In this document: positions 1 through 64,000 of the stretch, piece after piece
How the letters are laid out: each line of letters starts with the position of its first letter
How positions within the stretch are numbered: the first letter of the stretch is position 1
Assembly: GCA_902604065.1 (NCBI GenBank)
Contig: CACKXF010000001.1
Location: forward strand, 2,552 to 66,551
Direction of reading: 5' to 3'
Length of the DNA: 64,000 nucleotides
DNA from: an uncultured Pelagibacteraceae bacterium
Lineage (GTDB): Bacteria > Pseudomonadota > Alphaproteobacteria > Pelagibacterales > Pelagibacteraceae
Translations under genes and position numbers: made by a program
The notes under the pieces: generated by a model
Told to the model about the DNA's origin: nothing
Seen by the model: the letters and a program-made list of their open reading frames with translations, nothing else
Databases searched by the model: none

Positions 1-1027
1 CAATTATTAAACTTGAGATCGCATTTATTAATGTATCTATAGTACTTAAGGTTAAAGACATCGCTAATACTAAAATTGCGATTACTATTAATGAACTTTT
101 ATCTTTGAGTATTAAATCGAAAAAAGCTAGATCAGGAATTACTTTTGAATTTAAAGAATAAGATATAAGACCTGAATAGCCCATCCAAAATACTATTAAA
201 AAAATAATTGCAGATGAATAGATTAAACTGGTTTTTAATATAGAATTATTTTTAGCTGAGAAAACTCTTTGCCAGTTTCCTTGATGGAATAAATTTGTTG
301 CAGCAACTGCTATAAAAAAAGTTAATCCTGCTGTATAGTTTGGTAAATAATTTTTATCAATTAAGTTAGGTGAGTTTTTTTTAATTATTTCATGACTTGG
401 TAAATCTAAATTTTTCAATATCAATAAAAAAGACATTAAAATTATTACTACGATAAAACTAAATTGATATTTATCGGTAATAATTGAAAGTTTAAAACCC
501 CCTCTCAATATATAGAGTAAGCAAATTATCAAAGTTCCGCCTGCTGTTAACCATAGAGGTACTTGAGATATAAAATTTAACAAAGAAGCTATTGCTGTGA
601 CTTCAGCTATTAAAAATATTGTTAAGTAAAATAATATTAAAATTAGACTTATCTTTAAAATCCCGATGCCAAATCTTTTTTTTATAAATTCGGTTAATGT
701 CAGACCCTTTGGAAACTCTTTTCTTATTTTAGGTCCAAAATTATATAAAAAGAACATTGGAGCTGCCGTGCCTAAAGAATATCCAATAACAGCACCTATT
801 CCTCCCCAAGTTGCTGCAGAAGCTGGGCCAAAAAGGATCCAAGCACCAAGTGCTGATGCTGTTAAACTTGCTGTTAATGAAAATGTATCTTCATCCCTAT
901 CTCCAACAATGTAGTTTTTGTTATTAGATATTTTTTTTGAGTTTAAATAACCTAATCCAATAAAAAATAAGCCTATTAAAATAGTAACTGATAATGTTGT
1001 TTGTGAAGATAAGTATGTTTTTTCCAT
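1..1027 (-). CDS. thiV: Sodium:solute symporter, ThiV-like thiamin-pyrimidine transporter (5' part, runs off the window)
   Basis: Identical to the 5' part of 38269..39720. ATG at 1027, directly below a TPP-like aptamer. Confidence 0.75.
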   Translation of the reverse strand, partial: MEKTYLSSQTTLSVTILIGLFFIGLGYLNSKKISNNKNYIVGDRDEDTFSLTASLTASALGAWILFGPASAATWGGIGAVIGYSLGTAAPMFFLYNFGPKIRKEFPKGLTLTEFIKKRFGIGILKISLILILFYLTIFLIAEVTAIASLLNFISQVPLWLTAGGTLIICLLYILRGGFKLSIITDKYQFSFIVVIILMSFLLILKNLDLPSHEIIKKNSPNLIDKNYLPNYTAGLTFFIAVAATNLFHQGNWQRVFSAKNNSILKTSLIYSSAIIFLIVFWMGYSGLISYSLNSKVIPDLAFFDLILKDKSSLIVIAILVLAMSLTLSTIDTLINAISSLII

Positions 1028-1028
1028 A

Positions 1029-1091
1029 TTTCCCTTACTGAATTACCGGTCAGGTTCTTCGGGTATAATCTCAGTCTTTTAGACACCCCGT
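1029..1091 (-). ncRNA. TPP riboswitch-like aptamer (variant)
   Basis: Minus strand reads CGGGGUGUCUAAAAGACUGAGAUUAUACCCGAAGAACCUGACCGGUAAUUCAGUAAGGGAAAU-AUG. It has P2 GGG/CCC, a P3 GUCU/AGAC hairpin, and the CUGAGA, AUACCC, ACCUGA, UAAU and AGGGAA hallmarks. Confidence 0.9.
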
Positions 1092-1097
1092 TTTTTC

Positions 1098-1127
1098 TTT
1101 ATACTCTTATTTTAGGTAATAAGTCAA
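1098..1127 (-). promoter_or_regulatory. Putative sigma70 promoter for riboswitch-thiV, embedded in the 3' end of umuC
   Basis: TTGACT (1127-1122), N18, TATAAA (1103-1098). Predicted start ~1091 coincides with the 5' end of the aptamer. Confidence 0.6.
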
Positions 1128-2382
1128 ATGAAGCTGTATCTATCTTTGAAGAGTGTTCCCTTCTCATTTTCCAACCTTTGCTTAAGCCAGCTTGAGCTAT
1201 GCTTATCGCGTATCTTCCATACTTTGTATTTGTATAATCTATAGCTTTCATTAATTTTTTAGATTTGTTCTCTAAAAGTGGAGTTAAAAGATTTTGATCG
1301 TTTTGATTAGCATCCTTCAAGCCTGACAAGATTATACCTGCCTTTTGGTATGAATATCCATATTTATATATATCAGTTAAGGCTTTAATAGCATTTTTTA
1401 TTAATTCTATACTATTACTAGATGGAATTGCTAAGTCTATTGTTTTTGAATTAGAATAATATTTTTTATTCTTATCAAATGGACTGGTCCTAATAAATAC
1501 GGTTATTGTTTTTGCAATTTGATCATCTGCTCTAATTTTTTCCGCTGCATTCAAACAATGTGTAATAACTGATTCTTCCAACTCATTTATATCTTTTACT
1601 TTTCTACCAAAAGATCTTGAAACACAACAATTCTTTCTTTTTTCCTGATCTATCTGTAAATCAATACACGGTATCCCTCTTAATTCCATTGCTGTTTTTG
1701 CACCTAAAACATTTGTTCCTTTTTTTACCCATGTATTTGAAACATTTTTTAAATCATAAGCATTACTGATATTATTTTTATGATAAAATTTAGATAATTG
1801 TTTTCCTACACCCCAGACATCTTCGATAGGAAATTTTTTTAATTTTTCATCAATATTTTCATTTAGATATATTACTCCTGCTTTTTCTTTTTTTGCTATA
1901 TGATTTGCAACTTTGCTTAAAGTTTTTGTACAAGCTATACCTACGCTTGTCGGTATGCCTGTCCATTTAAGCACTCTTGATCTTATCTCACTCCCGTAAT
2001 CTTCCACACCTTTTTCATCCATAAAAGATAAGTCAATAAAAGCTTCATCAATTGAATAAATTTCGACTTTTGGTGAAAAAGTTTTTAAAACTTTCATTAC
2101 TCTTCTCGATATATCTCCGTACAACGCATAATTGGATGAATATACTTCTACTTTATTTCTTTTAACTAATTCCTTAACTTTGAAGTAAGGTTCTCCCATT
2201 TTAATACCAATTTCTTTTGCTTCTTTTGACCTAGATATTACACAACCGTCGTTATTAGATAAAACAACTACGGCTTTTTTTTGTATTTTTGGATTAAAAA
2301 GTCTTTCGCATGAAACATAAAAAGAATTACAGTCTACTAAAGCTATTCTACTTTTTTTAGTTATGTACTTTATGGATGACAT
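1099..2382 (-). CDS. umuC: Y-family DNA polymerase V subunit UmuC
   Basis: Motifs ALVDCNSFYVSCE, VVLSNNDGC, SSNYALYGD, YSIDEAF and C-terminal WKMRRE. Follows umuD. Confidence 0.93.
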   Translation of the reverse strand: MSSIKYITKKSRIALVDCNSFYVSCERLFNPKIQKKAVVVLSNNDGCVISRSKEAKEIGIKMGEPYFKVKELVKRNKVEVYSSNYALYGDISRRVMKVLKTFSPKVEIYSIDEAFIDLSFMDEKGVEDYGSEIRSRVLKWTGIPTSVGIACTKTLSKVANHIAKKEKAGVIYLNENIDEKLKKFPIEDVWGVGKQLSKFYHKNNISNAYDLKNVSNTWVKKGTNVLGAKTAMELRGIPCIDLQIDQEKRKNCCVSRSFGRKVKDINELEESVITHCLNAAEKIRADDQIAKTITVFIRTSPFDKNKKYYSNSKTIDLAIPSSNSIELIKNAIKALTDIYKYGYSYQKAGIILSGLKDANQNDQNLLTPLLENKSKKLMKAIDYTNTKYGRYAISIAQAGLSKGWKMRREHSSKIDTASFDLLPKIRV

Positions 2383-2755
2383 AAGTTACTACCCCCCAAA
2401 TAATTATTTCTTGATCTTTTGCTAAAGGAATTCTGTCTGATGTTTTTTTTGATCCAGACGTTAAAAATGTTTCACCCTTTTCTTTTAAAATTGTTTTTAC
2501 GACTAATTCATCGTTAACATTGGCTATGACAGTTGAGAGATTTTTGGGATTGATGCTTCTGTCCACTATTAATAAATCACCATCATAGATTCCTACACTA
2601 TTCATTGATTTTCCCTGAACCCTAATTATAAAAGTTGCTGGTGAATTTTTTATTAGATAATTATTTAAATCTACATCGTCTTCAATGTAATCTGTTGCAG
2701 GAGAAGGAAAACCAGCTCCTACTTTATGTATATAATAAGGTATTTTAAGCTCCAT
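2357..2755 (-). CDS. umuD: UmuD (S24 autopeptidase)
   Basis: AGFPSPA cleavage site, GKSM catalytic Ser and VVK catalytic Lys. Confidence 0.93.
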   Translation of the reverse strand: MELKIPYYIHKVGAGFPSPATDYIEDDVDLNNYLIKNSPATFIIRVQGKSMNSVGIYDGDLLIVDRSINPKNLSTVIANVNDELVVKTILKEKGETFLTSGSKKTSDRIPLAKDQEIIIWGVVTYVIHKVHN

Positions 2756-2759
2756 AAAT

Positions 2760-2774
2760 GTTCCTATTTTGTTC
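2760..2774. promoter_or_regulatory. Alphaproteobacterial LexA (SOS) box
   Basis: GTTC-CTATTTT-GTTC (GTTC-N7-GTTC), 4 nt upstream of the umuD ATG. Confidence 0.88.
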
Positions 2775-2775
2775 T

Positions 2776-2804
2776 TTTATAGAAAATAATATAGCTTTAG
2801 TCAA
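2776..2804 (-). promoter_or_regulatory. sigma70 promoter of umuDC
   Basis: TTGACT (2804-2799), N17, TATAAA (2781-2776). The predicted start site falls inside the LexA box. Confidence 0.75.
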
Positions 2805-2862
2805 CTGTTATATGGGGCAATATGCGTTTGGAATTAAAATAAGTTAAAAGTTAAAAACTTAG

Positions 2863-3630
2863 ATGAAAAAAATTTTAATATTTCTAGCATTATTATTAAC
2901 AACTTCTATTGCGCAAGCTGATTCAAAGCTACAAACAATCAAAAAAAATGGCGAACTAAGAGTTGGTACGACTGGAGATTGGGATCCAATGTCAATGAAA
3001 GATCCAGCTACAAATAAATATAAAGGATTTGATATTGATGTGATGAGAGAACTAGCTAAAGATATGGGTGTAAAAGTAAAGTTTGTTCCAGCAGAGTGGA
3101 AAACAATAGTTGCTGGAATTACAGCTGACAGATACGATATTTCAACAAGTGTAACCAAAACGCCTAAAAGAGCTGAAGTAGCAGGTTTCACAGAAACGTA
3201 TTTTAAATATGGAACAGTTCCATTAGTACTTAAAAAAAATTTAAAAAAATTTCCTACTTGGGACTCATTAAACTCAAAAAAAGTTAAAATAGCTACAACT
3301 TTAGGAACATCTCAGGAAGAAAAAGCAAAAGAATTTTTTCCAAAATCTAAACTTAGATCAATAGAGGCTCCAGCACGAGACTATCAAGAGGTTTTAGCTG
3401 GTAGAGCAGACGGAAATATTACCAGCTCACTGGAAGCAAATAAATTAATCATCAAATATCCTCAATTAGCCATAGTGCCAGATGGCGGAAAGAACCCAGC
3501 ATTTTTAGCAATGATGGTGCCAAAAGGAGACAAGGCTTGGAATGATTACGTGAGTAGTTGGATTAAAAGAAAACAAACTTCTGGGTTTTTCATGACTTTA
3601 GAAGCTAAATACAATCTTAAAAGCTTATAA
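2863..3630 (+). CDS. Family 3 solute-binding protein, cyclohexadienyl dehydratase (PheC)-like clade
   Basis: Signal peptide (AQA-D), LRVGTTGDW motif and GFDIDV. Confidence 0.85.
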
Positions 3631-3671
3631 TTTTAGTTTTAATAACTTCCATTAATTAATATAGTCAATCT

Positions 3672-4406
3672 GTGAAGATTACTAAATATTTTTTATTATT
3701 GTTTGTTCTTCAAGGGTGTAGCTCAAACTATGAATGGGGTTGGTATATATTAAGTCCAGATAATGTTGAGGGACTTACCAATCTAAAATTTCTTATAAGT
3801 GGAATAACTACTACAATTTATATTTCAGTAATTTCGATTATTTTAGCTATGATAATAGGATTAATTATTGCTTTGCCCTCATTGTCAAAAAATAAATTTT
3901 TAACATATTTGAATATTACATACGTAGAAATAGTACGAGCTATTCCCTTATTGGTTTTAATATTATGGATTTACTACGGCTTACCAATAATGTTAGGTGT
4001 AAGCTTCTCCCCTTTTGTCTCTGGTATTATCGCTTTAACAATAAGTGAAAGTGCTTTTCAAGCTGAAATTTTTAGAGCTGGTATTAATTCTATAAGCAAA
4101 GGTCAGCATGAGGTTTCGGAGTCGCTTGGAATGAGTTTTTGGAAAAAAATGAGATTAGTAATTTTACCACAAGCTATAAAAGTAGTATTACCAGCTATGG
4201 GTAACCAATTTGTATATGTTTTAAAGATGTCTTCACTTGTATCAATTATTGGAATAGCTGATTTAACAAGAAAAGCAAATGAACTTGTTACTACTACTTA
4301 TAGGCCACTAGAAATTTATACTTTTTTAATTTTAGAATATTTGGTTTTGATTTTAATAGTCTCTTATTTTGTAAGGAAATTGGAAAACAAATTAGAATAT
4401 AAGTAA
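3672..4406 (+). CDS. Polar amino acid ABC transporter permease with N-terminal lipobox
   Basis: YVEIVRAIPLLV, AEIFRAGI and an EAA-like loop. GTG start, LQGC lipobox at residues 13-16. Confidence 0.88.
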   Translation: MKITKYFLLLFVLQGCSSNYEWGWYILSPDNVEGLTNLKFLISGITTTIYISVISIILAMIIGLIIALPSLSKNKFLTYLNITYVEIVRAIPLLVLILWIYYGLPIMLGVSFSPFVSGIIALTISESAFQAEIFRAGINSISKGQHEVSESLGMSFWKKMRLVILPQAIKVVLPAMGNQFVYVLKMSSLVSIIGIADLTRKANELVTTTYRPLEIYTFLILEYLVLILIVSYFVRKLENKLEYK

Positions 4407-5753
4407 TTTTTTAAAAGATATTTTAAAGACCCGCATTAAAAAAAACGGTACAAAAGTTAAAACAATTAGTCCCATCATCCAATTTGTTATCATTATAGTG
4501 TAAAAAATATCTTGATAACCTCCATTCTTCATATTGATTACATACCATAAAGACAAAAACGGTATTAAGGTTAGTCTAAGTATAGTCATATAAAGACTAT
4601 ATATTGGTCTTTTAAGCGCTTGAAACAAAGCAGAAGTTATAAAAAATACTGGATAAACTGGGCCGATAAAAGCAGCAACTTGTAGATAAAGCGCTCCATT
4701 TTGAATTACTTGAGGATCATTAGTAAATAAAGATATTATTAGCTCCGATGTTAAGTAAATAATAATACCTGCTAAAACCATAAAGCCTGAACCAAACATT
4801 AAAGCTTTTCCGTACACTTCCTTAACTCTAAAGTGCATTTTGGCACCAAAATTTTGCCCAGCTATAGCGAGCACAGCAGTATTTAATCCTATAACTGGCA
4901 ACAATAATACTTGTTCTATTCTGACCGCTGTACCATAACCTGCCGTTGCCAACTCACCAAATTGACCAACGAAATAGAAAATATTAAATACTCCAAACAT
5001 TATCATTAACATAGTAAACATTATTGGAACTGACTGTTTAAAAAGTATGCTAATGTAATCAAGCTTTGGTTTAAAACATTCTATATATAAGTACTTTTTT
5101 AATTTACAACAGTAAACTTTATTAGCTAAATATATTAAACCTACACACTGAGCTACTAATGTGGCTATAGCTAAACCAGCAATTCCAAATGCTGGTATAA
5201 ACCCATAACCAAAAATAAATAAAGGATTAAGAAATATATTTAAGAAGAAAGTAAATATTAAAACATTTCTATAACTTTTTGTATCACCTTGTGCATTCAA
5301 AGTTCCATTTAAAGATAATTGAATTAATACAATTATGGCACCAAAAAATATTATATCTAAGTATTCACGTGTTAAAATTATACTTTGTTCGGTAGAACCC
5401 ATAATTCTTAAAAGCTCATCTGAAAAATTTAAACCAAACAAAGTTACAAAGATTGAGATAACAATTGCCAGTACTATAGACTGGGCAACGTACATAGATG
5501 CTTTTCTGTCTTCTTTAGCACCTATAGAGTTACTTATTAAAGCTGTTGTACCAGCACCAATACCAACGGCCACAGCTATTGCTATAAAATAAATTGGCCA
5601 AGATTTTGCTATTGCTGCTAGTGCTTCTGGAGAAATTTTTCCTGCGAAATAAGTATCAACTAGATTATAAAAAGTTTGAAAAAGTGATCCAGTGCTTGCA
5701 GGTATGGTTACTTTTCTTAAAAGTTGCCAAATTGAACCTCTTGTTAAATCCAT
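4392..5753 (-). CDS. MATE family efflux transporter
   Basis: 453 aa hydrophobic protein with YNLVDT, GDTK and GQNFGAK MATE motifs. Confidence 0.92.
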   Translation of the reverse strand: MDLTRGSIWQLLRKVTIPASTGSLFQTFYNLVDTYFAGKISPEALAAIAKSWPIYFIAIAVAVGIGAGTTALISNSIGAKEDRKASMYVAQSIVLAIVISIFVTLFGLNFSDELLRIMGSTEQSIILTREYLDIIFFGAIIVLIQLSLNGTLNAQGDTKSYRNVLIFTFFLNIFLNPLFIFGYGFIPAFGIAGLAIATLVAQCVGLIYLANKVYCCKLKKYLYIECFKPKLDYISILFKQSVPIMFTMLMIMFGVFNIFYFVGQFGELATAGYGTAVRIEQVLLLPVIGLNTAVLAIAGQNFGAKMHFRVKEVYGKALMFGSGFMVLAGIIIYLTSELIISLFTNDPQVIQNGALYLQVAAFIGPVYPVFFITSALFQALKRPIYSLYMTILRLTLIPFLSLWYVINMKNGGYQDIFYTIMITNWMMGLIVLTFVPFFLMRVFKISFKKLLIF

Positions 5754-5755
5754 AT

Positions 5756-6661
5756 TTAATATTCCTTTTGAAACTTATGCTTCTTTCCCGCTTTTTTAGC
5801 AAGATTAATTTGATTTTGCCTCATTCGAAATCTTGATTTTTGCAAACTTGATAGTGTGTCATAACACCTTTCACAAGAAACACCCTCTTCATATTTTTTT
5901 GATCTCTTATCTTTTGTTGATATAGGTTTCCGACACCCTCCGCAAATTGAATAAGTTCCCTGTTTTAATTTATGCTTTAAAGAAACTCTATTATCGAAAA
6001 CAAAACATTCTCCTTTCCACAAGCTATCTTTTTTTTTAGTTTTATTGAGATAATTAATTATTCCACCTTTTAATTGAAATACGTTTTTAAAACCTTTTTT
6101 TTTTAAAAATATTGATGCCTTTTCACATCTAATACCTCCAGTGCAGAACATTGCAACAGGTTTGGTTTTTTCAATTTTACTTAAAAATTTTGGAAAATCA
6201 CGAAAATTTTGTATATTTGGATTCATTGCTTTCTTAAAAGTACCAACATTATATTCGAAGGGTTTTCTTACATCAATCACAAGAGTTTTTTTTTTTGTAA
6301 TCAGTTTGTTCCAAGATTTTCCAGACAAATACCTATTATGTCTTTTGCTTTCACCATTAATTTTTAACCCAAGTGGCACTACTTCTTTTTTTATTTTTAC
6401 TTTTGCTTTGTGAAATGGTTGAAAACGACTAGTAGAAATATTATTGCTATCAAAGTCTGTGAATTTAAAACTTTTTTTTAGTAATTTTAAAATTTTAGAA
6501 ATATCTTTACTATTACCTGCAAGAGCTCCATTAATACCTTCTGATGATATTATTATTGATCCTCTAATACTAGTGTTTGATATTTCGTTTTCAAGATAAG
6601 TTTTATATTTTTTTAAGGAATTAATCTTTTTAAACTTGTAAAATCCAGATATAGTAAACAT
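5756..6661 (-). CDS. trhO: tRNA uridine(34) hydroxylase TrhO (rhodanese, YceA family)
   Basis: FYKF, EGING, DVRKPFEYNVGTF, MFCTGGIRCEKAS and GECFVFDNRV. Confidence 0.9.
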   Translation of the reverse strand: MFTISGFYKFKKINSLKKYKTYLENEISNTSIRGSIIISSEGINGALAGNSKDISKILKLLKKSFKFTDFDSNNISTSRFQPFHKAKVKIKKEVVPLGLKINGESKRHNRYLSGKSWNKLITKKKTLVIDVRKPFEYNVGTFKKAMNPNIQNFRDFPKFLSKIEKTKPVAMFCTGGIRCEKASIFLKKKGFKNVFQLKGGIINYLNKTKKKDSLWKGECFVFDNRVSLKHKLKQGTYSICGGCRKPISTKDKRSKKYEEGVSCERCYDTLSSLQKSRFRMRQNQINLAKKAGKKHKFQKEY

Positions 6662-7314
6662 TAATTTTTAATACAAATAGTTAATCCATCACCAACAGGA
6701 ATTATGTTTTTTGTAACTCTTTTATCTTGTTTAACATGGTTATTAAAATCCCTAATAATATTTGTAAATTTATCGTTGTTTGCATTGTCCGCAACTTCGC
6801 CATGCCATAATACGTTATCAATAATTATCAGGCCTTTTTTATCTATTAAATCTATACTAGTTTCGTAATAATTTAGGTAATTTTCTTTATCAGCATCAAT
6901 AAAAATTAAATCGAAAGATTTTTTTGTGTCTTTTAATTCTTTTAAACTTTCTACAGCTGGTTTAATAATTTGTTTAATTCTTTTTTCATTGGCTTTAGCA
7001 TAAAAGGATTTAGCCTTACTACTAAATTCATAATTTTTATCTAAACTAATTAAAATTCCATCAAGAGGAAGTGCCATCGCCATGGATAAAGCGCTAAAAC
7101 CAGTGAAACTACCAATCTCTAAAATTTTTTTAACGTTTGAAACTTTTATTAATGTTTGTAGAAAATGCGCTTGCGATATAGATATTTGTAATCTTTGTTG
7201 ATCTCCTAAACTTTTATTATGCTGAATAATTTCATTCTGAACATCTGATAGATTTTCTGAATGATTAATAATATATTGTTCAAGATTGTCAGTTAAATCT
7301 AATTTTTTAGGCAT
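6661..7314 (-). CDS. SAM-dependent O-methyltransferase family 3 (CCoAOMT/TrmR-like)
   Basis: LEIGSFTGFS, FIDADKENY, IDNVLWHG and GDGL. Confidence 0.88.
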   Translation of the reverse strand: MPKKLDLTDNLEQYIINHSENLSDVQNEIIQHNKSLGDQQRLQISISQAHFLQTLIKVSNVKKILEIGSFTGFSALSMAMALPLDGILISLDKNYEFSSKAKSFYAKANEKRIKQIIKPAVESLKELKDTKKSFDLIFIDADKENYLNYYETSIDLIDKKGLIIIDNVLWHGEVADNANNDKFTNIIRDFNNHVKQDKRVTKNIIPVGDGLTICIKN

Positions 7315-7316
7315 AA

Positions 7317-8786
7317 TTAGCCTTTTAAAAGTTTTTTTAAAATTTCGTTTGTTAATTGCGGGTTGGCTTTCCCGCCTGATTGTTTCATAACCTGTCCAAC
7401 AAAAAAACCAAATAATTTTTCTTTACCAGACTTATATTGATCAACTTTATCTTTATTCTTGGTTAATATTTCATTGATTATTTTTTCTAACTCTTTGGGA
7501 TCACTTTGTTGTTTCATCCCTTTTGATTCTATTATTTTTTTTGGATTTTCTCCGCTCTCAACCATTATTTCAAAAACTTCTTTTGCTATTCTGCCAGAAA
7601 TTTCTCCAGATTTTATTGATCGAACTAGTTCAGCAAAGTTTTTAGCAGAGATAGGTGAGTTAGATATATTCAGTCCTTTATCATTTAACATTGCGAATAA
7701 GTCACCCATCATCCATGTGGCTGCAAGTTTTTTATCAGATAATTTTGCCACCTCCTCATAATAGTCTGAGATATCTTTTTCAGAAACCAGAACATTTGCT
7801 TCATATGAATTAAGTCCGTAATCGTTAATAAATCTCTCTTTTTTATTATCGGGTAACTCAGGTAAAGTTTTTTTTAATTCATCGATTAATTTTTGTTCAA
7901 TTTTAAGAGGTAAAAGATCGGGGTCTGGAAAATATCTATAATCATGGGCGTCTTCTTTTGATCTCATTGATCTTGTTTCATTTTTCTTTGTATCGAAAAG
8001 TCTTGTCTCTTGGTCAATCTTTTTTCCGTCATCTAACATTTCAACTTGTCTATTTGATTCATATTCTATCGCCATTTGCATAAATTTAATTGAATTTACA
8101 TTTTTTATCTCACATCTTGTTCCAAGCTTTTTATCTCCGATTTTTCTTACTGATACATTTACATCTGCTCTTAATGAACCCTCTTGCATATTACCATCGC
8201 AGGTTCCTAGATATCTCATTATGGTTCTGAGTTTTTTTATATATACATTAACTTCATCTGGAGATCGAAGATCTGGTTTACTTACTATTTCCATTAGCGC
8301 AATTCCAGAACGGTTTAAGTCTACATAAGTATTTGTGGGATCCATGTCGTGAATGCTTTTACCCGCATCTTGTTCTAAATGAAGTCTTTCAATACCAATT
8401 TCTTTTGAACCATATGGCATATCCAATAAAACCTTTCCTTCACCAACGATTGGATTTTTATATTGTGAAATTTGATAACCTTGTGGAAGATCTGCGTAAA
8501 AATAATTTTTTCTATCAAATACTGAATTATTATTAATCTTAGCATTTAGTCCTAAACCAGTCCTAATAGCTTGGTTTATGCACTCTTTATTTATAACTGG
8601 CAGCATTCCAGGAAAAGCAGAGTCTATAAGACTTACTTGGCTGTTAGGTTCAGCTCCAAATTTAGTTGCAGATCCAGAGAAAAGTTTTGAATTTGAAGAT
8701 ACTTGAGCATGAACTTCCAAACCAATTATTACCTCATACTTATTTTTCTTTCCTTCTATATAATAGTCAAATTTATCTTTGCTCAT
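7317..8786 (-). CDS. gatB: Asp/Glu-tRNA amidotransferase subunit B
   Basis: [20 protein letters not shown] and YRYFPDPDL. Start placed at the ATGA overlap with gatA (ORF extends to 8795). Confidence 0.97.
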
Positions 8787-10240
8787 AACCACCAATTCTT
8801 TATTTCATTTTTAAAATTACAATTTTTTTCAAAAGCATAAGCCACATTCAATATATTTTGCTCATCTAAAGTCTTTCCAATTAACTGCAACCCTAGTGGA
8901 TAGCCCTTTTTATCTAAGCCTGCCGGTACCGATATTGCAGGTAAACCAGCTAAATTCACTGGTACAGTAAATATATCATTGAGATACATAGAAATAGGGT
9001 CATTAGTCTTTTCACCAATTTTAAATGCAGAACTTGGTGTTGAAGGTGTCAAAATAGCATCTACCTTACCAAAATTTTCATCAAAATCTTTTTTAATAAG
9101 CTGTCTAACCTTTTGAGCTTTAAGATAATAGGCATCATAATATCCTGATGACAAAACGTAAGTACCAATTAAGATTCTTCTCTTTACCTCATCTCCAAAT
9201 CCTTCGGATCTTGTATTCTCGTACATTTCAATTAAATCATTTCCTTTTGATGATCTATAACCATATTTTACTCCATCATATCTAGCTAAATTTGAAGAAG
9301 CTTCAGCTGGTGCAACTATATAATATGTTGGCAATGCATACTTTGTGTGAGGGAGCGAGATGTCAATTATGTCAGCGCCTAATTCTTTTAAAATATTTTT
9401 TCCCTTGTTCCATAATTCGTCAATTTCTTTTGGCATATTTTCAACTCTATATTCCTTAGGTATGCCAATTTTGAGACCTTTAATATCTGTTTTCAAATTT
9501 TTTGAATAATTTTCTTTTTTCTTTTCTATAGATGTGGAGTCTTTTTTATCAAAACCTGCCATAGCCTCTAACATGATCGAACAATCTTTAACAGATTTAG
9601 TCATTGGACCAGCTTGGTCAAGGGATGAGGCAAAGGCAACAATTCCCCAACGTGAACATAATCCATAAGTTGGTTTTAGTCCGACTGTTCCAGTGAAAGA
9701 GGCTGGCTGTCTTATTGAGCCGCCTGTATCGGTTCCAATTGTTGCAGGAGTTAAATTTGCTGCAAGTGCAGATGCAGAGCCCCCGGATGAGCCCCCAGGA
9801 ACAGTATTCTCAGCTATTGGATTTATAACATTTCCAAAATAACTTGTTTCATTTGACGATCCCATTGCATATTCATCGCAATTCAATTTGCCAAGTAAGA
9901 TAGCACCCTCTTTCCATAAATTTTCTGTAATGGTGGACTCATACTTTGGTATAAAATTTTTCAACATTTTACTACCAGCTGTAGTTTTAAATCCATCAGT
10001 ACAAAAAAGATCTTTTACAGCCAACGGGATTCCTGGAAGTAAAGAGTTTATGTTCGGCTTTTTGTCGAATTCTTTTGCTTTCTGAATAGCATTTTCAAAA
10101 CAGGTAGTTATATACGAGTTGAGTTTTTTGCTTTTATTTACTTTATCAATATAAAGATTAGTAAGCTCTTCGGATTTAATCTCCTTTTTTTTTATTAACT
10201 CTATAATTTCTGATAGGTCTTTTTTTATAATTTCTGACAT
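8783..10240 (-). CDS. gatA: Amidotransferase subunit A
   Basis: Amidase signature GGSSGGSA and [12 protein letters not shown]. Confidence 0.97.
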
Positions 10241-10527
10241 TATTCAATAACCTTTGGAACAACGAAAAATTCTTCGTTATTTTTTGGTGAATTTTTAAGA
10301 ATCTTTTCTCTTATTTTTCCATCATCTATTTTATCTTCTCTTGACCTGAGCGGTGTGTTTAAAATTGAAGATAATGGTTCTACTTTATCAGTATTTAACT
10401 CATTTAATTGCTCTATAAATTTGAATATAGATGTTAAATCTTTTGCTAATAAGTCAGATTTTTTTGAATCTATAGAAATTCTAGCTAACTTACTAATATG
10501 TTTAATTTTATCTTTATCTATGGACAT
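10240..10527 (-). CDS. gatC: Amidotransferase subunit C
   Basis: ISKLARI and FFVVPKVIE. Upstream of gatA. Confidence 0.95.
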
Positions 10528-10581
10528 CTGTGATTTATGTTATTTATATAGGAAATTAATATCATAAAATATAATAAATAA

Positions 10582-11046
10582 ATGTTGGATATTGAGGAAT
10601 TTAAGAAAAAACTAGACAAAAAATCAAGGCTTATAGGCATTGATCCTGGAAAAAAGCGAATAGGTATAGCTATTTCAGATGAAAATAAAATAGTCGCTAC
10701 TCCATATACAACTATAATTAAAAAAGATTATTCTAGTTTTTTGGCTGAAATAAAGAAAATAGTCCACGAAAATACTGTTAAAGGTATTGTGGTTGGAAAT
10801 CCCATAAATATGGATGGGTCATCTGGATCCTCATCTCAATCTGCAAAAGATTTAGCATTAAACTTATCAAAAGATGTTACACAAAATATCGTTTTGTGGG
10901 ATGAAAGACTATCAAGCGAGGGGGCATTCAATTTATCTAGCAATTTAGATATAAATGTAAGTAAAAAAGTACAAAAATTAGACGAAAATGCGGCTCAATT
11001 CATATTACAAGGGGCTTTAGATTATTTAAATAAAAATAATACTTGA
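10582..11046 (+). CDS. ruvX: YqgF/RuvX pre-16S rRNA nuclease
   Basis: GIDPGKKRIGIAISD, WDERLSS and AAQFILQG. Confidence 0.93.
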   Translation: MLDIEEFKKKLDKKSRLIGIDPGKKRIGIAISDENKIVATPYTTIIKKDYSSFLAEIKKIVHENTVKGIVVGNPINMDGSSGSSSQSAKDLALNLSKDVTQNIVLWDERLSSEGAFNLSSNLDINVSKKVQKLDENAAQFILQGALDYLNKNNT

Positions 11047-11072
11047 TAAGATAGCACAAAAGGCCTATAGAG

Positions 11073-12026
11073 TTGATTTTAATGGCAGTAATAAAAAAGT
11101 CCTCAGCTATTAAAAACTCACCCAAACATCTTTTAGGTATTCAAAATTTATCAATATTAGAAGCTAAAAAAATTTTAAACGAGGCAAAAACTTTTATTAA
11201 ATTGAATAGAAGCAATACCAAGAAGTTGAATACTTTAAGAGGAAAAACCCAAATCAATTTATTTTTTGAACCGTCAACTAGAACACAAAGTTCGTTTGAC
11301 CTGGCTGGCAAAAGATTAGGTGCTGATGTTATGACTATGAATATGAGTAACTCCGCTTTAAAAAAAGGTGAAACTCTTATTGATACGGCTATGACATTAA
11401 ATGCAATGCATCCGGATTTGATAGTTATTCGTCATCAAGACTCTGGTGCACCAAATCTACTTTCACAAAAAGTTAATTGTGCGGTAATAAATGCTGGGGA
11501 TGGTAGAAGAGAACACCCTACTCAGGCCTTGCTTGATGCTTTAACAATAATAAGCCGCAAAGGTAATATTGAAGGACTTAAGATAGCAATCTGTGGTGAC
11601 ATACTCCATTCTAGAGTCGCTAGATCAAATATCTATTTAATGAATATGCTTGGAGCTGAAGTAAATGTGATTGCCCCTAAAACTCTAATGCCAAAATCAA
11701 TTGAAAGATTAGGTGTTAAAGCTTTTACTAATATGAAAAAAGGCTTAGATGGATGTGACATTGTTATGATGTTGAGATTGCAAAATGAAAGAATGCAAGG
11801 ATCATTTCTTCCTTCTAAAAGAGAATACTATGAGTACTTTGGTTTAACTCCAGAAAAATTAAAGTTTGCCAACAAAAATGCTTTGATCATGCATCCTGGT
11901 CCAATGAATAGAGGAGTAGAAATAGATACTAAATTAGCTGATGATATTAATGTAAGTCTGGTGAAAGAACAGGTTGAACTTGGAGTAGCTGTTAGAATGG
12001 CATGTTTAAAATTATATTGTAAATGA
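11073..12026 (+). CDS. pyrB: Aspartate carbamoyltransferase
   Basis: [16 protein letters not shown] and MHPGP. True start may be the ATG at 11082. Confidence 0.97.
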
Positions 12027-13309
12027 ATGAAAAAATTATAATAAACGCTAGAATTGTTGATCCATCTCAAAAATTAGATGAAATGGGTTCAGTGATTATT
12101 GATAAAAATGGAAAAGTAAAAGCTATTGGGAAAAAAGTAACTAAAAAAGACTGTCCAAATGCTGAGGTAATTGATGTTAAAAAAAATCTAATAATACCTG
12201 GTATCGTTGATATGAAGGCATTTGTTGGTGAACCAGGATTTGAATACAAAGAAAATTTTAGAACTTTAAGTCAAGCAGCTCTTGCAGGTGGTGTAACTTC
12301 AATTGTTACGATGCCTAACACAAAACCTATTATAGATAATGTCTCCATGGTTGATTTTATAATGAGACGTGGAAGAGATAAATCAAAAATTAATCTCTTT
12401 CCATGTGCTTCACTCACAAAACAAATGGAAGGTAAGCTGATGACAGAATTTGGTTTATTGTCAGCAAAAGGAATTATTGGATTTAGTGATGTAAACAAAA
12501 CAGTTCAAAATACCGAGACTATGGCAAGAATAATGGACTATGCATCAGATATTGGTGTTTTGATTATGCAGCATGCTGAAGATTACGAATTATCGAAAAA
12601 TAGATGTATAAATGAAGGTGAAGTATCTAATAGACTTGGTTTGAGTGGAATATCACCAATAGCTGAAAAAATTATTATAGAAAGAGATCTCTCTTTATTA
12701 AGTGAATTCCCATGTAGGTACCATATAAATCAAATTTCATCTCGGAATTCTTTAGATGTTATTAAAAAAAATAAATCAAATGGTAAAAAATTTAGTGTTG
12801 GGGTTTCAATAAATAATATTTCCCTTAATGAAAATGACATTGGGGACTTTAAAACATTTTTAAAACTATCTCCTCCTCTTAGATTGGAAGATGATAGAAA
12901 AGCACTAGTTGAGGGAATAAAAAACGGACTTATTGATGTTATAGTTTCAGATCATACTCCTGAGGATGAGGAAAGTAAAAGACTTCCTTTTGCTCAAGCA
13001 GCCACTGGTGCTATAGGTGTAGAAACTCTTCTACCGCTAGCATTAGAACTATATCATAATGAATCTTTGTCACTTAATAAGATAATTGAATGTTTAACAA
13101 TTAATCCATCTAATGTTCTTAAGATTAACAAAGGCACTTTAAAAATGGGGTCCGATGCAGATATTTGTGTTATTGATTTAAATAAACCATGGGTGGTCAA
13201 AGCAGGAAATTTAAAATCTAAGTCTAAAAATACCGCTATTGAGGATAAAAGATTACAGGGTAAAGTTTTGATGACCTTTTTGAAGGGTGAACCTGTATTT
13301 AAAACTTGA
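12023..13309 (+). CDS. pyrC: Dihydroorotase-like protein, probably inactive PyrC'
   Basis: Amidohydrolase with MPNTKP and SDHTP. The metal-binding HxH is replaced ([10 protein letters not shown]). Confidence 0.88.
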
Positions 13310-13887
13310 AAATGGAAATTATAATTTTATCTTTATGTTCATATCTTATAGGGTCAATTCCATTTGGTTTAATATTTACTAAATTTTTTTTAAAAAAAGA
13401 TGTAAGAAAAATTGGATCCGGAAACATAGGTGCTACTAATGTACTTCGGACTGGTAATAAAATTTTAGCTTTATTAACTTTAATTTTTGATATTGCTAAA
13501 GGATATTTAGTAGTTAAAATTTCTTTTATTTATTTTCCTGACTTAATATATTTGACAGGACTAATTTGTTTCATTGGTCATATTTTTCCTGTCTGGTTAA
13601 AATTTAAAGGTGGTAAAGGAGTAGCAGTTTATGTTGGTATAATTTTAGCTTTATCGTTTAAATTAGCTTTAATTTTTGGAGCCACTTGGTTAATTGTTTT
13701 ATTTTTATTTAGATATTCTTCTCTTTCATCTATCTTCGCATCATTGTCGTTAATAATTTATAATTTATTTTTTAATGATAATTTTCAAAATTTTTTTTTA
13801 ATTCTATTTTTCTTGATTATTATTTATACCCACAAACAAAATATTTTGAGAATTAAAGACAAAAGGGAAACTAAAATAAAGTTTTAA
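13306..13887 (+). CDS. plsY: Glycerol-3-phosphate acyltransferase
   Basis: GSGNIGATNVLR and FKGGKGVA. Confidence 0.95.
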   Translation: MKMEIIILSLCSYLIGSIPFGLIFTKFFLKKDVRKIGSGNIGATNVLRTGNKILALLTLIFDIAKGYLVVKISFIYFPDLIYLTGLICFIGHIFPVWLKFKGGKGVAVYVGIILALSFKLALIFGATWLIVLFLFRYSSLSSIFASLSLIIYNLFFNDNFQNFFLILFFLIIIYTHKQNILRIKDKRETKIKF

Positions 13888-13959
13888 TTTATTAGGTTTT
13901 TTAAGTTAAATTTAAATAAATTTGACTTTTATTCCAAATTTTGAAATTAAGTCTTTAAT

Positions 13960-16533
13960 ATGAATTTAGTTATAGTTGAAAGTCCAGCAAAAGCTAAAAC
14001 GATAAACAAATATCTAGGTTCAGACTACTTAGTTTTAGCCAGTTACGGCCACATTAGAGATTTGCCATCAAAGAATGGCTCGGTTGATCCTGATAAAAAT
14101 TTTGAAATGCAATGGGAATTAGATTCTTTTTCAAAAAAATATTTAAAAGAAATTACAGATGCAGCAAAAGAAAGTGATAAAATAATATTAGCAACCGATC
14201 CAGATCGTGAAGGGGAAGCAATAGCGTGGCATGTAAAACAAGTTTTAGATGATAAAAAACTTTTAAAAGGAAAAAAACTGGAGAGAGTTGTTTTTAACGA
14301 AATTACTAAAAACGCTGTGCTTAAAGGTATTAATAATCCCAGAGAAATTGAAGAGACATTAGTAAAAGCATATCTTGCTAGAAGAGCTTTAGATTATCTT
14401 GTAGGATTTAATATATCGCCAATTTTGTGGACTAAACTTCCAGGCTCTAAATCAGCAGGAAGAGTTCAATCTGTTGCTCTAAAATTAATAACTCAAAGAG
14501 AACATGAAATTGAGTCTTTTAAACCAGAAGAGTACTGGACGTTAAATGCTAATTTTAAAAATTTAGAAAATAAAAATGTTTTTTCAAAACTTAATATTCT
14601 CGATGGAAAAAAAATCGAAAGATTTAGTTTTAAAAATAAAAGTGATATTAATTTAGCAACTGAAAAAATTAATAAACAAGAATATTTCATTAAAGATGTA
14701 AACTCAAAAGTTGTAAAAAGGAATCCCTCAGGTCCTTTCACTACTTCAACACTTCAACAAACATCATCTGGAAAGTATGGTTTTGGCGCTTCAAGAACTA
14801 TGCAAATAGCACAAAGATTATATCAGGGAATTGAAATAGATGGAGAAACTGTAGGACTTATTACCTACATGAGGACTGATGGAACGAATATCTCAAATGA
14901 AGCTGTCAAAGAATTCAGATCTTTTGTGGAGAATGATTTGGGAAAAAATTATTTACCAGATAGCCCAAATAATTATAAAGGAAAAAAAGCTAAAAATGCT
15001 CAAGAAGCTCACGAAGCTATCAGACCAACTGATATTAAAAAAAAACCTGATGAAATGAAGAAATATCTAAGCACAGATCAATTTAAGCTATATGATTTAA
15101 TTTGGTCTAGAGCTCTAGCATCACAGATGAAGCCGGCTGAGTTTGATAGAAACACAATTCAAATTAATTCAAAAGATAATAGTATTCAATTTACCTCTAC
15201 TGGTTCGGTTATAAAATTTGACGGTTTTTTAAAAATTTATTCATTCCAAAACGAGGATGAAGAAAAAAATATGTTGCCAGAAGTTAAAGTAGGTGAAAAG
15301 ATAAATCTAGGAGAATTAATTGATGAACAACATTTCACATCTCCACCTCCAAGATATTCTGAAGCAAGTTTAGTAAAGAAAATGGAAGAGCTGGGTATTG
15401 GTAGACCTTCTACTTATGCAAGTATTATATCTGTTTTGTCAACTAGAAATTACACTGAGTTATTAAATAAAAGATTTCATCCTACTGATAGGGGTAAATT
15501 GTTATCAGCTTTTTTGGAAAAACTCTTTTCAAAATATGTTGATTATAATTTTACTGCAGATTTAGAAAATCAACTTGATGAAATAACAAGTGGTAAAACT
15601 AATTACTTAAATGTTTTAGAGACATTTTGGAAAAGTTTTTATAATGACGTTGGCTCAGTCAAAGACATTAGGACTAGAGAAGTATTAGATTTGTTAAATG
15701 AAAGTCTTGGGGATTTAATATTTGAAAAGAATGAAAAAGATCAAATTGATAGAAAGTGTAAAATTTGTGCTAATGGTATTTTAAGTCTTAAAAATAGCTT
15801 TAGGGGTGGTGCTTTCATTGGTTGTTCAAACTATCCAGAATGTAAATTTACAAGGCCTCTCTCAAAAACGAAGGCATCCCAACAATCATTTTTAGCGGAA
15901 CCAAAACTGATAGGAAAAAATGATGAAGGGAAAGAAATATTTTTGAAAAATGGAAGATTTGGTCCTTATTTACAATATGAGTTAATAAAAGAAATTGAAG
16001 AAAAACCTATTAAAAAGAAACGTGGCAAAAAGAAAAAAGACGACAATTTAAAAAATGTTTCAATTCCAAAAGGTTTGTCCTTAAAAGATGTAGATTTAGA
16101 AAAAGCAAAATATTTGTGCTCATTACCAAAAAATATAGGTAAACACCCTGAGCTTAATGATGATATAACAATCAACATTGGTAGATTTGGTCCATATTTA
16201 AAATGTTCTAATAAATCTGCTCGATTGGAAACTATTGAAGATTTATTTTCAATCGGACTAAATCGAGCAATTACTTTAATTTCGGAAGCAAAGCCAGGAA
16301 GAGTCTCTTCATCTGAAATCAAGAATATAGGGCAGCATCCTGAAGACAAGAAACCGGTTAGAGTTATGAAAGGTCAGTATGGTCCATACATAAAATATAA
16401 GTCTCTAAATGCAACTATACCAGAAGATAAAGACCCAAGTGAAATTACAATGGAGGAAGCGTTAATATTGATAGAAAAAAGAAAAGAATATGATAAAAGT
16501 AAAAAAGGAAAAAAAAAAGGTATTAAAAAATGA
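13960..16533 (+). CDS. topA: DNA topoisomerase I
   Basis: IVESPAK, ATDPDREGE, ITYMRTD, one Zn ribbon and C-terminal GRFGPY repeats. Confidence 0.97.
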   Translation: MNLVIVESPAKAKTINKYLGSDYLVLASYGHIRDLPSKNGSVDPDKNFEMQWELDSFSKKYLKEITDAAKESDKIILATDPDREGEAIAWHVKQVLDDKKLLKGKKLERVVFNEITKNAVLKGINNPREIEETLVKAYLARRALDYLVGFNISPILWTKLPGSKSAGRVQSVALKLITQREHEIESFKPEEYWTLNANFKNLENKNVFSKLNILDGKKIERFSFKNKSDINLATEKINKQEYFIKDVNSKVVKRNPSGPFTTSTLQQTSSGKYGFGASRTMQIAQRLYQGIEIDGETVGLITYMRTDGTNISNEAVKEFRSFVENDLGKNYLPDSPNNYKGKKAKNAQEAHEAIRPTDIKKKPDEMKKYLSTDQFKLYDLIWSRALASQMKPAEFDRNTIQINSKDNSIQFTSTGSVIKFDGFLKIYSFQNEDEEKNMLPEVKVGEKINLGELIDEQHFTSPPPRYSEASLVKKMEELGIGRPSTYASIISVLSTRNYTELLNKRFHPTDRGKLLSAFLEKLFSKYVDYNFTADLENQLDEITSGKTNYLNVLETFWKSFYNDVGSVKDIRTREVLDLLNESLGDLIFEKNEKDQIDRKCKICANGILSLKNSFRGGAFIGCSNYPECKFTRPLSKTKASQQSFLAEPKLIGKNDEGKEIFLKNGRFGPYLQYELIKEIEEKPIKKKRGKKKKDDNLKNVSIPKGLSLKDVDLEKAKYLCSLPKNIGKHPELNDDITINIGRFGPYLKCSNKSARLETIEDLFSIGLNRAITLISEAKPGRVSSSEIKNIGQHPEDKKPVRVMKGQYGPYIKYKSLNATIPEDKDPSEITMEEALILIEKRKEYDKSKKGKKKGIKK

Positions 16534-16742
16534 AAAAATTTATTTGTGTGTTAATTTTTTTAACATATCAAAGCCCTATTTTTGCAGATGAAAATAAAGG
16601 TTGTGATGGAATATTAGCTAAACTTAAAAAAGAGTGTAATATTGTTGGTAAAAGTTTAGACAAAATGAAAGATTTTAGCAGTAAAAATAAAACAATTGAT
16701 CAGTCTCTTGAAAATATTAAAGATAAACTTAAAAAAAAATGA
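16530..16742 (+). CDS. Small hypothetical exported protein (70 aa)
   Basis: Signal-peptide-like N-terminus and two Cys. ATGA overlaps with both topA and ridA. Confidence 0.7.
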   Translation: MKKFICVLIFLTYQSPIFADENKGCDGILAKLKKECNIVGKSLDKMKDFSSKNKTIDQSLENIKDKLKKK

Positions 16743-17110
16743 GTGTTGATGAAAATTTAAAAAAATTAAAAATTGATCTACCTGATCCACCTGCGCCAGT
16801 CGGCGCTTATACAGCGTTTAAAAAAATAGGGAAATTATTATTTATTTCGGGACAAATCTCTTTAGACTCAAATGGAGTATTAATTAAAGGAAAAGTTGGA
16901 TCTGAAATCAACTTAGAAGTTGGTAAAAAAGCTGCAGAAACATGTTGTATTAACATTGTGGCACAATTAAAAAAAGCATGTAATGGTAACTTAGATAAAG
17001 TAAATTCATGTGTCCAACTAGCTGGATATGTAAATTCTTCAGATAATTTCATTGATCAACCAAAAGTTCAATGGACCAAAAGACGCAAAAAATTTTTTAA
17101 AAAAGATTAG
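16739..17110 (+). pseudogene. ridA: Truncated, chimeric RidA-family gene (110 native aa plus 13 junction-derived aa)
   Basis: Identical to 55432..55760, then diverges at 17068. Lacks the C-terminal RSAV...LPLGAAVEI. Confidence 0.9.
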
Positions 17111-17846
17111 AATAAAAAAAAAGGTAATTAATAATTGTGAAGACTATATTTTATCTAAACTTGGTAAAGATATTTATGAAAATTTTTATAAAAATTACAC
17201 AATAAAACAATGGGGTATACATCCAAAGTTTTTAGATAAGAGTATAGTAGGAAGATTGCCTATAAGATTTAACAGAGACCCTTATTATGTTAATCAAAAA
17301 ATAAAGGTAATGCCTAAGCATGGTTATACTAAACTTTTTTTTAATATGATCAATAATCCGAGGATAAATGTCAATTTAAAAACCTCTTATGAAAAAATAA
17401 AAAATAAAGTTAAGCCTAAAATTGCTACTATTTATACTGGCCCTCCAGATTTATTTTTTAAATTTAAATATGGTAAACTTGATTGGAGATCTTTAAAATT
17501 TAAATTTAAAACTTTAAGAAAAAAAAAGATACAAGAATGTGTGCAAATTAACTTTCCTAACGAACAAAAGTATACCAGAAAAGTTGAAATAAAACATGTT
17601 ACTAAACAAAAGTCTAAATATTCTACTCTGTCTTATGAGTTTCCTAAGTCTAAGGGTGACCCATATTATCCAATAAACAATAAAAAAAATAGAGATAGAT
17701 TTGATAAATATAAAAAGCTAATTAAAAAAGCTGAAAAAAATAATATTTTTTTTGAAGGTAGATTAGCTACTTATCGCTATCTCAATATGGATGAAGTAAT
17801 TGAAAAAGCTTTAATCTTATTTGATAAACTGAAAAGAAGATATTAA
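17068..17846 (+). pseudogene. glf: UDP-galactopyranose mutase, 5'-truncated
   Basis: YTIKQWG, RLPIR, PYYPI and GRLATYRYLNMD are present. The N-terminal FAD-binding GxGxxG region is missing and the fragment starts at the junction. Confidence 0.88.
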
Positions 17847-17848
17847 TT

Positions 17849-18820
17849 ATGGAAAATATATTAGTGACCGGAGGGGCTGGTTATATCGGCAGTCATGTAG
17901 TCGAACGTCTAATCAAATTAAGAAAAAATGTTTTTATTGTTGATAATCTTTCAACAGGCAAAATGAAATTAATTAACAAAAAAGCCAAATTTTTTAAATG
18001 TGATATAATGAATTACAAAAAATTAGATATAATAATCAGACAAAACAAAATTCAATCTATTATTCATTTAGCAGCTTGCTTAAGTGTAGGTGAAAGTCAA
18101 AAAAACCCTAGAAAATATTATAGAAATAATGTTTTAGGGACAAAAAATTTAATCAAATCATCTTTAAAAAATCAGATAAAAAATTTTGTTTTTTCTTCAA
18201 CTTGTGCAGTTTATAAAGATGGGCTTATAACAGTTAGTGAAAATTCAAAATTATTTCCAAAAAGTGTTTATGGCAAAACAAAACTATTAGGAGAAAAAAA
18301 CATTTTAAAATCTTTTAAATTAAGCAAAGTTAAATTTGCAATTTTAAGATATTTTAATGTAGCAGGTGCCAGTAGTAGTGGTAAAATAGGTCAAATAACT
18401 AAAGGAGATCAGTTATTTAAAAATCTCTCAATAGTTTCAAAACAAAAATATCCTCAAATAAATGTTTACGGCAATGATTATCATACTCAGGATGGAACCT
18501 GTATTAGGGATTATATTCACGTATCAGATATAGCTGATATTCATATAAGGGTGCTAAATAAAATTAAAATTAATAAAAAATCTATTATTCTTAATTGTGG
18601 GTATGGGAATGGAATATCTGTATTAGATGCGATAAATGAGTTTCAAAAACAAATTAAGAAAAATATTAAAATTAAATTTTTAAATCGAAGAAAAGGAGAT
18701 ATGGAGCAAATAATTTCGGACAATAAAAAAATTAAAAGATATTTAAAATGGTCTCCAAAAAAGAATAACTTAACTTGGATAGTAAAAAGTTGTATTTTCT
18801 GGGAAAAAAAAATTAAATAA
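17849..18820 (+). CDS. galE: UDP-glucose 4-epimerase
   Basis: TGGAGYIGSH, YGKTK, LRYFNVAGA and DGTCIRDYIHV. Confidence 0.95.
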   Translation: MENILVTGGAGYIGSHVVERLIKLRKNVFIVDNLSTGKMKLINKKAKFFKCDIMNYKKLDIIIRQNKIQSIIHLAACLSVGESQKNPRKYYRNNVLGTKNLIKSSLKNQIKNFVFSSTCAVYKDGLITVSENSKLFPKSVYGKTKLLGEKNILKSFKLSKVKFAILRYFNVAGASSSGKIGQITKGDQLFKNLSIVSKQKYPQINVYGNDYHTQDGTCIRDYIHVSDIADIHIRVLNKIKINKKSIILNCGYGNGISVLDAINEFQKQIKKNIKIKFLNRRKGDMEQIISDNKKIKRYLKWSPKKNNLTWIVKSCIFWEKKIK

Positions 18821-20180
18821 TGCTAAAAATCTCTTCTATTTCTTTTAATTGATCTCTCTTAGCTAATAATATAACTAAATCGTCTTTTTCAAAAATAAAA
18901 TCAGAACGAGGAATTAAAACTTGATTTTTTCTTACGACAGATCCAATTCTTATATTTTCTGGTAAATTACTTTCTTTAATATTTTTATTAACTAATTCAG
19001 AACTCTCTAATACTTTTGCTTCAATGAACTCATATTCACCATCTAAAAGAGAGTATACAGAACCAATAGTTCCTTTATGAACATGTTCCATTATTCTAGA
19101 AACTGTAGTCATTCGTGGGTCAACTAAGTCATCTATATTTAAAGAGCTTTGAAGCAAACTATAATTTGATTTATTTACAATCGCTATAGTTCTTTTTTTA
19201 AGACCAGTTTTTTCAGCTAATACACATGCCATAATATTATTTTCATCATCATTCGTTAATGCTAAAACAGTTTCTGAATCTTCTAAATTTGCTTCTTTAA
19301 GAATTTCCTCATCTAGGGCATCTCCATTTATAACTATTGAAGATGATAATTCTGTCGCAATTTCTTCGGCGCGATCTTTATTTTTCTCTATAATTTTTAT
19401 TCTAGTTCCTTCAAAATTTTCCTCAAGCATTTTAGCTAAATGAAAACCAATGTTTCCTCCTCCAATAATTAATATTTTTTTTGAAGTTTTTTCCTCATGA
19501 CCAAACGCTTTTAAAATTTGGATTAGTTGATCACTACTAACTACAACATATACATTATCTCCCTCTAAAAGTTTGTCATTTTTTTTTAAAAAATAAAATT
19601 TTTCTTTTCTTACTAATCCAACTATATTTGCTTTAAAATTAGGAAATTTTTCAGTAAGTTTTGTTAGTGTAACGTTTGCAACTGGGCAATTTTTTTCTAT
19701 TGCTATCTCTAGCATTTTAACTTTATTATTGGCAAAAGGTACGTTGTCTAATGCACCAGGCGCTTCGAGTCTTCGAAATAGAGATTTAGCAACTTCCTTT
19801 TCTGGAGAAATAATTACATCAATTGGTATGTTTGATTTATTGTAAAGTTTATTCCATTTACCTTCTAAAAAATCTTTAGTTCTTATTCTTGCTATTTTTT
19901 TGGATATATTAAATAAAGAACTTGCTAATTGGCAAACAACCATATTTGTTTCATCATTTCTTGTCACAGCGATTATCATATCAGTACTTTCTGCTCCTGC
20001 ATTTTCTAGTACTGATGGCAAGCTAGCTCTACCTACGATACCTTTTGCATCTTGAGTATCATTTATTCTTTTAATATCCTCCGAAGACTGATCTATAACA
20101 GTTACAGAGTGCCCTTGTGATGATAGTTGTTTGCTTATAGAAAAACCAACTTTACCTGCGCCACAAATAATAATATTCAT
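18813..20180 (-). CDS. trkA: Trk potassium uptake NAD-binding subunit
   Basis: Two RCK domains (GAGKVG and GGGNIG). Follows ntrX. Confidence 0.95.
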   Translation of the reverse strand: MNIIICGAGKVGFSISKQLSSQGHSVTVIDQSSEDIKRINDTQDAKGIVGRASLPSVLENAGAESTDMIIAVTRNDETNMVVCQLASSLFNISKKIARIRTKDFLEGKWNKLYNKSNIPIDVIISPEKEVAKSLFRRLEAPGALDNVPFANNKVKMLEIAIEKNCPVANVTLTKLTEKFPNFKANIVGLVRKEKFYFLKKNDKLLEGDNVYVVVSSDQLIQILKAFGHEEKTSKKILIIGGGNIGFHLAKMLEENFEGTRIKIIEKNKDRAEEIATELSSSIVINGDALDEEILKEANLEDSETVLALTNDDENNIMACVLAEKTGLKKRTIAIVNKSNYSLLQSSLNIDDLVDPRMTTVSRIMEHVHKGTIGSVYSLLDGEYEFIEAKVLESSELVNKNIKESNLPENIRIGSVVRKNQVLIPRSDFIFEKDDLVILLAKRDQLKEIEEIFSII

Positions 20181-21551
20181 TTAATTTATACCTTTAATGC
20201 CTAGTAATTTTAGTTTTCGATGTAAAGCTGAACGTTCCATTCCAATAAAATCAGCTGTTTTAGAAATGTTACCATGATTTTTTTTAAGCTGAATGATAAG
20301 ATATTCTTTTTCAAATTGTTCTCTGGCTTCTTTCAGCGGAGAGGAAAAGGTGGTTTTTGCATACAAATCATTTTCTTTATAGCTTTTTGTTGACAATATA
20401 TCAGTTATCATTTTTCCAATATTATCTTTACTTTCATTCGTTGAAAGTATTGTTACTCTCTCAATTAAATTCCTTAACTCTCTAACATTTCCTGGCCAGT
20501 TATAAGTATAAAGTTTATCATTATTTGTATCTATTTCTATTTCTTGAACACCATTTATTTCTGATATTTTTTTTTTAAAATATTCTATTAAAAGTGGGAT
20601 ATCTTCGGTCCTTTCTGCAAGAGAGCTGGTTTCTATTGGAACTACATTAAGTCTATGAAACAGATCCTCTCTAAATCTTCCAGATGAAACTTCCTCATTC
20701 ATATTTTTAGAAGTAGATGAAATTATTCTGATATTAACATTAATTGATTTCTTTCCATTTACTCTTGTAAATTTTTGATCAATTAGAACTCTAAGTATAT
20801 TTGCTTGAGTCAAGATTGGAATTTCAGCTATCTCATCGATCAGCAGTGTTCCTTTGTCAGCTTTATCTAAAGCTCCAAATGAAATAGTCCCGTCATCAAA
20901 CTCTTGACCAAATAATTCTTTTTCGTAAGTATTCTCTTTCAAAGAAGCAGCATTAATCACTATAAAAGGTTTGTCTTTTCTAATGGAATATTTATGAATT
21001 TTTCTAGCTACTAATTCTTTACCTGAACCAGTCGGTCCGCTTACTAAAACCCTGCTTTCGGTAGAAGATAATTTCTCTATAGTTTTTCTGATTTTTGATA
21101 TTGATGGGCTTTTCCCAATTAAATCAAAAGAATGAAATAACTTATTTTCTATTAATTCCCTCTCCGCTTTAAGTGAAGCTGCTTCAAGTGCTCTGTTTAC
21201 ATAGTTGAGAAGCTTATCCGCAGAAAAAGAAGCTCCTTTTTCAATAAATTCATAAGCACCTAATCTTATTGACTCGAGCGCTATTGGTACGGTGGCATGA
21301 CCAGATATCATTATAACTGGAACTGAGTTATTTTTTTTATTTATTAATTTTAAAAGATCAATTCCATCTTTGTCGGTTTTGTCAAGCTTAATGTCTATTA
21401 TGGCTAAATCAGGGATTTTTTTATTTATTTCTAAAACTGCTTGATCATAATTAGCCGCAGATCTTATATTATAATTATTTTCTTTTAAAATATTGCATAT
21501 TAGAAATCTTATATCCGGGTTGTCATCTATAACTAAAATTTCTTTATTCAT
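20181..21551 (-). CDS. ntrX: Response regulator NtrX
   Basis: REC domain, AAA+ (GPTGSGKE, WPGNVREL) and HTH (MERSALHRKLK). Confidence 0.93.
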   Translation of the reverse strand: MNKEILVIDDNPDIRFLICNILKENNYNIRSAANYDQAVLEINKKIPDLAIIDIKLDKTDKDGIDLLKLINKKNNSVPVIMISGHATVPIALESIRLGAYEFIEKGASFSADKLLNYVNRALEAASLKAERELIENKLFHSFDLIGKSPSISKIRKTIEKLSSTESRVLVSGPTGSGKELVARKIHKYSIRKDKPFIVINAASLKENTYEKELFGQEFDDGTISFGALDKADKGTLLIDEIAEIPILTQANILRVLIDQKFTRVNGKKSINVNIRIISSTSKNMNEEVSSGRFREDLFHRLNVVPIETSSLAERTEDIPLLIEYFKKKISEINGVQEIEIDTNNDKLYTYNWPGNVRELRNLIERVTILSTNESKDNIGKMITDILSTKSYKENDLYAKTTFSSPLKEAREQFEKEYLIIQLKKNHGNISKTADFIGMERSALHRKLKLLGIKGIN

Positions 21552-23321
21552 TTAATCTACACTGGGCAACCAAATTTCAATAGTAGTCCCCTCTTTGTTA
21601 TTTATAATAATCTCCCCTGAATGTTCATTTATAATCTTATTCACAATTGGTAAGCCTAAACCTGTTCCACTTTTTTTAGTGGTAAAATAAGGTGTCATTG
21701 CTTTTTTTTTGTCCGATATTCCTTCACCATTATCAATAATAAAAATCACTATATAATCATTATTTCTATTAATTTCTATGTCAATTTTACCCTTATATTC
21801 AGGCTTTTTATTAGTAATTTCCGAAATAGACTCGTCTGCATTTTTAATTAAATTAATAAAAACTCTATTAATTTGTTCTTCGTCACAGTTAACAAAAAAA
21901 TTTTTACTGTTAACTTTATTGTTAATTTTACACTTAGTAGATATTTCTAAAAATTTGATCGAACGAATTATGATTTCTGATATATCTTTTTTCTTAAAAA
22001 CTGGCCTAGGCATTCTAGCAAAGTTTGAAAATTCATTAACTAATTTTTCAATATCTTTAATTTGTCTATTAATCGTATCAAGATAACTTTGAAATTGTTT
22101 TTTTTCACTTCCAGCTATTGAAGAGTATTTATCTCTTAATCTATCAATGGAAAGCTGTATAGGAGTTAAAGGATTTTTGATTTCATGGGCAAGTTTTCTA
22201 GCAACTGTTTCCCATGCTTCGTATCTTTCTGTAGCCAATAATTTATCCTGTTGTTTTTTTAATCTGATAATCATATTGTTAAAATTAGAATTTAACATTT
22301 TAAATTCATCATCAGCATCTATTTCGGGGACTTTAGTATCTAATTCTCCTTTACTGATATTTTCGGAAGCTCCGATTAAATTAACTATAGGTTTAGTTAA
22401 TCTTCTTGCAAAAGTAATAGCAATCGCGGTAGATAAAAATAAAAGTAGCGTTACTACGATAATATAAATAATTGCGAAAGTAATCTTAATTCCGGTTTGA
22501 TTATTTTCAACAGAATAGTAAAAACTAACTGCTTGTTCAGTTTCATTTAAAAATTTCAATATATTTGGATCAATATTTCGTGATATATAAAGATAAGTAT
22601 CAATGAAAGAATTCAACTTTATCATGACTGAAGTTTTACTTTCAAAATTACCTGGAATTAAAACAGGCAGTTTTTTCAATGCCTCATCAAATATTTCTTC
22701 TTCTGGTACTACAAAATTATTATCATCAATACTAGAATCTGATATTAAAATATTTCCTGCACTATCAATTAAGTAAACATCATCAATTCTTCTAAGAATT
22801 TTTTCTGCATTGATTACTCTAATAAATTGTTTTGGATTTGAATAAAATAAATTTGAAGCTCTATTTAAACCAACGCTCATCAAAATTACGTCAGATTTAA
22901 CATTTTTTTTGCTTTCTTCTAAATAGTTTTTAGCCACATCATTTGAATTATTCACTGCCGTAGTTATCTGGTCATCAAAATATTTTTGTAAGCCAAAATT
23001 AAATATAAATAATGAAAAAATTGCTACTAGCAATGAAGGGATAAAGGTAAAAAGTGAAAATAAAGAAACATATTTAAGATTTGTCTGAGAGCCAGACTTG
23101 TTTTTTTTACCTGCACTATAAAACCTTATAAAATTTTTAAAGATTAAATAAAAAAAGATTAGCAATAATACTATATCGATTGATAAAAGAATTAGTAAAT
23201 TTTGCTCATTTAGAGGCACAAAACCTTCATTTATAAAAGTAAGGAAAGTTATAATCCCCAGAAAAATACAAGTAATTGAAGATAAAATAATCCAGTTAAA
23301 GTTTTTAATTATTTTAAACAT
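21552..23321 (-). CDS. ntrY: Sensor histidine kinase NtrY
   Basis: TM segments, HAMP, ARKLAHEIKNPLTPIQLS and GTGLGL. Confidence 0.92.
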   Translation of the reverse strand: MFKIIKNFNWIILSSITCIFLGIITFLTFINEGFVPLNEQNLLILLSIDIVLLLIFFYLIFKNFIRFYSAGKKNKSGSQTNLKYVSLFSLFTFIPSLLVAIFSLFIFNFGLQKYFDDQITTAVNNSNDVAKNYLEESKKNVKSDVILMSVGLNRASNLFYSNPKQFIRVINAEKILRRIDDVYLIDSAGNILISDSSIDDNNFVVPEEEIFDEALKKLPVLIPGNFESKTSVMIKLNSFIDTYLYISRNIDPNILKFLNETEQAVSFYYSVENNQTGIKITFAIIYIIVVTLLLFLSTAIAITFARRLTKPIVNLIGASENISKGELDTKVPEIDADDEFKMLNSNFNNMIIRLKKQQDKLLATERYEAWETVARKLAHEIKNPLTPIQLSIDRLRDKYSSIAGSEKKQFQSYLDTINRQIKDIEKLVNEFSNFARMPRPVFKKKDISEIIIRSIKFLEISTKCKINNKVNSKNFFVNCDEEQINRVFINLIKNADESISEITNKKPEYKGKIDIEINRNNDYIVIFIIDNGEGISDKKKAMTPYFTTKKSGTGLGLPIVNKIINEHSGEIIINNKEGTTIEIWLPSVD

Positions 23322-23361
23322 ATAATTAACTATTTATATAAATATACTATAAGTTATTACA

Positions 23362-24507
23362 ATGAGTTTTTGTTTAATAATATTAGCTGCTGGAAATAGT
23401 TACAGATTTAAATCAAAATTACCTAAACCATATCTAAAAATAGGGGGTAAATCATTAATTGAAATCAATATAGAGAAAGCAAGTAAGATTAGAAAAATTA
23501 GAAAAATTTTGCTTATTTACAACAAGAAAGATATTAAACATTTAAAAAAACTAAAAATCAAAAACGTAAAAATTATTAAAGGTGGCAAATCTAGACAAGA
23601 ATCTACTTTTAATGGGCTAAAACATATTATTAAAGATAAAAAAATTAAGGGTGTGCTTATACATGATGCTGCGAGACCAAACTTTTCTACTAGATTGATT
23701 TATTCTATTTTAAGTAATATGAAAAAAAATAATGTGGTCATACCTAAAATTAAAATTGATGATGCAGTTAAACAAGTATTTGATAACAATATAGATGAAT
23801 ATATAGTTGGTAAAGAAAGAGAAAATCTTTTTTTAACTCAAACACCCCAATGTTTTAGACTTAATGAAATTTATAATTTACATAAAAAAAACAAAAAAAA
23901 ATATCAAGATGATGACATTTCACTCTATTCAGATTTAAATAAGGTAAAGTTTATTGAAGGAGAAAAAGAAAATTTTAAAATTACTACAATTGAAGATTTT
24001 AAACTGTTAAAAAAAATATATAAATCTAAAATCACATTAGGTATCGGATTTGATGTACATCGTTTGGTTCATGGTAGAAAATTATATTTAGGAGGTTTAA
24101 AAATAAATTCTAAACTTGGAACTCTTGGTCATTCTGACGGGGATCCCGTATTACACTCAATAACAGATGCGATCCTTGGTGCCTGTAAAATGGGAGATAT
24201 AGGGCGAATGTTTTCGGATAAAAGCAAAAAATTTAAAAACATAAGATCAACTATTTTACTTAAAGAAGTGATGAAAAAAATAAAAGAAAAAGGTTTTTTT
24301 GTAAACAATATAGATATAAATATTATTACTCAAACTCCAAAAATTAATAATTATAAAAATAAAATGATAAAAAGTATTTCTAAACTATGTGAAATTTCAG
24401 AAAGTCAAATTAATATTAAAGGTAAAACTACAGAAAAGTTAGGTGTTATAGGAAGAGAAAAAGCTATTGCTTGTGAAGTTATAACTTCCGTAATTAAATA
24501 TGATTAA
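23362..24507 (+). CDS. ispDF: Bifunctional IspD/IspF
   Basis: LAAG, IHDAARP and QTPQ, followed by GFDVH and HSDGD. Confidence 0.95.
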   Translation: MSFCLIILAAGNSYRFKSKLPKPYLKIGGKSLIEINIEKASKIRKIRKILLIYNKKDIKHLKKLKIKNVKIIKGGKSRQESTFNGLKHIIKDKKIKGVLIHDAARPNFSTRLIYSILSNMKKNNVVIPKIKIDDAVKQVFDNNIDEYIVGKERENLFLTQTPQCFRLNEIYNLHKKNKKKYQDDDISLYSDLNKVKFIEGEKENFKITTIEDFKLLKKIYKSKITLGIGFDVHRLVHGRKLYLGGLKINSKLGTLGHSDGDPVLHSITDAILGACKMGDIGRMFSDKSKKFKNIRSTILLKEVMKKIKEKGFFVNNIDINIITQTPKINNYKNKMIKSISKLCEISESQINIKGKTTEKLGVIGREKAIACEVITSVIKYD

Positions 24508-25000
24508 AAAATTTAATTATTTATTCGTTACTTTTTTTGGAATAGGAACTGTTAGATACGCGCCAGGCACAACTACTTCTTTTATAACAACTATTCTTCT
24601 TTTTAGTTTTTTCCATATTATAAATTTATCAAGCTTTATAATATTATTTTTTCTTATATTAATATTCCTGTATTCATTTAATGCAGTAGCTGATTATATT
24701 AATAAAAATGAAAATAAAGATCCCAAAGAAGTAGTAATCGATGAGGTAATAGGTCAAGCTATTCCAATATATCTTTATGAAATGGCTCACGAAACAACAA
24801 AAAATTTAGAAGAAACCTTTTTATATTATATTTATATTTTTATTTTATTTAGGTTTTTTGATATCAAAAAACCTTTTCCTATAAGTTACTTTGATAAAAA
24901 TCAAAAAAATAGTTTTGGAGTTATTATGGATGATGTTATAGCGGGACTTTATGTAGTATTAACCTTAATAATATTTATGGTTATTAAGTCTAAATTATAA
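24500..25000 (+). CDS. pgpA: Phosphatidylglycerophosphatase A
   Basis: APGT, DPKEVVIDEVIG, FRFFDIKKP and MDDVIAG. Confidence 0.92.
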   Translation: MIKKFNYLFVTFFGIGTVRYAPGTTTSFITTILLFSFFHIINLSSFIILFFLILIFLYSFNAVADYINKNENKDPKEVVIDEVIGQAIPIYLYEMAHETTKNLEETFLYYIYIFILFRFFDIKKPFPISYFDKNQKNSFGVIMDDVIAGLYVVLTLIIFMVIKSKL

Positions 25001-25002
25001 AC

Positions 25003-25470
25003 ATGAATTTAAATAAAAAAGTTGTATCGCTTTTAAAAAGAAAAAAAATTACATTAGCTATAGCTGAATCTTGTACTGGCGGAATGCTTTCAAGCTCTAT
25101 AACTTCTATAAGTGGTTCTTCTAAGATATTCACAATGGGGTTAGTCACATATTCCAATCAAGCTAAAAGAGAGGTATTGAGAGTTTCAAAAAAAATTATC
25201 AAAAGATATGGAGCGGTAAGTATTCAATGCTGCTTAGCTATGGTAAATAATTTAAGTAGAATAAGCAAAAGCAAATTGTGTATCTCTATAACTGGCATTG
25301 CTGGACCAAAAGGTGGCTCTAAACAAAAGCCTGTTGGATTAGTTTATATCGGGATAAAAAAAAATAAAATTGTCAAAATAAGTAAATATCTTATAAAAAA
25401 TCGAGGAAGAAATTACATACAAAAAACTACTGTGAATAAAGCTTTGAAATTAATTTATAACTTTCTCTAG
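25003..25470 (+). CDS. cinA: CinA C-terminal domain / NMN deamidase PncC
   Basis: AESCTGG, TYSN and ITGIAGP. Confidence 0.9.
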   Translation: MNLNKKVVSLLKRKKITLAIAESCTGGMLSSSITSISGSSKIFTMGLVTYSNQAKREVLRVSKKIIKRYGAVSIQCCLAMVNNLSRISKSKLCISITGIAGPKGGSKQKPVGLVYIGIKKNKIVKISKYLIKNRGRNYIQKTTVNKALKLIYNFL

Positions 25471-25743
25471 AATTTGCGCGGCTAAAATATTTGCTAAAAA
25501 GAAAATTACCAAAATATCAATATAAAGTAAAAATACCAATCTATTTCTAAGCCTTCTTTTTTTTAAAAAATTCGGTGTATCTGGACTGAAATCTTCTTTT
25601 TTATTTGGTTTAAAGTCATATGAAAACTTCCAGTAATTCATATCTGTCTCATTCGGATCACCTGTTTTAAAGTATTTGATATATTCCACTAGATACCACC
25701 AGCAAATTAAAAAAAAAATTATTAATAAGATTGTTCCTATCAT
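25450..25743 (-). CDS. Small hypothetical membrane protein (2 TM)
   Basis: 97 aa with hydrophobic ends. Start overlaps the stop of the upstream gene. Confidence 0.65.
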   Translation of the reverse strand: MIGTILLIIFFLICWWYLVEYIKYFKTGDPNETDMNYWKFSYDFKPNKKEDFSPDTPNFLKKRRLRNRLVFLLYIDILVIFFLANILAAQILEKVIN

Positions 25744-26186
25744 TATTTGTATAGTTCTTTAGCTCTTTTTTCAAAAGCATCAGCAATTTTATTTAAACCA
25801 AAATTAAATGATTTTTTCATTATGATATTTAATAAGTTATTTTTTAATTCAAAATCGATTTCAAATTCAAGTTGGGTAGAATGATTTATTTCTTTAAAAT
25901 TCCACTCATTTTTTAGATGAGTTAGCGGGCCATCAATATTAGTAACTAAAATTTTATCTTTTTCCTTATAATACAAAACTAGACTCGTATAAGTTTCATT
26001 AATAATCTTTTTCCCAACTTTTAAATCTGCTTTTATTTCTACTATATCTTTACTTTCTTTTCTCTCATAGATTTTTCCACTCAAACACCATGGAACAAAT
26101 TCAGGATATTTTTCTATATCTAAAACTAAATCAATTAATTGTTTTTTTTTACAAGAAATTATTTTTTTTATCGATGCGGACGACAT
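25743..26186 (-). CDS. ratA: RatA/PasT/Coq10 START-domain protein
   Basis: [15 protein letters not shown] and AFEKRA. Usual position after lipA. Confidence 0.88.
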
Positions 26187-27115
26187 TCAACCCTATCAAG
26201 TCTTGCCTTTTGAAGTTTTCTAAAATCATCATCAGCATGATAAGACGATCTAGTAAGAGGTGATGAAGAAATTAAAAGAAAACCTTTAGTCTTTGCTATT
26301 GTCTCTAATTCTTTAAATTCATCTGGATGATAGTATTTTTTGAGAGGATGGTGTTTATTTGAGGGTTGCAAATATTGACCTATGGTAATAAAATCAACTT
26401 CGGCTGACCTTAGATCATCCATGACTTGAATAATTTCATCTTTAGTTTCACCTAGTCCTACCATTAGCCCAGATTTTGTAAAAATATTCTTATTCATTTT
26501 TTTTGCGTTTTTCAGTAATTCTAAAGAAGCAAAATATCTCGCTCCTGGTCTAACAGTTACATATAATCTTGGAATGGTTTCTATATTATGATTAAAGACA
26601 TCTGGATTTCCCTCTAGCACTTTTTTATAAGCTTCACCTTTTCTTAAAAAATCTGGAGTTAATACTTCAATAGAAGTATTCGGATTTTTTTTTCTTACTT
26701 GAGTTATTACCTGATAAAAATGATTTGATCCACCGTCTTCAAGATCATCCCTATCTACTGATGTGATAACAACGTGATTTAAATTTAGTTTTTTTACTGC
26801 ATTAGATATTTTAATTGGTTCGTAAATATCTAGATGAATTGGTTTTCCAGTTTTTACATCACAAAAAGCACAGGCTCGTGTACAAGTATCACCCATAATC
26901 ATAAAGGTAGCATGCTTTTTGCTCCAACATTCAGTAATATTAGGACAATTAGCTTCTTGGCAAACCGTAATTAAATTATTTTGATTAACTACTTTTTTTG
27001 TTTCAAAAAAAACTTTTGAATTAACAATTTTTGATCTAATCCAATTTGGTTTCTTTTTTATAGGGTTAATTGGTTTATTAACTTTTTCTGGATGTCGTTT
27101 ATCGCGATTTATCAT
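26168..27115 (-). CDS. lipA: Lipoyl synthase
   Basis: [20 protein letters not shown] and RSSYHA. Confidence 0.97.
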
Positions 27116-27408
27116 TTTAGTTTAATTATTACCTCATCCGCTTTTCCAAATTTTAATTTTTCTCTATAGATAGTGTCTATAAAATCTAAATTTAAATTTG
27201 TAGATAATAGCATATTTTTTTTTTCTAATTCAGACAGCTCAGTTTTAAGTTCGTTTACTTTAAATTTTAATTGTTTTTCTAATTTGCTTTTCTCATAAAA
27301 TGAAATTAATCCTCTTTCACCACTAATTAAGCTCGTGATTATGTAGATTGAGAGAATAATATTTAAAAGTAATAACTTTTTTTTTTTTAAAAATTTATTT
27401 AAACTCAT
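27112..27408 (-). CDS. ftsB: Septum formation initiator FtsB
   Basis: TM segment, GERGL and a coiled coil. Directly after eno. Confidence 0.8.
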
Positions 27409-27410
27409 TG

Positions 27411-28667
27411 TTAAATTTTAGCTATTTTTGAGGAATTTCCAAGCTCCTCTTCGATCCTCAATAATCGATTATACTTGGAAACCCTCTCAGATCTGGCTAA
27501 AGACCCTGTTTTAATTTGGGAAGAATTTGTCGCAACTGCTAAATCAGCGATAAAAGTATCCTCTGAGTCGCCAGACCTATGAGATATTATAGTACTAAAA
27601 TTTGCTTTTTTTGCTTTAGAAATAACCTCTAAAGTTTCAGTTAATGTTCCTATTTGATTGGGTTTAATTAATATACTATTAGCTGATTTCTCATCAATAC
27701 CTTTAACTAATCGTTTTGAATTTGTAACAAATAAGTCATCTCCAACTATTTGAACAGTTTTACCGATTTCATTTGTAATTTTTTTCCAAGATTCCCAGTC
27801 TTCCTCAGCAAATGGATCTTCAATAGATTTAATTGGGTAGTTTGATATTAACTTCTTATAATAATTAATAACTTCATCAACAGACATAAAACTTTTTGAT
27901 TGTATAGAGTATTGCCTTTTATTGTTTATCAATTCATTAGCTGCTACATCTAAACAAATAACTATATCCTTGCCTGGTATTAAATTTGATTTTTCTATAG
28001 AGTCTACAATCAATTCTAAAGCATCTTCATTAGTACCAATAGATGGTGCAAAACCGCCTTCGTCACCAACATTTGTTAGCATTTTTTTTGACTTCAATAA
28101 TTTTTTTAAATTTTGAATTACCAAAAAGCATTTTTCAATCGCTTCCATAAAATTTTTAGCTGAGTCTGGTCTGATCATAAATTCTTGAATTTTTAAATCA
28201 TTGTCTGCATGAGCTCCACCGTTAATGATATTCATTAGTGGAATGGGGAGTGTAAAATTACTTCCTAAATTTTTAAAAAGAGATTTTTTATTTAATAAAG
28301 CTGAACATTTTGAATTAGCCAAAGATACTGCAAGCGTTGCATTAGCACCTAAGTTTATTTTGTTTTTGCTTCCATCTAATTCTAATAAAACTTTATCGAT
28401 ATCATTTTGGTTGTTAGGATTAAGATTTTTTAACTTAGAGGAAATTTTTTCATTTATATTATTTACTGCTATACTTACACTTTTGCCTAAGAATTTATTC
28501 TTATCTTTATCACGTAGCTCGTGGGCTTCGAACGCGCCAGTTGATGCTCCTGAAGGTGATATAGCTGTAGCAGATATGTTGTTATCTAAAAAAACTTCTG
28601 CCTCTACGGTAGGGTTTCCCCTACTATCAAAGACTTGTCGGCCTTTTACGTTTATGATTTTTGCCAT
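27411..28667 (-). CDS. eno: Enolase
   Basis: DSRGNPTVE, GDEGGFAP, SHRSG and QIKTG. Confidence 0.97.
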   Translation of the reverse strand: MAKIINVKGRQVFDSRGNPTVEAEVFLDNNISATAISPSGASTGAFEAHELRDKDKNKFLGKSVSIAVNNINEKISSKLKNLNPNNQNDIDKVLLELDGSKNKINLGANATLAVSLANSKCSALLNKKSLFKNLGSNFTLPIPLMNIINGGAHADNDLKIQEFMIRPDSAKNFMEAIEKCFLVIQNLKKLLKSKKMLTNVGDEGGFAPSIGTNEDALELIVDSIEKSNLIPGKDIVICLDVAANELINNKRQYSIQSKSFMSVDEVINYYKKLISNYPIKSIEDPFAEEDWESWKKITNEIGKTVQIVGDDLFVTNSKRLVKGIDEKSANSILIKPNQIGTLTETLEVISKAKKANFSTIISHRSGDSEDTFIADLAVATNSSQIKTGSLARSERVSKYNRLLRIEEELGNSSKIAKI

Positions 28668-28669
28668 TT

Positions 28670-29491
28670 TTATTTTATTAACTTGTCGATATCAGTTAAT
28701 TTTTTTAATAAATTTTTTATTTCTCTTAATGGTACCATGTTTGGACCATCTGATGGAGCGTTATCAGGGTCTTCATGTGTTTCTATAAAAATAGCACCAA
28801 CACCCACAGCTACAGCAGCACGGGCTAGGTAAGGTACAAATTCTCTTTGACCTCCACTTTTTTCTCCCATTCCTCCTGGCTGTTGCACTGAATGAGTTGC
28901 ATCAAAAACTATAGGAAAGCCAAATTTAGACATTATAGGCAAAGCTCTCATATCAGAAACTAAAGTGTTGTAACCAAAACTTGCTCCTCTTTCAGTAATC
29001 ATAATTTTTTTATTCCCTGAGTCTTCAATCTTTTTAATTACGTTATTCATATCCCAAGGTGCCAAAAATTGTCCTTTTTTAACATTGATAATTTTTCCTG
29101 TTTTAGCAGCAGCTACTAACAAATCCGTTTGTCTACATAAGAATGCAGGAATTTGTAATACATCCACATGTTCAGCAACTTTAAAACATTGTTCTGCAGT
29201 ATGTATATCTGTCAATACAGGTATTTTAAGTTCTTTTCTAATCTTATCAAATATAGCGAGTGATTTATCTAATCCTAGCCCCCTTTTACCTTTTAAACTT
29301 GTTCTGTTAGCTTTATCAAATGAAGTTTTATAAATAAAATTAATTCCTAACTCATTTGTAATCTTTTTTAGTTCCGTTGAAATTTTGATCGCATGTTTTT
29401 CATTTTCAAGCTGACAAGGTCCTGCTATCAATGTGAAGGGTTTATTGTTTGCAATCTCAAAATTCGCACATTTTATTTTATGATTTATCAT
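28670..29491 (-). CDS. kdsA: KDO8P synthase
   Basis: [13 protein letters not shown] and DATHSVQ. Confidence 0.97.
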
Positions 29492-30012
29492 TTTTTCAAA
29501 TTTATTTTTGCAGCTTTTATAAAAGAAGAGAATAAAGGATGCGGTGATAAAGGTCTAGATTTAAATTCAGGATGAAACTGAACACCAAAAAACCAAGGAT
29601 GATCTTTTAATTCTATAATTTCTGGCAACTTATTGTCAGGAGATAAACCTGAAAAAATCATGCCCTTTTTTTCAAAATCTTCTTTATAATTAATATTGAC
29701 TTCGTATCTATGGCGATGTCTCTCTTCTATTTTCAAAGTATTATATATTATACTTATTTTAGAGTCTTTTTTCAGTTTTGCTTCATAACTGCCCAATCGC
29801 ATTGTTCCGCCTAAATCTTTATCAGTGCCTCTCATTACTTTTCCATCTTTCATCCATTCACTCATTAAACCAACAACTGAAGCTTTTGAAGGGCCAAACT
29901 CACTTGAAGTAGCATTTTTTATATTTAATTTATTCCTAGCAAATTCTATTATTGCCATTTGCATACCAAAACAAATTCCTAAGAAAGGAATTTTATTTTT
30001 TCTTGAATAATT
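29488..30012 (-). pseudogene. pyrG: CTP synthase, C-terminal ~174-aa fragment only
   Basis: Frame is open from 30012 ([18 protein letters not shown]...RHRHRYE...QFHPE). TGA lies immediately upstream and the synthetase domain is absent. Confidence 0.92.
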
Positions 30013-30116
30013 TCATTATTAGAAAAAATTCGATTAATAACTTTTTTATTTTTCTTAATTGCTTTTTTTATTCTTTCGTTTGAAATTATATCTATTCCTA
30101 TACCGTAAATATTCAT
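29979..30116 (-). pseudogene. acpS: Holo-ACP synthase, N-terminal ~36-aa fragment fused out of frame to 'pyrG
   Basis: Manual translation [36 protein letters not shown]|IQEKIKFLS*. Has GIGxDI and RIF..E motifs and sits in the usual position after pdxJ. Confidence 0.85.
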
Positions 30117-30117
30117 A

Positions 30118-30843
30118 TTATTTAATTAGAGTTTTGAATTTTTTTATCGTTTTTTTTAAACCAAGAAAAATAGATTCTCCTACTAAAAAGTGACCAATAT
30201 TAAATTCTTGAATATATTTAATTTTTGAGAGAATTTTACTTGATAAAAAATTTAGACCATGTCCTGCATGAACTTCGAGTCCTATTTCATTGGCATATTT
30301 AGAGCATTTATTTATTTTTTGAAACTCAGCTTTATAATTTTTTTTTGAGTTTATTAAGTTGCAAATCTTACCAGTATGTATTTCTATACAATCTGACTCG
30401 AAGAAGAACTTTGCTAATTTTATATCTTTTATTTTAGGTTCTATAAAAAGACTAACACGAGAACCATTATTTTTTAATTTTTTAATTAATTTTTTTAAGA
30501 AGGTTTTGTTGTAGTTTAAATTTAACCCACCTTCTGTTGTGACTTCTTTTCTTTTTTCAGGTACAATACAAATATAAGTTGGTTTATATTTCAAAGCTAT
30601 TTTTAACATTTCATTTGTTGCTGCTATTTCTAGATTTAAAGGAATCTTTAATTTAGATTTTATAATCTTTAGATCTGCGTCATTAATATGTCTTCTGTCC
30701 TCTCTAAGATGTATAGTTACAGAATGTGCGCCGTAATTTTGTGCAAATAAGGCTGCTCTAACAGGACTGGGATAGTTTTCTCCTCTTGCATTTCTTACTG
30801 TAGCAACATGGTCAATGTTAACACCTAATCTTATTTTTGTCAT
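30118..30843 (-). CDS. pdxJ: Pyridoxine 5'-phosphate synthase
   Basis: LGVNIDHVATVRNAR, HLREDRRHI and HAGHGL. Confidence 0.97.
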   Translation of the reverse strand: MTKIRLGVNIDHVATVRNARGENYPSPVRAALFAQNYGAHSVTIHLREDRRHINDADLKIIKSKLKIPLNLEIAATNEMLKIALKYKPTYICIVPEKRKEVTTEGGLNLNYNKTFLKKLIKKLKNNGSRVSLFIEPKIKDIKLAKFFFESDCIEIHTGKICNLINSKKNYKAEFQKINKCSKYANEIGLEVHAGHGLNFLSSKILSKIKYIQEFNIGHFLVGESIFLGLKKTIKKFKTLIK

Positions 30844-31424
30844 TACAGATTTCTACTACCCGGTTTTATAGCTTTTATTTCCAATAACTCTTTGGGTAAA
30901 TTATCTTTTGAGTACGTTGGAATATTTAATTTAATTTGAGACACAATATTTTCTTTTATTATTGAATTAGTATTTGTTCTATCAATAATACATGCAAATC
31001 CAACTAACTGACCACCTAGTTTAGTTATAATTTCAGAGCATTCCATACTCGATTTTCCTGTAGTAATTACATCCTCAACTATCAATACTTTTGAATTTTT
31101 TGGTATGTTAAAATTTCTTCTTAAAACAAATTTTCCATCAATTCTCTCCGTGAAGATTGTTTCTTTTTCTAAAAGTTTAGCAATTTCGTAACCTATTATT
31201 ATTCCTCCCATAGCCGGAGACAAAATAATATCAATTTCTTTAAATTTATTAATAATCTTTTCTGATAAAGATTTACAAATTGCATTTGATTGAGTTGGTT
31301 TGCTCAGAAGTTGTGCACATTGTACATATTGTGAGCTATGAAGACCTGATGAAAGAATAAAGTGCCCCTCTATTAAGGCATTAGTTTCTTTTAAAATTTT
31401 CAATGATTCTTCGTATGAAAGCAT
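30843..31424 (-). CDS. pyrE: Orotate phosphoribosyltransferase
   Basis: GHFILSSGLHS and VEDVITTG. Likely start MLSYEE at 31424 (ORF extends to 31448). Confidence 0.94.
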   Translation of the reverse strand: MLSYEESLKILKETNALIEGHFILSSGLHSSQYVQCAQLLSKPTQSNAICKSLSEKIINKFKEIDIILSPAMGGIIIGYEIAKLLEKETIFTERIDGKFVLRRNFNIPKNSKVLIVEDVITTGKSSMECSEIITKLGGQLVGFACIIDRTNTNSIIKENIVSQIKLNIPTYSKDNLPKELLEIKAIKPGSRNL

Positions 31425-33126
31425 TTTTTTTTGTTTTATGTCTAACAATTTTTAATCTATAATTTTTTTGTTTTATTTGACTTATCAAGTTTGTAAAGTT
31501 TTTCAAATTTTTAATTTGAATATCGAAAGAAAACTGTAAATATTCTTTATCTTTTTTAAGCAGCTCAACATTTAATATATTGCTTTCATTAAATCCAATC
31601 AATGTGCTTATTTCACCTAATACACCTGGTTTATGAGGTAAATCTATTACTAAAGTACATGTATAACTTTTTGGACTATCCTTATCAATTTTACTCCTAT
31701 CTTGCCAGTATCTTCTAATTGCTGCTCTTGCTTTACCGGTTTTTGAGGAAGACAACCAATGCAAAGATGGTGAGACTTTAGTTGATGTTAAAATTTTGAC
31801 CATATCTCCATTTCTTAACTCTGTTTGAACGGGCATTTCTTTTCCATTAACTTCACAGCCTATAGCGGTATCTCCTATTTTTGTGTGGACAGCATAAGCA
31901 AAATCTATCGGGGTACCGTTCTTAGGTAATTTAATTACAGATCCTTTTGGAGTAAAACAAAATACATTTTCTTGGAACATTTGAAGTTTTGTAAATTCAA
32001 AATAATGCTCAGGACTATTTCCTGTTTCTATAATTTCAACTAAATCTCTAAGCCAATCATATTCTTTCCAAGATAACTCAGAAAATTTTTCTGAAGATTT
32101 ATATTTCCAATGAGATGCTATTCCTCGTTCTGCAAATTCATGCATATCATGTGTTCTAATTTGAATTTCAATTCTTTGTTTATTAGGACCAATGACTGCT
32201 GTATGTATAGATTTATATTTATTAATTTTTGGGGTTGAAATATAGTCTTTAAATTTACCAGGTATTGCTGAGTATTTTGAATGGAAAATTCCTAAAGTTT
32301 TATAACAATCCTCAACTGAGTTAAGTAAAATTCTAAAACCTACAATGTCAGTTAACTGTACTAAGGAAATTTTTTTGTTTTGCATTTTTCTCCATATAGA
32401 GAAAGGAGTCTTTTCTCTACCAGCAATTTTGGCCGATACTCCATTTTGATTAAGGATATTTATTAATTCTACTGAAATTGTTTTAAAATTATCATCTCTG
32501 TTATTTTTTATAAATTTTAATCTTTCCTGAATAAGATCTCTGGCTTCTTTATTTAGGATTTCAAATGATAAATCTTCTAATTCATCTCTTATTCTATTCA
32601 TTCCCATTCTATCGGATAAAGGAGCATAAATTTCCATTGTCTCTTTTGCTATCCTTTTTTGTTTTTCCTTGGAGTCGAATGCTTTAATTGTTCTCATATT
32701 ATGTAATCTGTCTGCTATTTTTACTAGTAAAACTCTTATGTCTTTTGAAGTTGCTAAAATAAGCTTTCTAAAATTTTCTGCTCTAGAACTTTCAAGAGCT
32801 TTATCTTCCAATGCAGAAATTTTGGTAACACCATCAACTAAATCTGCTACTTCTTTTCCAAACTCTTTTAAAACAATATCATATGTAGCCTTTGTGTCTT
32901 CTATAGTGTCATGAAGAAGTCCTGTTACAATAGTAGCGCTATCAAGTCTTAAATCGGATAAAATATTTGCTACTGCCAACGGATGGATTACGTATGGATC
33001 ACCTGATTTTCTTTTTTGGTTCTTATGGGCGTCTAAAGCAAACTTATAGGCTTTATTTAAAGTCTCAGGATTCAAAAATCTATTATAAGATTTAATTTTA
33101 TTTATTAACTCATTGTTATTGATCAT
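31381..33126 (-). CDS. spoT: Bifunctional (p)ppGpp synthetase/hydrolase, compact 581-aa form
   Basis: HD motif LLHDTIED, YKSIHT, EIQIRT, TGS (DFAYAVHT) and a C-terminal ACT domain. Confidence 0.95.
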   Translation of the reverse strand: MINNNELINKIKSYNRFLNPETLNKAYKFALDAHKNQKRKSGDPYVIHPLAVANILSDLRLDSATIVTGLLHDTIEDTKATYDIVLKEFGKEVADLVDGVTKISALEDKALESSRAENFRKLILATSKDIRVLLVKIADRLHNMRTIKAFDSKEKQKRIAKETMEIYAPLSDRMGMNRIRDELEDLSFEILNKEARDLIQERLKFIKNNRDDNFKTISVELINILNQNGVSAKIAGREKTPFSIWRKMQNKKISLVQLTDIVGFRILLNSVEDCYKTLGIFHSKYSAIPGKFKDYISTPKINKYKSIHTAVIGPNKQRIEIQIRTHDMHEFAERGIASHWKYKSSEKFSELSWKEYDWLRDLVEIIETGNSPEHYFEFTKLQMFQENVFCFTPKGSVIKLPKNGTPIDFAYAVHTKIGDTAIGCEVNGKEMPVQTELRNGDMVKILTSTKVSPSLHWLSSSKTGKARAAIRRYWQDRSKIDKDSPKSYTCTLVIDLPHKPGVLGEISTLIGFNESNILNVELLKKDKEYLQFSFDIQIKNLKNFTNLISQIKQKNYRLKIVRHKTKKNAFIRRIIENFKRN

Positions 33127-33128
33127 GC

Positions 33129-33638
33129 CTATAATATATCACTTTTACCTAATCTTGTAATCTCCTTATGAGTATTTTTGTCTAAATCTAGAAAAAAACT
33201 ATTGATTTTTTTATTAAATATTGGATGAAGCCAACCTGGTTCAATTTCTCTCAATGGATAAATAACAAAGTTTCTTAAATGTAATTTGGGATGTGGAATT
33301 TTCAAATCATTTTCATTGATTATTTTCCCTTTATAATCAATAATATCTATATCACATACTCTTGGCTCATTTGCTTTTGACCGATTTCTACCCATTTTTT
33401 TTTCAATCTTCTGAATTTCTTTTAGTAAAATATTTGGTCTAAGATTGGTTTCTATTTTCAAACATAAGTTTATGAATTTGGGTTTTGTTTTATCAGGATA
33501 AGAAGGAGTTTCATAAAAATCAGAGATATCAATTAATTTAATTTTTAATTCCTTCAAAAATTTTACAGATTTTTTTATATTAGCCCTTCTACCTCCATAA
33601 TATGATGGTAAATTTGAACCTATATTCAGATATATCAT
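33129..33638 (-). CDS. folK: HPPK
   Basis: [15 protein letters not shown] and IPHP. Confidence 0.93.
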
Positions 33639-34105
33639 TTGTTTCTTTTACTAAAAATTCTTGCCTTTTCTCTTTGCCAGTCTCTTTTTTTCTTTACTAA
33701 CCTTTTGTCATATAATTTTTTTCCTTTTCCAACTGCTATTTGTACTTTAGCTTTACCTTTATTAAAATACATTTTGGTGGGAATAATAGTCATACCTTCC
33801 TGATTAATTCTTCCCATTAAAGTATTAATCTGTTTTTTTGATAATAATAGTTTTCTTTCCCTTCTTGGATCATGATTATTATAAGAGGATTGCTTATAAA
33901 GAGGTATGTGAGAATTGATTAAAAATATTTCTCCTTTAATATCTATTGCATATGAATCTGCAATATTACCTTTGCCTGATCTTAAAGATTTTATTTCTGA
34001 GCCTTTTAAAACTATTCCAGCCTCTAGAAGTTCAGTAAAATAATAATTGAAACTAGCTTTACGGTTTAGACAAATAATTTTTTGAGAATTATTTGTTGAT
34101 TTCAT
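33635..34105 (-). CDS. smpB: SsrA-binding protein
   Basis: [20 protein letters not shown] and GKKLYDKR. Confidence 0.96.
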
Positions 34106-34977
34106 TAAAGTAACTTTGCAAACTTAAGAGCATTTTCTACTTCTTTTTTTGTAGACTCTTTTATCTGTACTAAAGGTAATCTTAGTTCTGAAGGAGCTAA
34201 TTTTAAAAGAGATGCAGCATATTTAACTGGAGATGGATTACTCTCTATAAACAAAGCTTTATGCAATGGAGATAACATTTTATTTATACTTAAAGCTTTA
34301 TCATTCTCATTATCCAAAGAGGCTTTTTGTAATTCTGCACATAATTTAGCGGCAACATTTGCTGTAACACTTATACATCCTACACCACCTCTTTTATTAA
34401 ATTCTATAGCGTTATCATCTTCTCCAGTTAATTGTAAAAAGTCTTTACCCATTTTTTTTAATTGCTCTGTAACTCTATCTAAATCACCGGTAGCATCTTT
34501 TACACCTTTAATATTTTTAAGTTCATTAAGTCTAGCCATTGTATCTACGGACATATCAATTACAGACCTAGAAGGAATGTTATAAATAATAATTGGAATA
34601 CCAACTTTATCATTTATAGATTTATAATGCTGAAACAAACCTTCTTGAGTAGGTTTGTTGTAATAAGGTGTAACTATTAAGAGTCCGTCAGCTCCAGCGG
34701 ACTCAGCATGCTTTGATAGATCGATCGCCTCTGAAGTTGAATTTGAGCCTGTTCCAGCGATAACAGGTATTTTACCTTTGCACTCCTTAACAGCTATCTC
34801 AATAACTTTTTTATGCTCATTATGAGATAAAGTAGGTGACTCTCCTGTGGTACCCGCTGGTACTACACCATTAGTGCCATTTTTGATATGATAGTGTATA
34901 ATTTCAGTATAATTAGACTCATCTAGCTTATCATTTTTAAATGGTGTTATTAATGCTACAATTGAACCTTTAAACAT
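34105..34977 (-). CDS. dapA: 4-hydroxy-tetrahydrodipicolinate synthase
   Basis: [21 protein letters not shown] and GVKDA. Confidence 0.96.
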
Positions 34978-35010
34978 AAATCAATATAAGATTATTTATA
35001 ATCTAAATTT

Positions 35011-37260
35011 ATGCTTATTCGAATAATTAGTCTAGCTATTTTATTAGCTGTTTTAAATATAAATGATGTCAGCTTAGCTGATAATAATTTCATATTACCA
35101 AAAGACAAACCTTCAGTTTTTAAAAAAATAGAAAAAAAATCAACTAGCAGTGATTTATTGCCTCAAACTAAACCAATAATTCAAAATAAAGAGGTTTCAA
35201 AAAAAATTGAAGAAAGTAATAAAATTGAGACTAAAATAAAGAAAGAAAAAGAACAAGAAATAGCTAAACCTAAAAAAACCAGGATTACGAATTTTATCGT
35301 TCCTAAAAAGAAGCCTAAAACTGTAAAAAAAATTACATCTTCAGCAAAAAAATCAAAATATTTAAGTCAAAAAGACTTTGAAAGAGCAAAAATTGCATTT
35401 GGTCAAATTAAGTCAGGTAAAATGATAACGGGTTATAAAACATCGCAAAATATTAAAGATAAAGATTTCAAAAAATTTGTTCAATGGCTTTATCTAATGA
35501 AATCATCAAATAACGCATCCTTTGCTACTTATGAAACTTTTATTAGACAAAACATGGATTATCCAAGAATTGGAAGATTAAATTATTTAGCAGAACAAAA
35601 AATTTATTTAAAAAATTCTTCTCCTAAAAATATTTTAAACTGGTTTGCAGACTATCCGCCAGTAAGTGGAACAGGAAAATTAAAAATGGGAGAAGCATTG
35701 TTTGATATTAAAGAGGTTCAAAAATCTACCAATTTAATTAAAAGTGGTTGGATTACTGCTGATTTAAATAAAAGCCAATTGAGGTTTTATAGAAAAAAAT
35801 TTAAATCGATATTAGATGGTGAAGATCACATAAAAAGAGCAGATTATTTAGCTTGGAATAAAAAATATTGGGATTTAAAAAGAATGTTAGTCTACTTACC
35901 TAGTGATTTTAAGGCTTTATACAACGCTAGACAAATATTGATGAGTAATTCCTACGGAGTAGATAATGCAATTTCAAAAGTGCCTGATAGATTTAGAAAA
36001 GATATTGGTCTTGAGTATGATAGATTAAAATGGAGAAACAGAAGAGGAAGGTTAGAGTCATCCTTACAAATTTTATATGATAACTCAAATAAATCGGAAG
36101 AAGAATTAGTTAGAGCTGATCTATGGTGGAAACAGAGAGAAAGTATTGTCAGAGGTCTAATATATAAAAAAAGATATAAAACGGCATATAAGGTGGCAAG
36201 TGAACATTCACTTTCTTCCGGACCAGAATTTGCAGAAGCTGAGTGGTTATCAGGTTGGATAGCCCATTCATTTTTAAAATCACAAGAATATGCAATCAAT
36301 CATTTTTTAAATTTTTATGACAATGTTAGTTACCCTATTAGTTTAGCAAGAGGAGCTTATTGGCTCGGCTAATCTTATAAAGCTACTGGAAATAATAAAA
36401 AATCTGAAGAGTACTTTAAACAAGGTTCCAAATTTTTAACAACCTATTATGGACAACTTAGTTTTAAAGAACTCAATTATGGTGGTGAATTTACATTAAA
36501 TGAAGAATCAAATTACACCAAAGATTATGAAAAAGAATTTTTAAAAAATAAACTTGTTAGAACAGTAAGAATTTTAAAAGAACTTGACCATACAAAATAT
36601 TCAAAAGATGTACTCAAACATCTTGCTTCCCTAAATATTGATGAAGGCAGTGAGGTATTAGCTGCAAAATTAGCAACCGAAGTAGAAAGGTATGATTTTG
36701 CTATTCAAATTTCAAAAAAAGCATCTTATGAAAAAAGATTTTATTTAAAATATAATTATCCTATTATTTCAACACCAAGAGAAATTAACAATAAATCTAT
36801 GCCACCAAGTGAGATGATACATGCAATTATAAGACAAGAGAGTGAATTTGATAGCAAAGCAAATAGTTATGCCGGAGCAAGAGGTATGATGCAATTAATG
36901 AAATATACAGCTAAAGTTGTGGCTAAACAGGCTAAACTTCCTTATAGTATTAGTGGTTTAACTAATGATCCTATTTATAATATAAAGTTAGGATCTTATT
37001 ACTTTAATTCTTTATTAAGTGATTATAATGGTGTTTATCCTTTTGCTATAGCTGCTTATAATGCTGGACCAAATAGAGTGAAAACTTGGAGAAGAATTAA
37101 TGGTGACCCGACTAAAAACCAATTAAGTTATATAGATTGGATAGAGCTAATTAGATTCAAAGAAACGAGAAATTACGTTCAAAGAGTGTTAGAAAATATG
37201 AATGTATATAAATATATGATTAGCAAAGAACCAGTAATAATAGAGGACTTTTTTAAATAA
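35011..37260 (+). pseudogene. slt: Soluble lytic transglycosylase (Slt70-like) interrupted by one in-frame TAA at 36370-36372
   Basis: The frame stays open after the TAA (SYKATG...TTYYGQL...) into the SLT domain (IIRQESEF, GMMQLM, AYNAG, ETRNYV). 749 codons in total. Confidence 0.88.
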
Positions 37261-37261
37261 T

Positions 37262-37353
37262 TGGCGGAAGAGGAGAGATTCGAACTCTCGGTACGATGTT
37301 ACTCGTACGGTTAGTTAGCAACCAACTGGTTTCAACCGCTCACCCACTCTTCC
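37262..37353 (-). tRNA. tRNA-Ser(GCT)
   Basis: Acceptor stem GGAAGAG/CTCTTCC, anticodon arm GTTGG-TTGCTAA-CTAAC, long variable arm, GTTCGAATC T-loop and encoded CCA. Confidence 0.96.
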
Positions 37354-37423
37354 ATATTTGCCAGTGTTATTTAGTACTAATTATTAAATTATTACCATAT
37401 AAATCAATCAAAAAAATGGTCAA

Positions 37424-38296
37424 ATGAAGAAAAAATTATTCGAAGGATCTTTATATACAATCGGAGCCTCTTTATGGTGGGGTATAATTGGAGTTATCTA
37501 TTTTAAATTTGTATCTTTTGCATCTCCAATTGAACTAACAATTCACCGCACATTGTGGACCGCCCTGCTTTTGGTCGTTACAACTACTTACTTTAAAAAA
37601 TGGCCAGAATTTATTAATATTTGGAAATCTTATAAAACGATATTTCTACTATTTTTAACTGGTCTTTTGGTGTCAATTAACTGGTTTACTTGGCTTTACT
37701 CAATTTCAGTCAATAACATGCTAGATGCTTCGCTTGGTTATTATATTTTTCCAATATTTAGTGTTTTTTTAGGTAAAATTTTTTTAAAAGAAAAAGTTAA
37801 TAGAAATAAAATAATAGCCATTATTCTCGTATTTGTATCAATTATTTATTTGCTTATTGGGTTTAAAAATATTCCTTGGATTGGATTAACTGTAGCAATT
37901 ACTTTTAGTTTATATACTTTGATTAGAAAAAAAATAAATATCTCATCTGATTTAGGACTATTTATAGAAACTTTGCTAATATCTCCTATAGCGCTTATTT
38001 TATTTTGTTCATTAGTATTTAATGGTACCAATATTTTTGGCTTTAACAATCTAGAACTATCTATTTATTTATTTTTTGCAGGCTTCATGACACTAGTTCC
38101 TCTTTTTATGTATATAAAAGGTTTTGAATTAATAGGTATTGGTCCTGCTAGTATGATATTTTTTTTAACGCCAACAGCTCAGTTTTTTTTGAGTATTTTT
38201 TATTTGGATCAAACTTTAAATACTGAAAAACTGATTAGTTTTATATTTATATGGATTGCTGTTTTGATTTATTTAAATGAATTACGAAAAGAGTAA
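37424..38296 (+). CDS. rarD: RarD/EamA family transporter
   Basis: HRTLW, NW, ASLGYYIFP and ETL motifs. About 10 TM segments. Confidence 0.9.
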   Translation: MKKKLFEGSLYTIGASLWWGIIGVIYFKFVSFASPIELTIHRTLWTALLLVVTTTYFKKWPEFINIWKSYKTIFLLFLTGLLVSINWFTWLYSISVNNMLDASLGYYIFPIFSVFLGKIFLKEKVNRNKIIAIILVFVSIIYLLIGFKNIPWIGLTVAITFSLYTLIRKKINISSDLGLFIETLLISPIALILFCSLVFNGTNIFGFNNLELSIYLFFAGFMTLVPLFMYIKGFELIGIGPASMIFFLTPTAQFFLSIFYLDQTLNTEKLISFIFIWIAVLIYLNELRKE

Positions 38297-39720
38297 ATTA
38301 ATATCATTACGAAAGGCACAACTAAAGAAATTACAAAAGAAACAAAAAGTAAGTTTGTTTTAATAAAATTTGAAAAATTATCCTCAGATATTAAGTTTCC
38401 AACCAAGATACTAGTTTGAAAATTTTGACTAGGAAAAAATAATAAACCAAAAAAAAGTCCACAAATTATAGAGAAAGTCGCTAATGTGGAATTGATTTTT
38501 TTATTAAAGAAACCATAAAATATTGTTATAACCGCTGCACAACAAAGCAAGTCAGCTAATAAAAATAAATAAAGAATGCTATAGCCTTTAGACGCTAGAA
38601 TAAAAACAAATATACTTAATAATAAAATTATTAAATTAGTTTTATCTTTAATATCTTTTCCACTTAGTTTTTTGTTAATTTGATCACCATTTACAATTAT
38701 TAAACTTGAGATCGCATTTATTAATGTATCTATAGTACTTAAGGTTAAAGACATCGCTAATACTAAAATTGCGATTACTATTAATGAACTTTTATCTTTG
38801 AGTATTAAATCGAAAAAAGCTAGATCAGGAATTACTTTTGAATTTAAAGAATAAGATATAAGACCTGAATAGCCCATCCAAAATACTATTAAAAAAATAA
38901 TTGCAGATGAATAGATTAAACTGGTTTTTAATATAGAATTATTTTTAGCTGAGAAAACTCTTTGCCAGTTTCCTTGATGGAATAAATTTGTTGCAGCAAC
39001 TGCTATAAAAAAAGTTAATCCTGCTGTATAGTTTGGTAAATAATTTTTATCAATTAAGTTAGGTGAGTTTTTTTTAATTATTTCATGACTTGGTAAATCT
39101 AAATTTTTCAATATCAATAAAAAAGACATTAAAATTATTACTACGATAAAACTAAATTGATATTTATCGGTAATAATTGAAAGTTTAAAACCCCCTCTCA
39201 ATATATAGAGTAAGCAAATTATCAAAGTTCCGCCTGCTGTTAACCATAGAGGTACTTGAGATATAAAATTTAACAAAGAAGCTATTGCTGTGACTTCAGC
39301 TATTAAAAATATTGTTAAGTAAAATAATATTAAAATTAGACTTATCTTTAAAATCCCGATGCCAAATCTTTTTTTTATAAATTCGGTTAATGTCAGACCC
39401 TTTGGAAACTCTTTTCTTATTTTAGGTCCAAAATTATATAAAAAGAACATTGGAGCTGCCGTGCCTAAAGAATATCCAATAACAGCACCTATTCCTCCCC
39501 AAGTTGCTGCAGAAGCTGGGCCAAAAAGGATCCAAGCACCAAGTGCTGATGCTGTTAAACTTGCTGTTAATGAAAATGTATCTTCATCCCTATCTCCAAC
39601 AATGTAGTTTTTGTTATTAGATATTTTTTTTGAGTTTAAATAACCTAATCCAATAAAAAATAAGCCTATTAAAATAGTAACTGATAATGTTGTTTGTGAA
39701 GATAAGTATGTTTTTTCCAT
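38269..39720 (-). CDS. thiV: Sodium:solute symporter, ThiV-like (complete)
   Basis: 483-aa SSS-type membrane protein (ASALGAWILFGPA, HQGNWQRV, STIDT) downstream of the TPP-like aptamer. Confidence 0.78.
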   Translation of the reverse strand: MEKTYLSSQTTLSVTILIGLFFIGLGYLNSKKISNNKNYIVGDRDEDTFSLTASLTASALGAWILFGPASAATWGGIGAVIGYSLGTAAPMFFLYNFGPKIRKEFPKGLTLTEFIKKRFGIGILKISLILILFYLTIFLIAEVTAIASLLNFISQVPLWLTAGGTLIICLLYILRGGFKLSIITDKYQFSFIVVIILMSFLLILKNLDLPSHEIIKKNSPNLIDKNYLPNYTAGLTFFIAVAATNLFHQGNWQRVFSAKNNSILKTSLIYSSAIIFLIVFWMGYSGLISYSLNSKVIPDLAFFDLILKDKSSLIVIAILVLAMSLTLSTIDTLINAISSLIIVNGDQINKKLSGKDIKDKTNLIILLLSIFVFILASKGYSILYLFLLADLLCCAAVITIFYGFFNKKINSTLATFSIICGLFFGLLFFPSQNFQTSILVGNLISEDNFSNFIKTNLLFVSFVISLVVPFVMILIYSFRNSFK

Positions 39721-39721
39721 A

Positions 39722-39784
39722 TTTCCCTTACTGAATTACCGGTCAGGTTCTTCGGGTATAATCTCAGTCTTTTAGACACCCCGT
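39722..39784 (-). ncRNA. TPP riboswitch-like aptamer (variant), copy 2
   Basis: Identical to 1029..1091. Confidence 0.9.
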
Positions 39785-39790
39785 TTTTTC

Positions 39791-39820
39791 TTTATACTCT
39801 TATTTTAGGTAATAAGTCAA
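39791..39820 (-). promoter_or_regulatory. Putative promoter inside the umuC 3' end, copy 2
   Basis: Identical to 1098..1127. Confidence 0.6.
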
Positions 39821-41075
39821 ATGAAGCTGTATCTATCTTTGAAGAGTGTTCCCTTCTCATTTTCCAACCTTTGCTTAAGCCAGCTTGAGCTATGCTTATC
39901 GCGTATCTTCCATACTTTGTATTTGTATAATCTATAGCTTTCATTAATTTTTTAGATTTGTTCTCTAAAAGTGGAGTTAAAAGATTTTGATCGTTTTGAT
40001 TAGCATCCTTCAAGCCTGACAAGATTATACCTGCCTTTTGGTATGAATATCCATATTTATATATATCAGTTAAGGCTTTAATAGCATTTTTTATTAATTC
40101 TATACTATTACTAGATGGAATTGCTAAGTCTATTGTTTTTGAATTAGAATAATATTTTTTATTCTTATCAAATGGACTGGTCCTAATAAATACGGTTATT
40201 GTTTTTGCAATTTGATCATCTGCTCTAATTTTTTCCGCTGCATTCAAACAATGTGTAATAACTGATTCTTCCAACTCATTTATATCTTTTACTTTTCTAC
40301 CAAAAGATCTTGAAACACAACAATTCTTTCTTTTTTCCTGATCTATCTGTAAATCAATACACGGTATCCCTCTTAATTCCATTGCTGTTTTTGCACCTAA
40401 AACATTTGTTCCTTTTTTTACCCATGTATTTGAAACATTTTTTAAATCATAAGCATTACTGATATTATTTTTATGATAAAATTTAGATAATTGTTTTCCT
40501 ACACCCCAGACATCTTCGATAGGAAATTTTTTTAATTTTTCATCAATATTTTCATTTAGATATATTACTCCTGCTTTTTCTTTTTTTGCTATATGATTTG
40601 CAACTTTGCTTAAAGTTTTTGTACAAGCTATACCTACGCTTGTCGGTATGCCTGTCCATTTAAGCACTCTTGATCTTATCTCACTCCCGTAATCTTCCAC
40701 ACCTTTTTCATCCATAAAAGATAAGTCAATAAAAGCTTCATCAATTGAATAAATTTCGACTTTTGGTGAAAAAGTTTTTAAAACTTTCATTACTCTTCTC
40801 GATATATCTCCGTACAACGCATAATTGGATGAATATACTTCTACTTTATTTCTTTTAACTAATTCCTTAACTTTGAAGTAAGGTTCTCCCATTTTAATAC
40901 CAATTTCTTTTGCTTCTTTTGACCTAGATATTACACAACCGTCGTTATTAGATAAAACAACTACGGCTTTTTTTTGTATTTTTGGATTAAAAAGTCTTTC
41001 GCATGAAACATAAAAAGAATTACAGTCTACTAAAGCTATTCTACTTTTTTTAGTTATGTACTTTATGGATGACAT
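39792..41075 (-). CDS. umuC: UmuC, copy 2
   Basis: Identical translation to copy 1. Confidence 0.93.
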   Translation of the reverse strand: MSSIKYITKKSRIALVDCNSFYVSCERLFNPKIQKKAVVVLSNNDGCVISRSKEAKEIGIKMGEPYFKVKELVKRNKVEVYSSNYALYGDISRRVMKVLKTFSPKVEIYSIDEAFIDLSFMDEKGVEDYGSEIRSRVLKWTGIPTSVGIACTKTLSKVANHIAKKEKAGVIYLNENIDEKLKKFPIEDVWGVGKQLSKFYHKNNISNAYDLKNVSNTWVKKGTNVLGAKTAMELRGIPCIDLQIDQEKRKNCCVSRSFGRKVKDINELEESVITHCLNAAEKIRADDQIAKTITVFIRTSPFDKNKKYYSNSKTIDLAIPSSNSIELIKNAIKALTDIYKYGYSYQKAGIILSGLKDANQNDQNLLTPLLENKSKKLMKAIDYTNTKYGRYAISIAQAGLSKGWKMRREHSSKIDTASFDLLPKIRV

Positions 41076-41448
41076 AAGTTACTACCCCCCAAATAATTAT
41101 TTCTTGATCTTTTGCTAAAGGAATTCTGTCTGATGTTTTTTTTGATCCAGACGTTAAAAATGTTTCACCCTTTTCTTTTAAAATTGTTTTTACGACTAAT
41201 TCATCGTTAACATTGGCTATGACAGTTGAGAGATTTTTGGGATTGATGCTTCTGTCCACTATTAATAAATCACCATCATAGATTCCTACACTATTCATTG
41301 ATTTTCCCTGAACCCTAATTATAAAAGTTGCTGGTGAATTTTTTATTAGATAATTATTTAAATCTACATCGTCTTCAATGTAATCTGTTGCAGGAGAAGG
41401 AAAACCAGCTCCTACTTTATGTATATAATAAGGTATTTTAAGCTCCAT
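41050..41448 (-). CDS. umuD: UmuD, copy 2
   Basis: Identical translation to copy 1. Confidence 0.93.
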   Translation of the reverse strand: MELKIPYYIHKVGAGFPSPATDYIEDDVDLNNYLIKNSPATFIIRVQGKSMNSVGIYDGDLLIVDRSINPKNLSTVIANVNDELVVKTILKEKGETFLTSGSKKTSDRIPLAKDQEIIIWGVVTYVIHKVHN

Positions 41449-41452
41449 AAAT

Positions 41453-41497
41453 GTTCCTATTTTGTTCTTTTATAGAAAATAATATAGCTTTAGTCAA
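41453..41497 (-). promoter_or_regulatory. LexA box (41453-41467) and umuDC promoter, copy 2
   Basis: GTTC-N7-GTTC and TTGACT-N17-TATAAA. Confidence 0.85.
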
Positions 41498-41555
41498 CTG
41501 TTATATGGGGCAATATGCGTTTGGAATTAAAATAAGTTAAAAGTTAAAAACTTAG

Positions 41556-42323
41556 ATGAAAAAAATTTTAATATTTCTAGCATTATTATTAACAACTTCT
41601 ATTGCGCAAGCTGATTCAAAGCTACAAACAATCAAAAAAAATGGCGAACTAAGAGTTGGTACGACTGGAGATTGGGATCCAATGTCAATGAAAGATCCAG
41701 CTACAAATAAATATAAAGGATTTGATATTGATGTGATGAGAGAACTAGCTAAAGATATGGGTGTAAAAGTAAAGTTTGTTCCAGCAGAGTGGAAAACAAT
41801 AGTTGCTGGAATTACAGCTGACAGATACGATATTTCAACAAGTGTAACCAAAACGCCTAAAAGAGCTGAAGTAGCAGGTTTCACAGAAACGTATTTTAAA
41901 TATGGAACAGTTCCATTAGTACTTAAAAAAAATTTAAAAAAATTTCCTACTTGGGACTCATTAAACTCAAAAAAAGTTAAAATAGCTACAACTTTAGGAA
42001 CATCTCAGGAAGAAAAAGCAAAAGAATTTTTTCCAAAATCTAAACTTAGATCAATAGAGGCTCCAGCACGAGACTATCAAGAGGTTTTAGCTGGTAGAGC
42101 AGACGGAAATATTACCAGCTCACTGGAAGCAAATAAATTAATCATCAAATATCCTCAATTAGCCATAGTGCCAGATGGCGGAAAGAACCCAGCATTTTTA
42201 GCAATGATGGTGCCAAAAGGAGACAAGGCTTGGAATGATTACGTGAGTAGTTGGATTAAAAGAAAACAAACTTCTGGGTTTTTCATGACTTTAGAAGCTA
42301 AATACAATCTTAAAAGCTTATAA
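41556..42323 (+). CDS. PheC-like solute-binding protein, copy 2
   Basis: Identical translation to copy 1. Confidence 0.85.
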
Positions 42324-42364
42324 TTTTAGTTTTAATAACTTCCATTAATTAATATAGTCAATCT

Positions 42365-43099
42365 GTGAAGATTACTAAATATTTTTTATTATTGTTTGTT
42401 CTTCAAGGGTGTAGCTCAAACTATGAATGGGGTTGGTATATATTAAGTCCAGATAATGTTGAGGGACTTACCAATCTAAAATTTCTTATAAGTGGAATAA
42501 CTACTACAATTTATATTTCAGTAATTTCGATTATTTTAGCTATGATAATAGGATTAATTATTGCTTTGCCCTCATTGTCAAAAAATAAATTTTTAACATA
42601 TTTGAATATTACATACGTAGAAATAGTACGAGCTATTCCCTTATTGGTTTTAATATTATGGATTTACTACGGCTTACCAATAATGTTAGGTGTAAGCTTC
42701 TCCCCTTTTGTCTCTGGTATTATCGCTTTAACAATAAGTGAAAGTGCTTTTCAAGCTGAAATTTTTAGAGCTGGTATTAATTCTATAAGCAAAGGTCAGC
42801 ATGAGGTTTCGGAGTCGCTTGGAATGAGTTTTTGGAAAAAAATGAGATTAGTAATTTTACCACAAGCTATAAAAGTAGTATTACCAGCTATGGGTAACCA
42901 ATTTGTATATGTTTTAAAGATGTCTTCACTTGTATCAATTATTGGAATAGCTGATTTAACAAGAAAAGCAAATGAACTTGTTACTACTACTTATAGGCCA
43001 CTAGAAATTTATACTTTTTTAATTTTAGAATATTTGGTTTTGATTTTAATAGTCTCTTATTTTGTAAGGAAATTGGAAAACAAATTAGAATATAAGTAA
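42365..43099 (+). CDS. Amino acid ABC permease, copy 2
   Basis: Identical translation to copy 1. Confidence 0.88.
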   Translation: MKITKYFLLLFVLQGCSSNYEWGWYILSPDNVEGLTNLKFLISGITTTIYISVISIILAMIIGLIIALPSLSKNKFLTYLNITYVEIVRAIPLLVLILWIYYGLPIMLGVSFSPFVSGIIALTISESAFQAEIFRAGINSISKGQHEVSESLGMSFWKKMRLVILPQAIKVVLPAMGNQFVYVLKMSSLVSIIGIADLTRKANELVTTTYRPLEIYTFLILEYLVLILIVSYFVRKLENKLEYK

Positions 43100-44446
43100 T
43101 TTTTTAAAAGATATTTTAAAGACCCGCATTAAAAAAAACGGTACAAAAGTTAAAACAATTAGTCCCATCATCCAATTTGTTATCATTATAGTGTAAAAAA
43201 TATCTTGATAACCTCCATTCTTCATATTGATTACATACCATAAAGACAAAAACGGTATTAAGGTTAGTCTAAGTATAGTCATATAAAGACTATATATTGG
43301 TCTTTTAAGCGCTTGAAACAAAGCAGAAGTTATAAAAAATACTGGATAAACTGGGCCGATAAAAGCAGCAACTTGTAGATAAAGCGCTCCATTTTGAATT
43401 ACTTGAGGATCATTAGTAAATAAAGATATTATTAGCTCCGATGTTAAGTAAATAATAATACCTGCTAAAACCATAAAGCCTGAACCAAACATTAAAGCTT
43501 TTCCGTACACTTCCTTAACTCTAAAGTGCATTTTGGCACCAAAATTTTGCCCAGCTATAGCGAGCACAGCAGTATTTAATCCTATAACTGGCAACAATAA
43601 TACTTGTTCTATTCTGACCGCTGTACCATAACCTGCCGTTGCCAACTCACCAAATTGACCAACGAAATAGAAAATATTAAATACTCCAAACATTATCATT
43701 AACATAGTAAACATTATTGGAACTGACTGTTTAAAAAGTATGCTAATGTAATCAAGCTTTGGTTTAAAACATTCTATATATAAGTACTTTTTTAATTTAC
43801 AACAGTAAACTTTATTAGCTAAATATATTAAACCTACACACTGAGCTACTAATGTGGCTATAGCTAAACCAGCAATTCCAAATGCTGGTATAAACCCATA
43901 ACCAAAAATAAATAAAGGATTAAGAAATATATTTAAGAAGAAAGTAAATATTAAAACATTTCTATAACTTTTTGTATCACCTTGTGCATTCAAAGTTCCA
44001 TTTAAAGATAATTGAATTAATACAATTATGGCACCAAAAAATATTATATCTAAGTATTCACGTGTTAAAATTATACTTTGTTCGGTAGAACCCATAATTC
44101 TTAAAAGCTCATCTGAAAAATTTAAACCAAACAAAGTTACAAAGATTGAGATAACAATTGCCAGTACTATAGACTGGGCAACGTACATAGATGCTTTTCT
44201 GTCTTCTTTAGCACCTATAGAGTTACTTATTAAAGCTGTTGTACCAGCACCAATACCAACGGCCACAGCTATTGCTATAAAATAAATTGGCCAAGATTTT
44301 GCTATTGCTGCTAGTGCTTCTGGAGAAATTTTTCCTGCGAAATAAGTATCAACTAGATTATAAAAAGTTTGAAAAAGTGATCCAGTGCTTGCAGGTATGG
44401 TTACTTTTCTTAAAAGTTGCCAAATTGAACCTCTTGTTAAATCCAT
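43085..44446 (-). CDS. MATE transporter, copy 2
   Basis: Identical translation to copy 1. Confidence 0.92.
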   Translation of the reverse strand: MDLTRGSIWQLLRKVTIPASTGSLFQTFYNLVDTYFAGKISPEALAAIAKSWPIYFIAIAVAVGIGAGTTALISNSIGAKEDRKASMYVAQSIVLAIVISIFVTLFGLNFSDELLRIMGSTEQSIILTREYLDIIFFGAIIVLIQLSLNGTLNAQGDTKSYRNVLIFTFFLNIFLNPLFIFGYGFIPAFGIAGLAIATLVAQCVGLIYLANKVYCCKLKKYLYIECFKPKLDYISILFKQSVPIMFTMLMIMFGVFNIFYFVGQFGELATAGYGTAVRIEQVLLLPVIGLNTAVLAIAGQNFGAKMHFRVKEVYGKALMFGSGFMVLAGIIIYLTSELIISLFTNDPQVIQNGALYLQVAAFIGPVYPVFFITSALFQALKRPIYSLYMTILRLTLIPFLSLWYVINMKNGGYQDIFYTIMITNWMMGLIVLTFVPFFLMRVFKISFKKLLIF

Positions 44447-44448
44447 AT

Positions 44449-45354
44449 TTAATATTCCTTTTGAAACTTATGCTTCTTTCCCGCTTTTTTAGCAAGATTA
44501 ATTTGATTTTGCCTCATTCGAAATCTTGATTTTTGCAAACTTGATAGTGTGTCATAACACCTTTCACAAGAAACACCCTCTTCATATTTTTTTGATCTCT
44601 TATCTTTTGTTGATATAGGTTTCCGACACCCTCCGCAAATTGAATAAGTTCCCTGTTTTAATTTATGCTTTAAAGAAACTCTATTATCGAAAACAAAACA
44701 TTCTCCTTTCCACAAGCTATCTTTTTTTTTAGTTTTATTGAGATAATTAATTATTCCACCTTTTAATTGAAATACGTTTTTAAAACCTTTTTTTTTTAAA
44801 AATATTGATGCCTTTTCACATCTAATACCTCCAGTGCAGAACATTGCAACAGGTTTGGTTTTTTCAATTTTACTTAAAAATTTTGGAAAATCACGAAAAT
44901 TTTGTATATTTGGATTCATTGCTTTCTTAAAAGTACCAACATTATATTCGAAGGGTTTTCTTACATCAATCACAAGAGTTTTTTTTTTTGTAATCAGTTT
45001 GTTCCAAGATTTTCCAGACAAATACCTATTATGTCTTTTGCTTTCACCATTAATTTTTAACCCAAGTGGCACTACTTCTTTTTTTATTTTTACTTTTGCT
45101 TTGTGAAATGGTTGAAAACGACTAGTAGAAATATTATTGCTATCAAAGTCTGTGAATTTAAAACTTTTTTTTAGTAATTTTAAAATTTTAGAAATATCTT
45201 TACTATTACCTGCAAGAGCTCCATTAATACCTTCTGATGATATTATTATTGATCCTCTAATACTAGTGTTTGATATTTCGTTTTCAAGATAAGTTTTATA
45301 TTTTTTTAAGGAATTAATCTTTTTAAACTTGTAAAATCCAGATATAGTAAACAT
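44449..45354 (-). CDS. trhO: TrhO, copy 2
   Basis: Identical translation to copy 1. Confidence 0.9.
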   Translation of the reverse strand: MFTISGFYKFKKINSLKKYKTYLENEISNTSIRGSIIISSEGINGALAGNSKDISKILKLLKKSFKFTDFDSNNISTSRFQPFHKAKVKIKKEVVPLGLKINGESKRHNRYLSGKSWNKLITKKKTLVIDVRKPFEYNVGTFKKAMNPNIQNFRDFPKFLSKIEKTKPVAMFCTGGIRCEKASIFLKKKGFKNVFQLKGGIINYLNKTKKKDSLWKGECFVFDNRVSLKHKLKQGTYSICGGCRKPISTKDKRSKKYEEGVSCERCYDTLSSLQKSRFRMRQNQINLAKKAGKKHKFQKEY

Positions 45355-46007
45355 TAATTTTTAATACAAATAGTTAATCCATCACCAACAGGAATTATGT
45401 TTTTTGTAACTCTTTTATCTTGTTTAACATGGTTATTAAAATCCCTAATAATATTTGTAAATTTATCGTTGTTTGCATTGTCCGCAACTTCGCCATGCCA
45501 TAATACGTTATCAATAATTATCAGGCCTTTTTTATCTATTAAATCTATACTAGTTTCGTAATAATTTAGGTAATTTTCTTTATCAGCATCAATAAAAATT
45601 AAATCGAAAGATTTTTTTGTGTCTTTTAATTCTTTTAAACTTTCTACAGCTGGTTTAATAATTTGTTTAATTCTTTTTTCATTGGCTTTAGCATAAAAGG
45701 ATTTAGCCTTACTACTAAATTCATAATTTTTATCTAAACTAATTAAAATTCCATCAAGAGGAAGTGCCATCGCCATGGATAAAGCGCTAAAACCAGTGAA
45801 ACTACCAATCTCTAAAATTTTTTTAACGTTTGAAACTTTTATTAATGTTTGTAGAAAATGCGCTTGCGATATAGATATTTGTAATCTTTGTTGATCTCCT
45901 AAACTTTTATTATGCTGAATAATTTCATTCTGAACATCTGATAGATTTTCTGAATGATTAATAATATATTGTTCAAGATTGTCAGTTAAATCTAATTTTT
46001 TAGGCAT
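45354..46007 (-). CDS. O-methyltransferase, copy 2
   Basis: Identical translation to copy 1. Confidence 0.88.
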   Translation of the reverse strand: MPKKLDLTDNLEQYIINHSENLSDVQNEIIQHNKSLGDQQRLQISISQAHFLQTLIKVSNVKKILEIGSFTGFSALSMAMALPLDGILISLDKNYEFSSKAKSFYAKANEKRIKQIIKPAVESLKELKDTKKSFDLIFIDADKENYLNYYETSIDLIDKKGLIIIDNVLWHGEVADNANNDKFTNIIRDFNNHVKQDKRVTKNIIPVGDGLTICIKN

Positions 46008-46009
46008 AA

Positions 46010-47479
46010 TTAGCCTTTTAAAAGTTTTTTTAAAATTTCGTTTGTTAATTGCGGGTTGGCTTTCCCGCCTGATTGTTTCATAACCTGTCCAACAAAAAAA
46101 CCAAATAATTTTTCTTTACCAGACTTATATTGATCAACTTTATCTTTATTCTTGGTTAATATTTCATTGATTATTTTTTCTAACTCTTTGGGATCACTTT
46201 GTTGTTTCATCCCTTTTGATTCTATTATTTTTTTTGGATTTTCTCCGCTCTCAACCATTATTTCAAAAACTTCTTTTGCTATTCTGCCAGAAATTTCTCC
46301 AGATTTTATTGATCGAACTAGTTCAGCAAAGTTTTTAGCAGAGATAGGTGAGTTAGATATATTCAGTCCTTTATCATTTAACATTGCGAATAAGTCACCC
46401 ATCATCCATGTGGCTGCAAGTTTTTTATCAGATAATTTTGCCACCTCCTCATAATAGTCTGAGATATCTTTTTCAGAAACCAGAACATTTGCTTCATATG
46501 AATTAAGTCCGTAATCGTTAATAAATCTCTCTTTTTTATTATCGGGTAACTCAGGTAAAGTTTTTTTTAATTCATCGATTAATTTTTGTTCAATTTTAAG
46601 AGGTAAAAGATCGGGGTCTGGAAAATATCTATAATCATGGGCGTCTTCTTTTGATCTCATTGATCTTGTTTCATTTTTCTTTGTATCGAAAAGTCTTGTC
46701 TCTTGGTCAATCTTTTTTCCGTCATCTAACATTTCAACTTGTCTATTTGATTCATATTCTATCGCCATTTGCATAAATTTAATTGAATTTACATTTTTTA
46801 TCTCACATCTTGTTCCAAGCTTTTTATCTCCGATTTTTCTTACTGATACATTTACATCTGCTCTTAATGAACCCTCTTGCATATTACCATCGCAGGTTCC
46901 TAGATATCTCATTATGGTTCTGAGTTTTTTTATATATACATTAACTTCATCTGGAGATCGAAGATCTGGTTTACTTACTATTTCCATTAGCGCAATTCCA
47001 GAACGGTTTAAGTCTACATAAGTATTTGTGGGATCCATGTCGTGAATGCTTTTACCCGCATCTTGTTCTAAATGAAGTCTTTCAATACCAATTTCTTTTG
47101 AACCATATGGCATATCCAATAAAACCTTTCCTTCACCAACGATTGGATTTTTATATTGTGAAATTTGATAACCTTGTGGAAGATCTGCGTAAAAATAATT
47201 TTTTCTATCAAATACTGAATTATTATTAATCTTAGCATTTAGTCCTAAACCAGTCCTAATAGCTTGGTTTATGCACTCTTTATTTATAACTGGCAGCATT
47301 CCAGGAAAAGCAGAGTCTATAAGACTTACTTGGCTGTTAGGTTCAGCTCCAAATTTAGTTGCAGATCCAGAGAAAAGTTTTGAATTTGAAGATACTTGAG
47401 CATGAACTTCCAAACCAATTATTACCTCATACTTATTTTTCTTTCCTTCTATATAATAGTCAAATTTATCTTTGCTCAT
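46010..47479 (-). CDS. gatB: GatB, copy 2
   Basis: Identical translation to copy 1. Confidence 0.97.
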
Positions 47480-48933
47480 AACCACCAATTCTTTATTTCA
47501 TTTTTAAAATTACAATTTTTTTCAAAAGCATAAGCCACATTCAATATATTTTGCTCATCTAAAGTCTTTCCAATTAACTGCAACCCTAGTGGATAGCCCT
47601 TTTTATCTAAGCCTGCCGGTACCGATATTGCAGGTAAACCAGCTAAATTCACTGGTACAGTAAATATATCATTGAGATACATAGAAATAGGGTCATTAGT
47701 CTTTTCACCAATTTTAAATGCAGAACTTGGTGTTGAAGGTGTCAAAATAGCATCTACCTTACCAAAATTTTCATCAAAATCTTTTTTAATAAGCTGTCTA
47801 ACCTTTTGAGCTTTAAGATAATAGGCATCATAATATCCTGATGACAAAACGTAAGTACCAATTAAGATTCTTCTCTTTACCTCATCTCCAAATCCTTCGG
47901 ATCTTGTATTCTCGTACATTTCAATTAAATCATTTCCTTTTGATGATCTATAACCATATTTTACTCCATCATATCTAGCTAAATTTGAAGAAGCTTCAGC
48001 TGGTGCAACTATATAATATGTTGGCAATGCATACTTTGTGTGAGGGAGCGAGATGTCAATTATGTCAGCGCCTAATTCTTTTAAAATATTTTTTCCCTTG
48101 TTCCATAATTCGTCAATTTCTTTTGGCATATTTTCAACTCTATATTCCTTAGGTATGCCAATTTTGAGACCTTTAATATCTGTTTTCAAATTTTTTGAAT
48201 AATTTTCTTTTTTCTTTTCTATAGATGTGGAGTCTTTTTTATCAAAACCTGCCATAGCCTCTAACATGATCGAACAATCTTTAACAGATTTAGTCATTGG
48301 ACCAGCTTGGTCAAGGGATGAGGCAAAGGCAACAATTCCCCAACGTGAACATAATCCATAAGTTGGTTTTAGTCCGACTGTTCCAGTGAAAGAGGCTGGC
48401 TGTCTTATTGAGCCGCCTGTATCGGTTCCAATTGTTGCAGGAGTTAAATTTGCTGCAAGTGCAGATGCAGAGCCCCCGGATGAGCCCCCAGGAACAGTAT
48501 TCTCAGCTATTGGATTTATAACATTTCCAAAATAACTTGTTTCATTTGACGATCCCATTGCATATTCATCGCAATTCAATTTGCCAAGTAAGATAGCACC
48601 CTCTTTCCATAAATTTTCTGTAATGGTGGACTCATACTTTGGTATAAAATTTTTCAACATTTTACTACCAGCTGTAGTTTTAAATCCATCAGTACAAAAA
48701 AGATCTTTTACAGCCAACGGGATTCCTGGAAGTAAAGAGTTTATGTTCGGCTTTTTGTCGAATTCTTTTGCTTTCTGAATAGCATTTTCAAAACAGGTAG
48801 TTATATACGAGTTGAGTTTTTTGCTTTTATTTACTTTATCAATATAAAGATTAGTAAGCTCTTCGGATTTAATCTCCTTTTTTTTTATTAACTCTATAAT
48901 TTCTGATAGGTCTTTTTTTATAATTTCTGACAT
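47476..48933 (-). CDS. gatA: GatA, copy 2
   Basis: Identical translation to copy 1. Confidence 0.97.
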
Positions 48934-49220
48934 TATTCAATAACCTTTGGAACAACGAAAAATTCTTCGTTATTTTTTGGTGAATTTTTAAGAATCTTTT
49001 CTCTTATTTTTCCATCATCTATTTTATCTTCTCTTGACCTGAGCGGTGTGTTTAAAATTGAAGATAATGGTTCTACTTTATCAGTATTTAACTCATTTAA
49101 TTGCTCTATAAATTTGAATATAGATGTTAAATCTTTTGCTAATAAGTCAGATTTTTTTGAATCTATAGAAATTCTAGCTAACTTACTAATATGTTTAATT
49201 TTATCTTTATCTATGGACAT
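48933..49220 (-). CDS. gatC: GatC, copy 2
   Basis: Identical translation to copy 1. Confidence 0.95.
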
Positions 49221-49274
49221 CTGTGATTTATGTTATTTATATAGGAAATTAATATCATAAAATATAATAAATAA

Positions 49275-49739
49275 ATGTTGGATATTGAGGAATTTAAGAA
49301 AAAACTAGACAAAAAATCAAGGCTTATAGGCATTGATCCTGGAAAAAAGCGAATAGGTATAGCTATTTCAGATGAAAATAAAATAGTCGCTACTCCATAT
49401 ACAACTATAATTAAAAAAGATTATTCTAGTTTTTTGGCTGAAATAAAGAAAATAGTCCACGAAAATACTGTTAAAGGTATTGTGGTTGGAAATCCCATAA
49501 ATATGGATGGGTCATCTGGATCCTCATCTCAATCTGCAAAAGATTTAGCATTAAACTTATCAAAAGATGTTACACAAAATATCGTTTTGTGGGATGAAAG
49601 ACTATCAAGCGAGGGGGCATTCAATTTATCTAGCAATTTAGATATAAATGTAAGTAAAAAAGTACAAAAATTAGACGAAAATGCGGCTCAATTCATATTA
49701 CAAGGGGCTTTAGATTATTTAAATAAAAATAATACTTGA
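49275..49739 (+). CDS. ruvX: YqgF/RuvX, copy 2
   Basis: Identical translation to copy 1. Confidence 0.93.
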   Translation: MLDIEEFKKKLDKKSRLIGIDPGKKRIGIAISDENKIVATPYTTIIKKDYSSFLAEIKKIVHENTVKGIVVGNPINMDGSSGSSSQSAKDLALNLSKDVTQNIVLWDERLSSEGAFNLSSNLDINVSKKVQKLDENAAQFILQGALDYLNKNNT

Positions 49740-49765
49740 TAAGATAGCACAAAAGGCCTATAGAG

Positions 49766-50719
49766 TTGATTTTAATGGCAGTAATAAAAAAGTCCTCAGC
49801 TATTAAAAACTCACCCAAACATCTTTTAGGTATTCAAAATTTATCAATATTAGAAGCTAAAAAAATTTTAAACGAGGCAAAAACTTTTATTAAATTGAAT
49901 AGAAGCAATACCAAGAAGTTGAATACTTTAAGAGGAAAAACCCAAATCAATTTATTTTTTGAACCGTCAACTAGAACACAAAGTTCGTTTGACCTGGCTG
50001 GCAAAAGATTAGGTGCTGATGTTATGACTATGAATATGAGTAACTCCGCTTTAAAAAAAGGTGAAACTCTTATTGATACGGCTATGACATTAAATGCAAT
50101 GCATCCGGATTTGATAGTTATTCGTCATCAAGACTCTGGTGCACCAAATCTACTTTCACAAAAAGTTAATTGTGCGGTAATAAATGCTGGGGATGGTAGA
50201 AGAGAACACCCTACTCAGGCCTTGCTTGATGCTTTAACAATAATAAGCCGCAAAGGTAATATTGAAGGACTTAAGATAGCAATCTGTGGTGACATACTCC
50301 ATTCTAGAGTCGCTAGATCAAATATCTATTTAATGAATATGCTTGGAGCTGAAGTAAATGTGATTGCCCCTAAAACTCTAATGCCAAAATCAATTGAAAG
50401 ATTAGGTGTTAAAGCTTTTACTAATATGAAAAAAGGCTTAGATGGATGTGACATTGTTATGATGTTGAGATTGCAAAATGAAAGAATGCAAGGATCATTT
50501 CTTCCTTCTAAAAGAGAATACTATGAGTACTTTGGTTTAACTCCAGAAAAATTAAAGTTTGCCAACAAAAATGCTTTGATCATGCATCCTGGTCCAATGA
50601 ATAGAGGAGTAGAAATAGATACTAAATTAGCTGATGATATTAATGTAAGTCTGGTGAAAGAACAGGTTGAACTTGGAGTAGCTGTTAGAATGGCATGTTT
50701 AAAATTATATTGTAAATGA
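49766..50719 (+). CDS. pyrB: PyrB, copy 2
   Basis: Identical translation to copy 1. Confidence 0.97.
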
Positions 50720-52002
50720 ATGAAAAAATTATAATAAACGCTAGAATTGTTGATCCATCTCAAAAATTAGATGAAATGGGTTCAGTGATTATTGATAAAA
50801 ATGGAAAAGTAAAAGCTATTGGGAAAAAAGTAACTAAAAAAGACTGTCCAAATGCTGAGGTAATTGATGTTAAAAAAAATCTAATAATACCTGGTATCGT
50901 TGATATGAAGGCATTTGTTGGTGAACCAGGATTTGAATACAAAGAAAATTTTAGAACTTTAAGTCAAGCAGCTCTTGCAGGTGGTGTAACTTCAATTGTT
51001 ACGATGCCTAACACAAAACCTATTATAGATAATGTCTCCATGGTTGATTTTATAATGAGACGTGGAAGAGATAAATCAAAAATTAATCTCTTTCCATGTG
51101 CTTCACTCACAAAACAAATGGAAGGTAAGCTGATGACAGAATTTGGTTTATTGTCAGCAAAAGGAATTATTGGATTTAGTGATGTAAACAAAACAGTTCA
51201 AAATACCGAGACTATGGCAAGAATAATGGACTATGCATCAGATATTGGTGTTTTGATTATGCAGCATGCTGAAGATTACGAATTATCGAAAAATAGATGT
51301 ATAAATGAAGGTGAAGTATCTAATAGACTTGGTTTGAGTGGAATATCACCAATAGCTGAAAAAATTATTATAGAAAGAGATCTCTCTTTATTAAGTGAAT
51401 TCCCATGTAGGTACCATATAAATCAAATTTCATCTCGGAATTCTTTAGATGTTATTAAAAAAAATAAATCAAATGGTAAAAAATTTAGTGTTGGGGTTTC
51501 AATAAATAATATTTCCCTTAATGAAAATGACATTGGGGACTTTAAAACATTTTTAAAACTATCTCCTCCTCTTAGATTGGAAGATGATAGAAAAGCACTA
51601 GTTGAGGGAATAAAAAACGGACTTATTGATGTTATAGTTTCAGATCATACTCCTGAGGATGAGGAAAGTAAAAGACTTCCTTTTGCTCAAGCAGCCACTG
51701 GTGCTATAGGTGTAGAAACTCTTCTACCGCTAGCATTAGAACTATATCATAATGAATCTTTGTCACTTAATAAGATAATTGAATGTTTAACAATTAATCC
51801 ATCTAATGTTCTTAAGATTAACAAAGGCACTTTAAAAATGGGGTCCGATGCAGATATTTGTGTTATTGATTTAAATAAACCATGGGTGGTCAAAGCAGGA
51901 AATTTAAAATCTAAGTCTAAAAATACCGCTATTGAGGATAAAAGATTACAGGGTAAAGTTTTGATGACCTTTTTGAAGGGTGAACCTGTATTTAAAACTT
52001 GA
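50716..52002 (+). CDS. pyrC: PyrC'-like protein, copy 2
   Basis: Identical translation to copy 1. Confidence 0.88.
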
Positions 52003-52580
52003 AAATGGAAATTATAATTTTATCTTTATGTTCATATCTTATAGGGTCAATTCCATTTGGTTTAATATTTACTAAATTTTTTTTAAAAAAAGATGTAAGA
52101 AAAATTGGATCCGGAAACATAGGTGCTACTAATGTACTTCGGACTGGTAATAAAATTTTAGCTTTATTAACTTTAATTTTTGATATTGCTAAAGGATATT
52201 TAGTAGTTAAAATTTCTTTTATTTATTTTCCTGACTTAATATATTTGACAGGACTAATTTGTTTCATTGGTCATATTTTTCCTGTCTGGTTAAAATTTAA
52301 AGGTGGTAAAGGAGTAGCAGTTTATGTTGGTATAATTTTAGCTTTATCGTTTAAATTAGCTTTAATTTTTGGAGCCACTTGGTTAATTGTTTTATTTTTA
52401 TTTAGATATTCTTCTCTTTCATCTATCTTCGCATCATTGTCGTTAATAATTTATAATTTATTTTTTAATGATAATTTTCAAAATTTTTTTTTAATTCTAT
52501 TTTTCTTGATTATTATTTATACCCACAAACAAAATATTTTGAGAATTAAAGACAAAAGGGAAACTAAAATAAAGTTTTAA
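51999..52580 (+). CDS. plsY: PlsY, copy 2
   Basis: Identical translation to copy 1. Confidence 0.95.
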   Translation: MKMEIIILSLCSYLIGSIPFGLIFTKFFLKKDVRKIGSGNIGATNVLRTGNKILALLTLIFDIAKGYLVVKISFIYFPDLIYLTGLICFIGHIFPVWLKFKGGKGVAVYVGIILALSFKLALIFGATWLIVLFLFRYSSLSSIFASLSLIIYNLFFNDNFQNFFLILFFLIIIYTHKQNILRIKDKRETKIKF

Positions 52581-52652
52581 TTTATTAGGTTTTTTAAGTT
52601 AAATTTAAATAAATTTGACTTTTATTCCAAATTTTGAAATTAAGTCTTTAAT

Positions 52653-55226
52653 ATGAATTTAGTTATAGTTGAAAGTCCAGCAAAAGCTAAAACGATAAAC
52701 AAATATCTAGGTTCAGACTACTTAGTTTTAGCCAGTTACGGCCACATTAGAGATTTGCCATCAAAGAATGGCTCGGTTGATCCTGATAAAAATTTTGAAA
52801 TGCAATGGGAATTAGATTCTTTTTCAAAAAAATATTTAAAAGAAATTACAGATGCAGCAAAAGAAAGTGATAAAATAATATTAGCAACCGATCCAGATCG
52901 TGAAGGGGAAGCAATAGCGTGGCATGTAAAACAAGTTTTAGATGATAAAAAACTTTTAAAAGGAAAAAAACTGGAGAGAGTTGTTTTTAACGAAATTACT
53001 AAAAACGCTGTGCTTAAAGGTATTAATAATCCCAGAGAAATTGAAGAGACATTAGTAAAAGCATATCTTGCTAGAAGAGCTTTAGATTATCTTGTAGGAT
53101 TTAATATATCGCCAATTTTGTGGACTAAACTTCCAGGCTCTAAATCAGCAGGAAGAGTTCAATCTGTTGCTCTAAAATTAATAACTCAAAGAGAACATGA
53201 AATTGAGTCTTTTAAACCAGAAGAGTACTGGACGTTAAATGCTAATTTTAAAAATTTAGAAAATAAAAATGTTTTTTCAAAACTTAATATTCTCGATGGA
53301 AAAAAAATCGAAAGATTTAGTTTTAAAAATAAAAGTGATATTAATTTAGCAACTGAAAAAATTAATAAACAAGAATATTTCATTAAAGATGTAAACTCAA
53401 AAGTTGTAAAAAGGAATCCCTCAGGTCCTTTCACTACTTCAACACTTCAACAAACATCATCTGGAAAGTATGGTTTTGGCGCTTCAAGAACTATGCAAAT
53501 AGCACAAAGATTATATCAGGGAATTGAAATAGATGGAGAAACTGTAGGACTTATTACCTACATGAGGACTGATGGAACGAATATCTCAAATGAAGCTGTC
53601 AAAGAATTCAGATCTTTTGTGGAGAATGATTTGGGAAAAAATTATTTACCAGATAGCCCAAATAATTATAAAGGAAAAAAAGCTAAAAATGCTCAAGAAG
53701 CTCACGAAGCTATCAGACCAACTGATATTAAAAAAAAACCTGATGAAATGAAGAAATATCTAAGCACAGATCAATTTAAGCTATATGATTTAATTTGGTC
53801 TAGAGCTCTAGCATCACAGATGAAGCCGGCTGAGTTTGATAGAAACACAATTCAAATTAATTCAAAAGATAATAGTATTCAATTTACCTCTACTGGTTCG
53901 GTTATAAAATTTGACGGTTTTTTAAAAATTTATTCATTCCAAAACGAGGATGAAGAAAAAAATATGTTGCCAGAAGTTAAAGTAGGTGAAAAGATAAATC
54001 TAGGAGAATTAATTGATGAACAACATTTCACATCTCCACCTCCAAGATATTCTGAAGCAAGTTTAGTAAAGAAAATGGAAGAGCTGGGTATTGGTAGACC
54101 TTCTACTTATGCAAGTATTATATCTGTTTTGTCAACTAGAAATTACACTGAGTTATTAAATAAAAGATTTCATCCTACTGATAGGGGTAAATTGTTATCA
54201 GCTTTTTTGGAAAAACTCTTTTCAAAATATGTTGATTATAATTTTACTGCAGATTTAGAAAATCAACTTGATGAAATAACAAGTGGTAAAACTAATTACT
54301 TAAATGTTTTAGAGACATTTTGGAAAAGTTTTTATAATGACGTTGGCTCAGTCAAAGACATTAGGACTAGAGAAGTATTAGATTTGTTAAATGAAAGTCT
54401 TGGGGATTTAATATTTGAAAAGAATGAAAAAGATCAAATTGATAGAAAGTGTAAAATTTGTGCTAATGGTATTTTAAGTCTTAAAAATAGCTTTAGGGGT
54501 GGTGCTTTCATTGGTTGTTCAAACTATCCAGAATGTAAATTTACAAGGCCTCTCTCAAAAACGAAGGCATCCCAACAATCATTTTTAGCGGAACCAAAAC
54601 TGATAGGAAAAAATGATGAAGGGAAAGAAATATTTTTGAAAAATGGAAGATTTGGTCCTTATTTACAATATGAGTTAATAAAAGAAATTGAAGAAAAACC
54701 TATTAAAAAGAAACGTGGCAAAAAGAAAAAAGACGACAATTTAAAAAATGTTTCAATTCCAAAAGGTTTGTCCTTAAAAGATGTAGATTTAGAAAAAGCA
54801 AAATATTTGTGCTCATTACCAAAAAATATAGGTAAACACCCTGAGCTTAATGATGATATAACAATCAACATTGGTAGATTTGGTCCATATTTAAAATGTT
54901 CTAATAAATCTGCTCGATTGGAAACTATTGAAGATTTATTTTCAATCGGACTAAATCGAGCAATTACTTTAATTTCGGAAGCAAAGCCAGGAAGAGTCTC
55001 TTCATCTGAAATCAAGAATATAGGGCAGCATCCTGAAGACAAGAAACCGGTTAGAGTTATGAAAGGTCAGTATGGTCCATACATAAAATATAAGTCTCTA
55101 AATGCAACTATACCAGAAGATAAAGACCCAAGTGAAATTACAATGGAGGAAGCGTTAATATTGATAGAAAAAAGAAAAGAATATGATAAAAGTAAAAAAG
55201 GAAAAAAAAAAGGTATTAAAAAATGA
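52653..55226 (+). CDS. topA: Topoisomerase I, copy 2
   Basis: Identical translation to copy 1. Confidence 0.97.
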   Translation: MNLVIVESPAKAKTINKYLGSDYLVLASYGHIRDLPSKNGSVDPDKNFEMQWELDSFSKKYLKEITDAAKESDKIILATDPDREGEAIAWHVKQVLDDKKLLKGKKLERVVFNEITKNAVLKGINNPREIEETLVKAYLARRALDYLVGFNISPILWTKLPGSKSAGRVQSVALKLITQREHEIESFKPEEYWTLNANFKNLENKNVFSKLNILDGKKIERFSFKNKSDINLATEKINKQEYFIKDVNSKVVKRNPSGPFTTSTLQQTSSGKYGFGASRTMQIAQRLYQGIEIDGETVGLITYMRTDGTNISNEAVKEFRSFVENDLGKNYLPDSPNNYKGKKAKNAQEAHEAIRPTDIKKKPDEMKKYLSTDQFKLYDLIWSRALASQMKPAEFDRNTIQINSKDNSIQFTSTGSVIKFDGFLKIYSFQNEDEEKNMLPEVKVGEKINLGELIDEQHFTSPPPRYSEASLVKKMEELGIGRPSTYASIISVLSTRNYTELLNKRFHPTDRGKLLSAFLEKLFSKYVDYNFTADLENQLDEITSGKTNYLNVLETFWKSFYNDVGSVKDIRTREVLDLLNESLGDLIFEKNEKDQIDRKCKICANGILSLKNSFRGGAFIGCSNYPECKFTRPLSKTKASQQSFLAEPKLIGKNDEGKEIFLKNGRFGPYLQYELIKEIEEKPIKKKRGKKKKDDNLKNVSIPKGLSLKDVDLEKAKYLCSLPKNIGKHPELNDDITINIGRFGPYLKCSNKSARLETIEDLFSIGLNRAITLISEAKPGRVSSSEIKNIGQHPEDKKPVRVMKGQYGPYIKYKSLNATIPEDKDPSEITMEEALILIEKRKEYDKSKKGKKKGIKK

Positions 55227-55435
55227 AAAAATTTATTTGTGTGTTAATTTTTTTAACATATCAAAGCCCTATTTTTGCAGATGAAAATAAAGGTTGTGAT
55301 GGAATATTAGCTAAACTTAAAAAAGAGTGTAATATTGTTGGTAAAAGTTTAGACAAAATGAAAGATTTTAGCAGTAAAAATAAAACAATTGATCAGTCTC
55401 TTGAAAATATTAAAGATAAACTTAAAAAAAAATGA
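55223..55435 (+). CDS. Small hypothetical exported protein, copy 2
   Basis: Identical translation to copy 1. Confidence 0.7.
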   Translation: MKKFICVLIFLTYQSPIFADENKGCDGILAKLKKECNIVGKSLDKMKDFSSKNKTIDQSLENIKDKLKKK

Positions 55436-55893
55436 GTGTTGATGAAAATTTAAAAAAATTAAAAATTGATCTACCTGATCCACCTGCGCCAGTCGGCGCT
55501 TATACAGCGTTTAAAAAAATAGGGAAATTATTATTTATTTCGGGACAAATCTCTTTAGACTCAAATGGAGTATTAATTAAAGGAAAAGTTGGATCTGAAA
55601 TCAACTTAGAAGTTGGTAAAAAAGCTGCAGAAACATGTTGTATTAACATTGTGGCACAATTAAAAAAAGCATGTAATGGTAACTTAGATAAAGTAAATTC
55701 ATGTGTCCAACTAGCTGGATATGTAAATTCTTCAGATAATTTCATTGATCAACCAAAAGTAATTAATGGAGCTTCAGAATTAATGACTAAAATATTTGGA
55801 GATATTGGAATACACACAAGATCAGCAGTTAGTTCTAACTCTCTCCCTTTAGGAGCGGCTGTCGAAATAGTTTCTATATTTGAAATTAATTAA
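55432..55893 (+). CDS. ridA: RidA/YjgF family protein (intact, 153 aa)
   Basis: PVGAY, ISGQI, NGASEL, HTRSAV and LPLGAAVEI. Confidence 0.9.
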   Translation: MSVDENLKKLKIDLPDPPAPVGAYTAFKKIGKLLFISGQISLDSNGVLIKGKVGSEINLEVGKKAAETCCINIVAQLKKACNGNLDKVNSCVQLAGYVNSSDNFIDQPKVINGASELMTKIFGDIGIHTRSAVSSNSLPLGAAVEIVSIFEIN

Positions 55894-57190
55894 CGTTAGG
55901 TCTTCCTATTGAAAAATATTTTATTTTTTTATTTTTCATTTCATTAAAATTGTATAAATTTCTTAAATCAAAGATCTTATAATTTTTATTTTTAACTATT
56001 CTGTTAAACTCTAAAGATTTAAACTCATCCCATTCTGTATGCAATATTATAAGATCTGCGTTCTTGCATGTTTTATTAATATTGTCATAAAACTTGCAAT
56101 TCTTTAATTTTTTAAAATCTTTTTTGGCTCCTGTAGGATCATAATAAGATACAAAAGCTCCATTTTTACATAAATAAGGTATTATTTTTAGACTCACAGA
56201 GTCTCTCATATCATCGGTGTTTGGTTTAAAGGTAACTCCTAGAAAGGCAATTTTCTTTTTTTTTAAAGATATTAGAATTTTTTTTATTCTATTCAAATGC
56301 AATTTTTTTCTATTTTCGTTTGATTTAATTACTGTTTTAACAATTGATAACTCGCTATTATATTTTTCCCCAGTAGAAACTAATCCTTTTGTATCTTTCG
56401 GAAAACAAGAACCGCCATATGCTGGTCCAGCTCTTAAGAACCTACTTCCTATCCTTTTGTCACTACCCATACCTAAAGAAATGTCTTCTACATTAATATC
56501 TGCTTTCTCACATAAATTTGCTAGCTCATTTATAAATGTTATTTTAGTGGCTAAAAAGGCATTAGAAGCATATTTTATTAGCTCTGAACCTCTCCGTGAA
56601 GTAGTAAAAAATTTTGCACCTTTATTTATTAAAGGTTGGTAAAGTTTTTTTAAAATTTTAAAATATATTTTTTTATTCGATCCAATAACAATTCTATCAG
56701 GAAACCTAAAATCTCTTATAGCCTCACCCTCTCTTAAAAATTCTGGATTTGATATAACATCGATATTTTTTTTTCTTAATTTTATAAGAATTTTATCTAT
56801 TAAGTCGCCAGTTCCGACTGGAACTGTAGATTTGGTTATAATTATCTTTTTATTTTTAGCAACTTTTGCTACTTCTTTTACAGCTTTAAAAACATAAGAT
56901 AAATCTACTTGTTTAGAATTAACTTTATTTGGTGTGCCGACGCATATAAATATCAATTCAGATTTAGTAACTGCTTCTTTTAAATTGTTACTAAATTTCA
57001 ATCTGCCCACATTATAGTTTTTTTTGATTAATTCATCTAAACCAGGCTCATATATAGGTGAAATTCCTAAATTAAGATTTTTAATTTTTTCTTTATCTTT
57101 ATCTACACAAAAAACTTTATTTCCTAAATCAGCAAAACAAGTACCACTTACTAAACCTACATAGCCTGTTCCAATCATACATATATTCAT
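55886..57190 (-). CDS. ugd: UDP-glucose 6-dehydrogenase
   Basis: IGTGYVGL, SNPEFLREG, YGGSCFPKD and FKPNTDD. Confidence 0.95.
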   Translation of the reverse strand: MNICMIGTGYVGLVSGTCFADLGNKVFCVDKDKEKIKNLNLGISPIYEPGLDELIKKNYNVGRLKFSNNLKEAVTKSELIFICVGTPNKVNSKQVDLSYVFKAVKEVAKVAKNKKIIITKSTVPVGTGDLIDKILIKLRKKNIDVISNPEFLREGEAIRDFRFPDRIVIGSNKKIYFKILKKLYQPLINKGAKFFTTSRRGSELIKYASNAFLATKITFINELANLCEKADINVEDISLGMGSDKRIGSRFLRAGPAYGGSCFPKDTKGLVSTGEKYNSELSIVKTVIKSNENRKKLHLNRIKKILISLKKKKIAFLGVTFKPNTDDMRDSVSLKIIPYLCKNGAFVSYYDPTGAKKDFKKLKNCKFYDNINKTCKNADLIILHTEWDEFKSLEFNRIVKNKNYKIFDLRNLYNFNEMKNKKIKYFSIGRPNVN

Positions 57191-58005
57191 TTTTTTACCT
57201 TTGAAATTTCTAAGCCTGAATTAATGTATCCAGATAAAGTTCCACAATCTAAATACTTTCCTTTAAAAATATTTCCATAGAATGATTCTCCTTCATCAAT
57301 AAGTGCTTTAATTGCGTCAGTAATATGTATTTCATTTCCATGACCAGGTTTAATTTTTTTTATTTTTTTTATTATTTTGCTAGGCAATATATAGCGACCT
57401 ATTATAGCATAATTTGATGGCGACTCATTAATTTTGGGTTTTTCAACAACATCTAATATTTTAAAATTATTTTTATTTTTATTTTTCAGTGATAACATTC
57501 CCCATCTTGAAACACTATTTCTATTTACTTTCATTGAAGCAATTATAGAAGATTTTTTTTTATTGTGTAAATTAATCATTTCTTTTGAGCAATTTTTTTT
57601 TATAATAAGATCATCTGGCAAAAGCATCAAAAAATATTTATCTTTAATATGTTTTTCACACTTTAATACTGCGTCACCTGTTCCTTTTGGACTATTCTGA
57701 AAAACAAACTTAATAATTTTTCTATATTTTCTAATTTTTTTGTATTCGTTTAAAATTCTTTTATCTTTTTTTTTTTTAATTATTTTTTTATATAATTGAT
57801 CTTTAAAAAAATATTCCTTTATATTTTTCTTTTTTTTTGAAATGATAAATATTATTTGTTTAATTCCAGCTGCTAAACATTCTTCTATTATATATTCTAA
57901 ATTAGGTCTTCCATTAATAGGGAGTAATTCCTTAGGAAAAATACTTGTTAAAGGTAACATTCTTGTACCTAGGCCTGCTAGTGGAATAATAGCTTGTTTT
58001 ATCAT
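57187..58005 (-). CDS. galU: UTP-glucose-1-phosphate uridylyltransferase
   Basis: AGLGTRMLP, PKELLP, LPDD, VEKP, IGRY and DCG. Confidence 0.9.
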   Translation of the reverse strand: MIKQAIIPLAGLGTRMLPLTSIFPKELLPINGRPNLEYIIEECLAAGIKQIIFIISKKKKNIKEYFFKDQLYKKIIKKKKDKRILNEYKKIRKYRKIIKFVFQNSPKGTGDAVLKCEKHIKDKYFLMLLPDDLIIKKNCSKEMINLHNKKKSSIIASMKVNRNSVSRWGMLSLKNKNKNNFKILDVVEKPKINESPSNYAIIGRYILPSKIIKKIKKIKPGHGNEIHITDAIKALIDEGESFYGNIFKGKYLDCGTLSGYINSGLEISKVKK

Positions 58006-58043
58006 ATGATTCTTTTATTAATTAATATCATTACTTTTAATAA

Positions 58044-58862
58044 ATGAAAATAATTAGGCAAAATAAAGATATAAAAAAATTATTAGAAAAAAAATATAAA
58101 TTTTCTTTTATTCCTACTATGGGTGGTTTGCATAAAGGCCATGAATTTTTAATTAAAGAGGCTAAAAGAAGAAAGAATAGGACTATGGTTAGTATATTTG
58201 TAAATCCTAAACAATTTAATTCAAAAACAGACTTTAAATCCTATCCAAGAAATTTAAAAAAAGATATAAAAATATTAAAAAGACTTAAAGTAGATTACCT
58301 ATATATTCCTTCATATAGAGCAATTTTTTCATTTAAAATAAAAAATAAAATTTATCTTGATTCATTTTCTAGTAAGCTATGTGGAAAATTTAGACCTGGT
58401 CATTTTAAGGGAGTTGTAAATGTTGTTAACAGATTTTTAGAGTTAATATCACCAAAATATTTATATTTAGGAAATAAAGATTTTCAACAATTAATTTTAT
58501 TAAAAAAACATATTAAAAAAAACAAAATTCCCACTACTATAGTTTCTTGTAACACAATAAGAATGCGAAATTTATTGCCCTACTCGACACGAAATAATAA
58601 TTTGAGTAAAAAAAGTATTAAATTGGCTTCAAAAGTTTTTAATCTTATAAGAAAAGAAAAAAAACTTATTAAAAGAAAAAAGGTTACAAGAATTAATTTT
58701 TTAAAATTGAGAAAAAAATTATCATATATTGGTATAAAAAAAATAGACTACATTAAAGCTATAAATTTAAGTACATTAAAATATGCAAAAAAACACAATG
58801 AGAGATTTAATATTTTTTCAGCTTTTTATTTAAATGACGTAAGATTAATTGATAATTTTTAA
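58044..58862 (+). CDS. panC: Pantoate-beta-alanine ligase
   Basis: PTMGGLHKGH, SIFVNPKQF, RPGHF, KDFQQ and RLIDN. Confidence 0.93.
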   Translation: MKIIRQNKDIKKLLEKKYKFSFIPTMGGLHKGHEFLIKEAKRRKNRTMVSIFVNPKQFNSKTDFKSYPRNLKKDIKILKRLKVDYLYIPSYRAIFSFKIKNKIYLDSFSSKLCGKFRPGHFKGVVNVVNRFLELISPKYLYLGNKDFQQLILLKKHIKKNKIPTTIVSCNTIRMRNLLPYSTRNNNLSKKSIKLASKVFNLIRKEKKLIKRKKVTRINFLKLRKKLSYIGIKKIDYIKAINLSTLKYAKKHNERFNIFSAFYLNDVRLIDNF

Positions 58863-60238
58863 TTTAAAAAAAAGTAAGACCCTATTCCTAAAAATGATAA
58901 AAATCCTATTACATCTGTAATTGTGGTTACGAAAACACTCGAAGCAAGAGCCGGGTCTATATTTACCTTCTTTAAAGACACTGGAACTAGTATACCAAAT
59001 AAACCTGCTACGATCATGTTTAAAACCATTGATATTCCAATCAATAAAGATAGTTTTGACTCTTGAAACCATAACTGAACGATGGCTGCTGTAATAATTG
59101 CAAATATTATACCATTCAAAATACCTATCAAAAATTCTTTACCTACTATTGTATTAAAATTTCCTGATGAAAGTTCTTTTGTAGCTATAGCTCTAATTGT
59201 AACTGCTAAGGTCTGCATTCCAGCATTTCCACCCATAGAGGCTACAATTGGCATCAAAAATGCTAGGGCAACCATTTGTTCGATTGATGCACCAAATTTA
59301 CTTATTACCCATGTGGCAAGTAAAGCTGTAAAAAGATTTAAAAGTAACCAATTGAACCTTCTTTTAGTTTTGATTATCACGCTATCGGTTATTTCTTCAT
59401 CACCAACTCCAGCTAGTCTTAATGCATCTTCTTCAGCTTCTTCTTGAACTACAGTTACAACATCATCAGCAGTTATCATTCCTACTAACTTATTATTTTT
59501 ATTAACAACTCCAGCTGAAACCAAGTTGTAATTTTCAAAAGCGAGACCGACTTCTTCTTTATCCATATTAACAGATATTAAAACAGGCATTTCACGCATG
59601 ATTGATTTCATTGTTTTTTCTCTAGGAGTTCTTAAAACTCTTGATGAAGGAACGATACCAATAGGCTTGAAATCATTATCAACAACAAATATTTCTAAAA
59701 ATTCCTCTGGCAAGTCTTTGCTTTCTCTTAAATAATCAATTGTTTGGCCAACAGACCAGTCGCTCGGGACAGCAGTAAATTCTCTTTGCATGATCCTAGC
59801 CGCTGAGTCCTCTGGATAGCTTAAACCTTCCTCTAACAGAAATCTATCTTTAGGAGGTAATTTATCTAATACAGAATTTTTTGTTTCTTGATTTAAGTTC
59901 TCAATAATAGATATAGCATTATCAGATTCTAATCTTTTTATAATTTTTGCAATTGAATCTGATGATAACAATTGCAAAATTTCTGTTTGAATTGATTCAT
60001 TTATTTCAACAAATATTTCAGGATCAATAGCAAATTCCTCTATTTCTATTAATTTAGACCTAGTCTCAGGAGACAAATTTTCAATTAAATTTGCTACATC
60101 TGAGGGGTGTAAATCTGCTAATGTTTGATTAATAAATTTAATATCTGAAGATTTGATTTTATCGCTAAAAATACTTAGAAATTCTTTATTGAAATCAAAA
60201 TTTACATTTTTTGCACCTAATGACTTAACTAAACTCAT
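58859..60238 (-). CDS. mgtE: Magnesium transporter
   Basis: MgtE_N, a CBS pair, MGGNAGMQ and DPALAS. Confidence 0.95.
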   Translation of the reverse strand: MSLVKSLGAKNVNFDFNKEFLSIFSDKIKSSDIKFINQTLADLHPSDVANLIENLSPETRSKLIEIEEFAIDPEIFVEINESIQTEILQLLSSDSIAKIIKRLESDNAISIIENLNQETKNSVLDKLPPKDRFLLEEGLSYPEDSAARIMQREFTAVPSDWSVGQTIDYLRESKDLPEEFLEIFVVDNDFKPIGIVPSSRVLRTPREKTMKSIMREMPVLISVNMDKEEVGLAFENYNLVSAGVVNKNNKLVGMITADDVVTVVQEEAEEDALRLAGVGDEEITDSVIIKTKRRFNWLLLNLFTALLATWVISKFGASIEQMVALAFLMPIVASMGGNAGMQTLAVTIRAIATKELSSGNFNTIVGKEFLIGILNGIIFAIITAAIVQLWFQESKLSLLIGISMVLNMIVAGLFGILVPVSLKKVNIDPALASSVFVTTITDVIGFLSFLGIGSYFFLN

Positions 60239-60299
60239 AAAAATCCTTAGTTTCTTTTTTTGAGACTAATAGTTCATAAAATGATAAAATTCAAATTAA

Positions 60300-60911
60300 A
60301 TGAACATAGATATCAAAATTAGTAAAAAACCAATACCTTATAAAAAAGCTATGTTTACTCTTGAAAAACGCGTGATAGATGTAAAAAAAGGGAAAAAAAA
60401 TGAACTTTTATGGATACTTGAACATCCCGTTATTTTTACAGGAGGTATACGAGCGAAAGATGATGAAATATTAGATAAAAAAATAAAAATATTTAAAACC
60501 AATAGAGGTGGAAAAATCACATTACATAATCCCGGGCAAAAAATAGTTTATTTTGTTATTAATTTAAACAATAGAAAAAGGGATATCAGAAAACTAATAA
60601 GTTTGGTTGAATTAAGCGTATTAGAGTTTCTTAAAATATATAAAATTAAGGGCAATGTTGATAGAAAAAATATAGGTATTTGGACTAAAAATAAGAAAAT
60701 TTCTGCAATTGGTATAAAAATAAAAAAATGGATTGCTTATCATGGATGTTCTATAAATATAAATAATAACTTATCATTATATAAAAAAATTTTACCCTGC
60801 GGTTTAAATAATGACAAAATAACTTCCTTTAAAGATCTTAAAATAATCAAACCTAAAAATATTGATAAAAATTTAAAATTAATATTCTTAAAAAACTTAT
60901 CTAAAATATAG
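60300..60911 (+). CDS. lipB: Octanoyltransferase
   Basis: LEHPVIFTGG, RGGKITLHNPGQ, KISAIG and PCG. Confidence 0.92.
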   Translation: MNIDIKISKKPIPYKKAMFTLEKRVIDVKKGKKNELLWILEHPVIFTGGIRAKDDEILDKKIKIFKTNRGGKITLHNPGQKIVYFVINLNNRKRDIRKLISLVELSVLEFLKIYKIKGNVDRKNIGIWTKNKKISAIGIKIKKWIAYHGCSININNNLSLYKKILPCGLNNDKITSFKDLKIIKPKNIDKNLKLIFLKNLSKI

Positions 60912-61799
60912 TTTTTTTTTTCTTTCAAAAGCATCATCCAATATAGCTGAATAGCTATATTTTTTATTATTTTTTATAAATTTAATTTTATGAGAATGCA
61001 ATAACATAGATTGACCAATAGATTTTTTATTTTTTTCCAAATTATATTTACTATCCCCTAAAATAGGAAACCCTCTTATATAGAGTTGCTTTCTAATTTG
61101 ATGTTTTCTTCCTGTAATAGGTTTTAATTCTAATAAAGAAAACTTGCCATTAGTTTTTAAAACTCTAACAGTAGTATTGGCTTTTAACTTAATCTTTCTA
61201 TTTTTTTCATAATATTCAAGAACATCTTCCATTGACTTTAGATTTGAAGAAACTTCTCCTTTTACTATAGCCAGATATGTTTTATGTATTTTTCTAATTC
61301 TAAATAAACTAGTAAAAAATTGGGCAGCTTCCCTATTTTTTGCTACCAAAAAAATTCCTGTCGTTTCTTTGTCTAATCTGTGAACAATATAAGGTTTTTC
61401 GTTTTCAAAATGTTTTGTTTTCTTTAATATATCAATTACGTTTTTTAAATTTTTTGTTCCTGCTTGCACAGCAATACCTCTAGGTTTATTGATTACAACA
61501 TAATCTTTGTCATCATAAATTATAAAATTATCATAATTTCTTTGTTCCTTTATAGTAGGCAAGTAGTGAATTTTTTTTTGTAAATCTGTTGGCTTATATT
61601 TTTTTAAATTAAATACAAGTACTTTGTCTCCTGTACTTAGTCTGTATGACGATTTTATTCTTTTATTATTTACTTTTATTTTATTTGTTCTTAATAATTT
61701 TTGAATTAATGAATTTGGTAAATTTAAAACTACATTTTTAAACCATCTGTCAAAACGTGAATTATTATAGTCCTTATTAACTATGATCTTATCAGGCAT
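60897..61799 (-). CDS. RluA-family 23S rRNA pseudouridine synthase (RluC-like, with S4 domain)
   Basis: NKPRG, HRLDKETTG and TGRKHQIR. Confidence 0.9.
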   Translation of the reverse strand: MPDKIIVNKDYNNSRFDRWFKNVVLNLPNSLIQKLLRTNKIKVNNKRIKSSYRLSTGDKVLVFNLKKYKPTDLQKKIHYLPTIKEQRNYDNFIIYDDKDYVVINKPRGIAVQAGTKNLKNVIDILKKTKHFENEKPYIVHRLDKETTGIFLVAKNREAAQFFTSLFRIRKIHKTYLAIVKGEVSSNLKSMEDVLEYYEKNRKIKLKANTTVRVLKTNGKFSLLELKPITGRKHQIRKQLYIRGFPILGDSKYNLEKNKKSIGQSMLLHSHKIKFIKNNKKYSYSAILDDAFERKKKLYFR

Positions 61800-61810
61800 T
61801 TAAAATGTGG

Positions 61811-62254
61811 TTATTTAGCGCTTGTTTGAGCTGTTTCTGTTTTTTTATTTTCTTTAGTCTCAACTTTTTTAGGTTTGTCTACTTTCCTAGCTGCAAGGTT
61901 TCTGTCTACTAATTCTATTACAGCCATAGGGGCGTCATCCCCAGTTCTAAATCCTGCTTTTAAAACTCTAGAATATCCACCTTTTCTTTTGCTGTATCTT
62001 TTTGATAATTCATCGAACACCTTTTTAACAGAAGATTGATTTTGAAGTTTTGAAAATAGTTTTTTTTTATTGTTTAAATCATTCTTTTTACCTATGGTAA
62101 TTACTTTATCTATTTGAGGTTTTAATTCTTTCGCTTTTGGTAGGGTTGTAATGATTTGCTCATACTTTATTAACGAATTTAACATATTTTTAAATAAAGA
62201 CTTTCTGTGTTCAGAAGTTTTATTTAATTTTCGATATCCTAGATTATGTCTCAT
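61811..62254 (-). CDS. rplQ: 50S ribosomal protein L17
   Basis: MRH...HRK, TTLPKAKEL and GGYSR. Confidence 0.97.
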   Translation of the reverse strand: MRHNLGYRKLNKTSEHRKSLFKNMLNSLIKYEQIITTLPKAKELKPQIDKVITIGKKNDLNNKKKLFSKLQNQSSVKKVFDELSKRYSKRKGGYSRVLKAGFRTGDDAPMAVIELVDRNLAARKVDKPKKVETKENKKTETAQTSAK

Positions 62255-63288
62255 TAATAATTATTTTCCTCAAGTTTTTTAGACATTTCAGCGATGTTAT
62301 CTGGAGGCCAATTTGGTATCTCCATACCTAAATACAATGACATCGTACTCAATACCTCTTTGATTTCATTTAAAGATTTTCTTCCAAAATTAGGGGTTCT
62401 TAACATTTCTGGCTCAGTTTTTTGAACAAGATCACCTATATAAATAATATTATCATTTTTTAAACAGTTCATGGATCTTACTGAAAGTTCAAGTTCCTCG
62501 ACTCTTTTAAGAAGATTTTTATTAAACTCAGGCTCTGCAGACTTAACTTCTTTAACAATTTCTTTAGGATCATCAAAATTTACAAACATGGACAATTGAT
62601 CTTGAAAAATTCTTGCAGAATATGCTATTGCATCTTCAGCTGCTACTGTACCGTTAGTTTCAACGTTCATTACCAATTTATCGTAGTCAAGAGCGCTACC
62701 AGCTCTTGTATTTTCTATTGAAAAAGATACTTTTTTTACTGGACTAAATAAGGAGTCAATGGATATTAAGCCCAATGGACTTTCTTCGGAGCGATTTTTA
62801 GGAGCTGGTACATATCCTTTGCCTGAATTAACAAATAGCTCCATATGAAAATTTGTTTTTTCATCAACATTACAAATAGTTTGTTCAGGATTTAAAATCT
62901 CAACTTCAGAAACTAATGTAATATCTTTTGCTTTTACTTCTTTTGGACCTTTTACATCTAAAATAATTTTTTTTGAACTAGTAGAGTTAGATTTAATTGC
63001 AAGATTTTTGACGTTAAGGACAATATCTGTAACATCTTCTCTTACACCTTTTATAGATGAAAATTCGTGTAACACTCCATCTATTTGTATAGCGGTAACT
63101 GCAGCACCTTGTATAGACGAAAGTAATATTCGTCTTAAAGAATTTCCTATAGTCTGTCCAAAACCTTTTTCTAAAGGTTCTGCTATAACTTTAGCAATAG
63201 ACTTGTCATCATTACTAATAATATCTAATTTGGAAGGTTTAATTAATTCTTTCCAATTTTTATCAATTATGTTTACTCCTTGTTGCAT
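62254..63288 (-). CDS. rpoA: RNA polymerase alpha subunit
   Basis: [26 protein letters not shown] and NFGRKSL. Confidence 0.98.
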
Positions 63289-63731
63289 TATACTCTCCTT
63301 TTTTTTGGTGGTCTTGTACCATTATGTGGCATTGGTGTAGTATCCTTGATAGATAAAATTTTAAAACCTCTTGACTGCAAAGATCTTAGAGCGGTCTCTC
63401 GACCAGATCCAGGTCCTTTAACTTGAACCGTTAGTGTCCTCAATCCCATTTCATAGGCTTTCGATCCAGCGTCATCAGCTGCAACTTGCGCAGCGTAAGG
63501 TGTAGATTTTCTTGAGCCTTTAAATCCTTTTGATCCTGCAGATGACCAAGATATTACGTTCCCTGTTTCATCTGCTATAGAAATTATAGTGTTATTAAAA
63601 GTTGAATTCACAAACGCAATCCCTGAGGATATATTTCTTTTAACTTTCTTTTTTTTTTTAAAGGAAGATTCTTTTTTATTTATTTCTTCCTTTTTTGATA
63701 CTTCTTTTTTATCTTGATTTTTTTTTTCCAT
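63288..63731 (-). CDS. rpsK: 30S ribosomal protein S11
   Basis: [15 protein letters not shown] and PHNGTRP, with a Lys-rich N-terminal extension. Confidence 0.97.
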
Positions 63732-63737
63732 ATTTAA

Positions 63738-64000
63738 TTATTTTTTAAGTGGAGTTAATTTTTTTCCTGCTATAGCAATAGCCTTACCTTTTCTTGTTCT
63801 CGCATTGCAATGAGTTCTTTGACCTCTTACAGGAAGTTTTTTTTTATGTCTGCTTCCTCGATAAGTTGCTAAATCTACTAATCTTTTAATATTCACAGAA
63901 ATTTCTCTTCTTAAATCACCTTCAACTTTATGATTTGTGTCAATAAATTCTCTTATTTTTAGAACTTGATCTTCAGATAATTCGTTTACCCTAGTTTTTT
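63738..64000 (-). CDS. rpsM: 30S ribosomal protein S13 (3' part, start outside the window)
   Basis: Manual translation ...VEGDLRRE...[41 protein letters not shown]. Confidence 0.95.

Follow-up and report, generated by a model that had tools for sequence, protein, structure and literature searches.

Background

Template switching produces the DUP-TRP/INV-DUP structures found in human genomes and, as the Roth laboratory has reportedly described, tandem inversion duplications in bacteria. Complex rearrangements of this kind are very rare per cell in vivo.

Comparable joins are also formed in the test tube. In MDA products there is about one chimera per 22 kb, 85% of the chimeras are inverted and their junctions show complementarity of 2-21 nt (PMC1855051), with the inverted ones mostly joining sequences within 10 kb of each other and with complementarity present in ~30% of the joins whose partners are >10 kb apart (Lasken and Stockwell 2007, PMC1855051). 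At a frequency of one per 22 kb of product, chimeras are to be expected in single-cell data.

The stretch analysed here, hereafter the window, comprises 64,000 nucleotides (G000:C1:2552-66551) and includes two copies of a repeat, R, a segment X between them, and segments Q and Z on either side of the second copy, so that the order on the contig is R, X and then Q-R-Z. The direct-inverted-direct order and two inversion-type joins with microhomology are shared with the tandem inversion duplications and the DUP-TRP/INV-DUP structures. Unlike in either of these, where the inverted middle copies a part of the duplicated region, X derives from another locus at a distance of 86-115 kb, and both types were rejected as a description of this locus since X is not a copy of the flanking duplicated segment. 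The traversal of a loop in a de Bruijn graph also gives near-identical copies, one of which is cut by a contig end, and a repeat bracketing exactly the cycle-closing sequence with a single exit. It differs from the present case in that chimeric joins would here take the place of a true genomic repeat in closing the cycle, and in that one base differs between the copies. As in the MDA inverted chimeras (PMC1855051), non-adjacent segments are joined, the second being inverted, at a complementarity falling within the range of 2-21 nt (5-10 and 6 nt here), and genes are cut at arbitrary points in places devoid of mobile-element features. Unlike in most of those chimeras, the partners lie ~100 kb and not <10 kb apart, and the amplification is in our case presumed; unlike in the reported ones, the two joins form a cycle, written out as a 19.6-kb repeat.

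Segments of the contig and their native arrangement

An exact repeat of at least 17 kb had been described in the first-pass annotation and was recovered as such: positions 1-17067 and 38694-55760 align with 0 mismatches, and the identity ends precisely at 17067/55760. Self-comparison of the contig extends the repeat to 19,618 bp (C1:1-19618 versus C1:38694-58311) with a period of 38,693 bp, copy 1 opening at the first base of the contig (C1:1) and copy 2 at window position 36143, not 38694. It is the sole repeat of at least 200 bp across the 872-kb assembly. The absence of differences between the copies, claimed earlier, holds within the window but not for the whole contig, where one mismatch was found. 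It is located at contig position 228, in the part of copy 1 outside the window, which has A (codon AAA, as in the same-species metagenome contigs) where copy 2 has T (Table 1). Two versions of R are thus present in the reads, which counts against a chimeric origin of the repeat; a real two-copy state would also account for this difference. The only tRNA gene of the window, tRNA-Ser(GCU) at 37262-37353, sits within R, 1.1 kb inside.

Table 1 Features of the window (positions are those of the window)
Feature	Position	Strand	Description
R copy 1, window part	1..17067		Identical to 38694-55760; part of C1:1 to C1:19618. Genes (Pfam/NCBIfam): SSS/ThiV-like transporter, umuC, umuD, ABC binding protein, permease, MatE, UPF0176/TrhO-like, O-methyltransferase, gatB, gatA, gatC, ruvX, pyrB, amidohydrolase, plsY, topA, truncated ridA
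Truncated RidA-family gene	16739..17067	+	First 109 codons, then glf-derived read-through with a stop at 17110
Junction 1 microhomology	17058..17067		AAAGT (17063-17067), exact in native ridA and native glf
X	17068..30007		12.9-kb piece of a distant locus, apparently inverted relative to its present neighbours. Genes (Pfam): broken glf, galE, trkA, ntrX, ntrY, ispDF, pgpA, cinA, lipA, ftsB, eno, kdsA, broken pyrG
Truncated glf (UDP-galactopyranose mutase)	17068..17846	+	Lacks ~115 N-terminal codons including the FAD-binding fold
Truncated pyrG	29488..30013	-	C-terminal glutaminase part only, ~175 of 540 codons
Q	30008..36142		Single-copy, natively upstream of R. Genes: broken acpS, pdxJ, pyrE, spoT/relA, folK, smpB, dapA, start of slt
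Junction 2 microhomology	30008..30013		AAATTA (minus-strand reading), exact in native acpS and native pyrG
Truncated acpS	30008..30116	-	First 36 codons, then out-of-frame pyrG sequence with a stop at 29979-29981
R copy 2	36143..55760		In native context: Q upstream, Z downstream
Single difference between the copies	36370	+	T, giving TAA, which ends the 749-codon slt prematurely at codon 454
Intact RidA-family gene	55432..55893	+	153 aa; straddles the native R-Z boundary
Z	55761..64000		Native continuation past R, from UDP-glucose dehydrogenase onward (Pfam)

Relatives and same-species metagenome contigs have Q-R-Z as the native order. Q is colinear with R and Z in G011:C5, G012:C2 and the metagenome contig L121/L135, Z follows R colinearly in G007:C6, G011:C5, G012:C2 and G002:C6, and the metagenome contig L087 is 99.2% identical over the R-Z boundary, where it has the native join. 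X is present in a single copy in the assembly, has no sequence in common with Q-R and matches G011:C1:249024-260250 as well as equivalent regions on other contigs in relatives. In the genomes that carry X and Q-R on one contig (one same-genus genome and four closed family genomes: G217, G242, G138, G213 and G032), X lies 86-115 kb from Q-R in the opposite orientation, and conserved synteny suggests that X is inverted in the present genome. Since X is natively opposite to Q-R, both joins are of the inversion type. GC and AT skew were uninformative as a test of the orientation of X, as the signal tracks the coding strand.

The two joins

Both gene-breaking jumps described in the first-pass annotation were located. 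The one from ridA into the middle of glf falls at 17067/17068, where the RidA-family gene is cut and glf is entered internally. The ORF at 16739-17110 encodes 123 aa versus 153 aa in the intact copy at 55432-55893, and TIGR00004 covers residues 14-80 in the former versus 14-149 in the latter. The glf remnant matches profile positions 100/125-374 of 378 in TIGR00031, with the full-length same-species Glf (P0241) having 375 aa. When the chimeric stretch was aligned with both native genes, ridA taken from copy 2 and glf from L134, a 97.6% identical same-species metagenome contig, 9/10 positions agreed at the join (AACCAAAAGT versus AACCGAAAGT).

The other jump, from the middle of pyrG into the 5' end of acpS, lies at 30008-30013 of the window, with both genes cut; the BLAST end points of the native acpS (L121) and pyrG (L129-L131) metagenome contigs against the window are C1:32559 and C1:32564. 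The pyrG remnant covers only profile positions ~366-526 of TIGR00337 and there is no second pyrG match in the assembly, while native PyrG, encoded on the metagenome contig L129, consists of 540 aa. Native AcpS consists of 128 aa and its gene is followed by lepB-rnc-recO in the metagenome contigs L121, L122 and L124.

Four genes are therefore cut (ridA, glf, pyrG and acpS), of which pyrG and acpS are normally essential. No IS, integrase or rRNA is found at either join, as had been noted from the sequence, the genes there being housekeeping ones according to Pfam and NCBIfam; nor is there a transposase, terminal repeats, a target-site duplication or a tRNA attachment site among the hallmarks of mobile elements and site-specific recombination looked for at the joins. 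A search for repeats, palindromes and tRNAs at both joins and where copy 2 begins gave only AT-rich chance matches. The microhomology of 5 nt exact (9/10) at one join and 6 nt at the other is far under any assembler k-mer, so the joins exist in the sequenced molecules.

Search for the joins in other genomes and metagenomes

Both joins are absent among 20 relatives and ~400 family genomes, and no match spans junction 2 among the 400 family genomes. The 32-mer over junction 1 has 0 matches in the searched metagenome contigs, metagenomes being blind to a rearrangement private to one cell. The 22-mer from the end of R was found in nine metagenome contigs, all of which (9/9) continue with the native ridA sequence, one of them with 99.2% identity to the window's contig. 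The same-species metagenome contigs, which were reached through near-identical proteins, contain glf, pyrG, acpS and ridA intact in native settings and are native at all four break points. No record in public assemblies was found for the ridA fusion ORF, KdsA, GalE or PdxJ as exact proteins.

State of the draft assembly

The assembly has a completeness of ~75%, its dropouts occurring in blocks, and its estimated contamination is 3.1% versus 0-1% for most relatives, a value for which the duplicated marker genes in R may account. Intact copies of pyrG and glf, which it had been suggested to seek outside the window, are found nowhere in the assembly. The native flanks missing from it are the N-terminus and the upstream gene at glf, the N-terminus-secG-tpiA and ~42 kb at pyrG, and the C-terminus-lepB-rnc and 9.5 kb at acpS; the start of coverage seems to coincide exactly with the joins. 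No contig-end overlaps marking alternative graph branches were found at the break points, which fits trimmed contig ends.

The closest relatives are single amplified genomes named 'AG-...NODE_n', amplified with phi29 and assembled with SPAdes, and the present genome is likely to be of amplified single-cell origin as well. The AG pipeline consists of WGA-X, SPAdes with --sc and a 2000-bp contig cut-off (PMC5519541), and the shortest contig of the present assembly is 2098 bp long.

Clean colinearity with the relative G011 was seen in the other 32 contigs, and sharp breaks occur in C1 alone. The suggestion that the assembly is chimeric throughout was rejected by this whole-assembly synteny, so an argument from an assembly full of chimeras is unusable; that the assembly is not generally chimeric counts against a chimera in C1 as well.

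Origin of the repeat

The repeat is truly in the contig, yet it is most likely an artefact. It is quite reasonable to suggest, with considerable confidence, that two chimeras formed in the amplification gave the assembly graph a closed loop, which the assembler traversed once. The caveat of the first-pass annotation, according to which a chimera of MDA or single-cell origin, or else a misassembly, would be at least as likely as a real amplification, is favoured by the evidence, and we infer an in vitro origin of both joins and take the second copy of R for a graph-path artefact.

The source DNA would have come from a single SAR11-type cell, amplified by a phi29-type polymerase (MDA/WGA-X), on whose actual chromosome there is most likely one Q-R-Z and, ~100 kb off on the opposite strand, one X. 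A strand copying R may have quit its template within ridA, re-primed at the 5-10-nt match within glf on the other strand and copied the 12.9 kb of X, with a second switch in pyrG, at the 6-nt match, leading to acpS, where Q begins, and from there through Q, R and Z; it is equally possible that the two joins come from two separate strands. The chimeric molecules would then have locally dominated the amplified DNA, so that glf, pyrG and acpS were left without their native continuations in the assembly. The two joins would make a cycle in the graph, leading from Q-R into X and from X into Q-R again, whose one exit is to Z, and an assembler circuiting it once would write R twice. The start of copy 1 at the contig end and one difference in 19,618 bp are what is expected from a graph path used twice, and if one path was traversed twice, the exact identity of the copies is no evidence for a physical duplication. 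Counting against the chimeras are the distance of ~100 kb between the partners of the joins and the closure of the cycle, which needs one strand switching twice, or coincidence.

A real event in one cell, namely a ~25.7-kb duplication from the broken acpS to the broken ridA with an inverted copy of the 12.9-kb glf-pyrG segment between the two copies, is considered unlikely. Replication or repair would have switched template twice at microhomologies (in an MMBIR/FoSTeS-like manner, or by way of a remodelled tandem inversion duplication), and acpS, pyrG, glf and X would be present, intact and at their native loci, in the unassembled 25% of the genome. Replicative template switching in cells also gives the direct-inverted-direct layout with 5-6 nt of microhomology, one site of R has two alleles in the data, and in an assembly only 75% complete intact copies could be hidden. 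Such hiding, however, needs three coincident dropouts reaching up to the break points (the X locus with both flanks and the left flank of Q), and the joins are absent from the searched family genomes, junction 1 also from the searched metagenome contigs; the same-species contigs are native at all break points. A selective rationale is not evident, and for any one cell events of such complexity are very rare, in contrast to an amplification chimera about every 22 kb of product. One of the two models proposed at first, an acpS-ridA duplication with a 12.9-kb templated insertion, had the geometry right and agrees with the microhomology at both joins but missed the inversion of the insert; nothing points to the cell over the amplification reaction as the place of the template switches. 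The other, a direct 38.7-kb tandem duplication of a native block with an internal acpS-pyrG deletion, explains the exact repeat with its period of 38,693 bp but not two novel joins in place of one, and it is refuted by the orientation of X opposite to Q-R in G217, G242, G138, G213 and G032, since a direct duplication plus a deletion is unable to give R-X-Q from such an arrangement; it can hardly be maintained at all. A simple tandem duplication was rejected likewise, there being two novel joins and a 38.7-kb unit contiguous in no relative.

That the software, be it the assembler or a subsequent contig-merging step, misjoined unrelated contigs at a common sequence, with no chimeric molecule involved, is very unlikely: the repeat is exact and copy 1 begins at a contig end, as such an error would have it, but the 5-10 and 6 nt at the joins are too short for k-mer or overlap joining, neither join has a longer repeat and the other contigs are free of misjoins. 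A mixed well with two cells or strains that are close relatives of each other, one having a rearranged genome, would explain the two-allele site in R and the contamination estimate of 3.1% versus 0-1% in most relatives; this is nevertheless highly improbable, as there is one difference per 19.6 kb versus 1-2% among the same-species metagenome contigs, and the rearranged strain still requires the same improbable event. A 38.7-kb circular element or excised circle was rejected because both segments of the unit are housekeeping ones whose loci lie far apart in opposite orientation, and because the unit lacks genes for replication and recombination. A real rearrangement without duplication was rejected by inference, because the cell would lack intact pyrG and acpS.

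Significance

At face value, the contig would imply a gene amplification and a complex rearrangement in a streamlined marine genome, and it would bring into databases false paralogues (gatCAB, topA, umuDC and tRNA-Ser), false pseudogenes (ridA, glf, pyrG and acpS) and an inflated contamination estimate, errors that are averted by recognising it as a probable artefact of amplification and assembly. The combination of an exact repeat with its first copy at a contig end, inversion-type microhomology joins and native flanks absent from the assembly is a warning pattern and a practical flag for other single-cell genomes. If the event were true in vivo, the contig would be a direct snapshot of complex replicative rearrangement, taken in the streamlined genome of an uncultured organism, with a fresh 25.7-kb duplication including gatCAB, topA, umuDC, pyrBC and the ThiV-like transporter among other genes.

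Organization of contig C1

The draft assembly of the uncultured Pelagibacteraceae bacterium (G000) comprises 872 kb in 33 contigs with a G+C content of about 29%. Its contig C1 has a length of 91,950 bp, with the window covering bases 2552-66551 (positions below are those of the window unless marked C1), and shows the order R/X/Q-R-Z, where R is the repeated stretch of 19,618 bp, X is a 12.9-kb piece from glf to pyrG, Q is the single-copy stretch upstream of R and Z is the native continuation after R. The exact repeat described in the first-pass annotation was confirmed by direct comparison of the window with itself, in which 1-17067 and 38694-55760 are identical and the identity stops exactly at these ends. 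At the contig level, C1:1-19618 corresponds to C1:38694-58311, the two differing only at position 228, so copy 1 starts at the first base of C1, and copy 2 starts at window position 36143. No further repeats of at least 200 bp were detected in the whole assembly and no contig-end overlaps among its contigs. The two gene-breaking junctions noticed in the same annotation, ridA/glf (junction 1) and pyrG/acpS (junction 2), are also present and could be refined to base level.

Features of the repeat-bearing region of contig C1 in window coordinates
Feature	Position	Strand	Content
Junction 1	17067/17068		RidA-family gene cut after 109 codons; glf entered ~115 codons from its start
X	17068-30007		broken glf, galE, trkA, ntrX, ntrY, ispDF, pgpA, cinA, lipA, ftsB, eno, kdsA, broken pyrG
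Junction 2	30008-30013	minus	last ~175 pyrG codons and first 36 acpS codons, out of frame
Q	to 36142		pdxJ, pyrE, spoT, folK, smpB, dapA, slt start
R			remainder of slt, tRNA-Ser, ThiV-like transporter, umuDC, ABC transporter parts, MatE, TrhO-like gene, O-methyltransferase, gatCAB, ruvX, pyrB, amidohydrolase, plsY, topA, ridA
Unannotated ORFs in R	36799-37260 and 37424-38296

The only tRNA gene of the window, tRNA-Ser(GCU) at 37262-37353 on the minus strand, lies just past slt within R; it is therefore present twice in the contig and would count as two genes. The completeness of G000 is estimated at 75% and its contamination at 3.1%, against 0-1% for most relatives, and the duplicated single-copy genes of R (gatA, gatB, topA, pyrB, plsY and ruvX) could be the source of the contamination estimate.

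The mismatch between the copies falls in slt (35011-37260), which has 749 codons in same-species contigs. Window position 36370 in copy 2 (C1 position 38921) is a T, giving TAA at codon 454, whereas copy 1 (C1 position 228, outside the window) and the metagenome contigs have an A, giving AAA, so both versions of the site must be present in the reads. The difference could stem from a polymerase error made early in a single amplification lineage, or from two real copies of R; short reads cannot phase the site, and it is taken as neutral between the two. The TAA in copy 2 probably arose as an error during amplification or assembly and is not the mark of a pseudogene.

Native arrangement in related genomes

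In the same-genus relatives G011 (contig C5) and G012 (contig C2), a single contig carries Q, R and Z in colinear order, with X located on another. Relative G011 was rebuilt and the whole G000 draft was aligned to it: 32 of the 33 G000 contigs are colinear with G011, and the only two sharp breaks are both in C1; at the second, the alignments on either side overlap by 5 bases. Wherever X and Q share a contig, namely in same-genus G217 and the closed genomes G242, G138, G213 and G032, they are 86-115 kb apart and opposite in orientation, with R beyond Q on the same strand as Q. X is therefore inverted in C1 relative to the native chromosome, and both joins are of the inversion type. The direct 38.7-kb tandem duplication with an internal acpS-pyrG deletion, one of the models put forward in the first-pass annotation, requires a directly oriented X; it is refuted by these five genomes and was left with practically no weight.

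Contig C3 of G000 at about 6-50 kb, and C4 at 1-13 kb, show low, patchy homology to G011 with many gaps and look like hypervariable regions, probably cell-surface ones. The glf-galE end of X likewise has no counterpart at the corresponding place in the relatives. About 10 kb of G011 (between C5:89522 and C5:99848) is missing between adjacent alignment blocks at G000:C5:12766/12761, which is probably an ordinary between-species indel.

The native sequences expected beyond the joins are missing from the G000 assembly. Nothing in it matches glf positions 1-100 or the gene that precedes glf, nor the pyrG N-terminus, secG and tpiA, and the ~42 kb adjoining pyrG-secG-tpiA in G011 is unrepresented. 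X is an 11-13 kb island inside an otherwise unrepresented 87-kb stretch. The remainder of acpS, lepB, rnc and a further ~9.5 kb, as far as the start of contig C5, are likewise missing. Thus, the assembled sequence begins or ends exactly at each join.

All four break points are native in metagenome contigs of the same species with 97.6-99.2% identity to G000. The ridA gene runs on into Z in L087 (99.2% identity, 13.9 kb), the order pdxJ-acpS (128 aa)-lepB-rnc-recO is found in L121, L122, L124 and L126, tpiA-secG-pyrG (540 aa)-kdsA-eno in L129-L131, and a complete 375-aa glf followed by galE in L134. L087, L121 and L131, at 98-99% identity, come from Tara samples. A 32-mer spanning junction 1 had no matches in the metagenome contig collection, while its R-side 22-mer matched nine contigs, all nine with the native continuation. 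For junction 2, no spanning match, which would score above the half-length matches listed, was found in 20 relatives or 400 sampled family genomes (the sample took in the unpublished G238 and G088, and no claim depends on either specifically).

Over 2.6 kb, contig L131 shares 98.9% identity with the window, and L129 and L130 share just 92.5% over 4.4-4.5 kb despite encoding the same KdsA protein, which suggests mosaic or recombinant stretches in the population. In L124 (HARO18-2 scaffold_54469), positions 1685-2541 after acpS contain a 158-aa ORF with no Pfam match and a short Peptidase_S26 fragment of 77 aa, where L121 and L122 have the 245-aa lepB; a frameshift in lepB or a variant of the gene may account for this.

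Sequence of the joins

At junction 1, native ridA reads AACCAAAAGT/AATTAATGG and native glf AACCGAAAGT/TCAATGGACC, and C1 carries AACCAAAAGT/TCAATGGACC, with a microhomology of 5 nt exact, or 9/10. For junction 2, read on the minus strand, the native sequences are GAAATTA/AAAAATG in acpS and ATAAATTA/TTCAAGA in pyrG, and C1 carries GAAATTA/TTCAAGA, with 6 nt exact. Such matches are far below any assembler k-mer; the joins must therefore have been present in the sequenced molecules, and both are template-switch products, not software joins.

Origin of the arrangement

Nearly all of the closest relatives in the genome collection are single amplified genomes named [quoted passage not shown]. In the AG-xxx workflow, phi29-based multiple displacement amplification (MDA) by WGA-X is followed by assembly with SPAdes --sc --careful, 100 bp are trimmed off contig ends and contigs above 2000 bp are kept (PMC5519541). 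The smallest G000 contig has 2098 bp, and we infer that G000 is a genome of this type. In single-cell MDA, Lasken and Stockwell reported 495 chimeras in 10.9 Mb of reads, or one in about every 22 kb; they were primed by 2-21 nt of complementarity, 85% were inverted, and in about a quarter the joined segments lay more than 10 kb from each other (PMC1855051).

The R/X/Q-R-Z feature is most likely not biological, and an amplification chimera combined with loop traversal during assembly very probably accounts for it. A strand copying R may have switched to glf on the opposite strand, copied X and switched again inside pyrG to acpS; alternatively, two strands may have switched once each. Chimeric molecules formed early would dominate coverage locally, and this would account for the absence of the native flanks right up to the joins. 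In the assembly graph, the two joins would form a closed loop that leads from Q-R into X and returns to Q-R, with R to Z as the sole exit, and this path written out once would give R/X/Q-R-Z, the first R being cut by the path end. As the same graph path would serve both copies of R, their near-perfect identity would arise by construction and says nothing about recent duplication.

The amplification artefact is preferred because chimeras are common in amplified DNA and all the features would follow from one process, although it depends on amplification of the G000 DNA, which we infer, and against it stand the otherwise clean alignment of the assembly to G011 and the ~100 kb spanned by the joins, beyond typical intramolecular chimeras. 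Replicative template switching in vivo would fit the layout and the microhomology equally well, but a real duplication with an inverted insertion is improbable, as an event of this type is very rare per cell and would require three dropouts ending exactly at the break points, namely those of the native X locus together with its two flanks and of the native Q flank. There is only a slim chance of a pure software misjoin, the shared sequence at the joins (5-10 nt and 6 nt) being far shorter than assembler k-mers, and that of mixed cells is slimmer still. Read as an amplification artefact, the case is useful as a recognisable pattern.

Follow-up and report, generated by a model that had tools for sequence, protein, structure and literature searches.

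SAR11 bacteria are the most abundant heterotrophs of the sea, and their need for HMP shapes the marine cycling of vitamin B1. Members of the group live on imported HMP (PMC11452348); for HTCC1062, a TPP riboswitch in front of the transporter has been on record since 2009 (PMC2704228) and was later named as the probable regulator of thiV (PMC4260697, PMC11452348), its ligand specificity and activity being still to be confirmed according to the 2024 paper (PMC11452348). An element of this kind is present in the 64,000-nt stretch of an uncultured Pelagibacteraceae bacterium analyzed here (termed the window in the following); the initial annotation had presented it as a variant in which the pyrimidine sensor is intact, the pyrophosphate arm altered and P1 not evident, and which controls a ThiV-like transporter. 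The locus thus raises the question whether an RNA that has given up textbook contacts to the pyrophosphate of TPP is still a working switch and, if so, which ligand it reads. The thiV riboswitch has been known since 2009; its variant anatomy is apparently undescribed: no paper on a CG-less, P1-less anatomy or with binding data for any SAR11 element was found in the literature covered, which was incomplete.

The element and its genomic neighborhood

The RNA is encoded on the minus strand, which the initial annotation had left unmentioned; its reading of positions 1091 to 1029 was exact. The aptamer core (1031..1090, minus strand) comprises P2-P3-J3/2-P2'-J2/4-P4-P5-L5-P5'-P4' and was delimited by the alignment to the Rfam TPP model, by sequence and by the structure on 77 relatives. 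From 1090 to 1031 it reads CGGGG-U-GUCU-AAA-AGAC-UGAGA-UUAUA-CCCG-AAGAA-CCUG-ACCGG-UAAU-UCAGU-A-AGGGA and is followed by AAU and AUG (1027-1025); the landmarks are CGGGGUG, the P3 hairpin GUCU-AAA-AGAC, CUGAGA, AUACCC and, ahead of AAU-AUG, the second arm ACCUG-ACCGG-UAAU-UCAGU-AAGGGA. The reading frame directly behind it (2..1027, minus strand; taken from the ORF list) is the 5' part of a thiV-like sodium:solute symporter gene that leaves the window at its start; its match to Pfam SSF (PF00474, E 2e-10) agrees with the ThiV-type transporter proposed initially. Upstream of thiV, a umuD-like (Peptidase_S24) and a umuC-like gene (IMS, IMS_C, DUF4113) occupy 1099-2755 of the minus strand, and this umuDC-thiV synteny is kept throughout the window's genus; the umuC stop codon TAA (1101-1099) falls into a −10-like box (see below), and the intergenic space to thiV measures 71 nt in all.

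A second aptamer core, identical to the first (39724..39783, minus strand; RF00059 match of again 42.2 bits), precedes a full-length thiV-like gene (38269..39720, minus strand), the 483-aa product of which covers Pfam SSF over 1-406 of 406 positions, matches TIGR00813 and belongs to transporter clade 2 (see below). The source of this copy is a direct repeat of 19.6 kb in the contig (C1:1-19618 = 38694-58311, one mismatch); in window terms, 1-17067 and 38694-55760 correspond to each other at a distance of 38.7 kb, with the umuDC-thiV region and the riboswitch doubled. Given the streamlined 0.87-Mb, 75%-complete assembly, the repeat looks more like an assembly artifact than a true duplication. 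The window further contains an ordinary tRNA of 89 nt (37265-37353, minus strand) with a long variable arm and the anticodon loop UUGCUAA, from which it was read as probable tRNA-Ser (GCU).

Relation to the TPP riboswitch family

The Infernal check with RF00059 proposed at the outset returned a match to the TPP family that stays below the gathering score of 54.3 bits: positions 1100-1014 of the minus strand were aligned at 42.2 bits (E 3.8e-7 for a 351-nt stretch, 2.3e-7 for the genome), the model columns of J4/5 "AU" and J5/4 "CG" were both deleted, and all five P1 pairs of the model were mismatched. At the Rfam gathering threshold, the tRNA was the sole match in the whole window and the TPP element was not reported; apart from TPP, no Rfam family hit the element except for a chance-level match of snoU30 on the opposite strand (E 9.8). 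The same holds for its relatives: the 79 variant elements sampled scored between 35 and 49 bits, and none of them reached the RF00059 cut-off. Some weak extra RF00059 matches (24-26 bits; L051, L052) were situated within ORFs, lacked the aptamer motifs and were dropped. Three properties of the TPP family are accordingly missing, i.e. the covariance score, P1 and the CG of the pyrophosphate sensor, whereas P2/P3 with the CUGAGA pyrimidine sensor and the linkage to thiamin genes are present. Judged by its sequence, the element is a conserved, selected and derived member of the TPP lineage.

The comparison with the TPP riboswitch (THI element) as represented by the E. coli thiM aptamer illustrates both sides: P2-P3 with the CUGAGA T-loop, ACCC, J2/4, the CCU/AGG helix P4, G60, P5 with the UAAU loop core and the site ahead of thiamin-pathway genes are shared; in contrast, the variant is devoid of P1, U62 and P3a, its P3 is limited to four pairs, and a single base, paired with A61, stands in for C77-G78.

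The pyrimidine-sensor arm (1060..1090, minus strand) was delineated from the sequence and from invariance and covariation among the 77 relatives. P2 is formed by C1090-G1087 with C1063-G1060, G1086 is bulged and U1085 pairs with A1066; P3 consists of G1084-U1081 with A1077-C1074, and J3/2 (CUGAGA) extends from 1074 to 1069. The intactness originally ascribed to this sensor is borne out: CUGAGA, GGGG and ACCC are unchanged in 77/77 relatives, and both helices covary, one P2 base pair being present as AU (34), CG (14), GC (2) or UA (1), and P3 pairs alternating between UA/CG and UA/AU/CG.

The remodeled second arm

In canonical TPP aptamers, G60, C77 and G78 are highly conserved and position the pyrophosphate-bound metal ion (PMC3764141, PMC7824784); the direct contact to the pyrophosphate is attributed to G78 in one account and to C77 together with G78 in the other (PMC3764141, PMC7824784). 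In the window, the second arm (1033..1054, minus strand; assigned by the RF00059 alignment and by pair counts in the relatives) is altered exactly at this site, as had been recognized initially: C77-G78 (J5/4 CG) is gone, U62 is deleted and P5 includes a C.A mismatch. P4 is formed by C1054, C1053 and U1052 with A1035, G1034 and G1033; G1051, the equivalent of G60, faces A1036; P5 comprises A1050, C1049, C1048, G1047 and G1046 with U1041, C1040, A1039, G1038 and U1037 (C1048.A1039 mismatched) and is closed by the L5 loop UAAU (1045-1042). The initial annotation had described J5/4 as changed from CG to UA; the loss of CG stands, but the two bases do not form a loop: the U pairs with the remaining A of J4/5, and the A is a variable position facing G60.

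The pair counts point to the same arrangement. Pair 1050-1037, which takes the place of the J4/5-J5/4 loop, covaries as AU (48), UA (24) and GU (5) and is unpaired in none of the 77 sequences, which is the positive outcome of the covariation check suggested with the initial annotation. The G60 equivalent is invariant (77/77) with A (38), G (38) or U (1) opposite, and the UAAU loop is likewise invariant; the invariance of the arm is partly built into the class-defining regular expression and was not taken as evidence. The C.A mismatch of P5 is converted to U-A in 9 of the 77 sequences. On the transporter tree, the GU forms (A-to-G) have at least four separate origins, and so has the change from C.A to U-A (a fifth case of the latter is found in genome G633, which is flagged as unpublished); in a related type with 12 members, the next pair is changed from C-G to U-A. 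Since every observed P5 substitution keeps or improves pairing, the register of the arm is secure. With the proposed structure, 86.8% of the cells of the 77-sequence alignment were paired, a value equaled by 0/500 shuffles, and slid registers performed far worse. According to this predicted structure, the pyrophosphate loop is now a helix.

Absence of P1 and overlap with the ribosome-binding site

The lack of P1 was examined by the duplex energy between two 16-nt flanks, one preceding P2 and the other starting at the end of P4, in comparison with permuted or shuffled controls. P1 was detected by this test in the canonical relatives, which served as positive control (−5.8 kcal/mol for their own flanks versus −2.9 for shuffled ones); in the variant (class B) overall, the own flanks paired no better than permuted/shuffled ones (−1.9 versus −1.6 kcal/mol), and the flank duplex of the window amounted to −0.2 kcal/mol, in line with the absence stated initially. 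Analyzed by genus, the test was non-significant in g1, g4 and g8; in g2, 0.8% of the permutations were as low as the own flanks (−0.85 versus −0.55 kcal/mol for permuted ones), the energies being negligible.

A promoter-like sequence (1098..1127, minus strand) became apparent from the sequence and the comparison within the genus: TTGACT (1127-1122) and TATAAA (1103-1098) are separated by 18 nt and located within the end of umuC, and TTGACT-(16-18)-TATAAA/T, searched as a regular expression, ends 6-13 nt before P2 in 19/19 loci of the window's genus. The consensus promoter scan left TTGACT-18-TATAAA, with its −10 ending in A, uncalled; TTGACT also codes for Phe-Asp of UmuC, so the −35 overlaps coding sequence. 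If this promoter is used, the transcript would start at about 1091-1090, the foot of P2, and no sequence would be left to form P1.

The Shine-Dalgarno sequence AAGGG (1036-1032, minus strand) includes the AGG of the P4 3' strand and is separated from AUG by 4 nt, as had been noticed initially. AAGGG is complementary to the 3' end of the 16S rRNA (...ACCUCCUUUCU / ...GGAUUACCUCCUUUCU in a complete genome of the family); the SAR11 16S tail carries GGAUUACCUCC. In genus g4 (L076, L082, L083, L085, L087, L088), thiV apparently starts with UUG at 0-3 nt past AGGGA; in this genus, R-AGG of P4 would then have to serve as the Shine-Dalgarno sequence, at a very short distance from the start codon.

A terminator-like site was absent from 900-1400 of the window. 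The isolated P4-P5 arm was calculated at −3.7 kcal/mol; for the leader, the aptamer fold reached −7.6 and the minimum-energy fold −13.2 kcal/mol. The aptamer fold would thus require stabilization from outside, as expected of a switch. Folding of 990-1125 (minus strand) yielded a non-aptamer fold with a z of 0.01 versus shuffles, a result that is uninformative for an RNA dependent on ligand or tertiary contacts. A CUGA/UCAG helix (−2.3 kcal/mol) was considered as anti-sequestrator and rejected, just 3 pairs being left in the U..A form of the variant.

Distribution and selection

Of the 151 family genomes searched with RF00059, 123 yielded one element each, which exceeded the cut-off in only 25. 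When read individually, the 123 aptamers fell into discrete types: 30 are canonical, with A(U) in J4/5, CG in J5/4 and often a clear P1; 79 possess the arm of the window, CCUG-N-CYGG-UAAU-UCAG-N'-R-AGGGA; 12 have a related CG-less arm, CCUG-GAUUGG-UAAU-UCAAUU-AGGGA; and 2 are odd, among them L090 with a CG-less arm of its own (see below). When 401 genomes of the order were scanned for the exact pattern, the window arm was present once each in 261 of 340 family genomes (G633, flagged as unpublished, included) and in 0/60 genomes of the sister family. The variant is hence far from being private to the window, a possibility raised by the initial annotation, and the recurrence of the same arm as a single copy per genome is far beyond chance. 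In a scan of about 185,000 species, all but two of the matches listed were titled Pelagibacter, Pelagibacteraceae or Pelagibacterales; the two non-SAR11 matches were set aside as a chance terminator palindrome without CUGAGA (L185) and a SAR11-like 2.9-kb contig binned as Flavobacteriaceae (L182).

Between sequences, the aptamer cores are 86% identical; the corresponding values are 49% for thiV third positions that are synonymous, 53% for the 5' flank and 61% for the protein sequence. The initial annotation had left open a degenerate aptamer; the high core identity relative to the synonymous positions and the pairing-preserving changes of P5 speak against it.

Transporter phylogeny and the thiamin pathway

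The genes 3' of the variant code mostly for ThiV-type transporters, in one genus for NMT1/THI5-like proteins and in one case (L060, genus g2) for the thiaminase II TenA, i.e. exclusively for proteins that supply HMP. In genus g2 (L053-L068; e.g. L053:374-1240), the CG-less aptamer precedes the gene of an NMT1/THI5-like protein of 289 aa that lacks an evident signal peptide and for which the candidate roles are a THI5-type HMP-P synthase or a ThiY-type binder; a PDB sequence search gave an ABC solute-binding protein as sole match and did not separate the two. If the protein is a THI5-type HMP-P synthase, HMP auxotrophy would end in this genus.

Downstream of the family's canonical aptamers lie genes for other SSF transporters, for a TorF-like porin with an SSF gene behind it, or for an OarX-like SDR (examples are L021, L032 of genus g17, L008 and L017, where a TorF-family porin plus SSF is controlled or a short-chain dehydrogenase of OarX type, NF006393, 356 bits). 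Like the variant, the canonical riboswitches of SAR11 and the sister family are AT-rich and compact, bear the Shine-Dalgarno sequence in or beside the P4 3' strand and control an SSF importer; they differ in that J4/5 AU and J5/4 CG are kept, in scores of 55-72 bits and in genes other than those of clade 2 (the other transporter clade, a ThiB-like binding protein, SDR or TorF-like porin). Those of genera g12 and g10 exhibit a clear GUUUUC/GAAAAC P1, unlike the variant.

In a maximum-likelihood tree of 101 SSF proteins, two clades were resolved with 100% support: clade 1 (23 rows) comprises the transporters behind canonical aptamers and that of L090, clade 2 (78 rows) only those behind CG-less aptamers, which amounts to one inherited association rather than 78 independent ones. 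Within one SAR11 genus, most genomes combine clade 2 with the variant and four combine clade 1 with a CG-containing aptamer; as each pairing is kept, transporter and switch travel together. The exception in clade 1, L090:287-391, has the CG-less arm AUCCG-CAUG-GUAAUG-CAUG-AGGGA and precedes a transporter that forms a long branch within the canonical clade; its sequence hints that this arm was derived separately and that loss of the pyrophosphate loop is recurrent in SAR11. Non-SAR11 homologues of ThiV (about 32% identity) are preceded by canonical TPP riboswitches (52-72 bits) with CG and P1, and in the sister family, arms of canonical type stand ahead of genes for ThiB-like binding proteins. 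The occurrence of canonical aptamers in the paralogous clade, the sister family and the non-SAR11 homologues indicates that the canonical form is ancestral and the variant derived. In the sister-family loci L257-L260 (45-56 bits; periplasmic ThiB-like gene), the canonical arm is accompanied by a P3a stem, and P1 is apparently weak or absent; loss of P1 may be a general habit of the order.

ThiC was found in none of the 151 family genomes, the whole family therefore being auxotrophic for the pyrimidine; ThiE was present in 142 of 151 and in 57/57 good ones (tally including G068, flagged as unpublished). Riboswitch class did not correlate with pathway content, every genus lacking ThiC and possessing ThiE; nor can a reading with altered specificity be told from one with TPP as ligand by gene context.

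Proposed mechanism and ligand

The element is most likely a working minimal translational OFF switch, as far as its sequence permits this judgment. According to the proposed mechanism, the intact P2-P3-CUGAGA sensor would bind a ligand of the thiamin pathway by its HMP (aminopyrimidine) ring, and the second arm, a nearly continuous P4-P5 hairpin with the invariant G60 facing a purine, would dock beside the first arm, whereby P4 is stabilized; the P4 3' strand shares the Shine-Dalgarno AAGGG, so that ribosomes would be kept from binding and less of the pyrimidine precursor of B1 would be imported. The switch would consist of one piece, with neither P1 nor a separate expression platform, and be transcribed probably from the foot of P2. 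Precedents, rather than evidence, are provided by other riboswitches: In SAM-II/SAM-V of Pelagibacter, the Shine-Dalgarno sequence is built into the aptamer and a separate expression platform is unneeded, and variant riboswitch classes with changed specificity have arisen by few pocket changes on a conserved scaffold. SAM-II has been listed in P. ubique (Meyer 2009, PMC2704228).

As ligand, TPP (or thiamin phosphates) may be read via a rebuilt, probably Mg2+/G60-based site; this complete reading, a minimal OFF switch descended from the TPP riboswitch and responding to TPP or thiamin phosphates by a rebuilt pocket, is adopted tentatively, its probability lying a little short of even. TPP through a rebuilt pocket is slightly favored over an HMP-type or unphosphorylated ligand because in sister genomes both kinds of switch serve one physiological purpose and because the geometry of the arm has been retained: in sister genera of the same pathway make-up, canonical aptamers with CG control the paralogous SSF importer, and the length of J2/4, the arm lengths and G60 are preserved in the variant. 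The uptake data of HTCC7211 are consistent with feedback by the thiV riboswitch (PMC11452348). Against TPP stands the absence of C77 and G78, the loop of which is closed by a covarying pair; as the canonical pocket is under selection elsewhere in the family and the order, AT drift alone does not explain why it was lost here.

The same mechanism might alternatively operate with changed specificity for HMP, HMP-P, HMP-PP or unphosphorylated thiamin, a pyrophosphate at TPP distance being left unread; this is a serious possibility, judged somewhat less likely than TPP. It would account for the loss of C77-G78 and U62 and for the Watson-Crick pair that replaces the pocket loop in 78/78 aptamers of clade 2 (classes B and C), for the separate rise of a similar CG-less arm in clade 1 (L090), and for the HMP-supplying function of all genes under the variant (ThiV, TenA, NMT1/THI5-like) in organisms that lack ThiC and depend on imported HMP (PMC11452348); moreover, the CCGGUAAUUCAG module is near-frozen compared with the freely varying P5 of canonical aptamers, its invariance resulting partly from the class definition. 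However, canonical TPP aptamers on non-SAR11 ThiV homologues and on the paralogous SAR11 importer indicate that such a gene does not require a new ligand, G60, the arm geometry and L5 are kept, and closure of C.A to U-A in 9 sequences leaves no obvious new pocket. If specificity was changed, the HMP-PP riboswitch (thiS motif; Atilho et al. 2019, PMC6478431), which reads the pyrimidine branch, would be a functional analogue; it differs by its terminator-embedded, unrelated fold and its linkage to thiS from the variant with its SSF gene, presumed translational control and lack of a terminator (900-1400). That the CG-less, P1-less aptamer of clade 2 would constitute a separate, TPP-derived riboswitch class for HMP, HMP-P, HMP-PP or unphosphorylated thiamin appears rather doubtful from the sequences compared.

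Two further explanations dispense with a rebuilt pocket. The leader could be independent of any ligand, i.e. a decayed aptamer that persists only as a structured ribosome-binding region or as the site of another factor: the score below the Rfam cut-off, the loss of two defining features (P1 and the J5/4 CG) and the unremarkable thermodynamic folding would fit, and predicted diatom TPP riboswitches are reportedly non-regulating (cited in PMC11452348). Such an explanation is improbable in view of the ligand-contacting CUGAGA and P2/P3 frame, invariant in 77/77 with covarying stems, the core identity of 86% versus 49%, and the single copy per genome that is always positioned immediately ahead of an HMP-supply gene. 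Still less credible is a hidden canonical TPP riboswitch, in which P1 or the pocket would be contributed from beyond the 16-nt flanks or the arm would be misaligned. The AT-rich flanks are indeed rich in short complementarities, and a 6-pair helix of GAGUAU (1106-1101) and AUACUU (1012-1007) can be made out by inspection; but its upstream partner is located within the −10-like box or farther upstream, the flanks of class B pair no better than controls in the very test that finds the canonical P1, and the P5 register is fixed by at least four A-to-G and at least four C-to-U changes and by the AU/UA swap.

Implications for SAR11

Annotation at the RF00059 cut-off overlooks the variant in most SAR11 genomes. 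As the smallest natural TPP-like switch, it could be of use as a compact sensor part. ThiV is the HMP importer of SAR11 and the thiV riboswitch its only evident control; the textbook pyrophosphate contacts have been lost under strong selection, so that either TPP can be read by a 60-nt RNA in another manner as well, or specificity has shifted naturally towards a B1 precursor. In the latter case, the HMP import of SAR11 would be adjusted to the precursor rather than to the finished cofactor.
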